Of a DNA stretch of 64,000 nt, positions 1 to 64,000 are shown one piece after another. The stretch is from Parcubacteria group bacterium GW2011_GWA2_40_23 (lineage in GTDB: Bacteria > Patescibacteriota > Patescibacteriia > UBA11705 > JABHMO01). The notes beneath the pieces are model-generated. The model had not been told where the DNA came from, did no database searches, and saw only the letters and a list, made by a program, of their open reading frames with translations. The translations under genes were made by a program, and so were the position numbers. Position 1 is the first letter of the stretch. Every line of letters starts with the position of its first letter. Location of the stretch: positions 10,860 through 74,859 of the forward strand of contig LBYP01000004.1 in NCBI GenBank assembly GCA_000996245.1. Reading direction: 5' to 3'.

Positions 1-313
1 TTTGTAATTCTGGGATGTCTGATTCTGTATAAACGAAGTCAGCTCCAGCTTCTTTGGCTTCTTTAGCTTTGTCTTCTGTGACAAAGGCAGCCACGATTTT
101 TGATTTACCAAAACTATGTGGCAAAACAACAGTACTACGAACTTGTTGGTCTCCTTTTTTAGGATCAATACCAAGTTTTAAATGAAGCTCAACTGTTTCA
201 TCAAACTTTTTTGATGCCAAAGTTCGAGCTAAAGTAAGAGCTTCAGCAATAGGGTAGAGTTTCTTAGCGTCAATCTTGGCAGATTGTTTTTTAATTCTTT
301 TTGATTGTGCCAT
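1..313 (-). CDS. rplA: 50S ribosomal protein L1 (5' part of gene; N-terminal ~104 aa, runs off window)
   Basis: Manual reverse translation from the ATG at 313..311 gives MAQSKRIKKQSAKIDAKKLYPIAEALTLARTLASKKFDETVELHLKLGIDPKKGDQQVRSTVVLPHSFGK..., typical of L1. It lies downstream of rplK as in the conserved rplKA arrangement. Confidence 0.85.
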   Translation of the reverse strand, partial: MAQSKRIKKQSAKIDAKKLYPIAEALTLARTLASKKFDETVELHLKLGIDPKKGDQQVRSTVVLPHSFGKSKIVAAFVTEDKAKEAKEAGADFVYTESDIPELQ

Positions 314-441
314 ATAAAAATAAAGGGTACACGACCCTTTGTTTATCCTAAATAACTTAGGAGAAACATAAGCCGTGGTGGTAACGTCTGTTCGCCAAAG
401 GCGAACTGGACTCCCACAACATTATGAATAATAATTTTGAA

Positions 442-864
442 TTACTTTACTTCTACGCCCATTTGTCTGGCCGTTCCAGCAATAGTCTTCATGGCTTGTT
501 CAATATTTGTTGTATTTAAGTCAGGAAGTTTAGTTTCAGCGATTTGGCGTAATTGATCTTTTGTTATTGAACCAACTTTTTCTGTTAAAGGATTTTTAGC
601 ACCGGCTTTGATGCCAGCAGCTTTTTTGATGAGCTCAGAAGCTGGAGCTGTCTTCATGATGAAGTCGAAACTGCGATCTTCGTAAACAGTAATAACTACT
701 GGAACAATGTCGCCACCTTTGTCTTTGGTAGCTTCGTTAAAACGATTGCAGAAATCTTGAATTGCGACACCATGTTGACCTAGGGCAGGTCCAATAGGTG
801 GAGCTGGGGTAGCTTTGCCACCAGCAATTTGGAGCTTAATCTGGACTTTAATTTTCTTAGCCAT
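442..864 (-). CDS. rplK: 50S ribosomal protein L11
   Basis: ORF 442..876 translates [48 protein letters not shown]..., a canonical L11 N-terminus. The likely start is the internal ATG at 864 (MAKK). Confidence 0.9.
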
Positions 865-936
865 ACTTCTTAACAAGCGCCCGGGTATCTAATCGAATAA
901 ATTTATTTGATTAAAATCTGAGCAACTTAAGTTATA

Positions 937-1482
937 TTATAATTTGGTAACTTGTAAATAATCTAATTCAATAGGGGTCTCACGACCAAACATGGAAACA
1001 AGAACTTTAACTTTTCCACGTTCTTCGTCAATGGCCGAAATTTTTCCTTCAAAGTTTTTGAAAGGGCCATCCACAATTTTAACTGGTGCGTCAACTGTAA
1101 CATCAATAGTATATTTAGGTTCATCAACGCCCATGCGTTTTTGTAAATCTTTCATTTCTTTTTCAGAAATTGGAGTTGGGACTGTGCCTGTGCCAATAAA
1201 ACCAGTAACGTTTGGTGTGTTGCGAACAACATACCAAGAATCATCAGTCACTAACATTTCAATAAAGACATAGCCAGGAAATATCTTTTCTGTGATGACT
1301 TTTCTTTTGCCGTTCTTAATCTTAATTTTTTTCTCCGTAGGAATCAAAATGTTATAGATTTTATCTTCCATATCCATAGATTCGATACGTTGCTTTAAAT
1401 TCTCGGCTACGTTTTCTTCATAGCCAGAATAGGTATGAATGACATACCAGCGACGTCCACGGTTCGCTACTTGTTTTGGCAT
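937..1482 (-). CDS. nusG: transcription termination/antitermination factor NusG
   Basis: 181 aa. Contains an NGN domain (WYVIHTYSGYEENVAENL) and a KOW region (FEGKISAIDEERGKVKVLVSMFGRETPIELD). Position between secE and rplK matches the conserved order. Confidence 0.9.
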   Translation of the reverse strand: MPKQVANRGRRWYVIHTYSGYEENVAENLKQRIESMDMEDKIYNILIPTEKKIKIKNGKRKVITEKIFPGYVFIEMLVTDDSWYVVRNTPNVTGFIGTGTVPTPISEKEMKDLQKRMGVDEPKYTIDVTVDAPVKIVDGPFKNFEGKISAIDEERGKVKVLVSMFGRETPIELDYLQVTKL

Positions 1483-1491
1483 ATTTTTATT

Positions 1492-1683
1492 TTATATAAA
1501 TAGTCCTAATACCTTTGAAAAGACAAAATCCAAAACACCTAAAAAAGCAGCTGTAAACAAACTAATACCGATAACAATCAAGGTGTGTTTAGTTGTTTCT
1601 TTTCTGGTTGGCCAGGTAACTTTTTTTAATTCAGCCTTAGAAGAGATAATGTACTGAATTAAGCGCATTTCTTTGAAACTCAT
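1492..1683 (-). CDS. secE: preprotein translocase subunit SecE
   Basis: 63 aa with a single C-terminal TM helix (TLIVIGISLFTAAFLGVLDFVF). Sits immediately upstream of nusG as in the secE-nusG-rplKA cluster. Confidence 0.75.
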   Translation of the reverse strand: MSFKEMRLIQYIISSKAELKKVTWPTRKETTKHTLIVIGISLFTAAFLGVLDFVFSKVLGLFI

Positions 1684-1790
1684 ATTTATTAAGTTATAAG
1701 CTAGTAAGCAAGGTAAGTTGTAAGCAAATCTTAGACTGGCTTGTCTCGCTTATCTCGCTTAAAACTTGTTACTAGTTCTATTTGTATTTT

Positions 1791-1813
1791 AAAAAGGCCC
1801 TGTGGCCTATTTA
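1791..1813 (-). terminator. rho-independent terminator downstream of gyrB
   Basis: Minus strand reads GGCCACAGGGCC followed by TTTTT (plus strand aaaaaggccctgtggcctattt). Confidence 0.6.
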
Positions 1814-1883
1814 TGCTAAAATTATAATACAAAAATGCTCAGTTGGCAAGTTTTGCTTAATTTCATCTAAAATAAGCCAAAAT

Positions 1884-3959
1884 TTAAATATCTAAATTCT
1901 TAACATTCTTAGCATGTGCTTGGATAAAGCGTTTACGTGGAACTACGTCCGAGCCCATCAAAATATCGAAAACTTCATCAGCCTTTTCAGCATCTTCAAT
2001 ATTAATTTGTTTCAAGACACGATTGGCTGGATCCATAGTTGTGTCCCAAAGTTGTTCTGGGTTCATTTCTCCCAAACCTTTGTAACGTTGAACATTGAAG
2101 CCTCTAGCTTGAACTTCTGATGTTGTATCTGTGGCTTCTTCCTCGTTTGCTACAGAGTCATCTGTTTCTACGTTGACGATTGGAATTGATGAAAGTTTAT
2201 TGGCTTTGGCATAATCATCAAGTTCTGTTTCGCTGTATAAATATTTTACTTCTTTACCTTTTTGAACGCGGTAAAGGGGTGGTTGAGCTAAATATAAGTG
2301 ACCGTTTTGAATCAATGGTAAAAAATGTCGGTAAAAGAAAGTTAAAAGCAAAGTACTAATATGAGCACCATCAACATCAGCATCAGTCATGATGATGATT
2401 TTATTGTAACGCAATTTTTCGAGTTCAAATTGTTCAGCAAAATTAGTACCAAGTGCAATGATTAATGATTTAACTTCGTTATTGCCTAACATTTTATCGA
2501 ATCGTGCTTTTTCAACGTTAATAATTTTTCCGCGCAAAGGAAGTATGGCTTGGAATTCGCGGTTGCGTCCTTGTTTGGCCGAACCACCAGCAGAGTCTCC
2601 CTCAACAATGTAGAGTTCGCATTTTTCTGCTTCACGAGAAGAACAGTCAGCTAATTTGCCAGGTAAACTTAAACTGTCGAGTACGCCTTTTCGTAAAACA
2701 GTATCGCGAGCAGCCTTAGAAGCCATACGAGCACGAGCAGCAAGGAGAGATTTCCCAATTATATTTTCAGCATCTTTTGGATGTTCTTCTAAATAGATTC
2801 CTAAAGCTTCGGAAAGAACGGCGTCAACAACTGGTTTAACCTCAGCGTTGCCAAGTTTGGCTTTTGTTTGTCCTTCGAATTGTGGATCTTGAACTTTGAT
2901 GCTAATGACAGCAGTTAAGCCTTCGCGGACATCATCGCCACTTAAATTTTCTTCTTTTTCTTTGATTAAATTATTTTTGCGAGCATAACTATTCAAGGTG
3001 CGAGTGAGGGCGGTTCTAAAACCAGCTACATGCATGCCGCCTTCAGGATTGATAATGTTGTTGGTAAAGGCGAGCAAAGTCTCGTCATATTCTTCGACAT
3101 ATTTAATGCCAATTTCGACATTGATATCATTAAGGTTTTTATCAACGTAAAAAATATTGTTGTGGATCATTTTTTGACTTCGGTTTAAGTGGCGAACATA
3201 AGAAGCGATGCCACCTTCAAAATAAAAACCATATTGTTTTGGTTTTTTGTCATTGCGTAAATCAAGGGCAATTAAACGAATTCCTTTTGTGAGATAAGCT
3301 TGTTGTCGTAAGCGAGTTAAAACTTTATCCCAATGATAATCTAAAACAGTAAAGATAGAAGCATCTGGTTGAAAGGTAATAGTCGTGCCGGTTTTGTAAG
3401 CTTCTTCGGGTTTTAAAGGATCTATTTTTTTAGGGCGAACAATATTGCCGAGCTCTTTTACTTTTTTTAAAGGGTTACCACAACTATATTCTTGCATGTA
3501 CTTTTTGCCATCACGACGGACATCAGCGCGAAGATAGCTCGATAATGCATTTACCACGGAAACACCCACGCCATGCAAACCACCGGAAACTTTATAGCCG
3601 CCTTCACCGAATTTACCACCAGCATGAAGTTTTGTTAAAACAGTTTCCAAGGCTGAGACCTTAGTGGTTTTGTGCATATCAACTGGGATGCCGCGACCAT
3701 TATCACAAACTTGAATAACATTGTCTGGTAAAATTTTTACGATAATTTCATTACAGTGTCCGGCCATGGCTTCGTCGATGGAGTTGTCAACCACTTCCCA
3801 AAGTAAATGATGCAAACCTTCGCTAGCAGTATTACCAATGTACATGCCAGGTCGTTTTCTAACAGGAGCTAAGCCTTCCAAAACAGTTATTTGTTCGGCG
3901 CCATAAGCGTTAGGATCCTTAGCTTTTGGAGACTTGCTTTTCGATTCAGAATTTTTCAT
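1884..3959 (-). CDS. gyrB: DNA gyrase subunit B (type IIA topoisomerase ATPase subunit)
   Basis: 691 aa. GHKL ATPase motifs (EVVDNSIDEAMAG, GLHGVGVSVVNALS), a Toprim domain (YIVEGDSAGGSAKQGR) and a C-terminal GyrB tail. ParE cannot be fully excluded. Confidence 0.85.
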   Translation of the reverse strand: MKNSESKSKSPKAKDPNAYGAEQITVLEGLAPVRKRPGMYIGNTASEGLHHLLWEVVDNSIDEAMAGHCNEIIVKILPDNVIQVCDNGRGIPVDMHKTTKVSALETVLTKLHAGGKFGEGGYKVSGGLHGVGVSVVNALSSYLRADVRRDGKKYMQEYSCGNPLKKVKELGNIVRPKKIDPLKPEEAYKTGTTITFQPDASIFTVLDYHWDKVLTRLRQQAYLTKGIRLIALDLRNDKKPKQYGFYFEGGIASYVRHLNRSQKMIHNNIFYVDKNLNDINVEIGIKYVEEYDETLLAFTNNIINPEGGMHVAGFRTALTRTLNSYARKNNLIKEKEENLSGDDVREGLTAVISIKVQDPQFEGQTKAKLGNAEVKPVVDAVLSEALGIYLEEHPKDAENIIGKSLLAARARMASKAARDTVLRKGVLDSLSLPGKLADCSSREAEKCELYIVEGDSAGGSAKQGRNREFQAILPLRGKIINVEKARFDKMLGNNEVKSLIIALGTNFAEQFELEKLRYNKIIIMTDADVDGAHISTLLLTFFYRHFLPLIQNGHLYLAQPPLYRVQKGKEVKYLYSETELDDYAKANKLSSIPIVNVETDDSVANEEEATDTTSEVQARGFNVQRYKGLGEMNPEQLWDTTMDPANRVLKQINIEDAEKADEVFDILMGSDVVPRKRFIQAHAKNVKNLDI

Positions 3960-4239
3960 AATAAAAATATTTTTAATACAAGTCTATTTTAGCACGAAAA
4001 AATAAGAAAGTGAAGGGTTTTTGGGTATAAGATTTAGGCAAAGTTTACAGAATGTGGTATAGTAAACAAGTAAACAATCAATCAACCCAGTACTATAAAG
4101 TGTGCCCTTTAAGTGCTGGGCAAGTAAAACAAAAAAACAAGAAAACAAAAGAGCAATTTACTCGGGGTAAGTATAATGGGTTAAGGTATAAGGGTTCTCC
4201 TTCCCTTAATACTTATCCCTTTGCCCTTGATACAAAAAT

Positions 4240-5124
4240 ATGCCTAACAACATTTACAACAATTTAAGTGAAAAGGAACTGAAATATAGTTATTGGTATG
4301 TGACTCATCGTGTCTTATTAAGAAAACTAGGAATTTTAACATTGGCGGTTCTGGTTGGTGCTCTCTTGGTTTACGGCGTGGTTTTGATTTCTGGTTATTA
4401 TATAAAGGATACAGGAGACACTCAGGCCCTGGCGAACCGGTTGTCGCAAGATAAATTGAATTTAGCTCTTTTAGCTGAGTCTAATAAACCACAAGATTTG
4501 TCGCTTGGAGAAACAAGGGTTTTGCGTGGGAACAAGGGTGCCGTAGATTTTATCACTGAAATTGTTAACCCTAATGTCCAGTGGGCGGTAGAGTCATTAG
4601 AATATTATTATTTGATTGGAGAAGAAAAAACAGAATTAGAACAAGGGTATATTTTACCTGGACAAACAAAATATTTATTACATTTTAATTATCCTTCAGC
4701 AAGCACTAGTGTTTCTGTACGTTTAGTCTTGGAAAAGATTAATTGGAAAAAAGTAGTTGATTTTGTGTCCATGCAAGAAAAAACTATTGATTTTGAAATT
4801 AAGAATGCGAAGATAACGACAGTTGTTAAGCCAAGCGCCGAAGCCCCCGAGAGCGTCACTAATCTTTCATTTGATGTCTTCAATAAATCACCTTATAGTT
4901 TTTGGGAACCACGGTTTGTAATTCTTTTGGAGCGTAGTGGTCAGCTAGTTGCTGTGGCCGAAACGCAACTCAGCTCCTTGGCTTCTAATGAAAAGAAAAC
5001 AGAAAGCCTCAATTTATTCCAAAATTTGTCAGTTTCAACTCAGATAACGATAATCCCAGATATCAATATTTTGGATCCAGGTGTTTTTAAAGGGTTTGAT
5101 GCTGGCTCAGGAGAAATTAAATAG
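4240..5124 (+). CDS. hypothetical membrane-anchored protein
   Basis: 294 aa ORF with an N-terminal TM helix (ILTLAVLVGALLVYGVVLISGYY). No recognisable family. Confidence 0.5.
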   Translation: MPNNIYNNLSEKELKYSYWYVTHRVLLRKLGILTLAVLVGALLVYGVVLISGYYIKDTGDTQALANRLSQDKLNLALLAESNKPQDLSLGETRVLRGNKGAVDFITEIVNPNVQWAVESLEYYYLIGEEKTELEQGYILPGQTKYLLHFNYPSASTSVSVRLVLEKINWKKVVDFVSMQEKTIDFEIKNAKITTVVKPSAEAPESVTNLSFDVFNKSPYSFWEPRFVILLERSGQLVAVAETQLSSLASNEKKTESLNLFQNLSVSTQITIIPDINILDPGVFKGFDAGSGEIK

Positions 5125-5174
5125 CTATACAATTTTGGAAAAATAATTTAAGATAGAGCTAATCTCTATCTTTT

Positions 5175-6263
5175 ATGTTAAGAAACATTGTTAATAATTT
5201 TAGACGGCTTGATTGGGTGCTCATTGCAGCCGCCTTTTTATTGTTTTGTTTAGGCTTGGCGGCAATTTACAGTGTTGATTTGGGTAAGGAACAAGGCGGC
5301 AATTTTGAGAAACAAATTCTTTTTGGAGTAATTGGTTTTTTACTGATGTTCATCTTTGCTTCAATTAATTATTCTGGTTGGCGTGTTTCTGGGCGATCGT
5401 TGTATGTGGGAACCCTCACCCTTTTATTTGCGGTTTTGTTTTTTGGTTCAACCATTCGCGGAACACGCGGTTGGTTTAATTTTTTCGGTTTAGGCATTCA
5501 ACCAGCAGAATTGGCTAAAGTGGTTTTGATTATTTTATTGGCTAAATTTTTTAGCAATCGTTTGCAACAATTCCGTGTTGGAAAGCATATTATATTTAGT
5601 TTTATATTAACTTTAATATTTGTTATCCCCGTTTTTTTGCAACCAGATTTGGGTTCAGCAGCTATATTACTGGGGATCTGGTTTATTCTATTATTGATTA
5701 CAGGAGTCCCTAAAAAATATTTAATTGTTCTTGTTTTAATATTTGTAATGGTCGCTTGCGTGGCCTGGGTCTTCTTTTTAGCTGATTATCAAAAAGAACG
5801 TATCGGCACTTTTTTAAATCCAACAGCTGACCCGTTAGGCAGTGGTTATAATGTTTCTCAATCAATAATTGGTATTGGTTCGGGGTATTTTTGGGGTAGA
5901 GGTTTGGGGTTTGGGTCTCAAAGTCAATTGAAATTCATTCCAGAAAGTCAGACTGATTTTATTTTTGCAGTAATTGCTGAAGAGCTTGGGTTTTTGGGTG
6001 TAGTGATGGTGTTAGGGCTCTTTGCAATCATATTTTATCGTTTAGTTGTGATTGCGCGAAAGGCCCATGATGATTTTGGCCTCTATCTGGTTTTAGGCAT
6101 CGTGGCAGTCATTTTTTTGCATATGTTTATTAACATTGGTATGAATATGGGGATCATGCCTGTTACGGGTATTTCGCTGCCTTTTTTGAGCTATGGTGGT
6201 AGCTTCCTGCTTATTTGTTTAATTATGATTGGGGTGGCAGAAAGTGTGGCTGTACGGCGGTAA
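5175..6263 (+). CDS. SEDS-family peptidoglycan glycosyltransferase (FtsW/RodA)
   Basis: 362 aa polytopic membrane protein with a SEDS-like conserved block (GSGYNVSQSIIGIGSGYFWGRGLGFGSQSQLKFIPESQTDFIFAVIAEELGFLG). Confidence 0.85.
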   Translation: MLRNIVNNFRRLDWVLIAAAFLLFCLGLAAIYSVDLGKEQGGNFEKQILFGVIGFLLMFIFASINYSGWRVSGRSLYVGTLTLLFAVLFFGSTIRGTRGWFNFFGLGIQPAELAKVVLIILLAKFFSNRLQQFRVGKHIIFSFILTLIFVIPVFLQPDLGSAAILLGIWFILLLITGVPKKYLIVLVLIFVMVACVAWVFFLADYQKERIGTFLNPTADPLGSGYNVSQSIIGIGSGYFWGRGLGFGSQSQLKFIPESQTDFIFAVIAEELGFLGVVMVLGLFAIIFYRLVVIARKAHDDFGLYLVLGIVAVIFLHMFINIGMNMGIMPVTGISLPFLSYGGSFLLICLIMIGVAESVAVRR

Positions 6264-6271
6264 TATATGGG

Positions 6272-6308
6272 GCTTGCCCCGAACCTGAGAGTAACGAATG
6301 GTTCGGGG
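6272..6308. repeat. GC-rich hairpin element GCTTGCCCCGAAC..GTTCGGGG (copy 1 of 2)
   Basis: ccccgaacc(6277-6285) pairs with ggttcgggg(6300-6308). It shares the prefix ggcttgccccgaac with the copy at 14579-14618. Likely the ftsW terminator. Confidence 0.5.
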
Positions 6309-6337
6309 TTGACTAAAATTGCATCTTTTGTTATAAT
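6309..6337 (+). promoter_or_regulatory. sigma70-type promoter upstream of rplY (TTGACT-17-TATAAT)
   Basis: TTGACT at 6309-6314, a 17-nt spacer, then TATAAT at 6332-6337; about 35 nt upstream of the rplY ATG. Confidence 0.55.
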
Positions 6338-6370
6338 CTCATTCGAAATAAGAAACTAATATTTTCGTAT

Positions 6371-7039
6371 ATGATTTACGACTTTCAGGCAACAATTAGA
6401 AAAGAATTAAAAAAGAATGTTCAAGCCTTACGCGATCAGGGAATTGTCCCTGGTGTTGTCTATGGCCCAGAGTTAAAAGAGAACATTAATGTGGCTTTAG
6501 ACTTAGTTAAACTTGAAAAAATATTTAATGAAGCCGGAGAAAACTCACTAATCAATCTTCAGTTAGAAGGTGAAAAAGAAACACGCGAAGTTTTGATTAA
6601 AGACATTAATTTTGAACCAGTTACACACCGAATTGCGCACGTTGATTTTTATCAGATTAAGAAGGGCGAAAAATTGGAAATTGAACCAGAGTTGTCCTTT
6701 GTAGGTATAGCGCCAGCCGTAAAAGAACTTGGCGGTATCTTGATCAAGAGTTTAGCTAAGATTGAAATTCGTTGTTTACCAAAAGATATGATTTCACATA
6801 TCGAAGTGGACTTAACAACTTTAAAGAATTTTGGAGATAAGATTTTAGTTCGTGACTTAAAAGTTCCAGCAGATGTTGAGGTATTAACTGATTTAGAAGA
6901 AACGGTCGTTGTTATCGCGGCGCCAAGAGAAGAAGAAGTAGCTGCTCCAGTAGCTGAAGTAAAAGAACCTGAGGTTGTTGGTAAGAAAGAAGCTCCAGCC
7001 GATGCTCCAGCCGAAGGCGACAAAGCTGCCAAAAAATAA
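6371..7039 (+). CDS. rplY: 50S ribosomal protein L25 / general stress protein Ctc
   Basis: 222 aa. N-terminus MIYDFQATIRKELKKNVQALRDQGIVPGVVYG is typical of L25/Ctc. Has a C-terminal Ala/Pro/Glu/Lys-rich low-complexity tail. Confidence 0.85.
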   Translation: MIYDFQATIRKELKKNVQALRDQGIVPGVVYGPELKENINVALDLVKLEKIFNEAGENSLINLQLEGEKETREVLIKDINFEPVTHRIAHVDFYQIKKGEKLEIEPELSFVGIAPAVKELGGILIKSLAKIEIRCLPKDMISHIEVDLTTLKNFGDKILVRDLKVPADVEVLTDLEETVVVIAAPREEEVAAPVAEVKEPEVVGKKEAPADAPAEGDKAAKK

Positions 7040-7100
7040 TAATTTGCTTTCCCTTAAAAAGTGCCCTATATTGATAAAGTATTAAGGGCACTTTTCTTTT

Positions 7101-8141
7101 ATGCTGAAAATTAAAAAACAAAGAATTAACTTTATCGTTTTAATAATTGTTCTTGCGTTTTTATTAATGGGGACGATTGTTATTGTTATTAGAAATGAAC
7201 GAACTTTAAACATCCCTGTTAAAAATTCTGACACGGTTGAGCTAGAAATACCGAAAGTTTGCGAGAAAATTAGAAAAATTGATGGGCGTTGCATCACTCA
7301 AGATGAGGTTGGTGTTGTTGGTGTGATGATAGATAATCATGTCGGCGCGCGACCACCAGCTGGTTTAAGCCAGGCGAGCTTGGTTTATGAAACAATCGTT
7401 GAAAGCCCCATTACGCGTTTCCTGGCTATTTTTTCTTTGGATGAAAATGTGGAAAAAATTGGGCCAGTGCGTTCAGCACGACCTTTTTATGTTGATTGGG
7501 TTAAAGAGTTTAATGGTGTTTATGCACATGTAGGCGGAAGTAATGCGGCCATAGAGAATTTGAATGCTACTTATGATTTTAATTTCGACGAATTTTACAA
7601 TGGTGCATATTTTTATCGTGATAATTATCGCAGCACTCCACACAATGTTTTTACTTCAAGCGAGTTAATTAAGAAGGCGATTGAGGATAAAAAGTGGGAT
7701 GTGAAAAGTTCTTTTGAAAGCTGGAAGTTCCATCCAGATTCATTGGTAGACGGGAATGTTCTTGGAATTGAAGTGGATTTTAAAACGTACGACTTTTTAG
7801 TCCGATGGGAATATGATGTTACTCAGAAAAACTATGTTCGGTATGAGGGACATGAAATTCATTCTGAAAAAGATGGTACAGAAATTCGTGCCTCAAATGT
7901 AGTAATTATGTATACAGAAAGCTCTATCATCGATAATTATGGTCGTCGGGATACTCGCACTCTGGGTTCAGGCCAAGCACTAGTTTTTCAAAACGGACAG
8001 GTTATTGAAGGTTTGTGGAAGAGAGAGAAGCTAATAGATCGTACAAAATTTTATAATCAAGCAGGCGAGGAAATTTCCTTTTATGTCGGCACGACATGGA
8101 TTGAGGTTGTTACTGCGGAAACAGCTAAGGTAAAATATTAA
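7101..8141 (+). CDS. membrane-anchored protein resembling the DUF3048 (YerB-like) family
   Basis: 346 aa with an N-terminal TM helix. The block VMIDNHVGARPPAGLSQASLVYETIVESPITRFLAIFS resembles the DUF3048 conserved core; the family assignment is from memory. Confidence 0.45.
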   Translation: MLKIKKQRINFIVLIIVLAFLLMGTIVIVIRNERTLNIPVKNSDTVELEIPKVCEKIRKIDGRCITQDEVGVVGVMIDNHVGARPPAGLSQASLVYETIVESPITRFLAIFSLDENVEKIGPVRSARPFYVDWVKEFNGVYAHVGGSNAAIENLNATYDFNFDEFYNGAYFYRDNYRSTPHNVFTSSELIKKAIEDKKWDVKSSFESWKFHPDSLVDGNVLGIEVDFKTYDFLVRWEYDVTQKNYVRYEGHEIHSEKDGTEIRASNVVIMYTESSIIDNYGRRDTRTLGSGQALVFQNGQVIEGLWKREKLIDRTKFYNQAGEEISFYVGTTWIEVVTAETAKVKY

Positions 8142-8142
8142 T

Positions 8143-8862
8143 ATGCAAATCAACAAACAAACAATATTTACTTTTCTGATCATTCTGGTTTTTGGTTCCG
8201 GTTTATCTATTTATGTTTGGAACAAAATTCAGGGGCGTGATTTGGCGCAACCACCGAACTTTGATCTTTCGGCGTATAACAATTTTGAATTAAATGCAGA
8301 AATAGATAAAAGAGCCAATAAAGAATTACAAAAGCTACTGGCTGCTAAAGCGCAACCGGAAGTTGTTCAGCCTGAGATCGCAGTGGTCGAGACTCAAAAG
8401 CTGGAAACTGATTTTGAGCCAGGCTATATTTATTTTAGAAATTCTTTTGGTTCAACTAGTGTTACAGAAACAAACAGTTTAATAAAAAGTTTCCTCAAAG
8501 ATTTCCCTGAATTAAAAGACGCTATCATCGATAATTTTGAAACTCAGTTGAAGACGAAGGTTGAAATACCCGCGTTGGGACGAGAAGATTTGTTAAAAAA
8601 TATTAAGATTGAGTCAGAGGTGTTGAACGTCGAGGTTGTTGAAGCCCCAATATGGCAGGTTGTATTTAAAGAAGGCAAAATTGAAAGCGAAATAGCTGAG
8701 TTTTTCAAAAGATTTCCAGATATTAAAATTCAGCCAGCCGAACCTAAAATCACAATTGAAAATTATGTTGCCCGAATAAAAATTTCTGATTTGAAGTTAG
8801 AACAAGTTTTACTTGATAAACTACAAAAAGAATATTCAGATGTTTTAAAAGTATCTCTTTAA
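8143..8862 (+). CDS. hypothetical membrane-anchored protein
   Basis: 239 aa with an N-terminal TM helix (IFTFLIILVFGSGLSIYVW). Tightly follows the upstream gene. Confidence 0.45.
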   Translation: MQINKQTIFTFLIILVFGSGLSIYVWNKIQGRDLAQPPNFDLSAYNNFELNAEIDKRANKELQKLLAAKAQPEVVQPEIAVVETQKLETDFEPGYIYFRNSFGSTSVTETNSLIKSFLKDFPELKDAIIDNFETQLKTKVEIPALGREDLLKNIKIESEVLNVEVVEAPIWQVVFKEGKIESEIAEFFKRFPDIKIQPAEPKITIENYVARIKISDLKLEQVLLDKLQKEYSDVLKVSL

Positions 8863-8863
8863 T

Positions 8864-9440
8864 ATGCAAATAGGTTTTTCAACAGCAGACTTGTATGAAC
8901 ATCCCAATCAATTGTCTCTGGATATTTTAGACAAGCAAATTAGTTTAGGGGCTTCAGTCATCGATTGATAAAGCTATTCTGGCTGAGTTGATTGCCATCC
9001 AAAAGAAGTTCAACTTTGAATACATTAATTTCCATCCTGATAAAATTACGGACTTCAATGTTTTAGTCGAATCTGGTTTGCCGGTTTGTATGGAGAATAT
9101 GGACAGCCGCAAGTTGGCTTTTCGTTCTGTCGAAGATATGCAGAAAATTTTAGATCAATATCCTTTTGGTATGGTTTTAGATCTTAATCACTGCTATTCG
9201 AATGGGGGGAATATGGATTTGGTAAATGAATTCTGGAATAAGTTTGAAAAGAGAATCAAGTATTTTCATCTAAGTGGTTTTACAACTTTGCACGACCCGC
9301 TTTATAAAACAAAACAAAATCAATTGGTTGATTTTGTGGAGAGTAAAAGTGTGCCTGTAATTATTGAGAGTATGTTAGAGAATGTAGTAGAGATGGAAAC
9401 AGAGTGGCATTATATCATGGATAATTTGACGGATGTTTAA
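8864..9440 (+). pseudogene. possible frameshifted gene: 34-codon ORF (8864..8968) plus a +1-frame ORF (open from 8949, TTG 8988..9440); TIM-barrel-like hypothetical
   Basis: MQIGFSTADLYEHPNQLSLDILDKQISLGASVID stops at TGA 8966-8968. A different frame is open from 8949 and continues for 150 aa (…IAIQKKFNFEYINFHPDKI…YFHLSGFTTLHDPL). The N-terminus resembles sugar-phosphate isomerase/epimerase TIM-barrel starts. The two frames overlap at 8949-8968. Confidence 0.35.
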
Positions 9441-9470
9441 AGCGATATTATCGTTAAGCGTGGATAGCTT
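9436..9470 (+). repeat. direct repeat flanking the R-M cassette (left copy; duplicate of the prmC 3' end)
   Basis: tttaaagcgatattatcgttaagcgtggatagctt matches 11605-11640 (tttaaagggatattatcgtcaggcgtggatgacta) at about 85% over roughly 35 bp. Confidence 0.6.
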
Positions 9471-9532
9471 GTTCCTTTTCTTTTTTCGACTGAGGGGGTA
9501 CACTTTTCTATATATACAAATATAAAGTTAAT

Positions 9533-10240
9533 ATGGCATATTTAAAATTTATTTCCGATAAAGATTTTTTTGCTGCTGTTGGCAAGGTTGTTAGAATAAT
9601 AGAATCAGCAGAACATGATGCAATTATTAATCTTCACAAAAATGTGATCGATCCGTTTTCTGCAATTTTCCATGGTGTAACCCACTCAATTACTTATAAA
9701 GAATGGATTGAACAGGAAAAAGCTCGACAATCGCAAAAAACAATGCAGAATGCGATTGGTGTTTTTCACCAAGAAATACTGGGGGCAGTCACCGGTTGGG
9801 AAAATATGGGTGCAGGAGGCGGGTTGGATGTTGTAAATAGAGAGATGATGATGATTGCAGAAATAAAAAATAAATTTAATACAACAAAAGGAAATCATAA
9901 GGTGGAAGTATATGATGCTATAAAATCAATGCTTAAAACCAAGGAATATGAAATGTTTACGGGGTATTATGTAGAAATAATTTCACAAGGTAAAAATAAA
10001 TACGATAAACCGTTTATTCCACCTGATAATAAAACAAAGAAAAGACGGCCAGTTAACAAAAAGATCAGAGTTATTGATGGGCTAAGCTTTTATGCTTTAG
10101 CCACGGGTAGAAAGCAGGCCTTGCAGGAGTTGTTTGAAGCTCTTTCTCATGTTTTAGTGGATAACTATAAGTTTAAATTAGGTAAAAGGGAGGCGCTTCA
10201 GTACTTCGAATTATTTAGGTTAGCTTTTTCCACAGAGTAA
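9533..10240 (+). CDS. putative type II restriction endonuclease (PD-(D/E)xK-like), partner of the adjacent Dcm-type methyltransferase
   Basis: 235 aa ORF immediately upstream of and co-directional with a C5-MTase. Contains a D..E.K-like block (LDVVNREMMMIAEIKNK). No housekeeping homology. The REase call is inferred mainly from gene context. Confidence 0.4.
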   Translation: MAYLKFISDKDFFAAVGKVVRIIESAEHDAIINLHKNVIDPFSAIFHGVTHSITYKEWIEQEKARQSQKTMQNAIGVFHQEILGAVTGWENMGAGGGLDVVNREMMMIAEIKNKFNTTKGNHKVEVYDAIKSMLKTKEYEMFTGYYVEIISQGKNKYDKPFIPPDNKTKKRRPVNKKIRVIDGLSFYALATGRKQALQELFEALSHVLVDNYKFKLGKREALQYFELFRLAFSTE

Positions 10241-10263
10241 CCTTTGCCTATGCAATGGTTATT

Positions 10264-10296
10264 TGGTATAATTATGATAGATTAAATATCTATCAT
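10264..10296 (+). promoter_or_regulatory. extended -10 promoter (TGGTATAAT) followed by a perfect 9-5-9 palindrome ATGATAGAT-TAAAT-ATCTATCAT, a putative operator for the HTH-MTase
   Basis: tggtataat at 10264-10272. The palindrome at 10274-10296 ends 8 nt before the MTase ATG (10304). Confidence 0.5.
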
Positions 10297-10303
10297 TTTT
10301 TAT

Positions 10304-11554
10304 ATGAGGGAAGAACAATTTATTACTGCAGGAGAAGCGGCGTTTAAATTAGGCATTTCTATAGATACTATTAGGAGATGGGATAAAAAGGGATTGATCA
10401 AATCTTTCAGGGACGAAAGGAATGATCGTATGTTTAGTTTAGAGGAGATAAAGAGAATTCAAAATAAAACTCAAGGAGACAAAAAAAGTAAATTTAAAAT
10501 ATTAAAAAATAAAGAAACATCAAAATATACAGCAATTGAATTGTTCGCAGGAGCGGGAGGGACGGCTTTAGGGATGGAAAATGCTGGGATTCAACACATC
10601 TTGCTCAATGAGTATGACAAGCACGCTTGTGAAACACTCAGAATCAACAAACCAAACTGGAATGTTGTTGAACAAGATGTTCGAGAGCTAAAATTTTTTG
10701 AAGGACAAGCAGATATTGTTCAGGGTGGTTTCCCTTGCCAGACATTTTCGTGCGCTGGGAACAAAAGGGGATTTGAAGATATACGGGGCACATTATTTTT
10801 TGAATTCGCAAGATGTGTCAAAGAAGTTAGACCAAAAATAGCGATCGGGGAAAATGTAAAAGGATTATTAAATCATGATGATGGCCAAACAATTAAAACC
10901 ATGGTTGGTGTTTTGGAGGAAATAGGATATAGAGTTAAGTATAAAGTTTTAAGATCTCAATATTTGGATATTCCACAAAAAAGAGAAAGATTAATAATTA
11001 TTGGTGTAAGAAATGATTTGAATATATCGATTGCGTTTCCGAAAGAGAAGGATTATATAATACCTTTGCGAGAAGCACTGCACAAATGTCCCAAATCAGC
11101 TGGACAAGAATATCCAGAAACAAAAAAAAGGATAATGAAATTAATTTCTCCTGGTGGATATTGGAGAGATCTCCCTGAGAAATTGCAAAAAGAATATATG
11201 GGAGCAAGTTATTTTATGGGTGGGGGAAAAACGGGAATGGCACGACGTTTATCGTGGGATGAACCATCACTTACTTTGACTTGTAGCCCAGCACAAAAAC
11301 AAACTGAACGTTGCCATCCAGAAGAAACACGTCCTCTTTCTGTTCGTGAATATGCACGAATTCAGACATTTCCGGACAGTTGGCAGTTTTCTGGTTCTGT
11401 CGCACAACAATATAAACAAATTGGGAACGCTGTACCTGTAAATCTTGGTTATTATATTGGTGACACGATTATAAAGATGCTCGAGGGAGAGATTGAAGAA
11501 GATGTTGTAGAACCAGTTAGAATACAGCAACAATTATTTGGATTTGCTACATAA
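10304..11554 (+). CDS. DNA (cytosine-5)-methyltransferase with an N-terminal MerR-like HTH domain
   Basis: 416 aa. N-terminal HTH (ITAGEAAFKLGISIDTIRRWDKKGLI). C5-MTase motif I (ELFAGAGGTALG), motif IV PCQ (GGFPCQTFSCAGNKRGFED), motif VI ENV (GENVKGLL) and the conserved C-terminal QIGNAVPV. Confidence 0.9.
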   Translation: MREEQFITAGEAAFKLGISIDTIRRWDKKGLIKSFRDERNDRMFSLEEIKRIQNKTQGDKKSKFKILKNKETSKYTAIELFAGAGGTALGMENAGIQHILLNEYDKHACETLRINKPNWNVVEQDVRELKFFEGQADIVQGGFPCQTFSCAGNKRGFEDIRGTLFFEFARCVKEVRPKIAIGENVKGLLNHDDGQTIKTMVGVLEEIGYRVKYKVLRSQYLDIPQKRERLIIIGVRNDLNISIAFPKEKDYIIPLREALHKCPKSAGQEYPETKKRIMKLISPGGYWRDLPEKLQKEYMGASYFMGGGKTGMARRLSWDEPSLTLTCSPAQKQTERCHPEETRPLSVREYARIQTFPDSWQFSGSVAQQYKQIGNAVPVNLGYYIGDTIIKMLEGEIEEDVVEPVRIQQQLFGFAT

Positions 11555-11604
11555 AATTTAAACCAGACAAATTCAATGGAACTATATTTTTTGTTTGCCT
11601 GACA

Positions 11605-11640
11605 TTTAAAGGGATATTATCGTCAGGCGTGGATGACTAG
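11605..11640 (+). repeat. direct repeat flanking the R-M cassette (right copy; lies within the 3' end of prmC)
   Basis: See 9436-9470. This copy encodes the PrmC C-terminus (…[10 protein letters not shown]) on the minus strand. Confidence 0.6.
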
Positions 11641-12460
11641 CTAAATCTCTAATCACTTGCGTTTTGGCTTTAGCCAAAGCGTTTTTTATTATCTTTCTTA
11701 GTTTAGTCGCTTGTTTGTTCCCGTGTTCGATAATAATAAAGTGGGGGAGTCGCTTCATTTTTTTTATTTGCTGAAAAAACTTTCGGTAAGCGTCGAGTCC
11801 ATCAACGCCGGAATAAAGAGCTAGACTCGGTTCGAACTTTAAGCCTTGAGTTTCAGATGAATTTAAATGATTTTTTAAGTCAGTTTCTAAGTAGGGAAGA
11901 TTGGTGACGACGATATCAATCTGTTCGTTTTTTATCGAAGTTAATAAGTTGCCTTGAGCGAATTTTATTTTGATTCGATGACGACGAGCGTTCTGCTTAG
12001 CAATTAATAATGCCTTTCTTGACTTGTCTGTTGCAAAAAGTTTTGCTTTCGGTAACTTTTTCGCAAGTGAAATCGCAATCGCTCCGGATCCTGTTCCAAT
12101 GTCAGCGATAGTAATGGCTGATTTATAATTAACTTTGACGAGTTCAATTGTTTTTTCGACGAGAAGTTCAGTCTCAGGGCGGGGGACTAAAACGTCTTTT
12201 GTGACCTTGAAACTCAATCCGAAAAAATCTTTGTATCCAGTAATCTGCGCGACCGGAACATGTTTGGCTCGAGTGTTAATTTGTTTTAAGAAAAGACGTT
12301 CTTGATTTGATGTAAGTTTTTTTTCTGAATGTGTATAAATAAATTCTTTCGATTTTTTTAGCGTCTGCATTAAAATAACCTCGGCATCAAGATTGGCCGA
12401 AGTTACTTTTGCTGTTTTTAATATTTCTCGAGCTTGTATTAAAGCTTCTTTGATTATCAT
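11606..12460 (-). CDS. prmC: release factor glutamine N5-methyltransferase PrmC (HemK)
   Basis: 284 aa. SAM-binding [14 protein letters not shown] and the NPPY-type motif (VVTNLPYL). Overlaps the prfA stop, as in the usual prfA-prmC operon. Confidence 0.85.
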
Positions 12461-13515
12461 TTGTTTTGTAGTTTGAAGTCTGCTTCTTTCAAGGCTTCGA
12501 TAATTGGCGCGATGTTTCCATCTAAAAGAGTTGTAATATTATTCCAGTTTTCTTTAATGCGATGGTCGGTAATCCGATCTTGTGGATAATTATAAGTACG
12601 AATTTTTTCACTGCGATCGCCAGTACCGATTTGGGCGCGACGTTGGCTGCCGAGAGCATTTTCACGTTTAGTCATTTCTAGTTCGTATAAACGAGAACGC
12701 ATCACGCGCATAGCTTTTTCTTTGTTCTGCGCTTGTGAGCGTTCGTCTTGGCAAGAAACAATTGTATTAGTTGGCAAATGAGTCAATCGAACGGCTGACT
12801 TTGTTGTGTTGACACTCTGTCCACCGGCACCACCAGAACAAAAAGTATCTATTTTAATTTCATTAGGGTCAATTTTTATATCAAGTTCTTCTGCTTCTGG
12901 TAATACGGCGACTGTAATGGCTGAAGTGTGAATACGTCCTTGTTTTTCAGTTTCTGGAACGCGCTGTACTCGGTGTGTGCCGCTTTCATATTTAAGGAAG
13001 CCATAAACACCAGTGCCATTAACTTCAAAAACAACTTCCTTAAAGCCTCCGAGTTCACTTAAACTGCTAGAGACAATATGTGTTTTCCAACCTTGTCTTT
13101 CTGCAAAGCGAGAGTACATTCTGAATAGTTCAGCTGCAAAAAGCGCTGATTCGTCACCGCCGGTGCCGGCACGTATTTCCATAATGACATTCTTTTTGTC
13201 TCGTGGATCTTGTGGTGTTAGGGCAAATTTAACTTGTTTTTCTAGCTCTGCAATCTCTGGTTCTAGTATAGCTATTTCTTGCGCGGCGAGCTCATGCATT
13301 TCAGTTTCATTTTCATTGAGAAGAGTTTCTTGAGCTTCTTTCAGGTGAGCCAGTTTTTTTTCATAGTTATTAAAGAGCGCGATCATGGGTACGAGTTCAG
13401 AGTGCTCGCTAGAAAGGGTCTTTAATTTTTCTTGATTATTGATAATAGAAGAGTCCTGGAGTTGTTGCTCCAGTTCTTGAAAACGTTGTTTAAGTTTGTT
13501 GATTTGATCTTGCAT
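12457..13515 (-). CDS. prfA: peptide chain release factor 1
   Basis: 352 aa. GGQ motif ([22 protein letters not shown]) and an RF1-type tripeptide region (RVQRVPETE, PxT class rather than the SPF of RF2). Confidence 0.9.
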
Positions 13516-13581
13516 ATCGTTCTGGCTCTATTATATCAAAAAACCGTCCGAATAGATAAAACAGGGACGGTTTTGAAGTAG

Positions 13582-13866
13582 TTATTTATTGACTTTGCTG
13601 GTTTTCTTTTCTGCCTTGGCAATGAGTTTTGCTTTTTTACCCTTGCTAGCAGTTGCAGTAGTGTCTTTTTTAGATAATCTTTCTTGGAATTTTTCTACAC
13701 GGCGTGCAGTGTCAACCAATCTTTGTTTACCAGTATAAAAAGGGTGGCAAAGATGGCAAATTTCAACTTTAATTTCAGGCATTGTTGAGCCTGTAGTGAT
13801 TTCATTGCCGCAAACACAGATTATTTTTGCAGCTTTGTGATACTTTGGATGAATATCTTTTTTCAT
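13582..13866 (-). CDS. rpmE: 50S ribosomal protein L31
   Basis: 94 aa. [48 protein letters not shown] carries the CxxC…CxxC zinc ribbon typical of L31. Confidence 0.9.
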
Positions 13867-13871
13867 ATGAG

Positions 13872-13962
13872 GTAGCTTATAGCTAGTTAGCTTATAGCTT
13901 TTAGGTGCTGAGGATTTTAGTGTCAGACACCTAGAAGCTAGCTCCTATAAGCTAAAAGCTTC
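13872..13962. repeat. ~90 bp imperfect palindromic intergenic element rich in AGCTTATAGCT units (copy 1 of 2)
   Basis: agcttatagctagttagcttatagcttttaggtgctgaggattttagtgtcagacacctagaagctagctcctataagctaaaagct. The central hairpin is aggtgctga/tcagacacct. Related to 26634-26724. Confidence 0.55.
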
Positions 13963-14112
13963 ATGGTTTGTAATTAAGTAATCAGATGATATCATATTGT
14001 AATAATTTTGGCAAGGTTGAGCTGTTTTTAGCTAAAAATGGGGCATGTGGATAACGGAGGACAGGCGGCAAAAAAAATGCTATAATCATTTTAGTAAATA
14101 ACAAACAAAATT

Positions 14113-14454
14113 ATGAAAACTAAGAAGTTTTTAGGCGGTTTAGCGTTAGGCGCACTTATCGGTGGTGCTTTAGGACTTTTTTTAAGTCCAGGCAAGGGTA
14201 AGGAAAATCGCGAACAATTTAAAAAGATCAGTAAGCAGTTGAGTGAGAAGCTAGTGACAGATGTGACAAAATTGAAAAAAGTCGGGAAAGAAGAATACGA
14301 ACAAATAGTGGAAAATTTGATCAAGAAATACTCAAAATCAGATTTATTGACTGTTGAAGCTTGGTCAGAAATTGCACAGGAATTAAAGCTTCGCTGGAAA
14401 GATATTCAGAAGGAAATGGGTGCTAAGCCAGTTAAGAAGAGCAGTAAAAAGTAG
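14113..14454 (+). CDS. YtxH-like small membrane-associated protein
   Basis: 113 aa. N-terminus KKFLGGLALGALIGGALGLFLSPGKGKENREQF matches the YtxH/DUF948 glycine-zipper pattern. Confidence 0.6.
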   Translation: MKTKKFLGGLALGALIGGALGLFLSPGKGKENREQFKKISKQLSEKLVTDVTKLKKVGKEEYEQIVENLIKKYSKSDLLTVEAWSEIAQELKLRWKDIQKEMGAKPVKKSSKK

Positions 14455-14578
14455 TTAATTAGCCGGCGGCGTTTAGCCAATGGATTGATTATAAGTTGCA
14501 AAATTAGCAACTCAAAACCTAGAGAGAGAGAGTAAGACCTTCGCCTTTGTGCGGAGGTTTTATTTTTTCACATAGAGC

Positions 14579-14618
14579 GGCTTGCCCCGAACTTGTGTGA
14601 TTAGCACATAGTTCGGGG
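14579..14618. repeat. GC-rich hairpin element GCTTGCCCCGAAC..GTTCGGGG (copy 2 of 2)
   Basis: ggcttgccccgaact…agttcgggg. The same prefix occurs at 6272. It is preceded by another hairpin plus T-run (14538-14570) that likely terminates the ytxH-like gene. Confidence 0.5.
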
Positions 14619-14654
14619 AGGTTATATTTTTACTCTTTTTTATTTGTAAATAAT

Positions 14655-14691
14655 AATTCGTAACATCAAATTAGAAAGTTCTATTCGTAAC
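14655..14691 (+). promoter_or_regulatory. direct-repeat motif AATTCGTAAC-N17-TATTCGTAAC (site A of 3)
   Basis: aattcgtaac at 14655-14664 and tattcgtaac at 14682-14691, 27 bp start-to-start. Ends 5 nt upstream of the -35 box at 14697. The same architecture occurs at 22380-22415 and 29634-29669. Confidence 0.5.
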
Positions 14692-14696
14692 TCTGT

Positions 14697-14724
14697 TTGA
14701 CAAAACATAGCAAATCATTATAAT
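14697..14724 (+). promoter_or_regulatory. consensus sigma70 promoter TTGACA-16-TATAAT
   Basis: TTGACA at 14697-14702 and TATAAT at 14719-14724; it drives the GC-rich ORF downstream. Confidence 0.6.
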
Positions 14725-14781
14725 AAATTTTGCTTCTGAGTGAAGCATGGTTCTGGCTCCAAACCTTTGTGGAGGGTTCCA

Positions 14782-15264
14782 ATGACTCAAAAAATGACCT
14801 GCGATCAAATCGCGAACGCGATTCGTGATGGCTTGCCCGAGGGCTATGCCAAAGCGGCGCGTTTCCAAGTCCGCAAGGTTCATTCGGGGTTCTTGGTGAT
14901 CGTACCGACGCATCAGGTCGGTGGTAAGCGCGTGCTCAAAACGCACTTCGATAACAGCGATTCCCAGACCCTCGTCGCTCATATCATCGCGCACTTCAAG
15001 TCGTCCGTTCCCGAAGATACCGTTGCCTCCCTGCCCAGAGAGTTCCTTTGTGCCAAGGTGAGCACAGCGATTCGTCAGGCCTTGAAGGGCCTCGATGGAA
15101 TCCGTTTCAACGTGCGTCCGGTTCGTGATGGCCTGTGCGTGATCATCCCGTTCCACCGGACCAAGGGTGTCGAGATTCCCAGAGCGCACATCGGTCCGAA
15201 CTTGGACGAGTCCTACCTCGTGACTCGCGCTGTCGAGCACTTCCAGCAGCACCTCGCCGCCTAG
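14782..15264 (+). CDS. GC-rich hypothetical protein with an internal tandem duplication
   Basis: About 160 aa (ORF track starts at 14740; ATG 14782 gives MTQKMTCDQ…). Two similar ~70-aa halves (CDQIANAIRDGLPEGYAKAARFQVRKVHSGFLVIVPTH and CAKVSTAIRQALKGLDGIRFNVRPVRDGLCVIIPFH). GC-rich codons unlike neighbouring genes. The opposite-strand ORF 14671..15348 is judged spurious. Confidence 0.45.
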   Translation: MTQKMTCDQIANAIRDGLPEGYAKAARFQVRKVHSGFLVIVPTHQVGGKRVLKTHFDNSDSQTLVAHIIAHFKSSVPEDTVASLPREFLCAKVSTAIRQALKGLDGIRFNVRPVRDGLCVIIPFHRTKGVEIPRAHIGPNLDESYLVTRAVEHFQQHLAA

Positions 15265-15326
15265 CAGCTTCCGTTCGCCCGGCCAATCAGATTGGTCGGG
15301 CGTAATTTTTTTGCTATAATTAGCAC

Positions 15327-16142
15327 ATGATAAATTTTCTACATACATTTCAACCTCAACCGATTATTTTGAAACTCGGTCCTTTTGCAATCCACTGGTA
15401 TGGGTTCCTTATGATAGTCGGTGGTTTACTTGGTTTTAGTTTGATTCTTTGGTTAATTAAAAAATATAAGTTGGAGAAAAAGTTTTTTGAAGACCTTTTG
15501 TTTTGGTGGGTTGTAGGTGCGATAATTGGCGCCAGAATATATTATGTGATTTATGCTTGGGAAATGTATAAAGATAATTGGCTCGATGTTTTTAAAATTT
15601 GGCAGGGCGGATTGGCGGTCCACGGGATTATGCTTGGCGGATTAATCACAACATTCATCTATTGTCGTTTAAAGAAAAAAGAATTTTTACTCACAGCCGA
15701 TTTAGTTGTTACTGGTTTAGTCACTGCACAGATTGTCGGTCGCATTGGTAATTATTTTAATCAAGAAATTTTTGGTTTGCCAACTAATCTGTCGTGGGGG
15801 ATTCCAATTGACCTTTCTTTCCGTCCGGAACAATTTATGAACTCAAGTTTTTTCCATCCAACTTTTATTTACGAGTCGCTCGGCAACATCTTAATTCTTT
15901 GCCTTCTTCTTTTTCTTCACCTTCGTCGATTTAAGAAAAAAGAATTTCAGCCAGGACAAATATTTTTCTCTTATTTAATCTTGTATTCAATTCTACGATT
16001 CAGTCTAGAGCTTTTAAGAGTCGATTACAGTCCAATCGTTTTTGGTGTGCGTTGGGCGCAGTTGCTGTCAGGTATTATTATCTTAACTTCTATTATATTG
16101 ATTTCCATCCGATTTGCGAGGCACCGCCCTTTGTCATCCTGA
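15327..16142 (+). CDS. lgt: prolipoprotein diacylglyceryl transferase
   Basis: 271 aa polytopic membrane protein. N-terminal Lgt signature (LKLGPFAIHWYGFLMIVGGLLGF) and conserved GRIGNYFNQE. Confidence 0.85.
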   Translation: MINFLHTFQPQPIILKLGPFAIHWYGFLMIVGGLLGFSLILWLIKKYKLEKKFFEDLLFWWVVGAIIGARIYYVIYAWEMYKDNWLDVFKIWQGGLAVHGIMLGGLITTFIYCRLKKKEFLLTADLVVTGLVTAQIVGRIGNYFNQEIFGLPTNLSWGIPIDLSFRPEQFMNSSFFHPTFIYESLGNILILCLLLFLHLRRFKKKEFQPGQIFFSYLILYSILRFSLELLRVDYSPIVFGVRWAQLLSGIIILTSIILISIRFARHRPLSS

Positions 16143-16376
16143 GGCACTCGAAGGAGACAAAGCAATTGTTTGATTGATTGTTAATGTTTTCTCTCAACCC
16201 AATGACTTACTTGACAAAAAGCATTTTTTTTGATATACTATTTTGTTAAACTAAGGGGAAAGATCATTGATTGTTAATTTTGGCTTAATTTAGTAATTAT
16301 TGACTTTTTCCCTTGGTTGGGAAAGGGGCTCCTGCTTGTACCGGGGGCGTGCTGGATCTTTTTTTAGGAGGAAGCG

Positions 16377-17150
16377 ATGAGTAATCGCGACGAGGACACT
16401 GTCGAGGTCGTGGAACAAGAGAAAATGACCGCGTTCGAGAGGGTGGTCTGGCTCTGGGCCAAGATCATCGGGTACATCCTGACCGGCAAGCGCAAGGCCG
16501 AAGAAGTGGCTGAGTGGCTGCAGATCGTGGTGTCGGAACCTCAGTTCTCCCTGCGTCTCAAGGCCCCACGCGACTCCACCATGGACACCGAAGAGCCTCG
16601 CGAAGGCTGGGCCAAGATCTGGGAGCGATTCTACCTCGAGGTCTTTGGGCTGACGGTAGACCTCTCGGGCGTGGCTGTGTCGTCGTACAAACCCGGTCTT
16701 GGCTGGGTGGTGTATGTGCTGAAAGAGCTTTCTCTTAACCAGCTCTTCGCCAAGTCCCGTGACCTGTTCCCGAGTCGCTCGGATTACGGCGACGACCTGG
16801 ATCGCAAGATTCCGACCGAAGATCGCGACCCGCGTCAACTGGGCAACTACGTGCGTCGGTTCCGGAATCGCGTAGAGGCGGATGAAGAACTCAAAGAAAA
16901 GTCCGCCAACGTTCTGCGCGATGAAGGTATCGCAGGCAACACTCTCCGTGAAGCCTTGATCCTAGAGCTCTTCTACTTCTGGCGCACAGGTGGCGGGCAT
17001 CTGAACTTGCGTTACTGGAATCTCTGTGCGGGCTCGCGCGGTTACCTTGGCTACGTTCCGCGCGTCTTATGGAGCATTGGTTGCTTCCGCGTCAGCGACT
17101 ACGATCCGAGCGGTTCCGGCGAGGATGTGCGCGCGCGCTCCGCAGTTTAA
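16377..17150 (+). CDS. DGR target (variable) protein; GC-rich, C-terminal CLec-like variable region
   Basis: 257 aa. AGGAGG sits 7 nt upstream of the ATG. C-terminal …RYWNLCAGSRGYLGYVPRVLWSIGCFRVSDYDPSGSGEDVRARSAV corresponds codon-for-codon to the Asn-codon-rich TR. No obvious signal peptide. Confidence 0.7.
   Translation: MSNRDEDTVEVVEQEKMTAFERVVWLWAKIIGYILTGKRKAEEVAEWLQIVVSEPQFSLRLKAPRDSTMDTEEPREGWAKIWERFYLEVFGLTVDLSGVAVSSYKPGLGWVVYVLKELSLNQLFAKSRDLFPSRSDYGDDLDRKIPTEDRDPRQLGNYVRRFRNRVEADEELKEKSANVLRDEGIAGNTLREALILELFYFWRTGGGHLNLRYWNLCAGSRGYLGYVPRVLWSIGCFRVSDYDPSGSGEDVRARSAV
17025..17147 (+). repeat. DGR variable region (VR)
   Basis: 3' end of the target gene. Differs from the TR almost only where the TR has A (e.g. 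AGC/GAC/GGT/GGC versus AAC/AAT). The 3'-terminal block gtgcgcgcgcgctccgcagtt is a putative IMH. Confidence 0.75.
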
Positions 17151-17157
17151 CCCTTTT

Positions 17158-17192
17158 CCCTTGTCCCTTTAACCCTTGCGTTAGGGACAGGG
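17158..17192 (+). promoter_or_regulatory. GC-rich hairpin immediately downstream of the VR (candidate DGR homing-enhancing stem-loop)
   Basis: cccttgtccct … agggacaggg is an inverted repeat 8-40 nt after the target-gene stop. A second hairpin, ccagcgttcgctgg, lies at about 17234-17249. Confidence 0.45.
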
Positions 17193-17304
17193 TAAACAAC
17201 CAACATCTGGCACTTCGTACATACGGGGTGCCAGTGCCAGCGTTCGCTGGACAACACAGGGCGTCTTGAAAAAGATCCGCGGTGATTATGGATGGAAATG
17301 ACCA

Positions 17305-17427
17305 ATATGCGGGCTCGCGCGATAACAATGGCAACGTTCCGAACGTCAAATGGAACAATGGTAACTTCCACGTCAACAACTACAATCCGAACAATTCCAA
17401 CGAAAATGTGCGCGCTCGCTCCGAAGT
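17305..17427 (+). repeat. DGR template region (TR)
   Basis: tatgcgggctcgcgcgataacaatggcaacgttccgaacgtcaaatggaacaatggtaacttccacgtcaacaactacaatccgaacaattccaacgaaaatgtgcgcgctcgctccgaagtt. Adenine-rich with many AAC/AAT codons. Lies in a non-coding GC-rich spacer. Confidence 0.75.
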
Positions 17428-17444
17428 TTCAAGTCAAAAGGGGT

Positions 17445-17828
17445 TTATTGATTAAGCTCCTTTTGTTGTAAATATTCAATCCAACCAGAAGTCATTTTTG
17501 AGATTTCTTGTAATTTCTCTTGAAAAACGCCATAGTTTTTTTCTTTGAGTGTTGATAGTTCTAATTCAAGTCTAATGAATTGTTTAAGAGTTTCAATTTC
17601 AATCTTTAACTCTTTAACTACAGGGAGCTTTTCGAGTTTTTGCATTAACGCTGCTTTAATTGCCAGGCGTAGACAAGCTAGAATTACGGATTCTGTTTTT
17701 GATCTTATTCCGTATTTATCGACTTTTGGCAGACCCTTGGTGTTTTGATAGAGCATTTTAAATAAGTCGGAAATTTTATGAACAATCGAAGCGTGAATGA
17801 CATCGGAGGCAATGAATTTGTTGGTCAT
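17445..17828 (-). CDS. avd: Avd-like accessory variability determinant (four-helix-bundle protein)
   Basis: 127 aa. LYQNTKGLPKVDKYGIRSKTESVILACLRLAIKAAL fits the Avd / 23S-rRNA-IVS four-helix-bundle pattern (fPK..KYGL.SQ…). Located between TR and RT but on the opposite strand; its 5' end overlaps the RT ORF by 51 nt. Confidence 0.55.
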   Translation of the reverse strand: MTNKFIASDVIHASIVHKISDLFKMLYQNTKGLPKVDKYGIRSKTESVILACLRLAIKAALMQKLEKLPVVKELKIEIETLKQFIRLELELSTLKEKNYGVFQEKLQEISKMTSGWIEYLQQKELNQ

Positions 17829-18860
17829 AGTGTTTTTGATAAAATTATTTCTATTGAAAATTTATATGGCGCTTGGCGAGAATTTAAACGAGGCAAGACC
17901 AGCAAAAAAGATGTTCTTTGTTTTGAATTTAACTTGGAGGATAATTTGTTCAATTTAGCTGAAGAATTGAAATTAGGCAATTATTTAGTTGAAAAGTATG
18001 ATTTTTTCTATGTGCGTGATCCTAAATTACGGCCGATTCACAAAGCTTCAGTGCGAGATAGAGTCGTTTTTCAAGCTGTCTTTCGGGTACTTTACCCTGT
18101 TTTTGATAAGCAGTTTATTCACGACTCCTGTTCATGTCGTTATAAGAAGGGAATACATTTTGCCGTCGCTCGATTGCGTCGATTTTGTGCCAAAGTAAGT
18201 AATAATTACCATCAGCAAGCATTTGCTTTAAAATGCGATGTCAAAAAGTTTTTCTATTCCATTGATCATGTTATTTTGAAAAAACTCATTAAAAGAAACA
18301 TCGAGGACACGCGTCTGTTGCACCTGATAGATATTATCGTTGATAGTTTTTCTGTAGCTCCAGAAAAGGGTTTGCCGCTGGGAAATGTTACTAGCCAGTT
18401 ATTCGCCAACATCTATTTGAACGAGTTGGATATATTTATCAAACATGAATTACATGAAAAATTTTATCTTCGTTATTGCGATGATTTTATTATTTTGAGC
18501 GAAAGTCAAAGTCATTTATTTGATTTGATACCAATTATAAGTGAGTTTCTCTCATCAGAGTTAAAATTAAAGCTGCATCCGGGTAAAGTTCAACTTAAAA
18601 AAATGACTCAAGGGATTGATTTTTTAGGATATGTAACATTGCCATATTATGGTGTTCTTCGAACGAAAACAAAACAAAGGATGTTTAGGAAGGTTATTGC
18701 AGCCTCGGAAAAGCTGGATGCTGATTTGATTGATAAGATTGGTTTTAACCAAGTGCTGCAATCATATTTGGGAATACTGCAACATTGCCAGAGCTTTTGG
18801 TTACAGCAGGAGCTATTGTTTCTTTGCGGAGAATGCCTTGCTGAAACACAAAAATCGTGA
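17778..18860 (+). CDS. DGR-type reverse transcriptase
   Basis: 360 aa. RT domains are present. LPLGNVTSQLFANIYLNELD carries the DGR-specific (I/L)GxxxSQ motif. The YxDD box reads RYCDDFIILS. No in-frame alternative start lies before the conserved RT region. Confidence 0.85.
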   Translation: MNNRSVNDIGGNEFVGHSVFDKIISIENLYGAWREFKRGKTSKKDVLCFEFNLEDNLFNLAEELKLGNYLVEKYDFFYVRDPKLRPIHKASVRDRVVFQAVFRVLYPVFDKQFIHDSCSCRYKKGIHFAVARLRRFCAKVSNNYHQQAFALKCDVKKFFYSIDHVILKKLIKRNIEDTRLLHLIDIIVDSFSVAPEKGLPLGNVTSQLFANIYLNELDIFIKHELHEKFYLRYCDDFIILSESQSHLFDLIPIISEFLSSELKLKLHPGKVQLKKMTQGIDFLGYVTLPYYGVLRTKTKQRMFRKVIAASEKLDADLIDKIGFNQVLQSYLGILQHCQSFWLQQELLFLCGECLAETQKS

Positions 18861-19010
18861 TATCATAGCACTTGTAACAATTATTTAACAAAACACATAC
18901 TTTTCTTAGCTTATTTTAGCTAAAAGCATTAGACCTGCTGATAAACTCAGCCCTGATGTCTTGAAAAGTAGAGGATCCTGCCTCGGCGGGATAAAGAAAG
19001 GAAATTTACT

Positions 19011-19700
19011 ATGGCAAACGTACCAAGTTTACAAGACTTGATGAAGGCTGGCGTGCATTTTGGTCATCAAAAATCAAAATGGTACCCAAAAATGAAACCT
19101 TATATCTTCATCGAGAAGAACGGGATCCACATTATTAATTTAGAAGAAACTCAAAAGGCTTTAGAAAAAGCTTTGAATTTCATTACTGAGACTGTTGCCG
19201 GTGGCGGAACAGTTCTTTTTGTCGGCACTAAAAAGCAAGCACGTGACATTGTTAAAGACGCTGCACTTTCTTGCAACATGCCGTATGTGACTAATCGTTG
19301 GCTCGGTGGTACTTTAACTAATGCTCCAACCGTTTTAGGCTTAGTTAAAAAGTTCCGAAAATTAAAGGAAGAAAAAGCTTCTGGTAAATTAGAAAAATAT
19401 ACTAAGAAAGAACAATTAGAAATAGCTCGTGAAATTGAACGCTTAGAAACCATTGTTGGTGGTATTGAAAAATTAGAACGCATTCCAGATATACTTTTCA
19501 TGGTTGATATTAAAACCGACAAAACAGCTGTGAAAGAAGCAACACGTCGTCATGTGCCAGTTGTGGCTTTGTGCGATACAAACTCAAATCCAGAATTGGT
19601 TAAATATCCAATTCCATCTAATGACGATGCTGTTAAAGCATTGCAATTAATGGCTACTTTAGTTGCAGAAACAATTAAAGAAGTTAAGGAGAAGGTTTAA
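19011..19700 (+). CDS. rpsB: 30S ribosomal protein S2
   Basis: 229 aa. MANVPSLQDLMKAGVHFGHQKSKWYPKMKPYIF is the canonical S2 start. Confidence 0.92.
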   Translation: MANVPSLQDLMKAGVHFGHQKSKWYPKMKPYIFIEKNGIHIINLEETQKALEKALNFITETVAGGGTVLFVGTKKQARDIVKDAALSCNMPYVTNRWLGGTLTNAPTVLGLVKKFRKLKEEKASGKLEKYTKKEQLEIAREIERLETIVGGIEKLERIPDILFMVDIKTDKTAVKEATRRHVPVVALCDTNSNPELVKYPIPSNDDAVKALQLMATLVAETIKEVKEKV

Positions 19701-19752
19701 AGATCTAAATAATTACTCGTTATTCGTTTCGCGTCATTAAAAATTAAGAATT

Positions 19753-19783
19753 ACTGGTTACTGGTCACTGGTGACTGGTTACT
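19753..19783. repeat. tandem heptamer repeat (TGGTNAC)x4 in the rpsB-tsf spacer
   Basis: actggttactggtcactggtgactggttact. Confidence 0.4.
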
Positions 19784-19803
19784 AATTATAAAGAAACAAA
19801 AAT

Positions 19804-20391
19804 ATGGCAGACACACAAGCTGTTGTTAAATTACGCAATCAAACTGGTGCTGGTATGCAGGATTGCAAAAAGGCTTTAGATGAAGCCAACGGTGATTATG
19901 AAAAAGCGATTGATGTTTTACGCCAAAAGGGTGAACTCAAAGCGGCTAAGAAAATCGAAGAACGTGTAGCCAAAGAAGGCATTGTTTATTCTTATATCCA
20001 TTCCAATAATAAAACTGGAGCCATGATTGCTTTGGCATGTGAAACAGATTTTGTGGCGCGCACGGAAGATTTCAAAAATTTAGCGCACGAAATTTCTTTG
20101 CAAGTAGTGGCTATGATGCCAGATTATTTGAATCCAGAAGATGTTCCAGCTGATATCATTGAAAGAGAAAAGAATGTTTACATGGAGCAATTGAAGGGTG
20201 AGGGGAAGCCGGCCAATATTATTGAAAAAATAATGACTGGTAAATTAGAGAAATTTTACGCGGATGTTTGCTTGGTTAAGCAACAATATATCAAAGACGA
20301 CTCAATCACCATCGAAGGATTGATCAATCAATTTATTGCCAAAACTGGTGAAAAAGTCCAAATTACTCGTTTCGTTCGTTTCCAAATTTAA
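19804..20391 (+). CDS. tsf: elongation factor Ts (short form)
   Basis: 195 aa. MADTQAVVKLRNQTGAGMQDCKKALDEANGDYEKAIDVLRQKG is the EF-Ts UBA-like N-terminus. Follows rpsB as in the rpsB-tsf operon. Confidence 0.9.
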   Translation: MADTQAVVKLRNQTGAGMQDCKKALDEANGDYEKAIDVLRQKGELKAAKKIEERVAKEGIVYSYIHSNNKTGAMIALACETDFVARTEDFKNLAHEISLQVVAMMPDYLNPEDVPADIIEREKNVYMEQLKGEGKPANIIEKIMTGKLEKFYADVCLVKQQYIKDDSITIEGLINQFIAKTGEKVQITRFVRFQI

Positions 20392-20401
20392 TTTAACATC
20401 A

Positions 20402-21193
20402 ATGAAAATTGTTAAAGTACAATTTGCGCCTTGGGACAAGTCTTATAACTTTAGCTATGAGAATGAAGATATTAAAGTTGGAGATTATGTTGTGGTAGAA
20501 ACAAAGTTGGGCATCGAATTGGCTAAGGTGATTGCCTTTGATGAAATGAATGATACCTTGGCACCCGGAGCTGACCCTATTAAACCGATTTCACATAAAG
20601 CGAGTAAAGAAGATTTAGATTGCGTTTTAGAACAAAACCGTCAAAAGGATCGTGTTTTTAAAAAATGCGTGGGTTTAATCAAAAAGAATGAATTGCCGAT
20701 TAAACTAGTTGATGTTCATTGTTCTCTTGATGATACTCGTTTGACCTTTGCTTTCATTGCTGATGGTCGTGTCGACTTCCGCGAATTATTGAAAGATTTG
20801 AATAAAGAATTTAAAAAGAGTATTCGTTTACAACAAATTGGTATTCGTGATGAAATAAAAATCAATGGTGATATTGGTTGTTGCGGCATGAATTTATGTT
20901 GCCAGGGATTTTATAAAGAATTGGGCAATGTAACTTCTGAACTTGCTGCATTGCAACAAGTGGCTCATCGTGGTTCAGAACGTCTCTCAGGTGTCTGCGG
21001 ACGCTTGAAGTGCTGTTTAACCTTCGAAGAAAAACTTTACAATGAATTGGCAGATAATTTACCGATGATTGGAGAAAAAGTAAAGACTGCACATGGGGCT
21101 GGTGAAGTTATCGGTTGGCATGTTTTGAAACAGACAGTTGATGTACTTCTTGAGGATAATACCACGATCGTAGAAATGCCTATAGTTAAATAG
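20402..21193 (+). CDS. PSP1 C-terminal domain protein (RicT/YaaT-like)
   Basis: Start moved to ATG 20402 to avoid overlap with tsf. Cys-rich conserved region GDIGCCGMNLCCQGF … SGVCGRLKCCLTFEE matches the PSP1/RicT pattern (CGRLmCCL). Confidence 0.6.
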   Translation: MKIVKVQFAPWDKSYNFSYENEDIKVGDYVVVETKLGIELAKVIAFDEMNDTLAPGADPIKPISHKASKEDLDCVLEQNRQKDRVFKKCVGLIKKNELPIKLVDVHCSLDDTRLTFAFIADGRVDFRELLKDLNKEFKKSIRLQQIGIRDEIKINGDIGCCGMNLCCQGFYKELGNVTSELAALQQVAHRGSERLSGVCGRLKCCLTFEEKLYNELADNLPMIGEKVKTAHGAGEVIGWHVLKQTVDVLLEDNTTIVEMPIVK

Positions 21194-21322
21194 GCATTTT
21201 TTTGATATAATTGGGGAAAGGTAAAAGAATAAAGAATAAGGAATAAAGAAGTTGAAAAGACTCATACATTCGACTTTTGATTTATTCGTTATTCGCTATT
21301 CTTTATTCATAATTCTTGCTAT

Positions 21323-22360
21323 ATGAAAAACAATTTGCTTCAACTTCGAGAAACAGCCCGCCAAGAGATTTCAGCGACAAAAAATTTAACTGAATTAGAA
21401 AATATTCAAATCAAATACTTTGGTCGCAAGGATGGCGTGCTAAATGTTTTATTAAAAAGCTTAAAAGATCTTTCTCCTGAAGCCAAAAAAGAGGTTGGAC
21501 AACTCGCTAATCAAGTAAAAGTAGAATTAGAAGAATCTTTGGCAAAACAGAAAACTATTTTAGAGAAAGAAGACATTGCTTCAACCTTGGAACAAGATAG
21601 AATTGATGTTACTTTACCAGCAATTGCTCCTAAGAAGGGAAGTTTAAATCCCACTACACTAGTCCAAAATGAATTAGAAGATATTTTTAAGTCTTTGGGT
21701 TTTATGGTTCTAGATGGCCCTGAATTAGAATCAGATTATTATAATTTTGAAGCTTTAAATATTCCAGAACATCATCCGGCGCGCGACATGCAAGACACTT
21801 TTTATATTAAAGGTTTAGCCAAAAATGAAAAACGTGTTTTGCGCACACACACTTCTCCGGTTCAAGTTCGTGCTATGCAAAAATATGGTGCGCCGCTGCG
21901 AGCCGTGGCTCCAGGGCGTGTTTTTCGTTATGAAGCTTCGGATGTTTCGCATGATCATACTTTTTATCAATTAGAAGGTATTATGATCGATGAAAATATT
22001 TCCATTACCAATCTAATCGCGGTCATGAAAACCTTACTCCGTGGAATTTTAAAACGCGACGTTAAGGTTCGTTTGCGTCCAGGATTTTTTCCATTCGTCG
22101 AACCTGGGTTTGAACTTGATATTAATTGTTTAATTTGCGGCGGAACTGGTTGCTCTGTTTGTAAACAATCTGGTTGGGTAGAGCTTTTACCTTGCGGTAT
22201 GATGCATCCAAGCGTTCTACGTGCTGGCAACATTGATCCAGAAAAATATTCTGGTTTTGCTTTTGGTTTGGGTTTAACTCGATTAGTTATGATGAAATAT
22301 GGTATTGATGATATACGTTTGTTGAATTCCGGTGATTTACGATTCCTGAAGCAGTTTTAA
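21323..22360 (+). CDS. pheS: phenylalanine--tRNA ligase alpha subunit
   Basis: 345 aa. Class II aaRS motifs (FRYEASDVSHDHTFYQLEGIMID; GFFPFVEPGFELDI; GFAFGLGLTRLVM). Confidence 0.92.
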   Translation: MKNNLLQLRETARQEISATKNLTELENIQIKYFGRKDGVLNVLLKSLKDLSPEAKKEVGQLANQVKVELEESLAKQKTILEKEDIASTLEQDRIDVTLPAIAPKKGSLNPTTLVQNELEDIFKSLGFMVLDGPELESDYYNFEALNIPEHHPARDMQDTFYIKGLAKNEKRVLRTHTSPVQVRAMQKYGAPLRAVAPGRVFRYEASDVSHDHTFYQLEGIMIDENISITNLIAVMKTLLRGILKRDVKVRLRPGFFPFVEPGFELDINCLICGGTGCSVCKQSGWVELLPCGMMHPSVLRAGNIDPEKYSGFAFGLGLTRLVMMKYGIDDIRLLNSGDLRFLKQF

Positions 22361-22379
22361 ATCTTCCAGTGTATCAAGT

Positions 22380-22415
22380 AATTCGTAACATCAATATAAA
22401 TGTATTATTCGTAAC
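22380..22415 (+). promoter_or_regulatory. direct-repeat motif AATTCGTAAC-N16-TATTCGTAAC (site B of 3)
   Basis: aattcgtaac at 22380-22389 and tattcgtaac at 22406-22415; ends 9 nt before the ATG at 22425. Confidence 0.5.
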
Positions 22416-22424
22416 TCAAATAGT

Positions 22425-23312
22425 ATGTCTACAAAAACAAAAACTAAAACGTCAAAATCTCCCGTGAAGTCCACTCCATCAAACCCAGTTGGGGAAAAGC
22501 ATAAAACCAAATGGGGTTTTGTCATCTTGTTTGCAGTTTGCTCTGTTTTAGTGCTTATAACCGTTCTCACAATTTTGTGTGATGGTATGATGAATGTTTT
22601 TGTTCGAGTACCGAGTCAGACAAGTAATGTTATCAGGATTTTTGACCCAAAAGCAGTTGAAGCTCAGGCTGTTACTCAATCATTCAGTAGGGATCAGGGT
22701 ATCGATGGCTACACACTTTATGAAGTTAAACATAATAAAATAGTTTTAACAAAAGCAGGGACAAACGAAATTATTTGGGAAAAGAATTGGCCGGGCGGTG
22801 AGCCAGCCTTGGCACTAATTACAGGGGACAGAGTTTATTTGGCTCGTTACGAACAAATGTATTCTGATGCTGATGGTTTGATCGGATCTATTTATAACTT
22901 TGACTTGCAAACAGGTGAACTTATCTGGCCAATTACAAGTATCAATGGTCAATTCGTCAAACTTTTTTTACAAGATAATGTTTTGGTTCTTGCTACTAAA
23001 AGATCAATAGAACCTGGTTGGGGATGTGGAGAAGGTATGAGCGAGGCTGAAGCGGAAGCCGATTGCTCACGTCCACGTCGTACTTATATTACTGGATCAG
23101 ATAAAATTTTTGCATTTGATGCGAAAACTGGCGATCAGCTTTGGGAGAGAGAAATTTTTGGATATCAACAAGTCACTTTGCCAGATAATAGCCAGTTTTT
23201 AGAAGTTACTTATGATCAGAATAAAAAAGAATATTATTTTATTGAAGATGGTACTGTCCCTCCTGAAACAACCATGATCGAAAGCGATAATACTATTAAA
23301 AAAGATGAATAA
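22425..23312 (+). CDS. membrane-anchored protein with PQQ-like beta-propeller repeats
   Basis: 295 aa. Lys/Thr-rich N-terminus, a TM helix (FVILFAVCSVLVLITVLTIL), and repeated …G(E/D)(L/Q)(I/L)W… blades (GELIWPITS; TGDQLWEREI). Confidence 0.45.
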   Translation: MSTKTKTKTSKSPVKSTPSNPVGEKHKTKWGFVILFAVCSVLVLITVLTILCDGMMNVFVRVPSQTSNVIRIFDPKAVEAQAVTQSFSRDQGIDGYTLYEVKHNKIVLTKAGTNEIIWEKNWPGGEPALALITGDRVYLARYEQMYSDADGLIGSIYNFDLQTGELIWPITSINGQFVKLFLQDNVLVLATKRSIEPGWGCGEGMSEAEAEADCSRPRRTYITGSDKIFAFDAKTGDQLWEREIFGYQQVTLPDNSQFLEVTYDQNKKEYYFIEDGTVPPETTMIESDNTIKKDE

Positions 23313-23314
23313 AT

Positions 23315-24079
23315 ATGACTGTTTCTCGCGACAAAATAGTTTCATTCTGCTCCGATTACTTGAAAGCTGAGAATTTTCAGGATTATTGTCATAATGGTCT
23401 GCAGATTTGTGGTACTGATAAAGTAGGGAAGATAGTCATAGGCGTTACGCTCTCGAAAAGATTGATCGAATCAGCCATTCAAAAAAAAGCCGATATGATT
23501 ATTGTTCATCATGGACTGTTTATGAAACATTTCGGAGAGTTTCCCGTGATTGAAGGTGTTTGGTGCGAAAGATTGAAGCTTTTATTGAATAATGATATTA
23601 ATCTTTGCGGTTTTCATCTACCTTTAGACGCACATCCTTTAATCGGAAATAATATTAGTATTATAAACGCATTAGGTCTTCAGAAAGTTTGTGGGCTCGT
23701 CGAAGACGGGCAGAGTATCGGTTATGTCGGAGCGTATAAAAAGGCAGTCGATAGAGATAAATTTGTTGAATTAGTGAATAAAAAGCTAGAAACCAAGTCA
23801 GTTGTTCTGTCGTTCGGTGCTAGTCAAGTTAAAAGGGTAGGGATTGTGTCTGGTGGGGCTTCTCCAACCTGGGTTACCGCTCAGAAGTTAGGTTGTGATA
23901 CATTTATTACTGGTGATTTGAGAGAAAGTGTGGTTCGTCCAGCCGAGGAAGCCAAAATGAATGTAATCAATGCCGGTCATTATAATTCAGAACGATTTGG
24001 CATAATGAATCTTGGCAAATTAATTCAGAAAAAGTTTAAAGTTCCAGTTGAATTTGTGGAGATTCCATGTAACATTTAA
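23315..24079 (+). CDS. Nif3-family dinuclear metal centre protein (YqfO/NGG1p-interacting factor 3-like)
   Basis: 254 aa. NGLQICG…ADMIIVHHGLF and C-terminal …INAGHYNSERFG match the Nif3 family pattern. Confidence 0.75.
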   Translation: MTVSRDKIVSFCSDYLKAENFQDYCHNGLQICGTDKVGKIVIGVTLSKRLIESAIQKKADMIIVHHGLFMKHFGEFPVIEGVWCERLKLLLNNDINLCGFHLPLDAHPLIGNNISIINALGLQKVCGLVEDGQSIGYVGAYKKAVDRDKFVELVNKKLETKSVVLSFGASQVKRVGIVSGGASPTWVTAQKLGCDTFITGDLRESVVRPAEEAKMNVINAGHYNSERFGIMNLGKLIQKKFKVPVEFVEIPCNI

Positions 24080-24189
24080 AATAATAATAATTGTCATGCT
24101 GAACTTGTTTCAGCATCTGCAAAGATTGTTTGCGATAAATTTTCCGGATCCTGAATCAAGTTCAGGATGACATAAGGAATCATATAAGT

Positions 24190-26628
24190 ATGAATATTTC
24201 ATTGAATTGGTTAAAACAATACATCGACTTACCAAAAACAGTTAAGCCCGAAGAATTAGGTTTAAAATTAACCATGGCGACAGTGGAAGTGGAAGAGGTA
24301 ACTGATTTAGCGGCCAGTTTGGAAAATGTTGTTGTTGGTAAAATAACGAAAATTTCTACACATCCAAATGCAGATCGTTTGCGTTTAACAGAAGTTGATG
24401 TTGGTTCCAGAAAAGTCAAAGTTGTTTGCGGTGGAATTAATTTAACCGAAGGTATGCTAGTGGCTCAAGCTATGCCTGGCGCTAGGGTTCGTTGGCATGG
24501 AGAAGGGGAGCCAATTGTTCTTGAAATTGCGAAAGTTAGAGGCGAAGAAAGTGAAGGCATGATTTGTACCAGCGCCGAAATTGGTTTGGCTTCTATGTTT
24601 CCAACCAAAGAAGATGCTGAAATAGTTGATTTATCCAACCTTAAATGTAAGGTTGGAACAAATTTAGCTGAAGCGCTTGGACTTGATGATGTAATTTACG
24701 AAATTGATAATAAATCTGTCACTAACCGTCCAGATCTTTGGGGGCAATATGGCATGGCTAGGGAAGTAGCAGCAATTTATGATTTGAAATTAAAAAAGTA
24801 CCCAGTTGAAAAAATAGAAGAAGGCAAAGGCATAGAATTAAGAATTAAGGTGGAGAATAAATCGGCTTGCCCACGATACATGGCCGTCGCACTAAGTGGA
24901 ATTAAGATTGGTCCGTCCCCTGAATGGTTGCAACAAAGATTGTTAGCCATTGGCCAAAAGCCAATCAATAATGTTGTCGACGTTACTAACTATGTTATGT
25001 ACGATTTAGGACAACCCATGCACGCTTTTTCGGCTGATAAAATTGTAAATCACGAAATTATAGTTCGTTCGGCGCATGATGGTGAGAAAATAACCACACT
25101 GGATGGAATCGAAAGGGAATTACGTTCAGAAGATCTAGTTATTGCCACTAAAGATAAAGCAGTGGCCTTGGCAGGTATTATGGGGAATGAAAATTCTCAA
25201 ATTAATGATAATTCGGAGACGATCATTTTAGAATCAGCGACATTTGATCCTGTGACAATCCGTCGGACTTCAAGTCGACTTGGTTTACGTACAGAAGCAT
25301 CAATCCGTTTTGAAAAAAGTTTAGATCCTAATATCGCTGAGTTGGCTATTTTAAAGGCAGTCAATTTAATTCAAGACATGATGCCTGAGGTTAAAGTTGT
25401 CAGTTCGTTGATTGACATAAACAACTATAAAAATGAATTAAAACCGATTGAAATTGACTTTGATTTTATCAATCGTCGTATTGGTGCTGATTTGGGACAA
25501 GAAAAAATAATTAAAATTTTAACTAATTTGGGTTTTGGCGTCAAAGTAACTAAGAAAAGTTTAAAAGTTGTTATACCATCTTGGCGCGCCACGAAAGATG
25601 TTAATATTAAAGAAGATCTAATTGAAGAAATTACCCGCATTTATGGTTATGACAATTTAACACCAGAAATGCCTCCAGTAAAAATTGAATATAAAGAGCC
25701 AAACGAATTACGTAACCTAGAACGTCAAATTAAAAATATTTTAGCTTTGCAGTTTGGCGCGAATGAGGTTTATAATTATTCTTTTGTAGATCGTACCTGG
25801 CTAGCTAAAATTGGTTTTACCTCTGAACACATAGAATTGCAAAATCCTTGGTCCGAAAATGTAAATTTGATGCGTCGCAGTTTAGTTCCAAATTTATTAG
25901 AAAATGCCATCAACAATTTTCGTTTCTTTGATGAAATAAATATTTTTGAAATCGGCAAGACTTTTATAGAAAATCAGAAGGGGCCAATTGCTCGACCAGG
26001 AGTAGAAGCTAGTTTGCCAACTCAAGATTTGTTTGCTGGTGGTCTTGTTTCTGGGGCTACCCCAGAAGAAGCTTTTTTGAAGGCGAAGGGGATGGTGGAG
26101 GCATTGTTAAATAAAGCACAAATTAAAGCTTCATATAATACTCAGAATGCCGTGAACCCATGGTGTCATCCAAATCAATTTATGGAAGTATTGGTTGGTA
26201 AGGATAGCCTTGGTTATTTTTCTGTAGTACATCCAGAGGTCGCTCAAAACATAGAATTGAATAAGCCCGTGGCTGTTTGGGAAATTAATTTAAATTTAGT
26301 TCTTAAATACTTTGAAGATAAACTCAAGTATAAAACCTTGGCTAAATATCCGGGCATCGAATTGGATCTTTCAATTCTTGTGGCTGAAAAAACAGCTTGG
26401 CAAGACATCCAAAAGTTGGTTTTGGCTGTTGAACCAAAAATTATTAAGGAGGTACATTTGTTAGATGTCTTTAAAAATGATAAAATTGAAACAGGGAAGA
26501 AGAGTGTAACCTTCCGTATTGTTTATCAATCAGAAGAAAGAACGCTTGAAATGGAAACAGTTTTAATATTACAGAAAAAAATAGTAGAGCAGTTGAGTAA
26601 GGCGGTCGGTGCAGAGGTACGTCAATAA
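24190..26628 (+). CDS. pheT: phenylalanine--tRNA ligase beta subunit
   Basis: 812 aa. MNISLNWLKQYIDL is the canonical PheT start. tRNA-binding, B3/4, B5 and FDX-ACB domain order is recognisable. Confidence 0.92.
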   Translation: MNISLNWLKQYIDLPKTVKPEELGLKLTMATVEVEEVTDLAASLENVVVGKITKISTHPNADRLRLTEVDVGSRKVKVVCGGINLTEGMLVAQAMPGARVRWHGEGEPIVLEIAKVRGEESEGMICTSAEIGLASMFPTKEDAEIVDLSNLKCKVGTNLAEALGLDDVIYEIDNKSVTNRPDLWGQYGMAREVAAIYDLKLKKYPVEKIEEGKGIELRIKVENKSACPRYMAVALSGIKIGPSPEWLQQRLLAIGQKPINNVVDVTNYVMYDLGQPMHAFSADKIVNHEIIVRSAHDGEKITTLDGIERELRSEDLVIATKDKAVALAGIMGNENSQINDNSETIILESATFDPVTIRRTSSRLGLRTEASIRFEKSLDPNIAELAILKAVNLIQDMMPEVKVVSSLIDINNYKNELKPIEIDFDFINRRIGADLGQEKIIKILTNLGFGVKVTKKSLKVVIPSWRATKDVNIKEDLIEEITRIYGYDNLTPEMPPVKIEYKEPNELRNLERQIKNILALQFGANEVYNYSFVDRTWLAKIGFTSEHIELQNPWSENVNLMRRSLVPNLLENAINNFRFFDEINIFEIGKTFIENQKGPIARPGVEASLPTQDLFAGGLVSGATPEEAFLKAKGMVEALLNKAQIKASYNTQNAVNPWCHPNQFMEVLVGKDSLGYFSVVHPEVAQNIELNKPVAVWEINLNLVLKYFEDKLKYKTLAKYPGIELDLSILVAEKTAWQDIQKLVLAVEPKIIKEVHLLDVFKNDKIETGKKSVTFRIVYQSEERTLEMETVLILQKKIVEQLSKAVGAEVRQ

Positions 26629-26633
26629 AATAA

Positions 26634-26724
26634 AAAGCTTATAGCTTATAGGAATTAGCTTCTAGGTGCTGTGATTTTAAGTCATAAGCGCCTAAAAGCT
26701 AGAAGCTAAATTGCTAGAAGCTAA
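26634..26724. repeat. ~90 bp imperfect palindromic intergenic element rich in AGCTTATAGCT units (copy 2 of 2)
   Basis: agcttatagcttataggaattagcttctaggtgctgtgattttaagtcataagcgcctaaaagctagaagctaaattgctagaagct. Shares TAGGTGCTG.GATTTTA.GT……CCTA.AAGCTAG with copy 1 (13872-13962). Confidence 0.55.
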
Positions 26725-26730
26725 ATATGT

Positions 26731-26997
26731 ATGATCGAAAACTCAAAAGACATCTTTTACATTGTTTTGTCGTTTTGTATCTTTTGGTTAACAGTTTTTT
26801 TGTGCTGGGGTTTGTATTATTTAGCTCAAACCCTTAGACAAACGAATGAAGTAATTTCATCCATGCGGGAGCGTGTCGCGCATTTAACTGATATTGTTGA
26901 TTTAATAAAAAGTAAAGCGCTTGGTTTTGTAACAAAAAAAGCTTTCGGTTTTATGACTGGGGCGGGCAAAGACGCTAAAAACAAAAAGAAAAAATAA
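26731..26997 (+). CDS. small membrane protein (hypothetical)
   Basis: 88 aa with one TM helix (IFYIVLSFCIFWLTVFLCWGLYYL). Start codon abuts the next gene. Confidence 0.4.
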   Translation: MIENSKDIFYIVLSFCIFWLTVFLCWGLYYLAQTLRQTNEVISSMRERVAHLTDIVDLIKSKALGFVTKKAFGFMTGAGKDAKNKKKK

Positions 26998-26999
26998 GT

Positions 27000-29567
27000 A
27001 TGCCAGAATTGGAGTTGGATTTATCGATTGGGAGTTCAATTACAGACAACCCTATGTTTTTACCAGGATTAGGAATTTTGTTTCTAATCTTTTTGTTTAT
27101 TATTATACTCTATATTATTAGATATTTTTCTCTTCATCGCGGACGAGTAGCAGTATCTTTCCAAAAGAAAATTATGCTAATCACTATGCCGAAAGCTGCT
27201 CCCAAGGAGGGCGGAGGTACAGAACCACCCGCCTGGCAGCAGGTACAAGAGAAAATCGCGGTGATGGAAACATTTTTTTCAACTATTGCGGGACTTAAGG
27301 CTGAAAAGGGTATTAAGACTTGGTTTTTTGGCCATCGTGATGTTTTTTCTTTAGAAATTGTGGCCGATAAGGAGGGGAAGATTAATTTTTTTATGGCTAT
27401 TCCTGCACATTGGCAGCAATATGTAGAAGAACAGCTGCAAGCGCAGTTTCCTCAAGCTTTTTTGGAAGAAGTCCCAGATTATAATATTTTTTCACCGACC
27501 GCAGTTATTGGTGGTCGCATGTTTACTTTTAAACGGGAGTACATTTTTCCCATAAAAACATTTAAGAAGTTTGATTCTGATCCATTAAATGGAATTACGA
27601 ATGCCTTGAGTAAAATGGACATAGGGGACGGTGCGGCCATCCAGATTGTCATTAAATCAGCCAGAGGCAGTTGGCACGATTTCGGCGTTAAATTAGCTTC
27701 TAAAATGCAGCAGGGTAAAAGTCTAAAGGATGCCATGCGTGAAGTAAAAGGTGGCATCTGGGGCTTTATTAGTGGGATAGCTAAAGCAGCCAAACCAAAA
27801 TCGGCCGAACCACAACAGCAGGAACAATATAAGTTATCACCCATGGAAGAAGAGGTTGTTAAGGGTCTGGAAGAAAAAGCTAGCAAGGCTGGAGTTGACG
27901 CTAATATTAGAATAGTTGTTTCTTGTGAACGGCCGGAAAAAACAGAAATGCAATTAACAAGTTTAGTTAATGCGTTTGCACAATACAGCATTTATCAATT
28001 CGGGAATGGTTTACAACCAGAAGAACCTTCTTTGAAAAAAATGATCCCTGATTTTATTTATAGAAATTTTGATTCTAAACGCAAGATGCTTTTCAACACT
28101 GAAGAGCTAGCTAGTTTGTATCATTTTCCAATTCCACTTATCAATGAAACTCCAAGTATCCGTTGGTTAGATGCCAAGAAAGCACAAGCACCGCTTAATG
28201 TACCGAAGGAAGGTATTATTTTGGGTAAAAATTTATATCGTGGTCGCGAAACTTTAATCCGCATCAAACGTGAAGATAGACGACGCCATCAATATATTAT
28301 TGGTATGACGGGTACTGGTAAATCGTGGTATCAAGAAGGTTTGATCATGCAAGATATTGTTAATGGTGAGGGTTGTTGTTTTATCGATCCGCATGGTGAT
28401 GCCATTCAACATATTTTGGAACATATTCCACAAGAACGCGCTGAGGATGTGGTCATTTTAGATCCAAGCGATGTTAGACGTCCCATGGGTTTGAATTTAT
28501 TGGAATATAAAACACAAGAAGAAAAAACTTTTGCGATTAATGAAATCATGGCCATTTTTGATAAGTTGTATGATTTGAAGGCAACAGGCGGTCCTATGTT
28601 TGAACAATACTTCAAAAATGCAGCGGCTTTGATTATGGCTGATCCTGAGTCTGGTTCAACACTTTTAGAAATTTCACGCGTGTTAGCTGATGATGATTTT
28701 AGAAAATACAAACTTTCAATGTGTAAGGATCAATTGGTTAAAGATTTTTGGGAAAAGGAAGCTCAAAAAGCCGGTGGGGAAGCCTCTTTGGCCAACATGG
28801 TGCCTTACATTACCAGTAAAATGTCGCCCTTTATTTCGAATGATTTTGTGCGTCCGATTATTTCGCAGCAAAATAGCACTATCGACTTTAAGGAAATCAT
28901 GAATACCAAAAAGATTCTGTTAGTCCAATTATCTAAGGGTAAAATTGGTGGGATTAATGCCAACCTCCTCGGTATGTTGATTATTGGTAAATTGCTCATG
29001 GCTGCCTTAGGACGATCTGACATGGCAGAAGAAGATCGTAAAGATTTTTATCTATATGTGGATGAGTTTCAAAACTTTTTGACTGACAGTATGGAAATTA
29101 TCTTGTCTGAAGCCCGAAAATATCGTTTATGTTTAACAATTGGACACCAATACGTTGGGCAGCTGGTCAAGGGCGGGGACACAAAATTCAAAGATGCTAT
29201 TTTTGGTAACGTCGGTACAAAAGTTGTTTTCCGTATTGGCGTAGATGATGCTGAGGCGCTAACAAAGGAATTTGCACCTATTTTTAATGAATATGATTTC
29301 TTGAATGTTCCAAAATACAATTGCTATGTCAAGCTACTTATAGATAATGCAAATCCACCCGGATTTAATATGGCTTCTATCCCTTTTGACAAAATACCTG
29401 GTGTCCCACCCGCTAATAAAGACTTGGCTGAGGCTATCCGAGAACTCTCACGCTTGAAATATGGTAAAGATCCAGATATAATTGAGATGGAAGTCAAAGA
29501 ACGGCAACAAAAGATCTTGTGCAAAACAGCGCCACCGCTTGCCCCGAATTTACCGCCAGCAATTTAA
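27000..29567 (+). CDS. VirD4/TraG-like coupling-protein-family ATPase (DUF87/TraD-type DNA-transfer ATPase), membrane-anchored
   Basis: 855 aa. N-terminal TM helix. Walker A (IIGMTGTGKSWYQ). Walker B-like (FYLYVDEFQNFLTD). The segment CCFIDPHGD…VVILDPSD…RPMGLNLLE is typical of T4SS coupling / conjugal-transfer ATPases. Confidence 0.55.
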   Translation: MPELELDLSIGSSITDNPMFLPGLGILFLIFLFIIILYIIRYFSLHRGRVAVSFQKKIMLITMPKAAPKEGGGTEPPAWQQVQEKIAVMETFFSTIAGLKAEKGIKTWFFGHRDVFSLEIVADKEGKINFFMAIPAHWQQYVEEQLQAQFPQAFLEEVPDYNIFSPTAVIGGRMFTFKREYIFPIKTFKKFDSDPLNGITNALSKMDIGDGAAIQIVIKSARGSWHDFGVKLASKMQQGKSLKDAMREVKGGIWGFISGIAKAAKPKSAEPQQQEQYKLSPMEEEVVKGLEEKASKAGVDANIRIVVSCERPEKTEMQLTSLVNAFAQYSIYQFGNGLQPEEPSLKKMIPDFIYRNFDSKRKMLFNTEELASLYHFPIPLINETPSIRWLDAKKAQAPLNVPKEGIILGKNLYRGRETLIRIKREDRRRHQYIIGMTGTGKSWYQEGLIMQDIVNGEGCCFIDPHGDAIQHILEHIPQERAEDVVILDPSDVRRPMGLNLLEYKTQEEKTFAINEIMAIFDKLYDLKATGGPMFEQYFKNAAALIMADPESGSTLLEISRVLADDDFRKYKLSMCKDQLVKDFWEKEAQKAGGEASLANMVPYITSKMSPFISNDFVRPIISQQNSTIDFKEIMNTKKILLVQLSKGKIGGINANLLGMLIIGKLLMAALGRSDMAEEDRKDFYLYVDEFQNFLTDSMEIILSEARKYRLCLTIGHQYVGQLVKGGDTKFKDAIFGNVGTKVVFRIGVDDAEALTKEFAPIFNEYDFLNVPKYNCYVKLLIDNANPPGFNMASIPFDKIPGVPPANKDLAEAIRELSRLKYGKDPDIIEMEVKERQQKILCKTAPPLAPNLPPAI

Positions 29568-29584
29568 AAAACAAAAACAAAAAG

Positions 29585-29669
29585 TTACGAATAGCTACTT
29601 AAAAATGATGTTACGAATTATTGCCTAAACAGTAATTCGCAACTTCAGAAAGGATGTGTTATTCGTAAA
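29585..29669 (+). promoter_or_regulatory. direct-repeat motif site C (AATTCGCAAC-N16-TATTCGTAAA) plus two upstream inverted copies (GTTACGAAT)
   Basis: gttacgaata at 29585-29594; gttacgaatta at 29610-29620; aattcgcaac at 29634-29643; tattcgtaaa at 29660-29669. The site ends 7 nt before the ATG at 29677. Confidence 0.5.
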
Positions 29670-29676
29670 TCAAAAT

Positions 29677-30300
29677 ATGATTAGTTTTTTTCGTCGTAAA
29701 AAAGAAACCGTTCAAACAGCTGAAACAAGAACAACTCCAACTGACATTCCCTTAACTCAACGCGAAATTATCCAAACCATCACGCGTATGCAGCGTGAGT
29801 TGGATCGTTTAAAATCTGTTATTACAAATGGTAAAATGGATGCCGCGGCTGAACCGAACAAAGTTTTAGAAGAGGCTTTGCTTTCAATTCAGCAAAGAAC
29901 GGACGAAGATACTCAACGAAATGAATCAGAAAAAGTTATCGAAGGTGTTTTTGATGGTGAGGGGATGATTGGTGCTGATGGTGGACGTTATGATGTCCCG
30001 GCCAATTATGCGTCAAAATCAAAATTAGTTGAGGGTGATATTTTGAAGCTGACTATCAATAATATGGGTGCTTTTGTTTATAAACAAATAAAACCAATAG
30101 AGCGAGCACGTTTAGTCGGAACTTTGGAGCAAGATGAACATAGTTTACAGTATTCTGTTGAATCAGAAGGGAAAAAATGGAAATTATTAACAGCTAGCGT
30201 CACTTATTTCAAGGGAGATGTTGGGGATGAAGTAGTTTTCTTAATCCCAGCTGAAGGTGGCAGTCGCTCAGCGGCAGTCGAAAATATTATCAAGCGTTAA
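29677..30300 (+). CDS. hypothetical protein
   Basis: The ORF track starts at GTG 29656, but that overlaps the conserved motif; ATG 29677 (MISFFRRKKE…) is the more likely start. No recognisable family. Confidence 0.4.
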   Translation: MISFFRRKKETVQTAETRTTPTDIPLTQREIIQTITRMQRELDRLKSVITNGKMDAAAEPNKVLEEALLSIQQRTDEDTQRNESEKVIEGVFDGEGMIGADGGRYDVPANYASKSKLVEGDILKLTINNMGAFVYKQIKPIERARLVGTLEQDEHSLQYSVESEGKKWKLLTASVTYFKGDVGDEVVFLIPAEGGSRSAAVENIIKR

Positions 30301-30499
30301 AATAAAGAGAGCGGTTTTTGAACTGCTCTTTTTTGCTTGCTCCAGAAGTACAAATTCTATTTGACTTCTGGATAAACCAGCACTCAAACGGAGTTTGTAG
30401 TACTGGGTTTTGTGTCTAATTTTGGCAAAAAAGATCATTTTGGCAACCATTGATTTTAGCTCATGAATCTGTTAGAATAAGGACACAAGATAAAAAAAT

Positions 30500-32146
30500 A
30501 TGTCTGTCGCGCTATACCGAAAATATCGTCCTAAAAACTTTTCTGATGTTACCAATCAGAACCATATTAAGATTACTTTGCAACATGAAATTGAAAGTAA
30601 TCATTTGGGACATGCCTATTTGTTCTGCGGACCTCGAGGAACAGGTAAAACCACTTTGGCACGTTTGCTAGCCAAGGCTGTTAACTGTTTAGATTTGAAA
30701 AATAATTATGAACCTTGCAATGAATGTGATAGTTGTAAGGAAATCCTAGAGCATCGTTCACTTGATATTATTGAAATTGATGCAGCCTCACATACTGGTG
30801 TTGATAATGTCCGAGAAAACATTATCAACAATGCTCGTTTTACTCCAGCCAAGAGTAAATATAAAGTTTTTATTATCGATGAAGTGCACATGCTTTCGAT
30901 TTCGGCTTTTAACGCCTTACTCAAAGTTCTCGAGGAACCACCAAAACATGTCATCTTTATTCTTGCTACGACTGAGGCACATAAGATTCCAGCGACTATT
31001 ATTTCCCGTTGCCAACGATTTGATTTTAAAAAAATATTTGCGAAAGATTTGGTTACCCGTTTGCGTTGGATAGTGAGTCAAGAGGGAATGGAAGTCGAAG
31101 AAAGCGTTCTTGAACAAATCGCAAAACACGCTGGTGGTTGTGTGCGTGATGCTGAAAGTCTTTTAGAACAAGTGCTTTCTCTTGGTGGACAAAAAATAAC
31201 AGCCGAACAAGCGACCTTGATATTACCACGTTCGGATCATAACTTGTTTTATGAATTATTCTCTTTGATATTAAATAAACAGAAAGCTGAAGCCCTTGGT
31301 TTTGTGAATAAGTTATTGGAAGATGGGATTGATTTAAATCAATTTACAGATAATTTCATTGAGTTCTTGCGTCAGTTGTTGATTTATAAGGTGACTAATA
31401 ATCCTCATGATTTAGCGCGTGATTTTGATGATAATTTAGTAACACGTTGTATAGCGGTACTTGCAAAAGCAGAAGAAACCCAAATTATTAACATTATTAG
31501 CAAATTATTGGCCAACAAAGATCTTTTTAAACAAAATTACTTGGTCCAATTGCCTTTAGAAATTACCTTAATTGAACTCTGTAGTCTTAAAATAGCTGTT
31601 TTGACCTCAGTAAAGCCTGTTACAGCGCTCCCTTCTATTAAACCTCCAATTAATCCTGTTTCTGTTAGTACTCAGAAAGATGAAGCGATCGTTTTTGCGC
31701 CTGTTCATGAAATTAATGAAGTTCCTATTGCTGAAAAGCAAGTTGTTGAAGAAATTGTGATTCGAGAGGTAGGCGATTTAATTGGTTTTTTAAATTTTTG
31801 GCACGTAGTGCTGAAGGAAATAAAGGAACAAAACTATTCTTTGTTTATGTCATTGCATATGAGCAAGCCACTTAGTTTTGTTGATGATAAGTTGGTGTTG
31901 GGATTTTTATTTGAGTTACAGAGGACTCGGGTTGACGATTTGAAATCAATGAATATAATTAAAGAAGCTTTATTAAAACATTTGGGGAGAAAAATTGTTG
32001 TCGAAACAATAATTGATTCAAAATTAACCTTAGCCGATTTGCCTAAAAGTACAAACTTTGATAATCAAGTCGCCGCTCTTCCAAAAACACCTGAAGAAGC
32101 GGTGAGCGATGTGGCTAGTGAGTTTGGTGGTCAAGTTGTTGGCTAG
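30500..32146 (+). CDS. dnaX: DNA polymerase III subunit gamma/tau
   Basis: 548 aa. MSVALYRKYRPKNFSDVTNQNHI…LFCGPRGTGKTTLARLLAKAVNC. AAA+ Walker A, a zinc module (CNECDSC), a sensor region and a C-terminal tau-like extension. Confidence 0.9.
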   Translation: MSVALYRKYRPKNFSDVTNQNHIKITLQHEIESNHLGHAYLFCGPRGTGKTTLARLLAKAVNCLDLKNNYEPCNECDSCKEILEHRSLDIIEIDAASHTGVDNVRENIINNARFTPAKSKYKVFIIDEVHMLSISAFNALLKVLEEPPKHVIFILATTEAHKIPATIISRCQRFDFKKIFAKDLVTRLRWIVSQEGMEVEESVLEQIAKHAGGCVRDAESLLEQVLSLGGQKITAEQATLILPRSDHNLFYELFSLILNKQKAEALGFVNKLLEDGIDLNQFTDNFIEFLRQLLIYKVTNNPHDLARDFDDNLVTRCIAVLAKAEETQIINIISKLLANKDLFKQNYLVQLPLEITLIELCSLKIAVLTSVKPVTALPSIKPPINPVSVSTQKDEAIVFAPVHEINEVPIAEKQVVEEIVIREVGDLIGFLNFWHVVLKEIKEQNYSLFMSLHMSKPLSFVDDKLVLGFLFELQRTRVDDLKSMNIIKEALLKHLGRKIVVETIIDSKLTLADLPKSTNFDNQVAALPKTPEEAVSDVASEFGGQVVG

Positions 32147-32178
32147 TTAATTTTATATATTTGCATAGAATGCGTAGC

Positions 32179-32252
32179 TCGGGGATCGTCTAATGGTAGG
32201 ACAGCAGGTTCTGGCCCTGCTAATCTTGGTTCGATTCCAGGTCCCCGAGCCA
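32179..32252 (+). tRNA. tRNA-Gln (anticodon CTG), CCA encoded
   Basis: Manual fold. Acceptor TCGGGGA/TCCCCGA. D-arm GTCT…GGAC. Anticodon stem GCAGG/CCTGC with loop TTCTGGC (CTG at 34-36). T-arm CTTGG-TTCGATT-CCAGG. Discriminator G + CCA. 74 nt. Confidence 0.8.
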
Positions 32253-32308
32253 CGCATTTTATTTTATTCTGGTTTTAGCTTCATGAAATGTGATATACTT
32301 TTTAACAT

Positions 32309-33208
32309 ATGATGAAAAAGCTTTCTGTTGATGAATTTAATAAGTATCTTTCGAAAAACAAGAAAGGCACTTATGATGCAATTAGTCCAACTGCTTGGAC
32401 GGTTGCTTATTGTCGTACTTTTTCAGATATTCCATATTCTAAAGAAATTTATGATGAACTGGAGAAAAACAGAATAAAAAGTAATGCACCAGATTTACCC
32501 GATGAATATAAATTTTTAGATATGGCTCCTTTGTTTGAGGCACGACACAAATTAATTAATAAGTTAGTTTTAGAGCAGGGTTATTCTCAAATACTCGATA
32601 TTGCTGCAGGGCTCACTCTGCGCGGATTAGAAATGACTCGGAATGAAGATATTGAGTATGTGGAAGTCGATTTACCTGAAATAATAAAGCAAAAGCGTTC
32701 AATAGTACGAGCTATTTTGAAAAAAGAAAAAATAACAAGCAGAAAAAATTTACATTTAGAAATTGGTAATGCTTTAAGTATAAAAGATTTGAAAAAAGCA
32801 GCCAAGCTTTTTGATAAAGATAAGCCAATTATTATAATCACCGAAGGACTGTTACGCTACCTTGATTTCCCAGAGAAAACAATTGTGGCCAATAATGTAA
32901 AAGCATTACTCAAAACTTTCGGTGGTGTCTGGATTACTCCAGATATTATTTATAAACGTAATTTGAGTCCTGCTTTTGTAGCTAATAATGAAAGAGTCTC
33001 TAAATTAACAGGCATCAATATAGAGGCAAATAAGTTTTCCAGCATTGATGCGGCCCAGACATTCTTTAAGGATTTGGGTTTTAAAATACAATTTTATGGT
33101 TTTTTAGAAGTTTTATCGGACTTGGTTTCTCCCGCAAGATTAAAAATGTCACAAAAAGATGTTAAGGAAATCATTGGCCCTCGAATTATTTTTGTTATGA
33201 AGCTTTAA
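32309..33208 (+). CDS. class I SAM-dependent methyltransferase (LCM/TIGR00027-like O-methyltransferase family)
   Basis: 299 aa. ILDIAAGLTLRGLEM resembles the vvnLGAGlDTRafRL motif of leucine-carboxyl-methyltransferase-like enzymes. Confidence 0.45.
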   Translation: MMKKLSVDEFNKYLSKNKKGTYDAISPTAWTVAYCRTFSDIPYSKEIYDELEKNRIKSNAPDLPDEYKFLDMAPLFEARHKLINKLVLEQGYSQILDIAAGLTLRGLEMTRNEDIEYVEVDLPEIIKQKRSIVRAILKKEKITSRKNLHLEIGNALSIKDLKKAAKLFDKDKPIIIITEGLLRYLDFPEKTIVANNVKALLKTFGGVWITPDIIYKRNLSPAFVANNERVSKLTGINIEANKFSSIDAAQTFFKDLGFKIQFYGFLEVLSDLVSPARLKMSQKDVKEIIGPRIIFVMKL

Positions 33209-33213
33209 TATAT

Positions 33214-33711
33214 ATGGATATTATCTCGCATGGCCTTTGGGGCGGGTTAGCCTTCGGCCGAAAAAACAAATTAAATTACTTTGCATCCTTCCTTTTTGGC
33301 ATTATGCCAGATATGTTTTCTTTTGGGATTCTGTCCATTGCCGCTGTCTTGGGTTTAGTAAAAGGTCCAAATTGGGGACAAGGGATTCCTAGCCCAGATG
33401 CTATTCCCGCATTCGTTCATACTCTTTATAACCTGACTCATAGTCTTATTACTTTTATACTTTTGTTTGGTATCGTCTGGGTTATTCGCAGAAAGCCATA
33501 TTTACCGATGTTGGCTTGGGGCTTACACATTTTAGTTGACATCCCTACGCATTCATTCGATTTTTTCCCAACACCTTTCTTAGAACCACTTTCAAGCTTT
33601 ATGCTTAATGGCATCAGTTGGGGCCATCCGATTATCTTTTATCCTAATGTGATTTTGTTGATTGCCGGTTATGTGGTTTGGTGGACAGGCAAAAGGAAGA
33701 AGATTCCCTGA
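33214..33711 (+). CDS. membrane-bound metal-dependent hydrolase-like protein (DUF457/YdjM-like)
   Basis: 165 aa. Polytopic, with a His-rich N-terminus (MDIISHGLWGG) and conserved His residues in loops (HSLITF; HILVDIPTHSFD). Confidence 0.4.
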   Translation: MDIISHGLWGGLAFGRKNKLNYFASFLFGIMPDMFSFGILSIAAVLGLVKGPNWGQGIPSPDAIPAFVHTLYNLTHSLITFILLFGIVWVIRRKPYLPMLAWGLHILVDIPTHSFDFFPTPFLEPLSSFMLNGISWGHPIIFYPNVILLIAGYVVWWTGKRKKIP

Positions 33712-33853
33712 TTTTAGCCTTCATTTGACATTTTAGATTTTCTACGTCATATTGTAATTGTGCTTGTGGGCGAAAGCCCCGTTTCAGCTAAAGGATTTCC
33801 GAAGCTGAAGACAAGCACATATAAAAATACCGCTTTACAAAGCGGCATTTTTT

Positions 33854-34328
33854 TTACTCATTTTCTATATCATCTGTATATAATTTTTGCACTGTATTAG
33901 TTTTTATTTTTGAGTATGGCATAACACTCCAGACGAGTGTATTCCCATCTCCAATTTTTTTTAGGATGGCTTTAATTTTAATTTGTTTTATTCCAACAAT
34001 GGCTACAAATCCAAAATACTCAACAGTTTTTGTGTGACTTAAACCATCGTTTTTTTTCTCCAAACTCCATCAAACATTTTCTGTATTCTTGAAGGGTTCC
34101 TGCCTTACGAATCACATCAAGGGCTAGTGGTAGGAGGTTGAATTTTAATAACTGTTCTCGTTTGTTCCGGGGTCTCCTCGCCGAAAATTGAAGATGATGA
34201 AAACCATCTGAGTTTAAAATAATTTTACTTTCTAAGAAAGGATTATAGACAGGTGATTGTGCTTGGTATAATTTCAAAACCTTTTCTTTTCGTTTATAAA
34301 ATTGTTTTAAAAAAATTTCATTTTCCAT
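33854..34328 (-). pseudogene. hypothetical gene split by a frameshift at an A8 homopolymer
   Basis: ORFs 34020..34328 (102 aa) and 33854..34063 (69 aa) overlap in different frames across the T8 run at 34049-34056 (A8 on the coding strand). A 1-nt slip would fuse them into a protein of about 165 aa. Confidence 0.4.
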
Positions 34329-34445
34329 AATTAAAGTTTAAATGGATGAGAAAATAAGTGCAAGTTTAGGGGTAAGCTAGAGTTTGTGTAGATATTTCGC
34401 TTGTGCTATACTTGACATGTCAAGTATACTAATAACAATAAATTT

Positions 34446-34880
34446 ATGCACAAAGTAAGTGTTGGAGTTCAATTTTTTCTTAATTTAAGTAAAACAGAGA
34501 CAATTTTATCACATCGTCTTGATCGTGGTTTAGGCGGTCTTGGTTGGAACGAATTTCTGATTCTTTTTCAACTAGATCAATCCAAGGACCAATCATTAAG
34601 CCGAATCGAATTAGCGGGGAAAGTAGGCTTAACTGCCTCTGGGATCACACGCATTTTATTACCGATGGAAAAGGTGCATTTAATCACTAGTGGCCCAGTG
34701 GAAGCCGATGCAAGAGTTCGTGCTGTTATGATTGCTGAAGGAGGAAAGACAAGATTGTCAGAAGCAATTTCGCGTATAGAAGAATTTTCTGAAGAGCTTT
34801 TTACTGCCAATGAAACAAAAGAAGCTGAAAAGATTTCTGAATTTTTGCGTCTAATCTCAGGAAAGATATTAATGAGTTAA
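34446..34880 (+). CDS. MarR-family transcriptional regulator
   Basis: 144 aa. Winged-helix region LSRIELAGKVGLTASGITRILLPMEKVHLI. Confidence 0.55.
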   Translation: MHKVSVGVQFFLNLSKTETILSHRLDRGLGGLGWNEFLILFQLDQSKDQSLSRIELAGKVGLTASGITRILLPMEKVHLITSGPVEADARVRAVMIAEGGKTRLSEAISRIEEFSEELFTANETKEAEKISEFLRLISGKILMS

Positions 34881-34922
34881 TAGTTTACATTGTGAGTACA
34901 TCGAGGTATTATTAATTTCATT

Positions 34923-35495
34923 ATGAGCAATAAGACACCGACGCAACTTATTTCTGATTATTTAAAAGGCGATAATGAAGCCTTTGATATTTTGATTGCA
35001 GAGACATTACCTTATGTCTATTGTTATTTGTTCCGTTATGTTTACAATGAAGAAGATGCCCAGGAATTAGCACAAGATACATTCGTAAAGGTGTGGAAAA
35101 AAATAAAACATTTTGATGCCAAGAAAAATTTTAATACTTGGCTTTTAACGATTGCACGCAACACCGCAATTGATTTTTTACGTAAGAAAAAAGAAATAGT
35201 TTTTTCTGATTTAGTGAGTGATGATAATTTAGAACAGAACGATTTTGAGGACTCTCTTGTCGACGATGAATTGATTCCCTCAGAAGTTTATGAAAAGCAG
35301 GAAACAACTGAGGTTGTTGAAAAATCGATCAAAGAACTGCCTTTGAAGTACCGAGAAATTTTAATTTTGCATTATCTGGAGGGCTTTTCCTTATCTGAGG
35401 TGGCGGAGATGTTGAAGCTGCCCCCAAACACCGTTAAAACACGTAAATTGAGAGGAATTCGTCTGTTACGAGAACAATGGATTGATACAAAATGA
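34923..35495 (+). CDS. ECF-type RNA polymerase sigma factor (sigma-70 family)
   Basis: 190 aa. Region 2 (DAQELAQDTFVKVWKK…LLTIARNTAIDFLRKKK) and region 4 HTH (LSEVAEMLKLPPNTVKTRKLRGIRLLRE). Confidence 0.85.
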   Translation: MSNKTPTQLISDYLKGDNEAFDILIAETLPYVYCYLFRYVYNEEDAQELAQDTFVKVWKKIKHFDAKKNFNTWLLTIARNTAIDFLRKKKEIVFSDLVSDDNLEQNDFEDSLVDDELIPSEVYEKQETTEVVEKSIKELPLKYREILILHYLEGFSLSEVAEMLKLPPNTVKTRKLRGIRLLREQWIDTK

Positions 35496-35528
35496 ATCTA
35501 TTTTTAACTTACTTACGTATATACTAAT

Positions 35529-35936
35529 ATGCCAGACAATTTCAAAAAATTATTTTCTCAACTAAGTGAAATTCATATCCCTGATGGCTTAGCTGATAAA
35601 ATCGCGAAAGAAATTAATCACAGACAACGTAGGATGATTTTTATTAAGTCATCTTTATTTGTTTTCACGGCTTTGTTTTCAGGTGTCCTCTTATTTCTTG
35701 CCACAGCCTCAACTCGAGTTGCCTTTGTGGAGAGTGGTTTTGTTCAATATTTTTCATTATTGTTTTCTGATGCTTCCGCGGTTTTCGAATCAAGCGGAAG
35801 TTTTATGTATGTTTTGATTCAGACTTTACCAGCATTTAAGATAGCTATAACGACTGGTGTTTTGATCATTTTTCTGTTAACAATTAGATGGACTTTAAAT
35901 AATTTACGAAAAATTAATTTATTAAATAATCTATAA
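35529..35936 (+). CDS. putative anti-sigma factor (membrane protein)
   Basis: 135 aa with TM helices, immediately downstream of the ECF sigma gene. Confidence 0.4.
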   Translation: MPDNFKKLFSQLSEIHIPDGLADKIAKEINHRQRRMIFIKSSLFVFTALFSGVLLFLATASTRVAFVESGFVQYFSLLFSDASAVFESSGSFMYVLIQTLPAFKIAITTGVLIIFLLTIRWTLNNLRKINLLNNL

Positions 35937-35940
35937 TAAT

Positions 35941-36423
35941 ATGAATGAATTATTGAAAAATAAAGTTTTTCAAGTTGCTATTGCTTCTCTTTGTGTTTTA
36001 TTAGTGTTTCTTTTAGGCTTGTCAGTCGGATTAAGCGTCGGGAAACACGAACGAGGTTTTGCCAATGATTGGAGCGATAATTATCATAAAAACTTTGCTG
36101 GACCACGTGGTGGCTTTATGCAAGAAATGATGAAGGATCAAGAAATTATAAATGCTAATGGGGTTTTTGGGCAAATTATTAAAATAGAAGGCAATGATCT
36201 CGTTGTCAAGGGAGATAAAGATATTGAGAAGCTGATTGTTGTTGGTGCAAAGACAATTATCAATCGCGGACGAGAGACAGTTACTCAAGCAGACTTAAAG
36301 GTTACAGACAATATCGTTGTAATCGGTGAACCAAACGCCGAAGGGAAAATTGAGGCCAAATTAATTCGCGTTATGCCAGCGTTTGGTGGACAACCAGTAT
36401 TGCCACCAGCACAGATAAAATAA
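35941..36423 (+). CDS. hypothetical membrane-anchored protein
   Basis: 160 aa with an N-terminal TM helix; lies within the operon. Confidence 0.4.
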   Translation: MNELLKNKVFQVAIASLCVLLVFLLGLSVGLSVGKHERGFANDWSDNYHKNFAGPRGGFMQEMMKDQEIINANGVFGQIIKIEGNDLVVKGDKDIEKLIVVGAKTIINRGRETVTQADLKVTDNIVVIGEPNAEGKIEAKLIRVMPAFGGQPVLPPAQIK

Positions 36424-36449
36424 TAAATTGAGAAAGATTTAGAATTAAT

Positions 36450-38375
36450 ATGATAGAAAAGTCAAAAATTTTAATTAAGTGGCACAAGATAATTTCAATT
36501 GTGATTGTTTTGATTGTCCTTGTCTCTGGTTATTATCTGTATAAACATTTTTCGACTGCTTCAGTCGAGACGAGATATCAATTTGCTACAGTTGAAAAAG
36601 GAACTATCATTAAAACCATTTCCGGTAGCGGTCAGGTTGTGGCCACAAATCAAGTAGACATAAAACCAAAAGCATCTGGTGAAGTCATTCGAGTCGCAGT
36701 AAAAAAAGGTCAGGAAGTTAAGGCTGGTGCTATCTTGGTCCAATTAGACGCAGGGGATGCCTGGCGAACCGTGCGTGATGCTCAGCTTAGTCTTAAGAGT
36801 GCTCAATTGGCGTATGATGAAGTTAAAAATGGTGCGACCGAAGCAGAATTAACACAATCAGAAAATTCGTTGACAGCCGCAAAAACAACAGTCGAGAAAT
36901 TAAAACTTTCTCAACAAAACGGTTATCAAGATGCTCTTGAAGCTGAGCAAAAGCTCAGGGACAGTGTAACAAAGTCATATGAAGACATGTTTAATTCCAT
37001 CACTGATGCATTTTTAGATTTCCCAGACGTGATTTCTGGCTTGAATGAAGTTTTATACAGTAAGGGGATTGCCAGTTCCGAGGGTTCAATTGACGCTGGG
37101 ACTTTAAATACAGATGCTCTTATTAATACGATCACAAAGGACACAGATAAGGGCGGTATTGTTAGTTCCCAAATTCTGGCTGAAAATAACTATGATCAAA
37201 CACGACCTTATTTTGACTCAGCCTTTATTGATTATCGAAGCATTACACGTTATTCTGATCAAACAACATTAAAAACATTCTTGGATAGAACGATTGAATT
37301 AACAAGAAAATTATTTGAAACAGCTAAGAGTGAAAGCAATTTTATTGATTCTTGGGTTGATTTGAGAACTCAGGAGGATCAACAGATTTTTTCGAAAGTG
37401 ACATCATATCAAAGTGACTTAAGTGGCTACTTAAGTACAATCAACAGCGACTTATCTAGTCTATTAGCTGTAAAAAGTACTTTAGATACAAATATTTCTT
37501 TATTGGCACAAAAGCAACGAGATATTGAAACGTCAATAAAAAATAATCCCTTGGATTTAGCTGCGGCGGAAGCGTCTTTGAAAGAAAAACAAATCGCTTA
37601 CAATGAGTTAAAGGCAGGAGCAACGGAAAGTGATCTTCTATCTCAGGAAATATCTTTAGGGCAACGACGGAACTCTTTATATGATGCGCAAGAAACTTAT
37701 GCAGATTATACTGTTCGAGCACCTTTTGATGGTGTGGTCGCGGTCTGCGATTTGGTGAAAGGGGATATGGCTTCTTCTGGAACTGCGGCCGTTACTCTTA
37801 TGACAAAACAACAAACTGCAGTAATTTCCTTAAATGAAGTTGATGTGGCTCAAGTCGCTGTGGGGCAAAAATCAAATATTACTTTTGATGCTTTACCCGA
37901 CTTAAATATTACAGGACAAGTTGCGGAGCTTGATTCTTTAGGGACGACTTCGCAGGGTGTTGTCTCGTATGAAGTTAAAATATTATTTGATGTTCAAGAT
38001 GAACGTATTAAACCCGGCATGAGTGTTTCTGTAACTATTACGACCGATTTGAAACAAGATATCTTGCTTGTACCAAACGCAGCCATCAAATCTTCTGGTG
38101 ATACTAATTATGTCGAAACGCCAGCACAAAAACTAACAGATGAGAATGCTTTTTCTTCCACTGGCATCATTTTGTCAGATACATTGAATCAACAGAATGT
38201 CGAGGTTGGGATTTCTAATGACTCGGATACAGAAATTGTTTCTGGATTAAAAGAGGGTGATCAAGTTCTTATTAAAACAATCAACGCAACAAGTACAACA
38301 ACGCAAACCAAGAGTATATTGCAGGCTGCAACAGGCAGTCGAAGCGGTCTTGGAGTCGGCATGCGCCCAGATTAA
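36450..38375 (+). CDS. HlyD/MacA-family efflux periplasmic adaptor subunit
   Basis: 641 aa. N-terminal TM helix. Biotin-lipoyl-like hairpin motifs (GQVVATNQVDIKPKASGEVIRVAVKKGQEVKAGAILVQLD), a long coiled-coil insert and a C-terminal beta-barrel (YTVRAPFDGVV). Confidence 0.8.
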   Translation: MIEKSKILIKWHKIISIVIVLIVLVSGYYLYKHFSTASVETRYQFATVEKGTIIKTISGSGQVVATNQVDIKPKASGEVIRVAVKKGQEVKAGAILVQLDAGDAWRTVRDAQLSLKSAQLAYDEVKNGATEAELTQSENSLTAAKTTVEKLKLSQQNGYQDALEAEQKLRDSVTKSYEDMFNSITDAFLDFPDVISGLNEVLYSKGIASSEGSIDAGTLNTDALINTITKDTDKGGIVSSQILAENNYDQTRPYFDSAFIDYRSITRYSDQTTLKTFLDRTIELTRKLFETAKSESNFIDSWVDLRTQEDQQIFSKVTSYQSDLSGYLSTINSDLSSLLAVKSTLDTNISLLAQKQRDIETSIKNNPLDLAAAEASLKEKQIAYNELKAGATESDLLSQEISLGQRRNSLYDAQETYADYTVRAPFDGVVAVCDLVKGDMASSGTAAVTLMTKQQTAVISLNEVDVAQVAVGQKSNITFDALPDLNITGQVAELDSLGTTSQGVVSYEVKILFDVQDERIKPGMSVSVTITTDLKQDILLVPNAAIKSSGDTNYVETPAQKLTDENAFSSTGIILSDTLNQQNVEVGISNDSDTEIVSGLKEGDQVLIKTINATSTTTQTKSILQAATGSRSGLGVGMRPD

Positions 38376-38378
38376 AAT

Positions 38379-39059
38379 ATGATTGAATGTCAAAACATAA
38401 CAAAGGTTTATAAAACAGGTGATCAAGAAGTTGAAGTCTTGAAGGGTTTATCTTTCAAAATTCAAGACGGTGAGTTTGTGGCTATTATTGGGCCATCGGG
38501 CTCTGGGAAATCAACCTTGATGCATATACTTGGAGCGCTTGATACACCTACCGCCGGGAAATACATAATCGATGGCGAAGACGTGTCAAAACTTGATGAT
38601 GATGAATTGGCCACAATACGCCAAACTAGAATTGGTTTTGTTTTCCAATCATTTAATTTGTTATCGAGGTCAACGGTATTGCGCAATGTAATGTTGCCAC
38701 TAGTTTATGCCAATGTGCCTCGTGCACAGCGGGAACAGAAAGCGCACACAGTTTTAACTAATGTCGGGCTTGAGTCAGATCTATTCTTACATCTTTCTAA
38801 TCAACTCTCCGGCGGCCAAATGCAACGAGTGGCTATTGCTAGAGCTTTAATTAATGATCCAGTTTTAATTTTAGCTGATGAACCGACTGGTAATTTAGAC
38901 ACAAAAACAGGCGCACTAGTCCTAGAGATATTTAAAAAGTTAAATCGAGAAAAGAATAGAACTATTGTTTTAATTACCCATGACCATGATGTCGCTCAAG
39001 CGGCTGATCGAATCATTTCTATTAAAGATGGTGTTATTGTCTCGGACAGTACAAAATAA
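38379..39059 (+). CDS. ABC transporter ATP-binding protein (MacB/LolD-type)
   Basis: 226 aa. Walker A GPSGSGKSTL, signature LSGGQMQRVAIARAL, Walker B ILADEPTGNLD. Confidence 0.9.
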   Translation: MIECQNITKVYKTGDQEVEVLKGLSFKIQDGEFVAIIGPSGSGKSTLMHILGALDTPTAGKYIIDGEDVSKLDDDELATIRQTRIGFVFQSFNLLSRSTVLRNVMLPLVYANVPRAQREQKAHTVLTNVGLESDLFLHLSNQLSGGQMQRVAIARALINDPVLILADEPTGNLDTKTGALVLEIFKKLNREKNRTIVLITHDHDVAQAADRIISIKDGVIVSDSTK

Positions 39060-39065
39060 GTTTAT

Positions 39066-40289
39066 ATGCTAAAAAGGGATCTTGTTGAAGAAACATACCT
39101 GGCTCTAATTGCAAATAAAGTGCGTTCTTTTTTGACTGTCTTGGGAATTGTTATTGGAATTGGTTCCGTAATTGCCATGATTGCTATCGGTCAAGGGTCT
39201 CAATCGTCGATTCAATCAAATATTCAGTCACTCGGTTCAAATTTGATTATGGTGACGCCTGGGGCTCCTCGTGGAGTTGGAACTCAAGTAAGCCAGGGGC
39301 GTGGCAGTGCAACTACTTTGGTCATGAAAGATATTTCAGCTATTAAAGCGGAAAGTCAGCAATATGCCGCAATAGCACCAGAATTATCTAGTCGATATCA
39401 AGTAACTGCTAAAGGGACGAATACAAACACCTCTATTGTTGGTGTTACCTCAGATTATCCTGAAGTCAAAAATATTCAGGTTGCTTCTGGTGTTTTTATT
39501 TCCGATAAAAATAATTCTAATAGAGCCAAGGTAGCTGTCGTCGGTCCAACTGTTGTAACTGATTTGTTTGGTGACGGTGTTGATCCAGTAGGGCAAACTA
39601 TTCGGATAAAAAGCATTAGTTTTCAAATTGTGGGAGTAACATTGGCTAAGGGTGGTTCTGGGTTTGGAAGCCAGGATGATATGATTTTTATTCCACTGAC
39701 CACGGCACAACAATATTTGGCTGGGAGTGATCGTTTGAGTACGCTCAGTATTCAAGCGATTGATGCCAATGGAATGTCTGAGTTACAAACAGAGATCACA
39801 GACATTTTATTAAAAAGTCATAATATTTCTGATCCACAAGCAGCTGATTTCCAGGTCTTGAATCAAGCTGATATTGTGAGTGCTGCTTCTTCTGTGACAC
39901 AAACATTTACTATGCTTTTGGGTTCAGTAGCTGCGATTTCACTTTTAGTTGGTGGTATTGGCATTATGAATATGATGCTTACGAATGTGACGGAACGAAC
40001 AAAAGAGATTGGTTTACGCAAAGCGATCGGGGCCACTCGAGCAGAAATTAGTTCACAATTTTTAATTGAAGCAGCCATGCTAACATTTTTGGGTGGGATA
40101 TTTGGAGTTATCCTGGGCTGGTTAGTGGCACTCTTGGTTCAGAAGTTCGGCGGCATAACAACAGAGATTACAACTTCATCCGTATTATTAGCTTTTGGTG
40201 TTTCAGCTGCTATTGGAATTGTTTTTGGATATTATCCAGCACTACGAGCATCAAAGTTAAATCCAATTGAAGCTTTGCGTCACGAATAA
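39066..40289 (+). CDS. ABC transporter permease (MacB/FtsX-like)
   Basis: 407 aa. N-terminal TM, a large periplasmic domain, and C-terminal FtsX-like TM helices (…ERTKEIGLRKAIGATRAEI…). Confidence 0.85.
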   Translation: MLKRDLVEETYLALIANKVRSFLTVLGIVIGIGSVIAMIAIGQGSQSSIQSNIQSLGSNLIMVTPGAPRGVGTQVSQGRGSATTLVMKDISAIKAESQQYAAIAPELSSRYQVTAKGTNTNTSIVGVTSDYPEVKNIQVASGVFISDKNNSNRAKVAVVGPTVVTDLFGDGVDPVGQTIRIKSISFQIVGVTLAKGGSGFGSQDDMIFIPLTTAQQYLAGSDRLSTLSIQAIDANGMSELQTEITDILLKSHNISDPQAADFQVLNQADIVSAASSVTQTFTMLLGSVAAISLLVGGIGIMNMMLTNVTERTKEIGLRKAIGATRAEISSQFLIEAAMLTFLGGIFGVILGWLVALLVQKFGGITTEITTSSVLLAFGVSAAIGIVFGYYPALRASKLNPIEALRHE

Positions 40290-40310
40290 TTAAATTAATA
40301 AATAAAATTT

Positions 40311-40772
40311 ATGGACAAAAAAACTATTATTAAGCATGTTGTTGGTGTAATTATAATCGTTGGAATTTCATTTGCAGGAGGTTTGTTTGGTGCGAAACTA
40401 ATGCAAAAGGGGAATAATAAAAATCAAGCTGCGTTTTTCAAGACGGGAAACTGGCAGGGTGGCGCTCCTGACGGTCAAAAAGGTGGTATGCGTAATCTTG
40501 GGGGTGGCCTCGCAAACGGTGAAGTCATATCTAAAGATGCACAAAGTGTTACTATAAAAATGCGAGATGGCGGCTCAAAAAACGTTTTATTTTCAACTTC
40601 AACCAAGATATTAAAATCAACGGCAGGCATCATCGATGATCTTAAGGTAGGGGATACTGTAATGGTTGTTGGAAAAACGAATACTGATGGAAGTGTGAAT
40701 GCGGAAAGTATCCAAATTCAGTCTGCAGAATTAGCTCTAATTTCACCTGTAAAACTAGAACAAAAACAATAA
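40311..40772 (+). CDS. hypothetical membrane-anchored protein
   Basis: 153 aa with an N-terminal TM helix; last gene of the operon. Confidence 0.4.
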   Translation: MDKKTIIKHVVGVIIIVGISFAGGLFGAKLMQKGNNKNQAAFFKTGNWQGGAPDGQKGGMRNLGGGLANGEVISKDAQSVTIKMRDGGSKNVLFSTSTKILKSTAGIIDDLKVGDTVMVVGKTNTDGSVNAESIQIQSAELALISPVKLEQKQ

Positions 40773-40832
40773 TTTTAGAGCATTTTGGGTCTTTCATAGA
40801 AGTCTGAGTTTCACCTAAATTTACACCTTATA

Positions 40833-40861
40833 TTGACATTTCGCAGGATCTTTGCTATAAT
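40833..40861 (+). promoter_or_regulatory. consensus sigma70 promoter TTGACA-17-TATAAT with a ~120 nt 5' UTR
   Basis: TTGACA at 40833-40838 and TATAAT at 40856-40861, upstream of the RRM gene (ATG 40987). Confidence 0.6.
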
Positions 40862-40986
40862 GTATATGTTTGTAAGGTGCTCAAAGAGTTTCCAAGTCCA
40901 AAGATCATTTAGTCTTTTGTGCGGAAAGTTATTTGAGGTAAAGTGTCGACCTTCAACATTTTATTAAAAAGACTAAGAAATGTACT

Positions 40987-41244
40987 ATGGCAAAGAAACT
41001 ATTTGTAGGAAGTATTTCCTTCAATACAACTGATGAAAGCTTGCGCGCTTTTTTCGAGCAAGTTGGAACAGTTGAAACAGCTACTATCATCAAAGATAGA
41101 ATGACTGGTCGTTCAAAAGGCTTTGGCTTCGTTGAAATGTCAAATGACGATGAAGCTACAGCTGCTGTTGCTCAACTTAATGGCAAAGAATTAGACGGTA
41201 GAGCAATCGTAGTTAATGAAGCACGTCCTCGCGAAGACAAATAA
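40987..41244 (+). CDS. RRM-type RNA-binding protein
   Basis: 85 aa. RNP2 (LFVGSISF) and RNP1 (KGFGFVEM) motifs. Confidence 0.85.
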   Translation: MAKKLFVGSISFNTTDESLRAFFEQVGTVETATIIKDRMTGRSKGFGFVEMSNDDEATAAVAQLNGKELDGRAIVVNEARPREDK

Positions 41245-41255
41245 TCTCTTCCGAT

Positions 41256-41287
41256 AAAAAAAATTCCCCGTAAGGGGAATTTTTTTA
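41256..41287. terminator. bidirectional rho-independent terminator
   Basis: aaaaaaaattccccgtaaggggaattttttt: stem TTCCCC/GGGGAA flanked by an A-run and a T-run. Sits between convergent genes. Confidence 0.7.
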
Positions 41288-41296
41288 TTGATTTAT

Positions 41297-42046
41297 TTAG
41301 AAGTATAATCCTCCAGCATGACGCATATCCTCTTGAAATTGCGCTTGTCTTTCGCGATAACTAGCTAAAGCTGAGCTAGCACCTTTGCCAGTACCCATAT
41401 AATGTTTATCGTACATGGGTTCAGCCGCCTTTTTGGCTGTTTTTACCCTGGCTGCAGCCTCTTTTTGCTCCTTAGTCTTGAAGCCGAACAAATAACGCGC
41501 ACCCTTTAAGAAACCAGCTCGTTGTGCTTCAAGCGCCAATTCTGCTTCATCTAACTCTTTATAAGCAGCTCGGGCTTCGGCGAAGCCAGCTTCTCTTTCT
41601 TTTTGTTTGGCAATGTCAGCGTCTTCAACTGCCACTTTAGCATCGAATTCCTCCATGTTAAGTTGATGTTCTGCAAAGCTTATTTGTAAAGTTTCAATAA
41701 TGTTTTTTTGAATTATGATACTGCCAGCGATGTCATATTTTTTATTGATCGCTTTTAAAAGATCAGCTGTTGTTGAACCAGGGACGTTTGGCACAATGTC
41801 TAATTTAGAAGTAAGCTCATTTAATCTAGAATATTCTGTTTTAAGACGTTCAGCTATTGAAACCTGAGCTGTTGCTTCCATCCAGGCCAAGTAACGAGCA
41901 CTTTCTTTATCCCATTTTGCAGAATCCATTTTTCCTTCTGCTGTTAATGTGCGGAAGTACTTATTGGTAGCTTCAAATCTTTTCACTGCGTCTTTGGCTG
42001 CTTCATCAGATTTCACTAACCAGAATTTTGAGTCACGCATTGTCAA
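41297..42046 (-). CDS. hypothetical Ala/Glu/Lys-rich coiled-coil protein (paralog of 42352..43323)
   Basis: 249 aa from TTG 42046 (ATG 42040). The frame stays open for about 55 more codons upstream (…IGWFTNKDAAPQEATPEAAPKEVLETRRSEPETPELSVIKGEKE…) without a canonical start. That region is homologous to the N-terminus of the downstream paralog. Confidence 0.45.
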   Translation of the reverse strand: MTMRDSKFWLVKSDEAAKDAVKRFEATNKYFRTLTAEGKMDSAKWDKESARYLAWMEATAQVSIAERLKTEYSRLNELTSKLDIVPNVPGSTTADLLKAINKKYDIAGSIIIQKNIIETLQISFAEHQLNMEEFDAKVAVEDADIAKQKEREAGFAEARAAYKELDEAELALEAQRAGFLKGARYLFGFKTKEQKEAAARVKTAKKAAEPMYDKHYMGTGKGASSALASYRERQAQFQEDMRHAGGLYF

Positions 42047-42308
42047 TTCAGCTTCAGCATCAGTAACTTCTTTTTCTCCTTTGATGACAGACAGTTCTGG
42101 GGTTTCCGGTTCAGAACGTCTGGTTTCTAGTACTTCTTTTGGTGCTGCTTCGGGAGTTGCTTCCTGTGGTGCAGCATCTTTGTTTGTAAACCATCCTATA
42201 GTGTTTAAGTTAATTATAATTATTTAATACGCTATAAGTATACCATAGAGAAACTATTTACATCAAGAACATTCTCTAATTTTAGTGACAAAAGGGGCTG
42301 TTCAAGTT

Positions 42309-42345
42309 AAAAAAATAACCCCGCATTTTGCGAGGTTATTTTTTA
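42309..42345 (-). terminator. rho-independent terminator after the 42352 gene
   Basis: Minus strand reads AACCTCGCA-aaa-TGCGGGGTT followed by T7. Confidence 0.55.
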
Positions 42346-42351
42346 TACATA

Positions 42352-43323
42352 TTATTGCATTTTTGGTGAAAGAGCTTCCATTGTACCAGGTAATCTGCGA
42401 GTAAAGGATTTGCTGTTTGTTGCAGAAGATCCTGCTAATCCAGATTTCTGCATTCGGGCATCAATTTCTTTAACGGCTGCTTCTGCTTCAGCTAATTCTT
42501 TTTCAGCGGCGTTTACAGAAACATTAGCGCCACGCATGAAGAAACCACCAAGCTTTTTTAAGAAACCACCTTTAAGTTCCTTAATTTTATCTTCTGCTTG
42601 GACTAAACGATCATAGGCCTTGGTAGCAATGTTATAAAGATTCTGTTCTTTACCGCCCATGCGACCGTCCATTTCTGCTTCAAGAGCAGCAATATCAAGG
42701 TTTGTTTCGTTGTAGGCTTGTTCAAGACTATCTACGCAAGCTTTTTCAAAAGCGACTAATTCTCGAGCCTTAGCAATGCCAGTCTGATATTCTTTAAGTG
42801 CTTTTTCATAGCTAGCATTTGCTTCAAGATTAGCTTCTCGTTTAGCGAATGATTCGCCGGAGCTTGCAAGTACTTTTTCAGCACCTGCAGGTAATGGCAT
42901 TGGAGGTGGTACAGATAAAACTTCGTCCAATGCAGCGACGGCTGAATCATAAGCTCTAGAATGTGCCACTAACAATTCGCATCTTGGAATCTGGCTGCAA
43001 CCTGCTTCCCAAGCTTTCTTTTGTGCACTTTCGGCCCATGTGCCGCTACCTTTTGATTCTTTTTGTTGTCTAAAATATTTATTAGAACGATCAAATAAAG
43101 AGCTAGCTTTTTTCTCAGCTGCAGTTGCTAATTCTGCCCATTTTAATCCAGCAGAAACTGGTTTAACTTCAGCTTTTTTTCCTTCTTTAGCTACTTTTAG
43201 TTCAGGTTTTGTAGGTTCATCACGTCTAGTTTCAAGAATTTAAGCTTCTGGAGCTGCTTCTGGAGCTTCTGACTTTTTTGCGGCAGAACCGCCAAACCAC
43301 TTGTCGAAATTACCAAATACCAT
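42352..43323 (-). pseudogene. coiled-coil protein paralog with an in-frame TAA (plus 43240-43242) in its conserved N-terminal region
   Basis: ATG at 43323 gives MVFGNFDKWFGGSAAKKSEAPEAAPEA-TAA-ILETRRDEPTKPELKVAKEGKK… in the same frame as ORF 42352..42975. The region after the stop is conserved with the 41297 paralog (LETRR.EP..PEL.V.K; NKYFR). Confidence 0.45.
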
Positions 43324-43466
43324 AGTTTTTAAGTTAATTTAATTTTTTATGATAAATTATTTAATACAAATTAATTATAGCATACTTCCTAGCTTTTGTC
43401 AACCTTTTGGCTAAATTTAGTAGAAATTTTGATATTTTTTAATTTCTCGCTATAATAGAGCTAAAT

Positions 43467-44621
43467 ATGAATACTATTTTTAATGCCATTATTGTGCATT
43501 TTGATGAAATTGGTCTTAAAGGCAAGAACCAAAAATTTTTTGTGCGTAGATTGGTGGAAAATGTCAGCCAGAAGCTTAAAACTGATGTTAAAATCGGAGC
43601 CAAGAAATTGGTCGTGTCCTGGCCAAAAAACAAATCGTGGGATCAGATTGCTAGTCTCTTAAATATTATACCAGGAATTGCTTTTTTTGCGCCAGCCACA
43701 ATCTGTGCATCAAAGCTAGAAGATATTAAAATAAATTCCAAAAAAGTAATTGAATTTTATAAGCCACAATCGTTTAGGTTTACCGCGCGACGAGCGGACA
43801 AAAGCTTTGAAATGGATTCATTAGAGCTTAGCCGAGAATTGGGATCAGTTGTACTGGATGCTTTTCCGGATCTCAAGGTGAATTTAAAAACTGCAGATAT
43901 AGATGTCCGCGTTGAAGTCGACAAAGAGAGCACAGCCATCTTAGGGCAACAAGAACAGGGAATTGGTGGTTTACCAGTCGGTACCACTGGAGAAGTTCTT
44001 TGTTTGTTGTCAGGAGGCTTTGATAGTCCAGTCGCTGCTTATTTAATGATGAAGCGCGGAGCACATGTTAATTTTATTCATTTTCAAAATCAAACAATTA
44101 ATAAAAGTGGAGTTGAAGATAAAATAAAAGATTTAGTAAAAATACTTTCTCTTGTTCAGGGCGAATCGAAATTACTTATTGTCCCTTTCGCTGATTTACA
44201 AAAAGAGGTTATTAAAAGTGTTGATTCCAAAGTGAGGATGATCGTTTACCGTCGTTTAATGTATAAAATTGCAGAGAGAGTTGCGAAACAAAACAAAGCT
44301 TTAGCTTTAGTTACTGGCGATAGTTTAGGTCAGGTTGCTTCGCAAACTCTCGAGAATATGAGTGTTATTGCGTCAGCGACTTCAATGCTAAAGTTGGCGC
44401 CACTTTCAGGAACTAATAAAATAGAAATAATAAATCTGGCTCAAAAGATTGGCACCTATGACATTTCAGTCCGTCCGTATGGAGATTGCTGCAACTTGTT
44501 GGTCGCTCTACACCCTGAAACCAGTGCACGAATCCAAGACATTGAACGAGCGGAGTCAAAGATTGATTTTCAACCATTAATTGAATCAGCCATAAATAAA
44601 ATTCAAACATTTACTTTTTAA
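43467..44621 (+). CDS. thiI: tRNA 4-thiouridine(8) synthase ThiI
   Basis: 384 aa. THUMP N-domain and PP-loop SGGFDSPVAAYLMMKRG. Confidence 0.9.
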   Translation: MNTIFNAIIVHFDEIGLKGKNQKFFVRRLVENVSQKLKTDVKIGAKKLVVSWPKNKSWDQIASLLNIIPGIAFFAPATICASKLEDIKINSKKVIEFYKPQSFRFTARRADKSFEMDSLELSRELGSVVLDAFPDLKVNLKTADIDVRVEVDKESTAILGQQEQGIGGLPVGTTGEVLCLLSGGFDSPVAAYLMMKRGAHVNFIHFQNQTINKSGVEDKIKDLVKILSLVQGESKLLIVPFADLQKEVIKSVDSKVRMIVYRRLMYKIAERVAKQNKALALVTGDSLGQVASQTLENMSVIASATSMLKLAPLSGTNKIEIINLAQKIGTYDISVRPYGDCCNLLVALHPETSARIQDIERAESKIDFQPLIESAINKIQTFTF

Positions 44622-44623
44622 TT

Positions 44624-45127
44624 ATGAAACTACTAAAAACAATCAGGGATAATGATTTCGGACTCGAAGAAAAAAGTGAGAAGCTTCAATTAAGAGAAGC
44701 CTCTCGTGCTATTGTTATTAATGATAAGAATGAATTAGCCATATTGTATGTTTCAAAAAAGGATTTTTATAAAATCCCAGGCGGTGGGATTGAAACGGGT
44801 TAAGATAAAATTACAGCATTAAGGCGTGAAGTATTAGAAGAGGCTGGGTGCGAAATTGAGATTATTGAAGAATTGGGTGAAATTATAGAATACCGAACGC
44901 ATTTTCGTGTTTTGCAAAAATCATATTGTTATTTGGCACGTGTTGTGGGTACTATTGGAAAACCAAATTTCGATGAGGGGGAACTGGCAGATGGGTTTGA
45001 GGTTCGATGGATGAGTTTGGTTCAAGCAGAAGAGTGTATCCGTTCGGTGGCTACTAATGATTATTTGGGGCGTTTTGTAACAGATAGGGAATTGACGATT
45101 TTAGAAGAAGCAAAGAAATATTTATAA
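44624..45127 (+). pseudogene. NUDIX hydrolase gene with an in-frame TAA (44801-44803) at the conserved Nudix-box Glu
   Basis: MKLLKTIRDNDFGLEEK…IPGGGIETG-TAA-DKITALRREVLEEAGCEI…. The stop occupies the position of the E in the GGG.E.GE…REVLEEAG Nudix box. The frame continues 108 codons to 45127 (the ORF track keeps only 44873..45127). Confidence 0.5.
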
Positions 45128-45189
45128 AACATAAATGGGATTGATTCCCATTTTTTGTTTAAGGGCAGGGGAGTAAAAAAGGGGGGAAA

Positions 45190-45241
45190 GGGGTAAGTAT
45201 TAAGGGGTTTTGCTTAACCCTTATCCCATAATCCTTATCCC
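45190..45241. repeat. GGGRTAAGTATTAAGGG / CCTTATCCC motif cluster (related to 4164-4219)
   Basis: ggggtaagtattaagggg at 45190-45207; cccttatccc at 45218-45227; ccttatccc at 45233-45241. The 17-mer recurs in inverted orientation at 4203-4219, and ggggtaagtataatggg occurs at 4164-4180. Confidence 0.4.
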
Positions 45242-45330
45242 TAATCACTTGCTTAATTATTATGGGGCTGTGGATAACTTTTGCATTACTCTCCTATCAG
45301 GAATATAATTTAAATAGGAATTATTCTTAA

Positions 45331-45747
45331 TTGTATTTATGTAAAATGGCTGCAGAAAAACTTGTTCCAATTCGTAATACCAATCAGCGTCAACTGATTT
45401 TTGAATATTTAGAACACACACTCACCCACCCCACGGCTGAACAAATTTTTCAGAATATGCGCCAAGAACTTCCGCGGATCAGTTTTGGGACGGTTTATCG
45501 TAACTTAGACATTCTCGAGAAACAGGGTTTGATTTCAACTGTAATTTATTCTAAGGAACACGTTCGTTATCAGGTCGGGTCGATGAATCATTCTCATTTT
45601 GTTTGTTCTAATTGCGATAAGGTTAAAAATGTTGTTATTGATGATTTAACTGACTTAAACAATCAAGTTTCCCGTCGTCATAAAGTAATGGTGCAAAAGT
45701 ATAATTTAATTTTTTACGGACAATGCGCGAATTGTCAAAAAATGTAA
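45331..45747 (+). CDS. Fur-family metalloregulator (Fur/Zur/PerR)
   Basis: 138 aa (the likelier start is ATG 45346, MAAEK…). DNA-binding helix FGTVYRNLDILEKQGLI and C-terminal metal sites HSHFVCSNCDKV…CANCQK. Confidence 0.8.
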   Translation: MYLCKMAAEKLVPIRNTNQRQLIFEYLEHTLTHPTAEQIFQNMRQELPRISFGTVYRNLDILEKQGLISTVIYSKEHVRYQVGSMNHSHFVCSNCDKVKNVVIDDLTDLNNQVSRRHKVMVQKYNLIFYGQCANCQKM

Positions 45748-45750
45748 AAA

Positions 45751-45779
45751 GGTAGGGACAAAAATTTTTGTTCCCTACC
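45751..45779. repeat. REP-like palindrome GGTAGGGA(A)CAAAAATTTTTGTTCCCTACC (copy 1 of 3)
   Basis: Near-perfect inverted repeat between the convergent fur-like and VIT1-like genes. A partial extra half (gtccctac) follows. Confidence 0.6.
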
Positions 45780-45810
45780 TTTTTTGTCCCTACGTTTTTT
45801 TGATGGTTGT

Positions 45811-46668
45811 TTATACAGAGACACCAAGAACTTCGCGAATAATATAACCGATGATAAATGATATTAAGGCAACGCTTAAACTTAAGATTACCATTTCCCA
45901 AAATTTTCTTTTAAAGGGGACTTCTTTCACAACTGAAATATAATAGTTGAACAGAAAGATTATCAGAATGGCAAGTAGAATTGTAGCACCAAGCGCGAGA
46001 TATGGGTTTGTAAATATGAAAAATGGAAGAGTTAATATAACTGCAGTTATTATGTAAGTTATGCCCGTATAAATTCCAGATCTTAATGCAGTTCTTGATT
46101 TTTGTTCTGCTTTTTGTGAAAGATATTCCGAAGCAGCCAGAGAAAATGTTGCTGAAAATCCAGTCACTAATCCGGCCAAGGCAATTAAATTTGTTTGCTG
46201 AAAAGCAAGAGTAAAACCAGCTAAGGCGCCAGTAAGTTCAACAAGTGAATCATTAAGACTTAAAACAATGGCACCAATAAAATGTATTTTTGTTTCTTTT
46301 AGAAGGTGCATTAACTTTTTTTCATGTTCTTGTTCTTCTTTTATTATTTTTTCGATCTCAGTATTGTCCTTGGCGTATTCTTTATATAAATGTTGTGATC
46401 TGCGTTCTTCATTTTCCATGGATTTTATGGCGAATGATAAGCCTAGGATGTGAGAAAGAAAAAGAACCCAAAATGTTTCCCAGTTATTTGCCACAACCTT
46501 TGTTTTTGAGAGACTCGCCCAAAAATCATGATGTTTTTGTTCATCAGTGGCTATCTTTTCTAGTGCATCTCGACGTTCAGCAGTTTTTGCTTGACGTGCA
46601 AGTTTTAGATATAGTTTGTACCCAGTCAGTTCTTTCTTTTGAAAATTTAGAATAAGGCTTTGTTCCAT
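45811..46668 (-). CDS. ferritin-like domain + VIT1/CCC1-family iron/manganese transporter
   Basis: 285 aa. N-terminal rubrerythrin/ferritin-like helices (ELTGYKLYLKLARQAKT…EQKHHDFW…EERRSQHLYKEYA) and a C-terminal 5-TM VIT1 domain (GAIVLSLNDSLVELTGALAGF…). Confidence 0.75.
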   Translation of the reverse strand: MEQSLILNFQKKELTGYKLYLKLARQAKTAERRDALEKIATDEQKHHDFWASLSKTKVVANNWETFWVLFLSHILGLSFAIKSMENEERRSQHLYKEYAKDNTEIEKIIKEEQEHEKKLMHLLKETKIHFIGAIVLSLNDSLVELTGALAGFTLAFQQTNLIALAGLVTGFSATFSLAASEYLSQKAEQKSRTALRSGIYTGITYIITAVILTLPFFIFTNPYLALGATILLAILIIFLFNYYISVVKEVPFKRKFWEMVILSLSVALISFIIGYIIREVLGVSV

Positions 46669-46819
46669 ATTTTTGTAGAGTTTTAGGACTATATTATAAA
46701 CTTATTATAGCATTTATGGACATAAATATACACTATTTTAGCTAAATTTATTGCCAAATTGGGGATAATTCAATGGCTTGGTTTGACTTTTGGATTGTAT
46801 TGTGCTATAATAAAAGGGT

Positions 46820-47983
46820 ATGAAAATTGCTTTCATTGGTCAAAAAGGTATCCCTATGAAATTCGGTGGTGTTGAAAAACACGTCGAAAGTCTCGCTGTT
46901 GGTTTAGCTGAACGTGGGCATGATGTCTATGCTTATACCCGTCCTTGGTATACACCTAAAAAATTAAAAATTTATAAAGGCGTGCATTTGATTTCTTTGG
47001 GTTCTTTTAAGACCAAACATTTAGATGCTATTAGTCATTCTTTTAAGGCTAGCATTGATGTTTTGCGTCGTAATTTTGATGTCGTACATTATCATGGAGT
47101 TGGTCCAGCATTAATGGCTTGGATTCCGAAATTATTTAAGCCTAGCTGTAAGGTTGTCATTACCTTTCACTGTATTGATCGCTACCATCAAAAATGGGGT
47201 TTGCTCGCTCGCCTAGCGCTTTATTTGGGTGAATGGGCGGCTGTTCATTTTGCAGATGACACCATTACAGTTTCAAAAACATTACAAAATTATTGCGCTG
47301 ATACTTATAGTGCCGATACCATTTATATTCCTAATGGGGTTGATATTGTTAAAGATACTTCAGCCGAAATTATTAAAAAGAAATATGGTTTAACAAAGGG
47401 AAGTTATATTCTTTTCTTATCTCGATTAGTTAAGCATAAAGGCGCTCACTACCTTATTGAAGCCTATAATCAACTTCATACAGATAAGAAATTGGTGATT
47501 GCCGGTGGTTCTGCTTTTACAGATGATTATGTTAAATTTTTAAAAAAACAAGCACAATACAATCCTAATATAATTTTTACTGGTAATGTGGAGGGTGGTA
47601 GTCGTGAATGGAAAGAATTATATTCAAATGCTTACCTCTTTGTGCATCCATCTGAAAGTGAAGGCTTGCCGATTGTTGTTTTAGAAGCCATGAGTTTCGG
47701 TTTGCCGGTGCTGGCTTCAAATATCCGTGAGAACATGGAAGCCATTGCCGGTGGTCATGGATTTAGTTTTAAGAATAAAAATGTTAATGATTTGAAAAAG
47801 AAATTAGAGCATTTAATTAATTCTCCGAAATTAGTTAATGAGGTTGGGCTTGATGCCAAAAAATATGTTCTTGAAAACTACAGTTGGGTTGATATTGTTA
47901 ATTCAGTTGAACATGTGTATCAGGAACTTTTGAGTTTTAATGTTGTAAATAGTTTTTCGGGGAAAGCAATTCATATCAGATAA
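46820..47983 (+). CDS. GT4-family glycosyltransferase
   Basis: 387 aa. MKIAFIGQKGIPMKFGGVEKHVESLAVGLAERGHDVYAYT, then a C-terminal GT-B motif (FVHPSESEGLPIVVLEAMSFGLPVLAS). Confidence 0.8.
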   Translation: MKIAFIGQKGIPMKFGGVEKHVESLAVGLAERGHDVYAYTRPWYTPKKLKIYKGVHLISLGSFKTKHLDAISHSFKASIDVLRRNFDVVHYHGVGPALMAWIPKLFKPSCKVVITFHCIDRYHQKWGLLARLALYLGEWAAVHFADDTITVSKTLQNYCADTYSADTIYIPNGVDIVKDTSAEIIKKKYGLTKGSYILFLSRLVKHKGAHYLIEAYNQLHTDKKLVIAGGSAFTDDYVKFLKKQAQYNPNIIFTGNVEGGSREWKELYSNAYLFVHPSESEGLPIVVLEAMSFGLPVLASNIRENMEAIAGGHGFSFKNKNVNDLKKKLEHLINSPKLVNEVGLDAKKYVLENYSWVDIVNSVEHVYQELLSFNVVNSFSGKAIHIR

Positions 47984-48003
47984 AATATAAACATGTACCG
48001 CAT

Positions 48004-48035
48004 CGGTAGGGAACAAAAATTTTTGTTCCCTACCG
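48004..48035. repeat. REP-like palindrome CGGTAGGGAACAAAAATTTTTGTTCCCTACCG (copy 2 of 3)
   Basis: Perfect 16+16 palindrome. The outer arms gtaccg…cggtac extend the hairpin to about 47994-48048. Lies between convergent genes. Confidence 0.65.
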
Positions 48036-48053
48036 AACAATACGGTACATTTT

Positions 48054-48341
48054 TTATTTTATCGGTGTAATAATTTTAGGGTCTGGACTATATTTTTTGT
48101 TCTTGATCTTCCATTGTTCTACGTACTGTCCCAGACCCTTTTGGTTGAATTTGTTCTTGACCGAAGTTCTGTTTTGTGACCAGCTTAAGAGGCTTTCGAA
48201 GTTTATTTTGTAACGTCCTTGAACCACAATATATCTTAGTTCTTCGCGACTAAGGGCTCGGCGGACAGTGTGTGGATCCACTCCAAAAAGGCGGGCAGCC
48301 TCTGATACAGAGACTCTAATTGGATGTTTCTCTTGTTCCAT
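48054..48341 (-). CDS. small HTH DNA-binding protein (excisionase/MerR-like)
   Basis: 95 aa. VSEAARLFGVDPHTVRRALSREELRYIVVQGRYKI is a helix-turn-helix plus wing. A perfect palindrome TACACTAGTGTA (48360-48371) lies about 20 nt upstream of its start. Confidence 0.5.
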   Translation of the reverse strand: MEQEKHPIRVSVSEAARLFGVDPHTVRRALSREELRYIVVQGRYKINFESLLSWSQNRTSVKNKFNQKGLGQYVEQWKIKNKKYSPDPKIITPIK

Positions 48342-48546
48342 AAATAGGCGTATTTGTCTACACTAGTGTATACAATTTAGGCATTTTTAGCATACTCTCC
48401 TGGTTGTATTTCGTCAAGTGGGGAAGCAAAATAAAGTTCAATTTTAGAGGTTTTCCCCATTTACTTTTTGATAGTTATCCTGTATAGTGTGCTACATCAG
48501 CCTGAACAAATTTTGTAACAAAATTAACCCTTTAACGTCATATTAG

Positions 48547-49098
48547 ATGAGTGCAAATTCTTTGCAAGAAAAATTCCTGATATACAAGGTACGGCAAAAC
48601 AAAGATGCAGAAGCATACGGAAAACTTTATGATTGCTATATCGATCGAATTTACCGGTTTGTCTACTTTAAAGTGAGTGTGCGCGAGGACGCAGAGGACA
48701 TCACCTCAGAAGTGTTTTTGAAGGCCTGGGAGTACATAAATACTACGACCAGGAAAATAGAAAACTTTAATGCGCTTATTTACCGGGTAGCTAGAAATTC
48801 AGTCATTGATTATTATCGTAACAAAAGAATCAATGTTAGTACTGATGATGAAGATAACATGATTCAAATCCAGGATAAAGAAAATATAGTTGCAAAAATG
48901 GATGTCGTAATAGATCGCGGAAATATAGAAAAACTGTTGAGTCATTTAAAAGAAGTCTATCGCGACGTTATACTGCTAAAATACATTGAAGAATATAGTA
49001 TCAGTGAAATAGCCGACATTACCGGGAAATCAAAAGCGAATGTGCGTGTGCTCTTGCACCGAGGCATTCAAGCTCTAAAAGAAATAAGCGAAGGTTAA
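48547..49098 (+). CDS. ECF-type RNA polymerase sigma factor
   Basis: 183 aa. Region 2 (DAEDITSEVFLKAWEYI…LIYRVARNSVIDYYRNKR) and region 4 (YSISEIADITGKSKANVRVLLHRGIQALKE). Confidence 0.8.
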   Translation: MSANSLQEKFLIYKVRQNKDAEAYGKLYDCYIDRIYRFVYFKVSVREDAEDITSEVFLKAWEYINTTTRKIENFNALIYRVARNSVIDYYRNKRINVSTDDEDNMIQIQDKENIVAKMDVVIDRGNIEKLLSHLKEVYRDVILLKYIEEYSISEIADITGKSKANVRVLLHRGIQALKEISEG

Positions 49099-49102
49099 AA
49101 CA

Positions 49103-50233
49103 ATGGACAACATTGTCGAACAACTTAAGACTTTGAAAGAGATTAAACCGCGCGCAGAATGGGTAAATTCTTCACGCGAACTTTTGTTATCTCAAATTAG
49201 CGCGCAAGCTGAAAATTCCAAAACATTAGTTGGTGCCAATGTTTGGTTCTTTTTTAAATCAGCAATGCCAAGCGGGGTGCTACGTTTTGTCGCGCAGCCA
49301 ATTGGAGTTTTGAGTGTTATTCTTCTCTTTATTGCTGGAACAGGAATTTTGGGTGTAAATGCTTCAAAAACAAGTTTGCCGGGCGATTTACTTTATCCAG
49401 TAAAATTAACCTCAGAAAAAGTTTCGCTTTCTTTAATTATAAATGACAGTAAAAAAGCCGAAAAACATCTTGAATATGCAGAAGAACGAGTCAAAGAAAT
49501 GGAGGCTGTTTCAGCTCAACCATTAGAAACTCAAGACAAGAAAGATAAGATTAAGCAAGCTGTTTCTGGATTAATGGATCAAATGGAAGGCGCACAAAAT
49601 CAATTAGATAAAGTTAAAGATGCGAATGAATTGGGACAGACTGAAAATAAAGTTATTGTAGAAGTTGCTCTTGGCGTTGATAAGAAAGCAGAAGAACTAA
49701 GTCAGAAAATTGCCATTCAAAAAGAAGAATATAAAGAAGATAAAGAACTCGAAACAGCTTTTGGAGCCGCACAAGCATCAACCAATCAAACTGGCGTGAA
49801 GGCTGTAGAGGTAGTTATTAACGGCGTTGAAAATTCAAAACTAGAAATGCCGACCAAGGAAATCATGAACGTTATTCAAAAGAAAATAGAAAACACAGCG
49901 GTGACAGTTGAAGAAATGAAAAAGTCTATTGAACAGGCTGGCGCAGTTGAAAATCAGGTTGATGTGATTCTCGAAATGAAAGATAGACCAACAACCGCAA
50001 CATCAACACTTTCTGAAGCTCAGGAATTTTTAAACCAAGGCGATTTAACAGGCGCAATTGAAAGAATAAAAACAACAGTTGGAATCACTAACGAAGTTAA
50101 AGATACTGTTAGTCATGTTGAAGCGACTATTGTTTCCCCTGCTCCGGTTGTTAATAGTACTGTGGTCGTTCCAGAGCCAGCGGCTGTGGATGTTAAAGTG
50201 AATACGGATGTGATTATTAAACCTACTAATTAA
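49103..50233 (+). CDS. putative anti-sigma factor / coiled-coil membrane protein
   Basis: 376 aa. Start codon is 4 nt after the sigma-factor stop. One TM helix (VAQPIGVLSVILLFIAGTGIL) and a long Glu/Lys-rich coiled-coil ectodomain. Confidence 0.4.
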   Translation: MDNIVEQLKTLKEIKPRAEWVNSSRELLLSQISAQAENSKTLVGANVWFFFKSAMPSGVLRFVAQPIGVLSVILLFIAGTGILGVNASKTSLPGDLLYPVKLTSEKVSLSLIINDSKKAEKHLEYAEERVKEMEAVSAQPLETQDKKDKIKQAVSGLMDQMEGAQNQLDKVKDANELGQTENKVIVEVALGVDKKAEELSQKIAIQKEEYKEDKELETAFGAAQASTNQTGVKAVEVVINGVENSKLEMPTKEIMNVIQKKIENTAVTVEEMKKSIEQAGAVENQVDVILEMKDRPTTATSTLSEAQEFLNQGDLTGAIERIKTTVGITNEVKDTVSHVEATIVSPAPVVNSTVVVPEPAAVDVKVNTDVIIKPTN

Positions 50234-50401
50234 GTAATTATTATAAAATCCTAAAGAACTCTCTTTGGGTTGTGGTGGCCAGCAGGTCGAGGGGTGTCAA
50301 AACCTCGGTTGCTACATAACTAAAATTAAAAGGTGGTATGTGATTATTTCTAGCTATAGAGGAAATAATTCGTACTGCCGATAAGAAAGATTAAATTAAG
50401 T

Positions 50402-53400
50402 ATGAAAAAAGTTCTAGTCATGAGCGTGGTGTTAGCCACACTTGTATGGACAATGGGACTAGCTACATTTATTCCTGCCGTTTCAGCTGCTACTTTAACA
50501 GCTGGCGACTTGATTAAGGGTAGTGGTTCAGCTGTGTATTTTTACGCTGCTGATGGAAAACGTTATACTTTTCCAACATTGTCAACATACATGACCTGGT
50601 ATGCTGATTTTTCAACAGTGAAAACAATCACTGACAGCGAAATGGCAGCTATTTCTTTAGCTGGTAATGTAGTTGTTAGACCAGGTACAAAGTTGATCAA
50701 GATCGACACAGTTCCAAAAGTTTTTGCAGTCGAACCTAAGGGTAAATTAGTTTGGGTAGCTTCTGAAGCTGTTGCAAACACTCTTTATGGTGCTGATTGG
50801 GCAAAAAAGATTGTCACAATTCCAGATGGATTTTGGACAAACTATACAGACTCAGGTTTATCTTTAAGTGGTACTACATATCCAGAAGGACAGCTTGTTA
50901 AATGGGCTGGCTCAACAAACGTATATTATGTAACAGGCGGTAAGAAGGCTTTAGTGTCTTCAGATGCTGTTCTTGCTGCTAATATGTGGAAAGCTGGTGA
51001 TGTAGTTACTGCTCCTGCATCAATTATAATGGTAGATGGCACAGCTATTACAGCTGCAGTCGCTACTCTTGTTGATGTCTCACAGGGCGGGGGCGCTGGT
51101 TCAGTTGTTGTCCCAACGGGTGCTGGCACTTTGACAGTTGCTTTGGCTGGTGACACTCCAGCTGCATCTCCAGTTGCTGTTTCAGGTACTGCAAATTTTG
51201 TTAAATTTGGTTTAACAGCTAACGGCGCTGCCATGACTGTTTCAAAGATTCTCATCACTAAAGGTGGGTATTCAGGAACAGGTGATGTTGAAAATATCAA
51301 GATTACAGATTTAAGCGGTGTTGGTTTGACAAATTCAACAAGCTTGAACACAAACGGAACAGCTAACTTAACATTTTCTCCAGCTCTTTCATTGGCCGCT
51401 GGTGAAACAAGATATTTCTATGTTAAGTCAGGTATCGTTGCAGGTGTTAGTTCTGGTGTAACAGTCTCATTTGCTATTGCCGCTTCTTCTGATGTTACTT
51501 CATCAGCTGCAACAGTAGCTGGTAATTTCCCTGTTTTGGGAAATGCTATGAGCGTTGTTGCTGTCACTATTGGTACTGCTAAGGTTTATACTGATGGTAC
51601 TGTAACTGACACAACTCCAGATTCTGGCGATAATAACGTTATTATCAACAAATTCAGAGTCGAAGCTGGTACTACAGAAGCTATTACCATTGAATCTATT
51701 ACTTTAATGGAAGCTGGTACTGCTGGCTTATCTGATGTTAAAAATCTAGAATTATGGAGCGTTACTCAAAATAAATCTTTGGGTGAAGTCGCTGCCTATG
51801 ATTCTAATGGTAAGGTTAGCTTTACAAACTTGAACATTGTTGTTGGTAAAGGTGAAATCCATCGCTTTTCTGTTCGCGAGGACATTGTAAGCGGTGCTGG
51901 TTTAACAACCAATACTGACCTCGTAGATGGAACAGAAGTTTTAATGTCAGTTAAAGGAAATGCTTATGGTTTCTATATAACTGCTACTGATCCAAATACC
52001 TGGGGTGGTAAAGGGGCTTCTGACCAAACCATCAACACTGGTGCCTTGAGCATTTCAAAGTCAACTACAACTCCTGCTACAGGCAAGATTGCAGAAGCTG
52101 CTGATCAATTATTAGCAGTATTTGATGTTGAAGCTAAGGGTGAAGATGTAAGAGTTTCAGCGTTCAAAGTTACATTTACATTAGGTGGCACAGGTGATGG
52201 TGCTGACTTAATTTCATGTAAATTGACAGATAAAGATGGTCTTTTGGTAGCTGGCCCAGCTGATGGAACAGATGCTTTAGACTATGTTAACTTCACTGAT
52301 ACTTTTGTTGTTCCGGTTGGAATCAACAAATATTCATTGAAGTGTCGTGTCTTTGATAGCGATTCAAATGACTTCACTGGTGGTGCAACTTACCAAATGG
52401 TAGCAACAGCTGCTACTGGTATTACAGCTAAGGGTGTTTCAACTAACGATTCAATTACTGCATCTGGAACAGCTACTGCCAATGTTATGACAGTTGCTAC
52501 GGTTGCGTTAACTGCAACTACTCTTGGTACACCTGCAGCGCAAAGTGTTGCTGCTGGTACAGCTAACATGATTTGGTCTACATTTACATTAGATGCTGCT
52601 AATTCCGGCGAAAATGTTAATGTTACTAACGTAGTGTTAGAAGATACTGTTACTGTTGCTGGTAATGCAGAAGATATTGATAACGTTGAAGTTTGGTGCG
52701 ATCAATCGAGCGCATCTAGCGAACGTGGTGATATCTACGAAAAGAAGGTTTCTGATACAGAGTCTTGGGAAGGAACTGGTAATGGAGATGATCTATTATC
52801 AGTTAACTTTGTTGAAACTGTAACAGTGACTAAGAATTCATTTGTTAAGTGCGCGGTTGTTGCTGACCTAGGTTCTGGTGCTGGCGCTGGTGAAAAACAC
52901 ACAATCAGTTTAGATACTGATTCCGGTGATGTCACAGCTACTGGTGCTGACACTGGCGCAACAGCAACTGTTACTCCTACAGGAGCTGGTCAAACAATGA
53001 CTGTAGCTGCTAACGGCACATTAACAGTTTCTGTTGATGCAACTTCTCCAAAAGCTGCTATCTTCGTTTCAAGCGAAGCTAAGCAAACGGTTGCAGTCTT
53101 TAAATTGGCTGCTAACTCTGTTGAAGCATTGGATCTTGATGAATTAACTTTGACTGATGATGGTTCTGATACTGGTGTTGCTACATATTATATCTACAGT
53201 AGCAGACGCGCTGATGGCGTCGCTGTTACTGAACCTATTGCAAGCACTCCAGGTCAAGCTGCAGTTACTGCAGTTATAACTGATGGAACAGTTTCTGTTC
53301 CTGCAGGTAGCTATGTATTAATTACTGTTAAGGCTGACATCAATTACATTGATGGTACAACTATCGACAATGGTGCTACTCTTGAAGTCACTGTTGCTGA

Positions 53401-54022
53401 TGGAAGCACAGATGTTTTGACAACAGGTCTTTCTTCTGGTGCTGCAGTAGTTGGTACTGCTACAAACTATGACGCTGCTACTCATCAATTGTATGAGGCT
53501 CGTCCAGTTGTAACTAAGGATAGCAGTTCTCCAAGTGGCACTATCGGTACTGGTGCTAGCACTTTGGTTGCAGTTTTTAAGATTGACAATGCAAGTGGTA
53601 CTCAGGATATCGTGATGTCAGCTGCTAATGACGATGACATGGTATTCAACTTGTCAGGTTCTGCTACTGGAGTTTCTTGTGCTGGTGGTTGCGCTGTAGT
53701 CTTTAAGGATAAGAATGGCAATTTATTGTCAGATTCACAAACAGCTATTAACCTTGGTGGTGGCATTGCTGTTACTAATCTTAACCTAGACTTTACAGAT
53801 GGCACATTAACTGTTCCTGTTGGTGATTACGAGTTGGTCAAGGTCTATGCTAATACCACAGACTTTACAACAGCTGGTAATTCATTACAGGTTTGGTTGG
53901 ATGATGCTGCTGCAGCTAACTTCTCTTGGGGTATCGACAGCTCTGCTGGTGGTGCTCAAGTTATGGAAACTGCAGACATCTCATGGCGCGGTGATATCTA
54001 TGGTAATACACTTGGTAAATAA
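50402..54022 (+). CDS. very large secreted Thr/Ala/Gly/Val-rich repetitive surface protein (S-layer/adhesin-like)
   Basis: 1206 aa. Signal peptide MKKVLVMSVVLATLVWTMGLATFIPAVSA. N-terminal ~100-aa domain (YFYAADGKRYTFP…YGADWAKKIVTIPDGFWTNY) shared with the C-terminus of the next gene. The remainder is low-complexity beta-rich repeats. Confidence 0.6.
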   Translation: MKKVLVMSVVLATLVWTMGLATFIPAVSAATLTAGDLIKGSGSAVYFYAADGKRYTFPTLSTYMTWYADFSTVKTITDSEMAAISLAGNVVVRPGTKLIKIDTVPKVFAVEPKGKLVWVASEAVANTLYGADWAKKIVTIPDGFWTNYTDSGLSLSGTTYPEGQLVKWAGSTNVYYVTGGKKALVSSDAVLAANMWKAGDVVTAPASIIMVDGTAITAAVATLVDVSQGGGAGSVVVPTGAGTLTVALAGDTPAASPVAVSGTANFVKFGLTANGAAMTVSKILITKGGYSGTGDVENIKITDLSGVGLTNSTSLNTNGTANLTFSPALSLAAGETRYFYVKSGIVAGVSSGVTVSFAIAASSDVTSSAATVAGNFPVLGNAMSVVAVTIGTAKVYTDGTVTDTTPDSGDNNVIINKFRVEAGTTEAITIESITLMEAGTAGLSDVKNLELWSVTQNKSLGEVAAYDSNGKVSFTNLNIVVGKGEIHRFSVREDIVSGAGLTTNTDLVDGTEVLMSVKGNAYGFYITATDPNTWGGKGASDQTINTGALSISKSTTTPATGKIAEAADQLLAVFDVEAKGEDVRVSAFKVTFTLGGTGDGADLISCKLTDKDGLLVAGPADGTDALDYVNFTDTFVVPVGINKYSLKCRVFDSDSNDFTGGATYQMVATAATGITAKGVSTNDSITASGTATANVMTVATVALTATTLGTPAAQSVAAGTANMIWSTFTLDAANSGENVNVTNVVLEDTVTVAGNAEDIDNVEVWCDQSSASSERGDIYEKKVSDTESWEGTGNGDDLLSVNFVETVTVTKNSFVKCAVVADLGSGAGAGEKHTISLDTDSGDVTATGADTGATATVTPTGAGQTMTVAANGTLTVSVDATSPKAAIFVSSEAKQTVAVFKLAANSVEALDLDELTLTDDGSDTGVATYYIYSSRRADGVAVTEPIASTPGQAAVTAVITDGTVSVPAGSYVLITVKADINYIDGTTIDNGATLEVTVADGSTDVLTTGLSSGAAVVGTATNYDAATHQLYEARPVVTKDSSSPSGTIGTGASTLVAVFKIDNASGTQDIVMSAANDDDMVFNLSGSATGVSCAGGCAVVFKDKNGNLLSDSQTAINLGGGIAVTNLNLDFTDGTLTVPVGDYELVKVYANTTDFTTAGNSLQVWLDDAAAANFSWGIDSSAGGAQVMETADISWRGDIYGNTLGK

Positions 54023-54045
54023 TCAAGTTCGTATATCGTAAAAAA

Positions 54046-54080
54046 GAGTTCCCCCGTTTTAACGGGGGTCTCTTTTTTTT
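54046..54080 (+). terminator. rho-independent terminator
   Basis: gagttcccccgttttaacgggggtctc followed by T9. Confidence 0.7.
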
Positions 54081-54126
54081 CTTTAAAATCTGCTATAATA
54101 TAGAAAAGAATAAAATTTACTAGAAT

Positions 54127-55737
54127 ATGAAAAGATTAATGATTCCTTTATTATTATTTTTTGTTTTAGCAGTACCTGCTTTGGCCATGGATGATTCTTT
54201 GTTTGAAAAGAATGATGTGCCCACTGCAACGTGGTATGTCGGGCAGTTCGATAAATTAGCATTAGAGGTAACGATACCTTCTGGAAATGGCGGAGTAGAT
54301 AGTTTGAATGCACTAACCGTTGTAAATGCGGGAAATGCCTACTATGCTCATGGTTTACAAAATTTACGTTTATGGGCTGATGCAGGTTCCCCTGGTTTTC
54401 AGGGCTGGGGAGTTGACACTGATTTTGGTCCTGGGAGTTCTTCCGGTTTACAAAATTCCTGGGTTTGGAATAATTTAGATGTGAGTATCGGAGCAGAGGG
54501 AAAAAGATTTTTTGTCAGCACTGAAATGTGGACTACGGTGCCATTAACATCAGTTAACTATACAGTACAATTAAAAATTCCAGAGTTATTAGATGTTAAT
54601 AATAATGGTTTTTACGATGCGGATGACCAGGGTGTTTTCATGGAATCAAAGAACAATGGTCCGTTGACTGATTCAGTTATGAACGGGCCAAGTCAAATTA
54701 TCAGTTATGCTAATAGCGATGTTGAAGGGCCAAAAGTAATTTTGAATAATATTAGTAATAATCAGGTTTTAACTTCAAGTTCTTATGTGATTCAAGGGCA
54801 GGCACGCGATCAGGGAAAATCCTCTACTGAGTTTGTGAAGATAAAGATTTCAAAAGTTGGAGGAACGGCTGGAGAGTTGGTTTTAACTGATTCCTTGACT
54901 GATAATTATTCATCTTGGAGATACGTCTGGACTGGCATAGAAGATGGTACTTACAAGATTCAAACACAGTCGCAGGATTTCATGGGGTATTTGTCTTCAA
55001 CCACAGCTATTACAGTGGTTGTTAACAAGGGCGGCGAATTAGCTCAGCAATATTCATCAGTTTCTCTCGATAAAAACACTGCAGTTGCCAATGGAAGTGA
55101 CACTATTAATGTTAATGTCATACTTCGAAATGGAGATGATTATCCATTAAAAGACAAAACAGTTTATTTAAAAGAAGTTCGTGATAGTGGAGATGTAATT
55201 GTTAAAACATCTGGTTCTGGCGCTTTGGGTAAAGTTGTTTTTGCTTTACGCGCCTATGATCCTTCAGTCGGTACTTATAAAATAACAATGGATGATGAAC
55301 AAATAGGCCAAAACTTCACTCTTTCTTTTGTAGAAAAGAAAGCAGATGATTCTAGCGACTATACCGAGGGTCGTTGGATAAGAATAGATGGTCACCCAGC
55401 AGTATATTTTCTTGATGCTAATAATGTAAGACATGCGTATCCAACACAATCAGTTTGGGAAAGTTATTTCGGTACTGATTTTTCTAAGGTTGAAAAAGTT
55501 ACAGCGACTGAAATGGCTAATTACACCCTAGGTAAAAATGTGACTTTCAAAATTGGTACTTTAATGAAATTGCCAACAGTTACAAAAGTTTATAAGGTTG
55601 AAAGCGAAGGTGTTATCCGTTGGGTCACAAATGAATTTGTGGCGCGCGCTTATTTCGGCGTTGATTGGGCAGATAAGATAAGAACTATTCCTGATTCTTT
55701 CTTTACAGATTATAAGGAAGGCGCTGATATTTACTAA
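54127..55737 (+). CDS. secreted protein with Ig-like repeats and a C-terminal domain shared with the 50402 protein
   Basis: 536 aa. Signal peptide MKRLMIPLLLFFVLAVPALA. C-terminal …YFLDANNVRHAYPTQSVWESYFG…FGVDWADKIRTIPDSFFTDY parallels the N-terminal domain of the upstream giant protein. Confidence 0.5.
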   Translation: MKRLMIPLLLFFVLAVPALAMDDSLFEKNDVPTATWYVGQFDKLALEVTIPSGNGGVDSLNALTVVNAGNAYYAHGLQNLRLWADAGSPGFQGWGVDTDFGPGSSSGLQNSWVWNNLDVSIGAEGKRFFVSTEMWTTVPLTSVNYTVQLKIPELLDVNNNGFYDADDQGVFMESKNNGPLTDSVMNGPSQIISYANSDVEGPKVILNNISNNQVLTSSSYVIQGQARDQGKSSTEFVKIKISKVGGTAGELVLTDSLTDNYSSWRYVWTGIEDGTYKIQTQSQDFMGYLSSTTAITVVVNKGGELAQQYSSVSLDKNTAVANGSDTINVNVILRNGDDYPLKDKTVYLKEVRDSGDVIVKTSGSGALGKVVFALRAYDPSVGTYKITMDDEQIGQNFTLSFVEKKADDSSDYTEGRWIRIDGHPAVYFLDANNVRHAYPTQSVWESYFGTDFSKVEKVTATEMANYTLGKNVTFKIGTLMKLPTVTKVYKVESEGVIRWVTNEFVARAYFGVDWADKIRTIPDSFFTDYKEGADIY

Positions 55738-55767
55738 AAAGTTATCCACAGCTAAATAGAGGATGTC

Positions 55768-55804
55768 GATCTAGGTCGACATCTTTTTTTATTTTCCAAA
55801 TTCT
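55768..55804 (+). terminator. rho-independent terminator
   Basis: gatgtcga-tctagg-tcgacatc followed by T7. Confidence 0.65.
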
Positions 55805-55914
55805 CGATAGTCTGCCTTGTCGAATCAGTCAGTCAAAAACACCTCTCGGTTACAGAAAAATAATGAAACAATGTTAGTAGACATAGCTAGGTCTACTAAT
55901 TAATTAAAAAATGT

Positions 55915-56619
55915 ATGGAAAAAAAAGAAGAAGTCCTCAGCACCAATCAGTGCGGGGAAAGTAAAAAAGTTCGAACTCCGTTCACACGCCCCTTGCGTCA
56001 AAAAGGTGGAATTTATTTTTACGCTGGTTCAATTACCAATCGTAAAAATGTGTTTGTAACGTCAGAGTACATCAATCTACTGGTGAATGCGTTTAAGTAT
56101 TCAGAATTAAAGAAAGACATTAAAAATTTGGCTTATGTTGTGATGCCTAATTTTTTCTATTGGATTTTTAAGTTGAGCGAAACGCAAGATGACCCAGTAA
56201 GTGTTTTTGGTGAATTAAAGCGTGATGTGGCACGAGAAATTATCCAAAATTTAAACATGGAAATCAAAGATGCTAATTTCCAAGTGGATCCAATTATGAG
56301 TGGCAATGAACGTGTCGCCAGATCTTCTCCACAAAGAATTTTGGCAACTTTTGCAGAAGAAGCGAAGAAGTATGAAAATAAGCGCTATCGCGTTTGGACT
56401 CCTAAAACTGAATTGCGTTTAGTCGACACCCCAGAGTTATTGCAAGAGAAATTAGCGGCCATTAAAAAGGCTCCTTCAAACGATCGTTGGCAATTAGTTA
56501 AAGATTCCAAGAAATATCCTTATCTGTATTTGGCCGAAGATTTAGCAGAGTTAAGTCAAGAGGAACTGAAAGAATTTAGTCTTAATCTAGTCTCACAAGT
56601 CGCTTACACCACGTCCTAG
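55915..56619 (+). CDS. IS200/IS605-like (RAYT-like) transposase-fold protein with a degenerate HuH motif
   Basis: 234 aa. …RPLRQKGGIYFYAGSITNRKNVFVTSEYINLLVNAFKYS…NLAYVVMPNFFYWIFKL parallels the IS200/RAYT core (RpHR…YHV…R…iF…l.aYvvMPNHvHll), but YHV is YFY and HxH is FFY. Confidence 0.45.
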   Translation: MEKKEEVLSTNQCGESKKVRTPFTRPLRQKGGIYFYAGSITNRKNVFVTSEYINLLVNAFKYSELKKDIKNLAYVVMPNFFYWIFKLSETQDDPVSVFGELKRDVAREIIQNLNMEIKDANFQVDPIMSGNERVARSSPQRILATFAEEAKKYENKRYRVWTPKTELRLVDTPELLQEKLAAIKKAPSNDRWQLVKDSKKYPYLYLAEDLAELSQEELKEFSLNLVSQVAYTTS

Positions 56620-56682
56620 CTTTTGTCGATAGTTAATTCATAATGGGGTTGGTAGCAACCTATCAACCCCTTTCAAGGAGCT

Positions 56683-58824
56683 ATGCAAAGAAGATTCGGA
56701 GTTTTAGTAGTTTGTCTTATGTTAATAATGTCATGTATGAATGCACAAGAAACCATAGCGGCCGTAGTGGATAATAATATTTCCGGCAGTAACGTTAAAC
56801 AATATTATTTCTTTGATTGCGATAAGACGGATTGTCAGGTTTTGTTTAAAGAAATCAGTGAGGACGCGACTGTTGTTCCAGTCGAGGAACCAGCAGAGCT
56901 TCCGGTTATTGGAAGCTCGGACTCAGGAGTTGTCGATGCTGAAACTGTGGATGTCCCAGAAATAGTTATAGAAGTTGTCGACGACACAAACCAAGTTGAA
57001 GACTCTTCCGTGACCGAAGTAACTGATCAAGTCGAAACGTCTGATATTGTCGCACCATTAACAACATATTCTTTCCAATCTGTACGTATAAACGAAGTTG
57101 TCTCTGCCGCTGAAACAGGAGAAAAAGAATGGGTTGAATTGTATAATCCAACAACAGAAACGATTGATCTTCAAAATTGGATAATCGAAGAAGGTTCTGG
57201 CACAAAAACGATTCTGACTGGTCAAATTGAAGCAAAAGGTTATCTTGTGTTCGAAACTAAGAACCTAAACAACAGCGGCGATTTGGTTCTTCTCAAAGAC
57301 GCTACGGGCAAGGTAATTGATCAAGTCGTTTACGGCGATTGGGACGATGGGGATAAGTCTGATAACTGGCCAGCTAGTGACAAAGGCGAAGCCTTATCAT
57401 TATATGAAGGGGAATACGTGGTTAACCCTCAAACAACGCAAGGAGAAATTAATATTTATGACAGATTAGAAACAGTTGTTGAAACTCAAACTGAGACAAC
57501 AGTGCAAACAGAAGTTGAGGTTAGTCCCCAACCGGTCGAAGTGGTTGTGCCAGAAGTAGTGGAGACCGCCGGCGCCGCGACGACTGAACCTTCAGCATCA
57601 ACTATCGCCTACCAGTACTCGGACGTTGTCAGGATCAATGAGCTCCTTCCGGCGCCGGCCACCGGTAGCGAAGAATGGATAGAACTCTACAATTCCGGTT
57701 CAACGGATGTCGACCTTCGCGGTTGGTCCATTGATGACGCCGAAGGTGGCAGTACTCCGTATATTATTTCAGAATCTTTGATTATCAGGGCTCAAGGTTA
57801 TTTAGTTCTGCCTCAATTAAAAACGAAGGTTCAACTTAATAATTCGTCAGATGAAGTTCGGCTAATAGATCCAGACCAAAAAGTTATTGATTCAGTTTCT
57901 TACGCAGCAACGCATTCGAATGTTAGTTGGTCAAAGATTGATACTAATTGGGTCGAAACAGAGCTTTTAACGCCGGAATTGGTGAATGCTTTAGCGGAGG
58001 TTGATCCATTAGTGATAAGCTCGTCCATCGAAGAAACAGAAACCTTGACTGCAGATCCGGCATTTCAAGGTCTTGGAATTAGTGAGGCCGCGGCCTTGGA
58101 CTTAAGAACTCAGGTAATGGTCGAGGCCGCCGTGACAGTTCTCCCGGGAACTTTCAGTAAAAATTTAATTTATGTTCAGGATGAAACTGGTGGTATACAA
58201 GTTTATTTTGATGCAGCCACTTGGCCACAACTTTCACTCGGACAAGAAGTTGTAATTGCTGGTACAATTTCGCAAAGTTTGGGTGAAAAAAGAATTTTGA
58301 TTAAGAATGCGACTGATGTATTTGTCAAAGAAACGACTCGTGCAGTTCTGCCATTCAAAATAAATACAGAGATGTTGAGTCCCACACTAGTCGGATCTTT
58401 GGTTGAGCTGGAAGCAACTTTGTTTAAAAAAGATGGGAGTACTTGGTTTATGACTGATTCTGTTGGCGGAGTGAAAGTGTATTTGAAAAAAGGTTCTCAA
58501 ATCCCAAGTACCTTATTCAATGTTAATGACAAACTCAAAATCACGGGTGTTCTCGTTCAAAATAATGGAGAATTCATGATTCAACCACGTAATGATCAGG
58601 ATATTGTTAATCTTTCATTGACTGAAGATGGTGGAGCGGGCGCAAGCATTGAAACACAAGAAACAATCCCTCCTGGTTCAACACAAAAGAATGTACTCGT
58701 AGGTTTGGGTGTAGGTGCTGGTGTTCTGGGCGCAATTAATTTGTTCTTAGCTCTAAAAAAATATTTACCCAAGCGTAAAATTCGGGGTTATTGGTATCGT
58801 TTGAAAACTAGCCTTCAGGGTTAA
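56683..58824 (+). CDS. surface protein with two lamin-tail domains (LTD) and a C-terminal membrane anchor
   Basis: 713 aa. Signal peptide. Two LTD units (VRINEVVSAAETGEKEWVELYNPTTETIDLQNWIIEEGSG…; VRINELLPAPATGSEEWIELYNSGSTDVDLRGWSIDDAEGG…). OB-fold-like C-terminal region. TM helix near the C-terminus (VLVGLGVGAGVLGAINLFLAL). AAGGAG RBS present. Confidence 0.6.
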   Translation: MQRRFGVLVVCLMLIMSCMNAQETIAAVVDNNISGSNVKQYYFFDCDKTDCQVLFKEISEDATVVPVEEPAELPVIGSSDSGVVDAETVDVPEIVIEVVDDTNQVEDSSVTEVTDQVETSDIVAPLTTYSFQSVRINEVVSAAETGEKEWVELYNPTTETIDLQNWIIEEGSGTKTILTGQIEAKGYLVFETKNLNNSGDLVLLKDATGKVIDQVVYGDWDDGDKSDNWPASDKGEALSLYEGEYVVNPQTTQGEINIYDRLETVVETQTETTVQTEVEVSPQPVEVVVPEVVETAGAATTEPSASTIAYQYSDVVRINELLPAPATGSEEWIELYNSGSTDVDLRGWSIDDAEGGSTPYIISESLIIRAQGYLVLPQLKTKVQLNNSSDEVRLIDPDQKVIDSVSYAATHSNVSWSKIDTNWVETELLTPELVNALAEVDPLVISSSIEETETLTADPAFQGLGISEAAALDLRTQVMVEAAVTVLPGTFSKNLIYVQDETGGIQVYFDAATWPQLSLGQEVVIAGTISQSLGEKRILIKNATDVFVKETTRAVLPFKINTEMLSPTLVGSLVELEATLFKKDGSTWFMTDSVGGVKVYLKKGSQIPSTLFNVNDKLKITGVLVQNNGEFMIQPRNDQDIVNLSLTEDGGAGASIETQETIPPGSTQKNVLVGLGVGAGVLGAINLFLALKKYLPKRKIRGYWYRLKTSLQG

Positions 58825-58864
58825 CGCTTCAGCTAAGAAAAAATATACGGTTAATGCATTTGTG

Positions 58865-58904
58865 TCGGTCGTAGGGAACAAAATTTTTTGTTCCCTACGA
58901 CCGA
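58865..58904. repeat. REP-like palindrome TCGGTCGTAGGGAACAAAATTTTTTGTTCCCTACGACCGA (copy 3 of 3)
   Basis: Perfect 20+20 palindrome. The outer inverted arms aaaatatacgg…ccgtatatttt extend it to about 58841-58925. Confidence 0.65.
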
Positions 58905-58944
58905 CCGATGCCCGTATATTTTTTATATCGCTTGTGTATAAACT

Positions 58945-61878
58945 TTGTTGGAAGTACCAATTTGTGTTATAATTAACTCAAATAAGATATATTCGATGCG
59001 ATATCGATTATCGAAAATTTTACATTATTTAGGAAGTAAACTTCAATCTTGCTTTGAGTTTATTAAATTTGTTTTTGTTCCAAGGCAGAAATATTTTGTC
59101 ATTGGAACTTTTGTTATTATCGGATTTAGTGTCTTTATTTGTGGTCGAGTGGCTTATGGCGGTTGGCTTGGCCCTAGCTGGGAGGATATAATGCACCTGC
59201 TAAATTCTGTTTTGTTCATGTTTGCCAGTATGCTTGGTTGGGTTGCCATGAAGATTTTTGCCTTAGTGATCATGGTGTGTCAATACAATACTTTCGTAAC
59301 TTCACTAGCAGTAGTTAAAGCCTGGGTCTTGATCCGAGATGTTTGTAATATGGGTTTTGTGGTAATCTTACTGATAATCGCTTTTGCTCAAATTTTAAAT
59401 GTTCAAAAATATAGTATTAAAACATTATTACCGAAGGTTCTAATAACTGCGGTCTTAATAAATTTTAGTAAACTACTCTGTGGTTTAATGATTGATGTTA
59501 GTCAGGTTGTGATGATGACCTTTGTAAATGGATTTCAGGCTACGGCTGGTGCGAATCTAGTTAATGGGTTGGGGCTGGCTAAGTTAATGAAACTAAGCGC
59601 AGAAAACTCTGAAAACGGAGCAGCAAAAGGAAGTGGACCAACTGGTGCCCAAATATTTTTAGCTTTATGTTTGGGGATTTTAATACTTATTGCCATGATT
59701 TGTGTCATGTTTTTTATTGCTTTAATATTGGTAATGAGAATAGTTACTCTGTGGTTATTAGTTATTTTAGCTCCGGCAGCTTGGGCGTTTAGCATGTTTC
59801 CTGGCATGGGTGAAGGTAAGTATAACGATTGGTGGAAAAATTTTGGTTCAACAGTAGCTGTGGGGCCATTCATGGCGTTTTTTTTGTGGATTTCCCTCTT
59901 GGTAATGTCTAATCCAGACCAGATGATAGCGAATATGAATGAAATGAATGCTGGTATCGAAGCCAAGAGTGGCGATAAACCAGCGGTTGGTGCTTTAGAC
60001 AATCTTGCTCAGGCAGCCATGGGTTTGGTTTTGCTTATGGCCAGTTTAATTGCTGCCCAAGAAGGCGGTGGCGCTATTGGTAAGCTAGCTGCCAAGGGGC
60101 AATCTGTTGCCACTGCGGCGGTGCAAAAGACAGCTATGAAGTTTTCTGGTGCGCAAGCTGTGGCTGATAGAGGTAAGGCTGCGTATGCTGGATATAAAGA
60201 ACAAAAAGACGCCAAGCAAGCAGCGAAGCTGGCACCCTGGAAAGAGAAAGGTGCTAAAGTTGCTTCAGCGCAAAACAAAATACAGGCGAACTTAATACAT
60301 CCTGTTTCGGCTGTAAAAGCGGCTGGAGCTGGTATTAAGAAAGGTGCGGAAACTTATTCTAAAACAAGAACAGAGGGGGGCGGTGTTTTAAAAAGTTTGT
60401 CTGCTGCTAAAAAAGCTGCTGCTAAAGAAGGCAAGGCACGTTTTATGAAGGATCAAGGTGGCAAGCTCAATATGCGTATGGCCAATGCGGTTGATTCTAA
60501 TGTTCACAAAGAGGCCATGGAAAAAGGAAAAAAATCACTAGGAGATCGTGGTATTAAATCAGATGCAGATTTAGATGATATAATTTCCGGTAAGATAAAG
60601 GCTAGTGAGGCAGAGAAAAAGACCGCCATGCTTATGAAGGCTGAGCGCGGTAATTTAACGGCTGACCAGGCAAAGCAAGGCAAGGAAATGATGGGTGATG
60701 ATGCGGCCAGTGCTGATGTCTTTGAGGCGAGCATGAAGAAAAAACAAGTTCATTTGGCTTATAATTTTGATGATGCTGGCGAAAGAGCACGGTTTGATAA
60801 AGATGTTAAATCTGGGGATATTGATTTAACTAAACAAGGTGTGGATGCATATAAAGATCAGAAGTTTATGAGTGCTGCCGTTGGATCACTGGGGGCAAAA
60901 GCTTTTGGTGATCAAATGAAGAAGGTTGGTGATAGAAGTGATGAACACAAAGAAGCTGTTAAGAATACAGTGAAGGATCCGGCTTTTGCACCAACAGCGT
61001 TAACTGCATTAAATAATCAGAGAACTGCTGCTGCTACGGAGGTCACAAACAAAACAACGGAGCTTGCAGCTTTGACCGCCGGATCACCAGCGCACACTAA
61101 AAAACAAGAGGAACTAAACAAGGTGATTGCAGTGAAGACAAAAGCAGATGCGGATCACGCAAACACAAAGAAAGCTTTACCTGAAGCAATTGCTAAAGTG
61201 TCTGGTGATCTTGATATGGCGTTCATTAACCGTGATGATAATGGTGTGCCCCACCCAGCAGGTCATCCAGAGGCGGGAATTAACCAGGCAGGGTTAGCTG
61301 GCTATGTTAAGGGATTGGATGCAAAAGGATTAGCTAAGTTAAATCTTTCGGGTTCATCGGATGCTGTAAAACATGGTGTAGCTTCTAATGTTAATGCTAA
61401 TGCATTAAATAATTTGGCCAAGTCTAATGTTGAAGGTTCTAATGAGCAGGTTCAAGAGCTTACTAAAGCCATGGCTGAATTTGTTAATAGTCCTTCACTT
61501 GATCCTGCGACATCGAGTCCTGCGGAAATAGCTGATAATGAAACAAAGAAAGCAGCTTCGCTTAAAGAATTACTAAAAGCAGTAAGTAAGGATGAGACAT
61601 CCGCTGCTTTTGGGGACAAGGAAACAGCAATTTTAACTGCTGTTAACGCTGCTCAAACGGCATTAAATAGTAGACGTGCCGCAGCTGGACAAGCACCGGT
61701 TCAATCAACTCAGCAAGGACAGGCTGCGGCTGACGCCGCTTCTGCTGTTGCGAGGACTGCCGCTGACGCGACTGCCGCTGCTAATGCTGCTACGACTGCT
61801 GCGGCTAGAGACGCGGCGTTGGCGCAAGCTATTGCTGATGCATTGAGACGTGGCGGTCCACTACCACCTACTCCTTAG
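58945..61878 (+). CDS. polytopic membrane protein with a long Ala/Lys-rich tail (TrbL/VirB6-like candidate)
   Basis: 977 aa. At least 7-8 TM helices in the first ~350 aa, followed by a ~600-aa Ala/Lys/Gly-rich low-complexity region ending in QAPVQSTQQGQAAADAASA…PLPPTP. Topology resembles T4SS TrbL/VirB6 proteins; family assignment is weak. Confidence 0.35.
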   Translation: MLEVPICVIINSNKIYSMRYRLSKILHYLGSKLQSCFEFIKFVFVPRQKYFVIGTFVIIGFSVFICGRVAYGGWLGPSWEDIMHLLNSVLFMFASMLGWVAMKIFALVIMVCQYNTFVTSLAVVKAWVLIRDVCNMGFVVILLIIAFAQILNVQKYSIKTLLPKVLITAVLINFSKLLCGLMIDVSQVVMMTFVNGFQATAGANLVNGLGLAKLMKLSAENSENGAAKGSGPTGAQIFLALCLGILILIAMICVMFFIALILVMRIVTLWLLVILAPAAWAFSMFPGMGEGKYNDWWKNFGSTVAVGPFMAFFLWISLLVMSNPDQMIANMNEMNAGIEAKSGDKPAVGALDNLAQAAMGLVLLMASLIAAQEGGGAIGKLAAKGQSVATAAVQKTAMKFSGAQAVADRGKAAYAGYKEQKDAKQAAKLAPWKEKGAKVASAQNKIQANLIHPVSAVKAAGAGIKKGAETYSKTRTEGGGVLKSLSAAKKAAAKEGKARFMKDQGGKLNMRMANAVDSNVHKEAMEKGKKSLGDRGIKSDADLDDIISGKIKASEAEKKTAMLMKAERGNLTADQAKQGKEMMGDDAASADVFEASMKKKQVHLAYNFDDAGERARFDKDVKSGDIDLTKQGVDAYKDQKFMSAAVGSLGAKAFGDQMKKVGDRSDEHKEAVKNTVKDPAFAPTALTALNNQRTAAATEVTNKTTELAALTAGSPAHTKKQEELNKVIAVKTKADADHANTKKALPEAIAKVSGDLDMAFINRDDNGVPHPAGHPEAGINQAGLAGYVKGLDAKGLAKLNLSGSSDAVKHGVASNVNANALNNLAKSNVEGSNEQVQELTKAMAEFVNSPSLDPATSSPAEIADNETKKAASLKELLKAVSKDETSAAFGDKETAILTAVNAAQTALNSRRAAAGQAPVQSTQQGQAAADAASAVARTAADATAAANAATTAAARDAALAQAIADALRRGGPLPPTP

Positions 61879-61965
61879 TTATGAGCGAGGAGTGATAGTT
61901 GCTACGTCAGTAACTGCGAGTATCTAGAAGTTCGCAAGCTGTTAAACAATAATAACAACAAAGAA

Positions 61966-63510
61966 ATGTCAGCCAAACAGACACAATTAAGCACCTTTGG
62001 CCAAGTCATAATTCCTCAAGAAATAAATGATTTACGGAATTCTGATTTTGCTAGCGAGTTAAGCATGGCTATAATAAGTCAGTTTTCTTTTACGGTTTTT
62101 CAGTTGTCTGCCATGACACATTTGGTTCACGATATCTATTATAAAAAAGTTAGCCTTGATGACTTGGAAAGCCAGATTGCTGTTATTTTTGCTCTCGATA
62201 AAAGTAAAAGTTTAGCATTAGCTAAAGAAATTTGTATTAAACGCTTACTTATCGCTGATAAAGAATGGTTCGATGGTGCTGTCTCGCAGAAATTAAAGAA
62301 AATGGGAGTAAACCCAGATGATTTTGCGGCCTTCCTTAGCGAATATCGCCGTTCTTATGAAGAAGAAAAACGAACTGCAAGTGAAATGGAAAAAATCCGA
62401 CAGGAAGAAGAAAAAGCTGAATCAGCAGAAGAGTATGTCAATAAAAAATTGAATGAAGCTCCCCTTGTTGTCACTGACCCGGAAGAAGAAAAAGCATCAG
62501 CTAAACAAGGCTTTTCTAATTACTTGGTTCCAGTGTTAATTGCTGACGATTATGCGTTAAAGATAGATTTGAATGTACGTTTAATTACTTTATTAACCGG
62601 AGACGACTCAAGAACATTTCAAAGAGAGCTTTTGGATGTCTTGTATCAAAATACGGAAAAGATTACGACTAATCCTATTAAGCTAAAAACTGAAATAGTT
62701 GATCCTTCGGTTGGTAATTGGCTTAAAGATTATGTGGCGTTTACTGGGATTGATGAGGTTGTTAGTACCATTAAGAAAGCGCAATATATTACGCAATCAG
62801 AAAATATTAAAGCTTTAACGCCAGAAGACAAAGAAAAATTAGAAAAATTATTTGATTTATACATTAATATCAAGAATTTTTACGATAATGTTACTAAATA
62901 CGATTTAGACGAGGTTTCTATTTTCCCTTTCACAGCCAAAGAACAACAGGATTTTTTGACAGAGCTGGAGTCTTATACAGCCTCTGAAGGAGAAGAAGGA
63001 TCTGAAGCAAAACCAGCGGAACCTAAATCAATTGAAGGATTATTACAAGAAAAAGTTGTTGAAGAAAAGAAAGTCGCGTTGGAAAAAGACGTCATTTCTC
63101 AAAAAACAAGAAATGAATTTGATAAAGTCGCTGACGTTTTTGAAGATTTTCTGTTACGACGCAAACGTTACGAAATTATTGCTTGTCTAGAAATTTTTGC
63201 TGAGACGGGTGCCTTAGCGAACCTAATTTCAAAGGATGCACGTTTCAATTCTTTACTTTTTGGCTATTTTAAACGTAATAACCTCCAAGCCGAAGAAGTG
63301 GCTTTTAAAAAAGAGCCTTACCAGGCGCGCCAGGTCCAACATTTCCTTAAATTTGTTTTTCTGGAACGTTTAGGCCTTTCTGAAAATGACGGTGCTCGCT
63401 GGACCGTGCGTTTATCAAATATATTTAGAACTAAGGGCTTATTAGCTTATGCCCAACTTGCATACTTAGATTTAAGTGATCATAAATTTAAATGGACGGA
63501 GGGACTATGA
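61966..63510 (+). CDS. hypothetical acidic protein
   Basis: 514 aa with a Glu/Lys-rich central region. No recognisable family. Confidence 0.4.
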   Translation: MSAKQTQLSTFGQVIIPQEINDLRNSDFASELSMAIISQFSFTVFQLSAMTHLVHDIYYKKVSLDDLESQIAVIFALDKSKSLALAKEICIKRLLIADKEWFDGAVSQKLKKMGVNPDDFAAFLSEYRRSYEEEKRTASEMEKIRQEEEKAESAEEYVNKKLNEAPLVVTDPEEEKASAKQGFSNYLVPVLIADDYALKIDLNVRLITLLTGDDSRTFQRELLDVLYQNTEKITTNPIKLKTEIVDPSVGNWLKDYVAFTGIDEVVSTIKKAQYITQSENIKALTPEDKEKLEKLFDLYINIKNFYDNVTKYDLDEVSIFPFTAKEQQDFLTELESYTASEGEEGSEAKPAEPKSIEGLLQEKVVEEKKVALEKDVISQKTRNEFDKVADVFEDFLLRRKRYEIIACLEIFAETGALANLISKDARFNSLLFGYFKRNNLQAEEVAFKKEPYQARQVQHFLKFVFLERLGLSENDGARWTVRLSNIFRTKGLLAYAQLAYLDLSDHKFKWTEGL

Positions 63511-64000
63511 CCGACATTGATCTTTCAAGTTACATGTTAGTTAAGGACAAAGATGGCCAACTCAAATATTATAAAGATGGTCAGTTTTTTAGCACCGAGG
63601 AAATGGATGCTTTAATTAAACAAAGTACAGAAAAACAAGACTCTGTTGTTAAAAAAATTGATTTCAAACCAGTTTTAACTTTTACAGAAAAGAAAAAAGA
63701 ATTAACACCAAGAATAGTTACTCCCAAAGCAGAGTCAGAAACGCAGTCGGAGATCCCACGAAATAATACTCTCGACGCTCAACGTTCTGCTGACCAAAAA
63801 GCAATTGAAGCCACAGTCAAAAATATTATTGCCCAACTTAAGATTTCTTTTTCAGATGAAGTTATTGAACGACGTTTTTTGAATATATTAACTACTTATT
63901 TCCGCGGAATTCGTACTCAAAAAGAAATCGAATATGTTTTGGCTTTGCCACGTATCAGTGGTGGTATGGAATTACCAGCTGACAAAGCAAAATTAATTTG
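63508..64000 (+). CDS. hypothetical protein (partial, runs off window)
   Basis: ATG 63508 overlaps the upstream stop (ctATGA). The frame is open to the window end (MTDIDLSSYMLVKDKDGQLKYYKDG…). Confidence 0.35.

What the first reader, a model, noticed from the sequence alone, without database searches (positions are those of the whole stretch)
9436..11640. Restriction-modification cassette inserted with a ~35 bp duplication of the prmC 3' end
The ~2.1 kb segment carrying a putative REase (9533..10240) and a Dcm-type C5-methyltransferase (10304..11554) is bracketed by direct repeats. 9436-9470 matches 11605-11640 at about 85%, including the blocks gatattatcgt and gcgtggat. The right copy encodes the genuine C-terminus of PrmC; the left copy is a non-coding duplicate. 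This is the footprint expected if a mobile R-M module integrated at the prmC 3' end and duplicated the target, or recombined at a short homologous site. The REase call rests mainly on gene context.
Basis: seen in the sequence. Interest (0 to 1): 0.6.

Follow-up and report, generated by a model that had tools for sequence, protein, structure and literature searches.

The report
Restriction-modification cassette inserted with target duplication
A two-gene restriction-modification unit (Eco47II-type nuclease plus its cytosine methylase) was inserted exactly where two convergent genes of a groundwater Parcubacteria genome overlap, and about 45 bp of that junction was duplicated so both genes kept their ends; this is a clean example of an already described way these units move, not a new kind.

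Summary
Window 9425-9465 and 11594-11634 are direct repeats (34/41 identical). They can be followed to about 48 nt and lie 2169 nt apart. They score more than 11 sd above shuffled flanks.

Between them lie a full-length Eco47II-family endonuclease (Pfam E 4e-52, invariant D-x10-ExK) and a C5 cytosine methyltransferase with an N-terminal MerR-type HTH.

The empty site exists in the two closest relatives found. There prmC and the TIM-barrel gene converge and overlap by 4 nt (TTAA), with no cassette and one copy of the repeat sequence. The tree is (window, L011), L014, so this is one gain.

The same cassette occurs in many other Patescibacteria at unrelated loci, without this repeat. The repeat is therefore target-derived and not part of the element.

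No integrase, transposase or terminal inverted repeats are present.

All criteria of Kobayashi's class "R-M insertion with long target duplication" are met. How the duplication arose is unresolved: in situ, or by Campbell-type entry of a circle carrying a copy of the junction.

GGNCC depletion is mild and equal in relatives that lack the cassette.

Verdict: a real feature, largely correctly read by the first stage, and a new member of a known kind. Interest is modest.

The parts
9425..9472 (.). Left copy of the duplicated target. Positions 9425-9440 are the genuine 3' end and stop (TAA, 9438-9440) of the upstream TIM-barrel ORF. Positions 9437-9472 are a relic of the prmC 3' end, which reads [11 protein letters not shown] on the minus strand.
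9473..11593 (+). Inserted segment (2121 nt) that is absent from the empty sites of the relatives. It carries the REase and MTase genes plus short unique edges (9473-9532 and 11555-11593). Those edges have no homology to other copies of the cassette.
9533..10240 (+). Eco47II-family Type II restriction endonuclease, 235 aa. The putative PD-(D/E)XK catalytic residues D99, E110 and K112 are invariant in 9 homologs.
10238..10296 (+). Conserved R-M spacer. It holds a 24-nt palindrome (10238-10261) that overlaps the REase stop and a -35 TTGCCT (10244-10249), an extended -10 TGgTATAAT (10264-10272), and a second inverted repeat ATGATAGAT-N5-ATCTATCAT (10274-10296). These are the candidate promoter and operators for the HTH domain of the MTase.
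   Evidence: 84-95% nt identity across cassettes whose REases are only 66-82% identical in protein
10304..11554 (+). C5 cytosine DNA methyltransferase, 416 aa, with an N-terminal MerR-type helix-turn-helix (aa 8-53) fused to the PF00145 catalytic domain (aa 76-391).
11594..11641 (.). Right copy of the duplicated target. Positions 11594-11609 are a degenerate relic of the TIM-barrel ORF 3' end (reads ..CLPDI* on the plus strand). Positions 11606-11641 are the genuine 3' end and stop of prmC.
11606..12460 (-). prmC (release-factor glutamine methyltransferase), intact, 284 aa. Its start overlaps the end of prfA.
   Evidence: TIGR03534, 248.8 bits, above the cut-off
8866..9440 (+). Left target gene: a xylose-isomerase-like TIM-barrel (AP_endonuc_2) gene, broken into a 34-codon N-terminal piece (8866-8970) and ORF 8988-9440. 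About 31 codons are missing and the frame has shifted, compared with the intact 225-aa ortholog in L011.
11659..11692 (+). Terminator-like hairpin plus T-run on the plus strand, lying inside the prmC coding region and conserved in both empty-site relatives. I infer that it stops plus-strand transcripts, which now include the R-M transcripts.
   Evidence: function is inference

Best explanation
A 2.1-kb Type II restriction-modification unit entered the chromosome of this Parcubacteria lineage (GW2011_GWC2_39_14-like). The unit consists of an Eco47II/Sau96I-family endonuclease, probably specific for GGNCC, and its cognate C5 methyltransferase with a fused HTH regulator domain.

It entered exactly at the point where two convergent genes overlap by their stop codons (TTTAAA). 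About 41-48 bp of that junction is present on both sides of the insert. The left copy therefore supplies the 3' end of the upstream gene and the right copy supplies the 3' end of prmC, so neither gene was truncated.

This is the pattern called 'insertion with long target duplication' (Nobusato 2000; Furuta 2010), which involves no transposase or integrase.

Shown here:
- the repeats;
- the empty site in the sister and outgroup lineages;
- the identity and intactness of R and M;
- the mobility of the same cassette among other Patescibacteria at unrelated loci;
- the absence of mobility genes.

Inferred:
- The duplication arose at insertion, either by repair or fill-in of a long staggered break or by replication-based repair. 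Events that duplicated both stop codons survived because essential prmC stayed intact.
- The methylase represses its own promoter through the conserved palindromes in the R-M spacer.
- The cassette transcripts end at the pre-existing hairpin inside prmC.
For: - Repeats: 41 nt at 83% identity, score 23.5 against a null of 9.9 +/- 1.2.
- Empty site: in L011 and L014 the two genes overlap by 4 nt, and a single sequence aligns to both window copies.
- Phylogeny: (window, L011), L014 from RF1 identities of 96.9/90.9/91.2% and DUF3048 identities of 91/75/77%. This means one gain rather than two precise losses.
- R and M domains and motifs are present and intact.
- The same R(235 aa)-M(416 aa) cassette sits in different gene neighbourhoods in more than 20 other contigs. 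None is next to prmC and none carries this repeat.
- The cassette's outer edges share no homology with other copies.
- No integrase or transposase lies in the neighbours or among 33 Pfam-scanned ORFs in the window, 31 of them among the 46 ORFs of at least 170 aa.
- The literature criteria are all met: R+M inside, insert under 20 kb, direct repeat over 30 bp, no mobile-element genes, repeats often spanning start or stop sites (PMC2853133).
Against: - The two copies differ at 7 of 41 positions, so they are either old or were never identical.
- The relic prmC end keeps an open frame, and 4 of its 5 differences are synonymous. This fits a copy that evolved as coding DNA elsewhere slightly better than neutral decay in place.
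- No same-species empty site or excision product was found.
- The empty-site comparison is between species, not within one.
- The molecular mechanism behind long target duplications has never been demonstrated experimentally for any system. Furuta et al. (PMC2853133) report direct evidence only for the amplification step of their proposed life cycle; the wider statement rests on my own reading of the literature.
Confidence: 0.8

Rival explanations
1. Campbell-type (homologous, single-crossover) integration. A circular R-M unit already carried one copy of the ORF/prmC junction, picked up when it looped out between flanking repeats in a closely related host. It recombined with the resident junction. 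The left relic of prmC and the right relic of the ORF are therefore donor sequence, not decayed duplicates. This matches the 'release and re-invasion' step of Kobayashi's proposed life cycle for R-M units.
For: - The relic prmC end reads [11 protein letters not shown] against the genuine [11 protein letters not shown]. It has no stop, and 4 of 5 differences in 11 codons are synonymous. Under random substitution the probability is about 0.02-0.035.
- The relic of the ORF end reads LPDI* against LTDV*, which again looks like coding sequence.
- The ...PRLTIISL terminus occurs only in this small clade, so a donor would have to be a close relative. That is what homologous integration requires.
- The 17% divergence between the repeats coexists with fully intact R and M genes.
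Against: - Under the fairer null, in which the functional copy also accumulates synonymous changes, I estimate the synonymous excess has a probability of only about 0.09.
- No other lineage was found with this cassette at the prmC junction.
- No circle-junction or empty-site sequence was recovered, although the only collection scanned also missed known positives.
- The model still needs a first insertion with duplication in some earlier host.
Confidence: 0.15
2. Site-specific integration by a tyrosine or serine recombinase acting in trans. The repeats would be attL and attR, and the element would carry a replacement 3' end for prmC, as integrative elements do at tRNA genes.
For: - The geometry resembles integration at the 3' end of a gene: the target's end is restored by a repeat.
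- One homologous cassette (L018) lies about 3.2 kb from a serine recombinase gene, with four intervening genes including a Rep gene.
Against: - There is no recombinase in the 2.1-kb insert, in the +/-6-kb neighbourhood, or among the ORFs of at least 170 aa in the 64-kb window.
- Other copies of the cassette share no att-like sequence at their edges.
- The repeat contains both target gene ends rather than a core shared with the element.
- Furuta et al. use a threshold of more than 30 bp with no mobility genes precisely to exclude this class.
Confidence: 0.04
3. Chance similarity, or an assembly artefact, next to a vertically inherited R-M pair.
For: None beyond the AT-rich background, which produces many short repeats.
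Against: - No shuffle of 100 reached the observed score.
- Both copies align to the single-copy junction of the relatives.
- At least 12 independent contigs carry the structure.
- The cassette is absent in the sister and outgroup lineages.
Confidence: 0.01

Closest known systems
R-M gene insertion with long target duplication (Nobusato et al. 2000, Gene 259:99; Furuta, Abe & Kobayashi 2010, NAR 38:2428, PMC2853133)
   Same: - R and M genes are the only cargo.
- The insert is small (2.1 kb).
- The direct repeats are longer than 30 bp. The 41-48 bp here compares with 46-47 bp in H. influenzae and T. thermophilus.
- The repeats align to a single-copy sequence at an empty site in a relative.
- There are no transposase or integrase genes.
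- The repeats span stop sites, so the target genes stay intact.
   Different: - The host is a CPR/Patescibacteria (Parcubacteria) genome known only from metagenomes.
- The target is a 4-nt overlap of two convergent stop codons, so one duplication rescues two genes.
- The repeats are more diverged (83%) than most published cases (93-100%).
- The empty site comes from sister species rather than strains of the same species.
Eco47II / Sau96I Type IIP R-M systems (GGNCC); Pfam PF09553
   Same: - The REase matches the Eco47II family over its full length (E 4e-52).
- It has a D-x10-E-x-K motif, consistent with the PD-(D/E)XK assignment of Eco47II/Sau96I (PMC3045609).
- It is partnered with a C5 methyltransferase.
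   Different: - Specificity has not been shown here.
- The MTase has an N-terminal MerR-type HTH.
- The clade is a large Patescibacteria-specific radiation, with 57-82% identity among more than 100 homologs.
SsoII / Ecl18kI / EcoRII / MspI-type R-M systems regulated by an HTH domain fused to the C5 methyltransferase (PMC2760811, PMC3978073)
   Same: - There is an N-terminal HTH region of about 70 aa ahead of the C5 MTase domain.
- Conserved palindromes overlap the M promoter immediately upstream of the M gene. This suggests autorepression by steric exclusion of RNA polymerase.
   Different: - The genes here are tandem (R then M), not divergent.
- The HTH matches the Pfam MerR models. Whether the SsoII-group HTH is of another type I did not compare.
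- There are two distinct palindromes instead of a single 15-bp operator.
- Binding has not been tested.
Integrative elements that insert at the 3' end of a gene and restore it (tRNA-gene integration by phage or ICE integrases)
   Same: Direct repeats flank the insert, and one of them restores the 3' end of the target gene.
   Different: There is no integrase. The repeat is target-derived on both sides and is not carried by other copies of the cassette. The target is a protein-gene junction.

Membership tests
R-M insertion with long target duplication (Furuta et al. 2010 criteria) | Both an R and an M gene homolog lie inside the inserted sequence | tested here: met
   PF09553 at E 4.4e-52 and PF00145 at E 7.6e-83, both inside 9473-11593
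R-M insertion with long target duplication (Furuta et al. 2010 criteria) | Inserted sequence shorter than 20 kb | tested here: met
   2121 nt lie between the repeats, and the repeat period is 2169 nt
R-M insertion with long target duplication (Furuta et al. 2010 criteria) | Flanking direct repeats longer than 30 bp | tested here: met
   41 nt at 83% identity, traceable to about 48 nt. No shuffle of 100 reached the score
R-M insertion with long target duplication (Furuta et al. 2010 criteria) | The repeat sequence is single-copy at an empty site in a related genome | tested here: met
   L011 and L014 have one junction sequence that aligns to both window copies, and no cassette. The comparison is between species; no same-species empty site was found
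R-M insertion with long target duplication (Furuta et al. 2010 criteria) | No other mobile-element genes or terminal inverted repeats | tested here: met
   No integrase or transposase in the neighbours or in 33 scanned ORFs. No inverted repeat at the insert boundaries
Eco47II/Sau96I-type Type IIP R-M | REase belongs to the Eco47II family with an intact catalytic motif | tested here: met
   The match covers positions 1-197 of the 202-position profile. D99, E110 and K112 are invariant in 9 homologs of 57-100% identity
Eco47II/Sau96I-type Type IIP R-M | Recognition and methylation of GGNCC | not testable with these tools
   No REBASE or biochemical data are available. GGNCC observed/expected is 0.78, similar to relatives without the cassette (0.67 and 0.80)
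SsoII/Ecl18kI-like HTH-methyltransferase-regulated R-M | DNA-binding HTH domain fused to the N-terminus of the C5 MTase | tested here: met
   MerR/MerR_1 HTH at aa 8-53 (E 2e-8 and 1e-7, above the gathering scores), followed by PF00145 at aa 76-391
SsoII/Ecl18kI-like HTH-methyltransferase-regulated R-M | Palindromic operator at the M promoter, bound by the MTase | tested here: inconclusive
   Two palindromes and a TTGCCT-17-TATAAT promoter are conserved in 11 cassettes. Binding cannot be tested here
SsoII/Ecl18kI-like HTH-methyltransferase-regulated R-M | Divergently oriented R and M genes sharing the regulatory region | tested here: not met
   R and M are tandem on the plus strand with a 63-nt spacer
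Integrase-mediated site-specific insertion (attL/attR) | A recombinase gene is associated with the element, and an att core is shared by its copies | tested here: not met
   No recombinase was found. The edges of other cassette copies share no sequence with the window repeat
IS/transposon insertion | Transposase, terminal inverted repeats, and a short (under 15 bp) target-site duplication | tested here: not met
   None of the three is present. The duplication is 41-48 bp

The most novel reading that the evidence does not exclude
The two repeat copies were never identical. On this reading, the cassette travels between closely related Parcubacteria as a small circle (or linear fragment) that carries one copy of the prmC/TIM-barrel junction, and it re-enters by homologous recombination at that conserved junction. 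The 'relic' halves would then be the donor lineage's once-functional gene ends. This would be natural evidence for the release and re-invasion steps of the proposed virus-like life cycle of R-M units, which Furuta et al. (2010) state have no experimental support.
Probability: 0.15. Interest if true: 0.55.

Novelty: new member of a known kind. Interest (0 to 1): 0.3.

Why it matters
This extends a mode of R-M mobility first documented in Helicobacter, Haemophilus, Thermus and other cultivated bacteria to the Candidate Phyla Radiation. It does so with an unusually clear footprint: a single duplication preserves two overlapping convergent genes, one of which (prmC) is a core translation-termination factor gene.

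It also shows that one Eco47II-type cassette, with a conserved HTH-methylase control region, is widely exchanged among Patescibacteria.

The value is mainly as a well-documented example and for annotation. The REase is real, the TIM-barrel ORF is a pseudogene, and the relic repeat should not be called as a gene. It is not a new principle.

Tried and rejected
(1) Search for a same-species empty site. Exact-protein look-ups of PrmC, the REase and ORF150 returned only contigs that carry the insert.

(2) Search for an empty junction or an excised circle junction. A degenerate 47-nt pattern scanned against metagenome contigs gave 0 hits. The same pattern is present in L006, a JGI contig that the scan did not return, so the negative result is uninformative.

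(3) The genome-contig scan with PrmC found only distant relatives at 36-44% identity. The useful relatives came from the protein search plus contig look-ups.

(4) GGNCC avoidance. Depletion is mild (observed/expected 0.78) and indistinguishable from relatives without the cassette (0.67 and 0.80). I rejected it as evidence of age or specificity. The 7.6-kb GGNCC-free stretch around the cassette is not significant once the number of gaps is taken into account.

(5) Base composition shows no foreign signature. The cassette is about 34% GC, against 38% for the window as a whole and 32-39% in the adjacent genes.

(6) Test for generality of flanking repeats. Of 16 other cassette loci, only L019 showed a clearly significant flanking repeat. 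L047/L048 share a 14-nt AT-rich repeat of marginal significance. The L019 repeat turned out to be a roughly 170-nt element that recurs in many loci, so it is not a target duplication.

(7) Synonymous-difference test on the relic. The nominal P is about 0.02-0.035, but about 0.09 under a null that lets the functional copy evolve. I did not rely on it.

(8) Polarising the left/right differences with L011 and L014 gave an ambiguous result.

(9) Rfam found nothing at E <= 1 in window 8800-12600. In L019 it gave only three chance-level hits far below the gathering scores, none at the repeat.

(10) The viral-contig scan with the REase found no relatives.

(11) The apparent extension of the right repeat further left (11563-11593) overlaps sequence homologous to another cassette's 3' flank, so I judged it to be chance.
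Full report
**1. The observation**

The region was read directly. The repeat finder reports the pair 9425-9465 / 11594-11634 as the top direct repeat of the 4.1-kb region: 41 nt, 83% identical, 2169 nt apart.

I compared the 350 nt upstream of the endonuclease gene with the 350 nt downstream of the methylase gene. The best ungapped segment scored 23.5, against 9.9 +/- 1.2 (maximum 14) in 100 dinucleotide-preserving shuffles. A degenerate pattern covering both copies hits only these two places in 64 kb.

The same structure is present in at least 12 contigs from independent assemblies (ENA, Logan, JGI, NCBI). The repeat is real, non-random and not an assembly artefact.

**2. What lies between and beside the repeats**

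- ORF 9533-10240 matches Pfam RE_Eco47II (PF09553) at E 4.4e-52, over positions 1-197 of the 202-position profile. In an alignment of nine homologs of 57-100% identity, D99, E110 and K112 are invariant. This D-x10-ExK motif fits the PD-(D/E)XK assignment of Eco47II/Sau96I (PMC3045609).
- ORF 10304-11554 is a C5 cytosine methyltransferase (PF00145 at 7.6e-83; TIGR00675) with a MerR-type HTH at residues 8-53.
- ORF 11606-12460 (minus strand) is PrmC (TIGR03534, above the cut-off).
- ORF 8988-9440 is only the C-terminal two-thirds of a xylose-isomerase-like TIM-barrel protein. The N-terminal 34 codons lie at 8866-8970 in another frame, and about 31 codons are missing relative to the intact 225-aa ortholog.

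The source organism is named by NCBI as Parcubacteria group bacterium GW2011_GWC2_39_14, from Rifle groundwater.

**3. The empty site**

The two closest PrmC relatives in the 5.8-billion-protein collection are P0002 (77% identical) and P0003 (71%, from GW2011_GWC2_38_7). Their contigs (L011-L013 and L014-L016) are syntenic with the window over more than 12 kb on both sides: gyrB, ftsW, L25, DUF3048..., prmC, prfA, L31, ytxH, lgt.

Both lack the two R-M genes. In both, prmC and the TIM-barrel gene converge and overlap by 4 nt.

Read on the window's plus strand, the junction is ...GATAATTTGACGGATGTTTAAAttgagacgattgtaatgcgcgg... in L011. The TAA of the plus-strand gene and the TTA (the reverse complement of TAA) of prmC share two bases inside TTTAAA. 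Both window copies align to this single sequence.

The left copy continues leftwards into the genuine TIM-barrel gene end (MDNLTDV*, identical in all three lineages). The right copy continues rightwards into genuine prmC.

RF1 identities are 96.9% (window-L011), 90.9% (window-L014) and 91.2% (L011-L014). DUF3048 identities are 91, 75 and 77%. These give the tree (window, L011), L014, so presence in the window alone is one gain; the alternative is two precise losses.

**4. The repeat belongs to the target, not the element**

The REase has more than 500 homologs, and those that carry a source name are labelled Patescibacteria or unclassified 'bacterium'. In over 20 contigs the same 235-aa R plus 416-aa HTH-M pair sits in unrelated neighbourhoods, with 66-82% (R) and 77-90% (M) protein identity. 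Examples:

- L017/L018: on the same side as Rep and serine recombinase genes 2.4-3.2 kb away (with three small ORFs between) and directly followed by an HNH gene.
- L019: beside a helicase, an AAA_15 gene and another methylase.
- L021: among housekeeping genes.

None of these is adjacent to prmC or the TIM-barrel gene, and none contains the core GATATTATCGTyArGCGTGGAT. Homology between cassettes starts about 35 nt before the R start codon and ends within about 25 nt after the M stop. The window's outer edges (9441-9532 and 11555-11605) match nothing in the other loci. The two-gene unit is therefore horizontally mobile, and the repeat was generated from the local target.

**5. No dedicated recombination machinery**

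- The insert contains only R and M.
- The neighbours within +/-6 kb are housekeeping genes plus a reverse transcriptase/bAvd pair, which is a diversity-generating retroelement.
- I scanned 33 ORFs of the window against Pfam, 31 of them among the 46 ORFs of at least 170 aa. None is an integrase or transposase.
- There are no inverted repeats at the insert boundaries.
- A 41-48-bp duplication is far longer than transposon target-site duplications.

**6. Comparison with the known class**

- R and M homologs lie inside the insert.
- The insert is shorter than 20 kb.
- The target duplication is longer than 30 bp.
- No other mobile element is involved.
- The repeats align to an empty site.

They list repeats of 46-47 bp in H. 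influenzae and T. thermophilus. [quoted passage not shown]

Every criterion is met here (see the membership table). The case is therefore a new member of a known kind. What is specific to it is the host (a CPR bacterium), a target in which two stop codons overlap so that one duplication rescues two genes, and rather diverged repeats.

**7. How the duplication arose (unresolved)**

*Model A: in-situ duplication at insertion.* This would occur by repair of a long staggered break or by replication-based repair, followed by decay of the two non-functional halves.

*Model B: Campbell-type single crossover.* The resident junction would recombine with a circular cassette that already carried a junction copy from a close relative.

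For model B:
- The relic prmC end is still an open frame ([11 protein letters not shown] against the genuine [11 protein letters not shown]).
- In the 11 codons from Ser to the stop, 4 of 5 nucleotide differences are synonymous. The probability is 0.02-0.035 if substitutions fell at random.
- The relic of the other gene end reads LPDI* against LTDV*.

Against reading too much into this:
- If the functional copy is also allowed to accumulate synonymous changes, I estimate P at about 0.09.
- The numbers are tiny.
- The ...PRLTIISL terminus is confined to this clade, so the relic is equally well a copy of the resident gene.
- No donor lineage was found.

I put A at roughly 0.6-0.65 and B at 0.15, within an overall confidence of 0.8 in 'insertion with long target duplication'. 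Integrase-mediated integration gets about 0.04 and chance about 0.01.

**8. How the cassette probably works (inference from conserved sequence)**

The 63-nt R-M spacer is more conserved than the coding regions: 84-95% nucleotide identity across cassettes whose REases are only 66-82% identical in protein. It contains:

- a 24-nt palindrome, TAACCwTTGCmTAGGCAwTGGTTA (window 10238-10261), overlapping the R stop codon and a -35 TTGCCT;
- an extended -10, TGgTATAAT (10264-10272);
- a second perfect inverted repeat, ATGATAGAT-N5-ATCTATCAT (10274-10296), just before the M start.

By analogy with SsoII/Ecl18kI, the fused HTH probably binds one or both palindromes and autorepresses M. In those systems the HTH of a C5 methylase binds a palindromic operator and excludes RNA polymerase from the M promoter (PMC2760811; PMC3978073).

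The analogy is functional only. The genes here are tandem rather than divergent, and the HTH matches the Pfam MerR models, so I do not file the cassette as a member of the SsoII group.

Plus-strand transcripts leaving M run into a hairpin plus T-run at 11659-11692. This lies inside prmC and is conserved in both empty-site relatives, so it pre-dates the insertion.

**9. Specificity and site avoidance**

GGNCC is expected from family membership only. In the window it occurs 49 times against 62.8 expected under a maximal-order Markov model (ratio 0.78). The ratio is 0.67 in L011 and 0.80 in L014, both of which lack the cassette. The depletion therefore says nothing specific. The cassette itself has no GGNCC site (about 2 expected).

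**10. Verdict**

It is a textbook-quality example of a documented but mechanistically unexplained mode of R-M gene mobility, found in a lineage where it had not been described. Interest is modest (0.3). The most novel reading still open is that a donor-derived junction copy travelled with the cassette. It has a probability of about 0.15 and would be moderately interesting.

Noticed in passing
window 8866-9440: The TIM-barrel (AP_endonuc_2) gene next to the insert is a pseudogene. A 34-codon N-terminal piece (8866-8970) and ORF 8988-9440 lie in different frames, and about 31 codons are missing compared with the intact 225-aa ortholog in L011. In the outgroup L014 only the last 76 codons are recognisable. 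The gene is decaying independently in two of the three lineages.
   Followed up: yes
L019:4693-4861 and L019:7073-7229; also L038:5563-5733, L039:7138-7308, L040:5644-5814, L042:5627-5797, L037:7779-7939, L031:7078-7207, L036:7912-8002: An intergenic element of about 170 nt flanks the homologous R-M cassette on both sides in L019. It recurs (nhmmer E 1e-37 to 1e-5) within 60-900 nt downstream of the methylase gene in several other Patescibacteria contigs. It has a long-range stem with some compensatory changes and inner hairpins. It has no Rfam match and is absent from the window. It could be an unknown small RNA, a leader or a MITE-like repeat. The covariation support is weak.
   Followed up: partly
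window 10238-10296: The spacer between the R and M genes is more conserved than the coding regions: 84-95% nucleotide identity across cassettes whose REases are only 66-82% identical in protein. It holds two different palindromes around a near-consensus promoter.
   Followed up: partly
window 11659-11692: A plus-strand terminator-like hairpin with a T-run lies inside the coding region of minus-strand prmC. It is nearly identical in L011 and L014. It is apparently a terminator for the convergent gene that is embedded in an ORF.
   Followed up: partly
window about 17556-18860: A reverse transcriptase ORF (17778-18860, RVT_1 at E 9e-22) lies next to a bAvd-family gene. The bAvd gene is at about 17556-17867 on the minus strand, by coordinate conversion from L001. 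This is the signature of a diversity-generating retroelement. Template and variable repeats were not looked for.
   Followed up: no
window 27000-29567: An 855-aa protein has TrwB/TraG-type coupling-protein domains (type IV secretion or DNA-transfer ATPase) in an otherwise housekeeping region.
   Followed up: no
L024, L025, L026, L027 (contig ends 102-162 nt into the REase gene); L003 (contig end inside the MTase gene): Several independent assemblies break inside the cassette rather than at the repeats. This would fit near-identical cassette sequence shared with other genomes in the same communities, or strain heterogeneity.
   Followed up: no
window 7461-15087: A 7.6-kb stretch containing the cassette and its neighbours has no GGNCC site, although the mean spacing in the window is 1.3 kb. 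By my estimate this is not significant once the roughly 50 gaps are taken into account (site positions).
   Followed up: partly

Follow-up and report, generated by a model that had tools for sequence, protein, structure and literature searches.

A bipartite intergenic motif in Parcubacteria as the probable core of a mobile repeat family

In the 64,000 nucleotides of Parcubacteria DNA analysed here (the window), a motif of paired direct ATTCGTAAC boxes recurs beside unrelated genes, raising the question of whether it marks a regulon or a repeat of another kind. A preliminary description had reported it at three sites (A, B and C) with half-sites 26-27 bp apart start-to-start, and had read these as a three-gene regulon. 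The motif, AATTCGYAAC-N16/17-TATTCGTAA, proved to be real, bipartite and non-random, with four copies in the window rather than three, at 14655(+), 22380(+), 29634(+) and 29619->29585(−). Its exact pattern, AATTCGYAACWTCA-N10-16-TATTCGTAA, matched at 14655-14690(+), 22380-22414(+), 29634-29668(+) and 29619->29585 (minus strand, full copy), as compared with no match in 100 dinucleotide-preserving shuffles, and the measured box start-to-start distances (27, 26, 26 and 26 bp) bear out the spacing first given. Two inverted copies that had been noted near site C are indeed present, yet together they make up the single full fourth unit, 29619->29585. When the window was scanned with up to five mismatches, only the same four copies exceeded chance (12 weak matches vs 8-17 in shuffles), and copies are therefore either near-perfect or absent, with perfect copies only and zero relics. 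All four are intergenic, in a window of which intergenic DNA makes up 11.6%.

Gain and loss among relatives

At site A, a single unit (14648-14691, + strand) comprises the flank AAATAAT, box 1 (AATTCGTAAC, 14655-14664), a 17-nt spacer and box 2 (TATTCGTAAC, 14682-14691). Alignment places it in a 129-bp block (14567-14695, +) that the closest relative, L125, does not have. This block lies between the T-run of the YtxH terminator and a TTGACA box, and holds unit A together with a hairpin (CCCCGAACT...AGTTCGGGG plus T-run) of which no repeat was found elsewhere. Six nt after unit A begins the sigma-70 promoter of the GC-rich gene (TTGACA-16-TATAAT, 14697-14724, +; consensus 12/12), so that the reported adjacency to a consensus -35 box holds. 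The activator-like positioning read from it does not, since in L125 a near-identical promoter (TTGACAaaacatagcaaatcattATAATA) directly follows the YtxH terminator with the motif absent. On this comparison the promoter is older than unit A, and the apparent activator position arises because the spacer that received the insertion measures only a few nt. We also considered GC-rich islands as the cargo of a composite element and rejected the idea, as the islands are heterogeneous genes and the window island is kept in place in unit-less relatives.

At site B, the unit and its 5' flank (22362-22414, +; box 1 22380-22389, box 2 22406-22414) form a ~53-bp indel in the spacer downstream of pheS. The corresponding spacer reads TTTTAAA-(C/T)(T/A)(C/T)AAATAT-ATG in L118 and L121 and measures 8 nt in L125. 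The TCAAAT after box 2, previously taken for a conserved part of the element, is here ancestral spacer, the motif-less L118 having TTTTAAA-CTCAAATAT-ATG. A target-site duplication of TAA or TCAA(A/G)T, which site B might suggest, was not reproduced at site C or at other doublets.

Site C is an inverted doublet (<< >>, 29584-29669, unstranded) with box 2 at both outer ends. Its class-2 half, unit C' (29585-29619, −), is directed towards the VirD4-like gene at its 3' end, and its class-1 half, unit C (29634-29668, +; box 1 AATTCGCAAC, box 2 TATTCGTAA), is followed 8 nt on by the ATG of a 207-aa gene. The start codons at B and C are thus as close as had been described, although the distances from the TAA of box 2 are 10 nt (B, 22425) and 8 nt (C, 29677) rather than 7-9 nt. 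The doublet is missing from L125, L124 and L118 at the same junction.

The closest relative, L124/L125, shares the gene order of the window (PQQ and NIF3 genes included); its flanks, ~90-95% identical, align base by base. It nevertheless carries 0 units in 21 kb vs 4 in the window, with sites A, B and C all empty; the three sites are also unit-less in L118, L121 and L122. Relative to L125, the indel is a clean 129 bp at site A and falls in an 8-nt spacer at site B and in a 45-nt spacer at site C. Similar variation was observed at other loci: the pheT-s88 junction holds a doublet in L118, a different palindromic repeat in the window and a small hairpin in L121; a terminator and TTGACA promoter common to L113 and L005 are accompanied by a doublet in only one of the two; and the rplS leader contains one unit in L096 and a module of the ACTGGT family in L020, L090 having nothing there. 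In relatives further removed, either the unit sits at different junctions or the slot is occupied by other repeat families. No filled/empty pair was seen at strain level (>98% identical), and no target-site duplication was visible, either around 10 doublets or where filled and empty versions of sites A, B and C were compared. Nor did ~880 kb of loci yield an autonomous copy (a box-2-outward pair around a transposase-like ORF), which is weak evidence given that only this much was searched.

Taken together, these alignments show whole units or doublets being gained or lost as blocks in very short A/T-rich spacers between genes, terminators and promoters. Adjacency to an ATG, a -35 box or a terminator is thus explained by non-coding DNA existing there, with no common regulatory design. 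In line with this, the regulon of three genes is not supported by the comparison: its sites are not conserved at orthologues (empty in L124/L125, L118, L121 and L122), where the motif had been expected upstream of the same genes, and its targets are functionally unrelated. What had been named as speaking against a regulon, namely that the motif belong to some larger mobile sequence that is repeated, corresponds in essence to what was found. The leaderless promoters proposed for the three genes fare no better, sites A-C being absent from relatives and ~1/3 of units elsewhere facing converging terminators. The MarR gene and the two ECF sigma genes (34923, 48547) of the window have no copy upstream, and tblastn of the window regulators against the loci found no protein recurrently encoded beside units.

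The repeat family: architecture, setting and conservation

We place the probability at about 0.6 that the motif is the cis-acting core of a mobile, protein-recognised family of short interspersed intergenic repeats in a clade of Parcubacteria. The unit pattern is present in more than 113 metagenome contigs and was found in such a clade; no match occurred in viral contigs, and the only match among GTDB representatives, in Chryseobacterium, was by chance. The basic unit, of ~45 bp, consists of AAaCAGT, AATTCGTAAC, a loosely conserved spacer of 16-17 nt and TATTCGTAA(C), and occurs in three forms: single units, tandem head-to-tail pairs with a 6-bp gap, and inverted doublets of ~100 bp with a 29-bp centre. 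Among 176 relaxed units from the listed loci, box spacing was 26 bp in 73 and 27 bp in 75, and convergent pairs numbered 0; arrays at these loci comprised 41 inverted doublets (gap peak 29) and 15 tandem pairs (gap 6 in 11/15). The usual doublet joins one class-1 and one class-2 half (class 1+2, n=26; 1+1, n=18; 2+2, n=0), and class-2 units seldom occur outside doublets. Doublets end in inverted copies of box 2, whereas single units, the commonest form, have no inverted ends.

Family copies were intergenic in 81 of 83 cases. Their box-2 end adjoins the boundary of the spacer, be it a start codon 2-10 nt away (verified in 20 units), a TTGACA box or a converging gene's terminator, the last faced by ~1/3 of units elsewhere. 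Genes starting 2-9 nt after box 2 (Pfam, n=10) are unrelated: they encode an HtrA-like protease, ATP synthase gamma, a glycosyltransferase, a beta-CASP RNase, IF-2B-like, SerRS, Hsp20, CTP synthase, L19 and rubrerythrin, with genuine N-termini directly after the unit. Both the window and other contigs contain sibling repeat families of the same layout (GCTAGAAGCTA, ACTGGTNAC, GGGTAAG, GAATAAAG and GTAAGCAAG). At the gathering threshold, Rfam returned only a tRNA-Gln for the window and, for 20 loci, only tRNAs plus one RNase P RNA adjoining a unit. Literature searches by sequence retrieved only primers and unrelated matches, and those on Patescibacteria promoters, leaderless mRNA and intergenic repeats nothing relevant.

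Of 27 single units, 22 pointed the same way as the genes beside them (p=0.0015; gene calls crude), and single units followed transcription in all 8 cases where gene direction and GC skew conflict. A replication-strand bias of the kind associated with ssDNA transposition was rejected, units tracking gene direction and not GC skew (17/34). A directional function, such as that of a promoter or leader element, would be expected to give the 22/27 co-orientation, which counts against mobility, so that, with the 8/8 cases, the mobile-element reading needs the added assumption of orientation-dependent tolerance.

Conservation is concentrated in the boxes. In partner units, these are ~95% conserved vs ~45% for spacers, figures that are partly an ascertainment effect, because most loci were retrieved via exact box matches and the partner-unit test only lessens the resulting bias. 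Box 2 of partner units carried 0-1 mismatch in 46/52 cases, compared with 4-5 mismatches expected, and spacer identity (0.45) was near that between unrelated copies (0.41). No bursts of identical copies were found, a spacer being common to only 11 of 5342 pairs of unrelated copies. The difference between boxes and spacers points to recognition of the boxes by a putative sequence-specific protein, for which the two boxes would be the binding sites needed for propagation or retention of the element. Such a need would explain why boxes are near-perfect, spacers drift and decayed copies are missing. Inserted units would mostly be transcribed in sense, within leaders or intercistronic spacers, and doublets would be able to form long RNA or DNA hairpins; effects on neighbouring genes, if any, would be secondary.

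Candidate Phyla Radiation genomes are tiny and tightly packed, and almost no cis-regulatory or mobile DNA has been characterised in them; the present element suggests that fast-turnover intergenic repeat families exist even there, and that dispersed repeats can mislead motif-based regulon prediction. Its architecture, two direct 9-10-mers 26-27 bp apart with neither hairpin nor target duplication, is unusual. The units should also serve well to track very recent genomic change among near-identical populations, and the binding or mobilising protein, if found, would establish a repeat-protein system new to science in a phylum without cultured members.

Competing explanations

Could the unit instead be a portable operator, its direct boxes bound by a clade-specific transcription factor or nucleoid-associated protein, spread by duplication and kept for modulating or insulating adjacent transcription? 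Box-specific conservation, tandem and inverted arrays of fixed geometry and the bias of single units towards gene starts are all consistent with this role, and units often lie 4-11 nt upstream of TTGACA boxes and directly after terminators, or bracket GC-rich, independently transcribed genes. We nonetheless consider an operator unlikely: the near-identical promoters of close relatives lack the unit and presumably work, zero sites are conserved at orthologous positions, targets have no functional relation, and no candidate regulator gene recurs beside units. Moreover, the 26-27 bp box spacing and the ~37 bp doublet centre spacing correspond to half-integral numbers of helical turns, an unusual geometry for cooperative dimers. 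Very unlikely, in our view, is a self-contained promoter from which mRNAs with no leader or a very short one would start, whether ECF-type (box 1 GTAAC as -35, box 2 CGTAA as -10) or a weak sigma-70 promoter (TAAACA, 17-19 nt, TAnAAn in the spacer) flanked by operator boxes. It would suit directional single units, the 20 units with a verified start codon 2-10 nt past box 2, and an organism without Shine-Dalgarno sequences in which TATAAT lies only 6-14 nt before the ATG of many native genes; most spacers do contain a TAnAAn hexamer, with T conserved at position 17. However, about a third of units would fire into the terminator of a converging gene, units B, C and that of L096 lie between co-transcribed genes or follow a conserved promoter, and the box 2-to-ATG distance is broad (2-10 nt). 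The ECF version was rejected on its spacing, AAC-to-CGT being 20-21 nt in all four window copies as against 16-17 nt in characterised ECF promoters, and on the lack of autoregulation, as neither window ECF sigma gene carries the motif upstream.

An RNA-level element would place protein-binding sites in leaders or intercistronic regions, or let doublet hairpins set processing or stability (RNase III, 5'/3' protection), where translation does without Shine-Dalgarno pairing. The site C doublet is predicted to fold into a long imperfect RNA hairpin (-28.3 kcal/mol, z -6.0), the sibling families fold like it (z -4.4 to -5.2), the same leader or spacer slot holds different hairpins in different relatives, and orientation tracks transcription rather than GC skew. 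Yet the single units A and B are not predicted to fold (z +1.0 and +1.1), 82 units had a mean MFE of -1.26 vs -0.72 kcal/mol for shuffles (weak and not significant), and many units are located past terminators, in DNA expected to be little transcribed. In addition, the class 1 and class 2 halves of doublets have unrelated spacers, so that only the boxes pair, and we regard the RNA-level account as highly improbable. A re-initiation mini-ORF (ATG-NNN-TAT-TCG-TAA) ending at box 2 was also discarded, as by inspection only 9/20 ATG-proximal units have it, roughly as in other contexts. It is conceivable, if quite doubtful, that the ATTCGTAAC unit and its siblings are interchangeable mobile leader/spacer cassettes of Shine-Dalgarno-less Parcubacteria, recognised by a clade-specific protein, copied between slots without target duplication, and supplying or rewiring promoters, hairpins and translation-start contexts. 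Their recogniser may be a conserved HUH-less RayT-like protein, and such cassettes, if real, would mean rewiring in genomes with very few conventional regulators.

Resemblance to known systems

Returning to the mobile repeat family, our best reading is that it behaves like REP/BIME or Correia elements but belongs to neither. The proteobacterial REP/BIME/REPIN sequences, which RAYT (TnpA-REP) mobilises, are likewise short extragenic repeats lying after terminators and between co-transcribed genes, occur as singletons, tandem arrays and fixed-linker inverted doublets of two unit types, and vary in position between related genomes. The fixed spacing of the 41 doublets (gap peak 29) and the intergenic location of 81/83 copies agree with this class; REP/BIME/REPIN are also bound by host proteins, a likeness that for the present units depends on the putative recognition of their boxes. 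In contrast to REP, however, the present single unit is neither palindromic nor folding, and its boxes have no GTAG/CTAC tetranucleotide. The window does encode a RayT-like protein (55915-56619; E 7e-4 to PDB 4er8), whose HUH histidines are lost across the whole family (NFFYW). No ATTCGTAA box was found in the flanks of its gene, which is not flanked by units as that of a cognate active RAYT would be, and the gene is also found in relatives showing no units.

Correia elements of Neisseria and other MITEs (ERIC, RUP, BOX) share with the doublet a palindromic element of ~100 bp with terminal inverted sequences, insertion near gene starts or ends, presence/absence polymorphism between relatives, possible transcript hairpins and promoter-like hexamers. 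Unlike them, the present element has no target-site duplication, no related autonomous insertion sequence was found, half-elements (single units) are commonest and directional, and each end carries one 9-10-mer twice in direct orientation at a distance of 26-27 bp. Transposon ends of the Tn7/Mu type and the IR/DR of Tc1-like elements have direct paired transposase-binding sites per end, with ends inverted, sites conserved and the intervening sequence free. The doublets resemble this layout, yet are without cargo, terminal TG/CA, target duplication or a nearby transposase gene.

The streptococcal ComX (sigma-X) cin-box, TACGAATA, whose sequence we confirmed in the literature, is an 8-mer contained in the reverse complement of box 2 (TTACGAATA). 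On that strand units would face the 3' ends of the genes upstream and turn away from the start codons next to them, and the match is treated as coincidence because this orientation relative to genes is wrong. DNA uptake sequences (DUS/USS), which need ~1 copy per kb and also occur inside genes, do not agree with 4 copies in 64 kb, all intergenic, and by inspection the boxes do not fit integron attC cores (RYYYAAC/GTTRRRY). Box 1 also resembles the 16S rRNA 3' region AAGUCGUAACAAGG, which we take to be a coincidence.

Units in the window and their architecture

The bipartite motif of the preliminary description was present as described at its three sites (A, B and C, at 14655, 22380 and 29634), where box 1 (AATTCGYAAC), a 16-17-nt spacer and box 2 lie within a unit of ~45 bp. 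A pattern search of the window recovered a fourth full copy on the minus strand (C', 29619->29585), which forms an inverted doublet with C; the same pattern had no match in shuffled sequence. The boxes are spaced 26-27 bp apart in the window copies, and degenerate copies were no more frequent than expected by chance in a mismatch-tolerant scan of the window. Each of the four lies between genes, all within a 15-kb stretch, in a window of which 11.6% is intergenic DNA. By exact protein look-ups, the window belongs to Parcubacteria group bacterium GW2011_GWC2_39_14, whose sister genome includes contig k141_2604469 (ERZ27250635). At site A, a perfect TTGACA-16-TATAAT begins 6 nt further on, and the distance from box 2 to the ATG is 10 nt at site B and 8 nt at site C.

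We scanned metagenome contigs with the pattern AATTCGYAAC-N15-18-TATTCGTAA. Among the matches listed, it occurred in more than 113 contigs, many of them with several copies; it was not found in viral contigs. Once duplicates were removed, 127 listed instances were left, 83 of which shared further conserved positions (AAaCAGT 5' of box 1, WTCA 3' of box 1, and T at spacer position 17). Simple gene calls placed 81 of these 83 listed family copies between genes. The other 44 listed instances look like chance matches, half of them falling within long ORFs.

A relaxed set drawn from the loci listed comprised 176 units, in 73 of which the boxes lie 26 bp apart and in another 75, 27 bp. Adjacent units in these loci formed 41 inverted doublets (box 1 inward, box 2 outward, with a gap peak at 29 nt) and 15 tandem pairs (11 with a 6-nt gap), but never convergent pairs. 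The spacers fell into two classes, approximately ATCAATATAGAATGTGT and ATCATTTTTATGAAGC. Within the listed loci, doublets combined class 1 with class 2 in 26 cases and two class 1 units in 18, never two class 2 units, and class 2 units were seldom seen outside doublets. Single units did not fold into a hairpin; the site C doublet forms a long imperfect one (-28.3 kcal/mol, z -6.0), solely because its boxes pair.

Partner halves of doublets, found via box 1 with up to two mismatches allowed, had at most one mismatch in box 2 in 46 of 52 instances, whereas their spacers were 45% identical. Spacer identity between unrelated copies was 41%, and spacers were identical in just 11 of 5342 pairs. Since the boxes are near-perfect and the spacers divergent, the boxes are the selected part of the unit.

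Gain and loss among relatives

Syntenic loci of relatives were collected via pheS homologues at several distances, a sampling independent of the motif. The closest relative (loci L124/L125) shares the window's gene order, PQQ and NIF3 genes included, and its flanks can be aligned base by base, yet no unit occurs across its 21 kb. At site A, the YtxH terminator and the promoter, which is near-identical in the two, are separated in the window by an extra, clean block of 129 bp; at site B the pheS-PQQ spacer measures 64 nt in the window versus 8 nt in the relative; and the counterpart of the window's 84-bp doublet at site C is, in the relative, a spacer of 45 nt containing a small hairpin. The more distant locus L118, whose pheS is 87% identical, has no unit at A, B or C. 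Its pheS-pheT junction reads TTTTAAA-CTCAAATAT-ATG, and removing 53 bp from site B of the window restores this sequence. With L118 as outgroup, the four window units are by parsimony recent gains.

Occupancy varied at other slots too. The pheT-s88 junction holds a doublet in L118, a different palindromic repeat in the window and a small hairpin in L121/L122. Among the motif-bearing contigs, L113 and L005 have a terminator and TTGACA promoter in common, with a doublet present in one and absent in the other, and the rplS leader contains a single unit (L096), nothing (L090) or an ACTGGT-repeat module (L020). One intergenic slot can be occupied by different repeat families in different relatives.

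Gene content also differs here. In the window and L124/L125, pheS and pheT are separated by the PQQ-like beta-propeller and NIF3 genes (22425-24079); these two are missing in L118, L119, L120 and L121, where pheT directly follows pheS, and in L123 a 23S-rRNA-IVP/Avd-like gene takes their position.

Neighbourhood, orientation and interpretation

Across the loci listed, the box-2 end adjoined one of four contexts: a start codon 2-10 nt off (20 units), a TTGACA box at a distance of 4-11 nt as at site A (11-12 units), the A-run and hairpin of a converging gene's intrinsic terminator as at C' (~25 units), or another unit. In ten ATG-proximal genes, Pfam profile alignments start at protein residues 1-19; their functions are housekeeping and unrelated to one another. 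One unit neighbours RNase P RNA. Units often flank, on both sides, GC-rich (52-67%) single-gene islands, each equipped with a TTGACA promoter, a GGAGG and a terminator of its own.

The preliminary description had read the motif as marking a possible regulon, activator-like at A and leaderless or RNA-level at B and C. The activator, leaderless-promoter and regulon readings are unsupported, because near-identical promoters and start contexts occur where the unit is absent, relatives do not conserve the sites and the target genes are incoherent. Single units did align with the direction of the flanking gene (22/27, p=0.0015). Unit direction did not track GC skew (agreement in 17/34), and where gene direction and skew conflicted, single units sided with the genes in 8/8 cases. 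This orientation bias keeps a directional role in play, with the unit as a promoter or leader element, as a minority possibility.

For the motif, the best explanation is a dispersed intergenic repeat, inserted as blocks, with the boxes as putative protein-recognition sites. A protein would read the boxes, and propagation or retention of the element would depend on that reading, a dependence that fits both the box conservation and the window's lack of relics. Candidate box-binding proteins encoded in the window are the RayT-like protein KKR07340.1, the MarR protein, an HTH_17 protein (48054-48341) and the two ECF sigma factors. In behaviour the repeat resembles REP/BIME/REPIN and Correia-type elements; unlike the former, it has no unit hairpin, GTAG or active flanking RAYT, and unlike the latter, no target duplication, nor was an autonomous partner found in the loci searched.

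Other repeats, gene-start signals and cassettes

Other intergenic modules of like layout, with repeated words and often inverted halves, occur in the window and on other contigs; most terminate a few nt 5' of an ATG and several fold into long hairpins. In the window these comprise the families of GCTAGAAGCTA (26635-26723, and 13873-13961 upstream of rpmE), GGGTAAG/CTTATCCC (4160-4236 and 45195-45262), GAATAAAG/CTTTATTC (21218-21320), GTAAGCAA/TCGCTTA (1690-1775) and ACTGGTNAC (19745-19785). A 28-bp perfect palindrome, GTAGGGAACAAAAATTTTTGTTCCCTAC, is present in three copies (45751-45778, 48006-48033 and 58871-58898) and may act as a terminator in both directions or represent a REP-like hairpin beginning with GTAG. 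Hairpin repeats of the form GTCAT(G/C)CTGAACTTGTTTCAG(C/G)AT recur between genes of the window (24094-24170) and its relatives (L119 11038-11273; L120 ~7300).

Native genes have A/T-rich upstream regions without a Shine-Dalgarno sequence, many with TATAAT 6-14 nt before the ATG, an arrangement which implies that mRNAs with no leader or a very short one are widespread. GGAGG is confined to the GC-rich genes. One small gene of 55-67% GC, in a genome of 38%, lies at 14730-15340 (L118 6104-6652; L125 6174-6782), with a consensus sigma-70 promoter, a strong terminator and a GGAGG ribosome-binding site, the last of these missing from native genes; both its composition and its signals look foreign. 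Its 160-aa product in the window consists of two homologous halves and had no Pfam match; relatives keep the gene in the same place with a fast-evolving sequence. Similar GC-rich islands are numerous in L023, L090, L097, L099 and L101.

A 234-aa ORF at 55915-56619 (KKR07340.1) weakly matches the E. coli TnpA-REP/RAYT protein (PDB 4er8, E 7e-4), with N-F-F-Y-W in place of the HUH histidines. Its family comprises 63 proteins of Falkowbacteria-like Patescibacteria, some named RayT by JGI. The HUH loss is conserved throughout, which suggests a domesticated, non-catalytic DNA-binding protein.

The window also contains a diversity-generating retroelement (16377-18860). Its GC-rich target gene (16377-17150) includes a variable repeat (17027-17148), and its other parts are a template repeat 79% identical to the variable one (17308-17429), a reverse transcriptase (17778-18860) and, on the minus strand, a bAvd gene (about 17445-17756). 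In L118, L119 and L124/L125, this entire cassette is missing between lgt and rpsB. Another cassette (9425-11634), which appears to be missing from L124/L125 between an AP-endonuclease-like gene and prmC, pairs an Eco47II-like restriction endonuclease (9533-10240) with a C5 methyltransferase-like gene (10304-11554), framed by 41-nt direct repeats that are 83% identical (9425-9465 and 11594-11634).

Follow-up and report, generated by a model that had tools for sequence, protein, structure and literature searches.

A chromosomal diversity-generating retroelement in a Parcubacteria genome, with a candidate priming leader upstream of its template repeat

Analysis of a 64,000-nucleotide window from a groundwater Parcubacteria/Magasanikbacteria-like genome identified what is almost certainly a chromosomal diversity-generating retroelement (DGR) of the B3 layout typical of CPR bacteria, ordered target-VR / TR / (avd, inverted) / RT and lying between lgt on one side and rpsB on the other. 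DGR identity, as proposed in a first-pass annotation of the window, is supported, in that all of the defining components were found: a pair of variable and template repeats (VR and TR), a reverse transcriptase (RT), Avd, a target with a modelled lectin fold, and a GC-rich block and hairpin at the VR end. More tentatively, and with somewhat less than even confidence, we propose that the TR of CPR B3 DGRs belongs to a separately transcribed RNA which is circularly permuted relative to that of phage BPP-1, and that covariation between its primer strand and the VR flank supports IMH selection and the direction of homing. The genes and repeats of the window are as follows.

16211-16239, + strand: promoter-like site of the target gene (TTGACA-17-TATACT with TG, 11/12 matches; mapped from positions 5835-5863 of L001, another assembly of the locus)
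16377-17150, + strand: target (variable protein) gene, 257 aa (ORF)
17025-17148, + strand: VR, last 41 codons of the target gene (offset-281 alignment, repeat search)
17306-17429, + strand: TR, with 38 adenines in its 122-nt core (offset-281 alignment, repeat search)
17445-17828, - strand: avd accessory gene, 127 aa (Pfam bAvd)
17778-18860, + strand: DGR reverse transcriptase, 360 aa (Pfam RVT_1; best PDB relative bRT, 8ub7)

The two repeats form an imperfect pair whose differences lie at TR adenines, as is characteristic of DGRs, and the same pair was recovered independently by repeat search. The first-pass annotation had set VR 17025-17147 against TR 17305-17427; the pair is real, but the TR register was off by one, the correct start being 17306. 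At an offset of 280 (17025 versus 17305), 98 of 123 positions mismatch, and we rejected this register as noise only; an offset of 281 is the sole register with signal (106/161 matches, versus 30 to 42 at neighbouring offsets). When the 122-nt core (VR 17027-17148 versus TR 17308-17429) was aligned computationally and the base at each difference tallied, the mismatches proved to be adenine specific and not spread over the four bases: 25 of 26 fall on TR adenines (hypergeometric P = 2e-15 for at least 25 of 26). From TR to VR, these changes are A to G (15), A to T (7) and A to C (3), so that 25 of the 38 core adenines are altered, and codon positions 1 or 2 hold 24 of the 26 mismatches. The exception is a T-to-G change (TR 17416, VR 17135) in the 3' GC block, where a lone non-adenine mismatch had been claimed; likewise, the earlier tally, in which TR adenines account for 26 of 27 mismatches, is reproduced if the core is extended two bases to 17025/17306 (124 nt). 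The 3'-most VR/TR mismatch is the adenine at 17424, and the flanks of the two repeats diverge beyond 17148/17429. In the target family, the variable alignment columns coincide with the codons that carry TR adenines.

On the basis of its sequence, the RT is of the DGR type. The LGNVTSQ and YCDD boxes previously reported are present at 18378-18398 and 18474-18485, and the former (RT residues 201-207) fits the [I/L]GxxxSQ motif of the DGR clade. Its best solved relative is the Bordetella phage bRT (8ub7, E 5e-37), as opposed to E values of about 1e-16 for group II intron RTs and 5e-16 for the next RT class in the same PDB comparison, and known DGR RTs (for example, BPP-1 brt) are among its relatives in phages. 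One could nonetheless argue that the locus is not a DGR and that the repeat is a decayed copy of the gene 3' end beside an unrelated RT of the retron or group II intron kind, given that the top NCBIfam match of the RT is a group II intron maturase model (134.6 bits, far under the 300-bit cutoff) and that DGR-RT models are absent among its NCBIfam matches. We assign this argument practically no probability and regard it as refuted by the concentration of mismatches on TR adenines and on codon positions 1 and 2, by the 70-bit lead of bRT over other solved relatives, by the presence of an Avd gene, and by the recurrence of the cassette, with adenine-biased mismatches, in 32 loci.

A 127-aa Avd-like protein between TR and RT had already been noted. 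It is indeed Avd, a component of most (though not all) DGRs, but the fact that its gene lies on the minus strand, opposite to target, TR and RT, had been overlooked. In profile searches, Pfam bAvd passes its cutoff of 40 (50.6 bits, E 3e-13), whereas NCBIfam DivGenRetAVD falls under its cutoff of 80 (60.6 bits, E 1.5e-16). The first 17 codons of the RT gene overlap the 5' end of avd head to head, a tight packing that is conserved. Within avd, a weak promoter-like site on the minus strand was set aside because it fits neither avd start codon.

The resulting strand order, target(+)-TR(+)-avd(-)-RT(+), is repeated in 36 related loci, inverted avd included. In all, the cassette recurs in 41 related loci, and adenine-biased mismatches were seen in 32 VR/TR pairs among those examined; the search pattern for these loci was drawn from a 27-sequence target alignment, an 88-sequence alignment being too diverse to yield one. 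A TR followed by an opposite-strand avd and then by an RT on the TR strand is the B3 architecture, TR-(avd)-RT; according to Wu et al. 2018 (PMC5758913), 90% of CPR DGRs are built this way. The DGR call is therefore right but is of a kind already common in CPR bacteria, and the locus itself adds little: DGRs are abundant in CPR genomes, and this layout is standard for them.

An AlphaFold2 model of the target protein (pLDDT 91) is helical in its N-terminal region and has a C-terminal domain with a C-type-lectin fold, the latter apparently like those of TvpA, Mtd and TaqVP. The VR, at the 3' end of the gene, would thus sit in a variation-tolerant fold. The protein sequence had no match in Pfam, NCBIfam or PDB, and a Foldseek search found nothing; 88 homologues were collected, and all those with a source name come from Patescibacteria/CPR. 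In agreement with the claim that the target has no obvious signal peptide, it contains no hydrophobic stretch resembling a signal peptide and no transmembrane-like 19-residue window (maximum Kyte-Doolittle mean, 1.23); action inside the cell, as suggested in the first-pass annotation, is speculative. The gene is GC rich (59%, with a GC3 of 0.72) in a genome of ~37% GC, and across 33 cassettes the synonymous-site GC of the target is consistently far above that of the adjacent avd and RT genes (mean GC3, 0.65 versus 0.35). Adenine depletion by the RT was rejected as the cause, as A and T are both roughly halved at third positions and the effect is therefore not adenine specific; the GC3 values likewise speak against an amino acid effect. 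A one-off horizontal transfer is unlikely, the contrast being family-wide and the neighbouring avd and RT genes AT rich. The CPR B3 DGR literature that we examined does not mention this contrast. A second GC-rich island (14782-15264) was rejected as a part of the system because its gene, an ORFan with 2 database matches, is missing from all related DGR loci.

The VR ends in, and is followed by, elements of the kind expected at the end of a DGR target, namely an IMH/IMH* difference, GC-rich repeat ends and an inverted repeat.

17127-17150, + strand: GC-rich block and VR 3' junction (GTGCGCGCGCGCTCCGCAGTTTAA), an IMH-like end (VR/TR alignment, leader comparison)
17158-17192, no strand assigned: inverted repeat (hairpin) directly 3' of the VR (DNA fold)
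17207-17234, + strand: second hairpin, CTGGCAC...GTGCCAG (fold; called as a terminator, with T-run, at 6830-6859 of L001)

The GC block itself spans 17127-17141, and GCAGTTT at the VR end is complementary to a primer-like strand, AAACUGC, in the leader described below. The inverted repeat was placed correctly by the first-pass annotation, and the region 17148-17240 folds with z = -3.5. In other assemblies, the second hairpin together with ATTTTTTTAT constitutes an intrinsic terminator of the target gene; the T-run of this terminator is missing in the window.

A covarying leader of ~190 nt lies upstream of the TR in the 41 related cassettes and in the other assemblies of the locus. The window holds its 3' half, along with two elements at and beyond the TR 3' end.

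17235-17305, + strand: TR-RNA leader, 3' half (covariance model R1, covariation)
17237-17250, + strand: leader hairpin P3
17253-17259, + strand: leader AACACAG
17260-17280, + strand: leader stem P4 with a GAAA tetraloop
17280-17285, + strand: leader CGGUGA
17294-17305, + strand: 3' strand of helix Pa
17425-17432, + strand: AGUUUCAA at the TR 3' end, predicted template strand of a template:primer duplex with leader UUGAAACU
17436-17464, no strand assigned: terminator-like hairpin (AAAAGGGG...CTCCTTTT plus T-run) across the avd stop codon (fold)

RNAalifold applied to the leaders returned two helices, with compensatory changes in 16 of 20 pairs. In a 38-pair leader structure, 88% of cells are paired, compared with 34 to 49% when the partners are slid, and the covariation score (0.46) exceeds that of the slid controls (at most 0.145) and was reached by none of 500 shuffles. 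Covariance model R1 finds the full-length leader at 88 to 169 bits in the 41 related loci (11 of them outside the seed) and scores 138 bits in other assemblies of the locus (L001 and L083); its matches are all on the TR strand, and it has no match at orphan targets. TATAAT, with at least 5/6 positions, occurs at a fixed distance from a GGCU start in 32 of the 41 leaders, and canonical terminators occupy the position of the 17436-17464 hairpin in relatives. The minimum free energy fold of the intact RNA independently gives UUGAAACU:AGUUUCAA, Pa, P3, P4 with its GAAA loop, and the terminator. The template:primer helix (helix 3) is 80% paired across 30 loci. The GAAACU:AGUUUC helix has double changes in only 2 of 8 pairs (and an A-C mismatch with the TR in 9 loci); it is nearly invariant and so shows little covariation of its own. 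A scan of metagenomes with the RT yielded only 8 loci. At L086, a DGR whose target is unrelated, R1 scores 27 bits, yet the same leader layout is found by eye and base-pairing, the model being too lineage specific to score this locus well; R1 had no match at L089, L091, L092 and L093.

On the window, R1 matches only 17232-17293 (model positions 107 to 167 of 205, 28 bits). At 17234/17235 (no strand assigned), assembly comparison revealed a junction that lacks 111 nt present in four other assemblies (L001, L083, L084 and L085). The 160-nt VR-TR spacing given in the first-pass annotation needs the corresponding correction, the window spacer being 111 nt short of that in every other assembly of the locus. 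The missing segment holds the terminator T-run, an extended -10 promoter (TGTTATAAT), the P1 hairpin, a primer-like motif (GAAACUGCUU) and the Pa 5' strand. The window thus has an incomplete cis-priming module (primer strand plus stop duplex), but this module is intact in the four other assemblies and the 41 related loci, and the failure is therefore most likely the assembly's and not the element's. The 111 nt are identical in all four of these assemblies and the window's junction is found in none, and for this reason their absence most probably represents an assembly gap. A search for other contigs with the junction, made via an ORF spanning it, found none on record.

It might be argued instead that the window is a real deletion variant, a DGR now frozen after loss of the TR promoter and primer strand, with the VR fixed at its last diversified state; such a copy could not prime. 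The junction is a direct GGTGCCAG|TGCCAGCG with no Ns, an independent NCBI contig (LBWI01000016.1) ends exactly at 17234, leaving VR and TR on different contigs of that assembly, as expected at a population polymorphism, and the VR consensus is the same in all assemblies (four assemblies of the locus, compared as consensus sequences only). We consider a real deletion rather unlikely in view of the four assemblies above. Furthermore, both flanking TGCCAG hexamers are kept, where a repeat-mediated deletion leaves one, a pattern that points to end-to-end joining of contigs, and the window's VR-to-TR offset of 281 falls outside the range of 354 to 497 seen in single-target relatives. A silent assembly gap of this sort is a practical trap, as it removes precisely the parts needed to judge the function of the element.

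With the gap restored, the 41 cassettes and the other assemblies suggest that the TR is made as a separate RNA of ~310 to 320 nt, consisting of the leader (~190 nt), the TR and the terminator hairpin. Transcription would start at the conserved GGCU, 6 to 7 nt behind a -10 box. The leader would then comprise, in order, the P1 hairpin, a near-invariant GAAACU, a 2-nt GC linker, the Pa 5' strand, variable hairpins and the GNRA-capped P4. An 11-nt leader strand is predicted to pair with the sequence directly upstream of the TR (helix Pa, an 11-bp duplex), and GAAACU with AGUUUC at the TR 3' end. By analogy, RT-Avd would prime cDNA from the U of GAAACU|GC, and the RT would copy the TR from A17424, misincorporate at adenines and stop at helix Pa. 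Still attached to its cDNA, the RNA primer would pair with the VR 3' junction; the fit of the primer is better to this junction than to the TR end, which would direct replacement of the VR and not of the TR.

Natural variation among loci bears on this last step. At 20 loci the VR end is the better fit for the reverse complement of the leader strand, and at 4 loci the TR end is (Wilcoxon p = 0.0013). Over the six positions past the shared core, leader and VR flank agree in 85 of 174 comparisons; a random reassignment of leaders to loci gives 56 +/- 5 (P < 2e-4). With the TR flank, the corresponding values are 58 and 45 +/- 5. At L086, the leader strand complements the VR end at 10/10 positions. 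Comparative support for the proposed IMH selection extends to ~30 divergent elements and a second target family. The BPP-1 primer strand matches the IMH at 9/9 positions, a match already noted by Naorem et al. (2017). The locus-by-locus agreement of primer strand and VR flank provides evidence from natural variation on how DGR cDNA targets the VR and not the TR.

The leader could instead be a mere promoter/5' UTR or an unrelated small RNA, with an Sp-like element located downstream of the TR, antisense to avd. For many DGRs, Handa et al. (2024) reported that the TR is followed by putative stem-loops for Avd binding and stop duplexes, with stem-loops just downstream in 207 of 278 Avd-containing DGRs, CPR included; their survey covered only 40 nt upstream and 100 nt downstream of the TR. 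A hairpin does follow the TR in the window (17436-17464). In relatives, however, this hairpin is a canonical GC stem with a T-run and a 5' A-run across the avd stop, whereas the module order (primer-like strand, GC, and an 11-nt strand pairing upstream of the TR) sits in the leader, and leader strand and VR flank covary from locus to locus, in the second target family too. We therefore judge a downstream Sp-like element improbable and favor, tentatively, a priming module in the leader. If the module is truly upstream of the TR, searches restricted to the TR-downstream region will assign the functional RNA wrongly for the majority of CPR elements, and reconstituting or engineering a compact CPR DGR requires the leader.

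How does this element compare with known systems? Structured RNAs beside reverse transcriptase genes are also represented by the Rfam motifs RT-1 to RT-19, proposed as DGR or retron primers (Weinberg et al. 2017, PMC5737381); RT-10 is the RNA of the TR-brt spacer in BPP-1. None of these families matches the leader, which had no hit to any Rfam 15 family at gathering scores or at E <= 1 and does not appear in the DGR literature examined. The target has no detectable sequence similarity to TvpA (2y3c), Mtd (1yu0) or TaqVP (5vf4), its N-terminal helical region of ~95 residues has no counterpart in them, and it differs from them in having no visible signal peptide or transmembrane segment. With the published B3 DGRs of CPR/DPANN (Wu et al. 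2018, PMC5758913), the locus shares gene order and inverted avd, a CPR host lineage and groundwater metagenome genomes as the source, a small target without a Pfam domain, and adenine-specific mismatches; at the gene level, there are no differences.

The closest comparison for the proposed RNA is BPP-1, in which a template:primer duplex, a 2-nt linker and an 11-bp avd:Sp duplex have been described (bioRxiv 10.1101/2023.10.23.563531, Section 7). There, the sequence is TAGGTGGTCA|GC|CGGTTCTGTCCT, made up of the primer strand (Sp47-56), the linker (Sp57-58) and a strand of the 11-bp "cPRT stop" duplex with the segment upstream of the TR. Both systems appear to use the same RNA module (primer strand, 2-nt GC linker, and 11-bp duplex just upstream of the TR), and each has a primer strand whose complementarity to the VR end (IMH) exceeds that to the TR end (IMH*). 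They also share a homologous RT (33% identity, PDB 8ub7), Avd, and a GC-rich block and hairpin at the VR end. They differ in that BPP-1 is a phage element ordered mtd-VR / avd / TR / Sp / brt, whereas the window's avd is inverted, overlaps the RT start head to head and is part of a CPR chromosome. The first templated base is G in BPP-1 and is predicted to be an adenine (TR 17424) here. In BPP-1 the module is 3' of the TR, in the interval that separates the TR from the RT gene, while in the window's lineage it is 5' of the TR and is predicted to reside in an RNA with its own promoter and terminator. With its priming module 5' instead of 3' of the TR, this RNA would thus be a circular permutation of the BPP-1 DGR RNA.

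The 3′ end of the target gene (ORF 16377-17150) and the segment downstream of it proved to be a genuine pair of variable repeat (VR) and template repeat (TR), as the first-pass annotation had proposed, although the TR coordinate given there was off by one: with VR 17025 set against TR 17305, 98 of 123 positions differ. An offset scan gave one sharp optimum, at 281, in which VR 17027-17148 and TR 17308-17429 are mismatched at 26 of 122 positions, and an independent repeat search returned the identical pair. Extension of this register by two bases, to 17025/17306, reproduces the annotation's count of 27 mismatches, 26 of them at A. The TR is a run of AAC/AAT codons, and 25 of the 26 mismatches lie at its adenines (A to G, 15; A to T, 7; A to C, 3); the chance of at least 25 of 26 hitting the 38 TR adenines is P = 2e-15. 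The sole exception is a T-to-G difference (TR 17416/VR 17135) within the 3′ GC-rich block. Codon positions 1 or 2 of the target ORF take 24 of the 26 mismatches. Two further genes complete the cassette:

17445-17828, minus strand, accessory gene avd, above the Pfam bAvd threshold
17778-18860, plus strand, reverse transcriptase (RT) gene, Pfam RVT_1 match

The LGNVTSQ and YCDD motifs noted previously are indeed present in the RT, whose closest solved structure is by far that of bRT from a Bordetella phage (8ub7; E 5e-37, 131 bits, versus ca. 60 bits for group II intron and other RT classes). Its phage relatives, found by tblastn, include known RTs of diversity-generating retroelements (DGRs), such as brt of the Bordetella phage prototype BPP-1. 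The top NCBIfam match of the RT was a group II maturase model, with a score far under that model's cutoff, and no DGR-RT model was among its NCBIfam matches. The earlier Avd assignment held as to identity but requires correction as to orientation, since the gene is inverted. The 5′ end of avd overlaps the first 17 RT codons head to head (17778-17828, up to 51 nt), and therefore each gene's promoter must lie inside the coding sequence of the other; most related loci show the same close arrangement. The layout is identical to the published B3 architecture, "TR-(avd)-RT," which Wu et al. (2018, PMC5758913) reported in 90% of the DGRs of CPR bacteria. The DGR interpretation is therefore correct and ordinary for the host group; as a kind, the element is not novel but a standard CPR B3-type DGR.

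The locus belongs to CPR contigs from groundwater (NCBI GCA_000993485.1 plus several reassemblies) and lies between lgt and rpsB-tsf; it is therefore chromosomal rather than prophage borne. A scan of a genome collection with the target family yielded 80 loci across Patescibacteria, 36 of which have the order target(+), TR(+), avd(−), RT(+), and adenine-biased mismatches were found in 32 VR/TR pairs of related loci. Roughly one in two target homologues lacks an RT within 6 kb; such genes are remote or orphan targets. More than one target paralogue is present in several genomes (L011/L043, L036/L037, L042, L019, and L056), whether arranged in tandem, situated downstream of the RT, or located tens of kilobases away with no RT. 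Some contigs with CPR-type cassettes (L008, L009, L016, L023, L052, and others) are filed as "uncultured Gammaproteobacteria" or Syntrophobacterales MAGs; these records are probably misbinned or mislabelled.

The 257-aa target protein has no sequence match in Pfam, NCBIfam, or PDB, and we saw no transmembrane-like or signal-like hydrophobic segment in it. All of its homologues (n = 88) that have a source name are from Patescibacteria, and their variability peaks exactly at the VR columns. AlphaFold2, given the family alignment, produced a confident model (pLDDT 91); a Foldseek search returned no match.

The target gene, its 5′ untranslated region (UTR), the VR-TR spacer, and the TR are ca. 58% GC in a genome of ca. 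37% GC, while avd and the RT gene are 33 to 35% GC. The contrast lies at synonymous sites, given that target GC3 is 0.72 (0.73 without the VR) versus 0.26 to 0.39 in neighboring host genes and 0.30 and 0.32 in avd and the RT gene, respectively. The pattern extends across the family: in 77 loci, the GC content of the target is on average 0.12 above that of its flanks, and non-VR target GC3 is higher than RT GC3 in 33 of 33 cassettes (means, 0.65 versus 0.35). In the target, A and T at third positions are each reduced to about half, and the effect is thus not specific to adenine. Our guesses are that target paralogues undergo biased gene conversion or that the stability of the duplex or the mRNA is under selection. 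A second GC-rich island lies at 14697-15307 (60% GC; GC3, 0.71). It holds an ORF (14782-15264, plus strand, 160 aa) composed of two ca. 80-aa repeats (the halves align at E 3e-12) and served by its own consensus promoter (TTGACA/TATAAT) and terminator; this is an ORFan with 2 database matches and is absent from the related DGR loci. The target 5′ UTR (16246-16376) contains a long hairpin (16249-16318) followed, right before the ribosome-binding site, by a GC hairpin and T-run (z = −2.6), which may constitute an attenuator; the fold shows no obvious conservation in relatives.

When the VR-TR spacers of relatives were lined up (alignment A3, 30 loci), a conserved element became apparent, a structured leader RNA of ca. 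190 nt upstream of the TR. Downstream of the target gene lie, in order:

first element after the target gene, a terminator hairpin and T-run
after the terminator, a −10 box, TGTTATAAT in L001 (an ENA contig of the same locus)
6 to 7 nt past the −10 box, a conserved start, GGCUAAUACA

Of 41 loci, 32 have a TATAAT, with at least 5 of 6 positions matched, at a constant spacing. RNAalifold recovered two helices, the hairpin P1 and a long-range helix, Pa, in which the strand following a near-invariant motif, GAAACUGCUU, pairs with the sequence immediately upstream of the TR; 16 of the 20 pairs in P1 and Pa show compensatory double changes. A fuller structure (P0, P1, Pa, P4, and a helix between the motif and the TR end) was compared with controls in which the partners were slid by 1 to 3 columns and with 500 shuffles. 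In this structure 88% of cells were paired versus 34 to 49% in the slid controls, and its covariation score was 0.46 versus at most 0.145; none of the 500 shuffles reached the observed values. P4 is a stem of 7 to 8 bp capped mostly by GNAA loops. Downstream of the TR, relatives carry a canonical GC stem and T-run straddling the avd stop. The TR RNA thus looks like a self-contained transcript of ca. 310 to 320 nt; in L001 it would be a 320-nt RNA at 6893-7212.

A covariance model of the leader (R1) found full-length copies in 41 related loci (88 to 169 bits), 11 of them outside the seed. All full-length matches lie upstream of, and on the same strand as, a TR; none was found at orphan targets. 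Rfam 15 gave no match to the leader, at gathering scores or at E ≤ 1. Other assemblies of the window's own locus score 138 bits with R1; the window itself matches only model positions 107 to 167 of 205, at 28 bits. To either side of the window junction 17234|17235, which reads GGTGCCAG|TGCCAGCG, L001 shows 100% identity; between these two positions it carries 111 AT-rich bases that the window lacks. The identical 111 nt occur in three further independent assemblies (L083, L084, and L085), and the window's junction occurs in none of the four. The VR-to-TR offset of 281 in the window falls outside the range of single-target relatives (354 to 497), while that of L001 (392) falls inside it. The NCBI contig stops exactly at 17234. 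A real deletion is the alternative; however, both TGCCAG hexamers flanking the junction are kept in the window, which fits end-to-end contig joining and not a repeat-mediated deletion. We judge an assembly gap to be about four times likelier; the source of the window probably contains an unmarked joining of contigs at 17234|17235. The hole removes the TR promoter and the predicted primer from the window.

The predicted primer lies in a module, GAAACU|GC|UUGGUCAUUUC. Its GAAACU can pair with AGUUUC at the 3′ end of the TR, and its 11-nt strand makes up Pa together with the sequence directly preceding the TR; an unconstrained minimum free energy fold of the intact L001 RNA gives both helices. 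In BPP-1, cDNA is primed from A56 of the spacer RNA (Sp), Sp47-56 pairs with TR118-129, and, after 2 nt (Sp57-58), Sp59-70 enters an 11-bp "cPRT stop" duplex whose other strand immediately precedes the TR (Handa et al., bioRxiv 10.1101/2023.10.23.563531). The corresponding BPP-1 sequence is TAGGTGGTCA|GC|CGGTTCTGTCCT. The CPR leader thus carries the same module, but placed 5′ of the TR. The 3′-most VR/TR mismatch (TR A17424/VR C17143) lies immediately 5′ of the predicted template-primer duplex, and TR A17424 would be the first templated base. The survey of other DGRs by Handa et al. extended no farther than 40 nt on the 5′ side and 100 nt on the 3′ side of the TR, a span in which the CPR leader is not visible. 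The leader RNA and its relation to Sp are, in our opinion, the part deserving specialist attention, with function suggested throughout by analogy.

In 20 loci, the reverse complement of the leader strand is a closer match to the VR 3′ junction than to the TR end, and in 4 loci the opposite holds (Wilcoxon p = 0.0013); the leader/VR match often runs beyond the point at which VR and TR diverge. Contiguous matches reach 12 nt in L010 and 11 nt each in L015 and L029, two close relatives with a compensatory change between them. Over the six positions past the shared core, 85 of 174 were identical in the VR flank versus 56 ± 5 with leaders shuffled among loci (P < 2e-4); the TR flank gave 58 versus 45 ± 5 (P = 0.007). 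A noncoding motif, TAACCCTTG, is conserved after the target stop codon in many loci, including the window (17148-17178, with two copies of TAACCCTT) and the VR flanks of L017, L030, L038, L039, L042, and L048, and may be part of the homing site.

A metagenome DGR (L086, 1665-4505), whose 331-aa target is unrelated and whose RT is 57% identical, shares this leader layout. The motif of L086, AGAGCACUGC, is a 10/10 complement (one wobble) to its own VR end, GCGGTGCTCT, and its Pa strands are paired at 11 of 11 positions. Another locus (L089; RT 46% identical, avd inverted) gave no R1 match. BPP-1 behaves likewise, in that the reverse complement of Sp47-56 fits the 3′ end of the VR (IMH) at 9 of 9 positions and that of the TR (IMH*) only in part. 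Pairing of a cDNA-linked RNA primer with IMH, setting the direction of homing, was already proposed by Naorem et al. (2017, PMC5703328). The idea itself is thus not new; our analysis contributes comparative support for it and the permuted position of the module.
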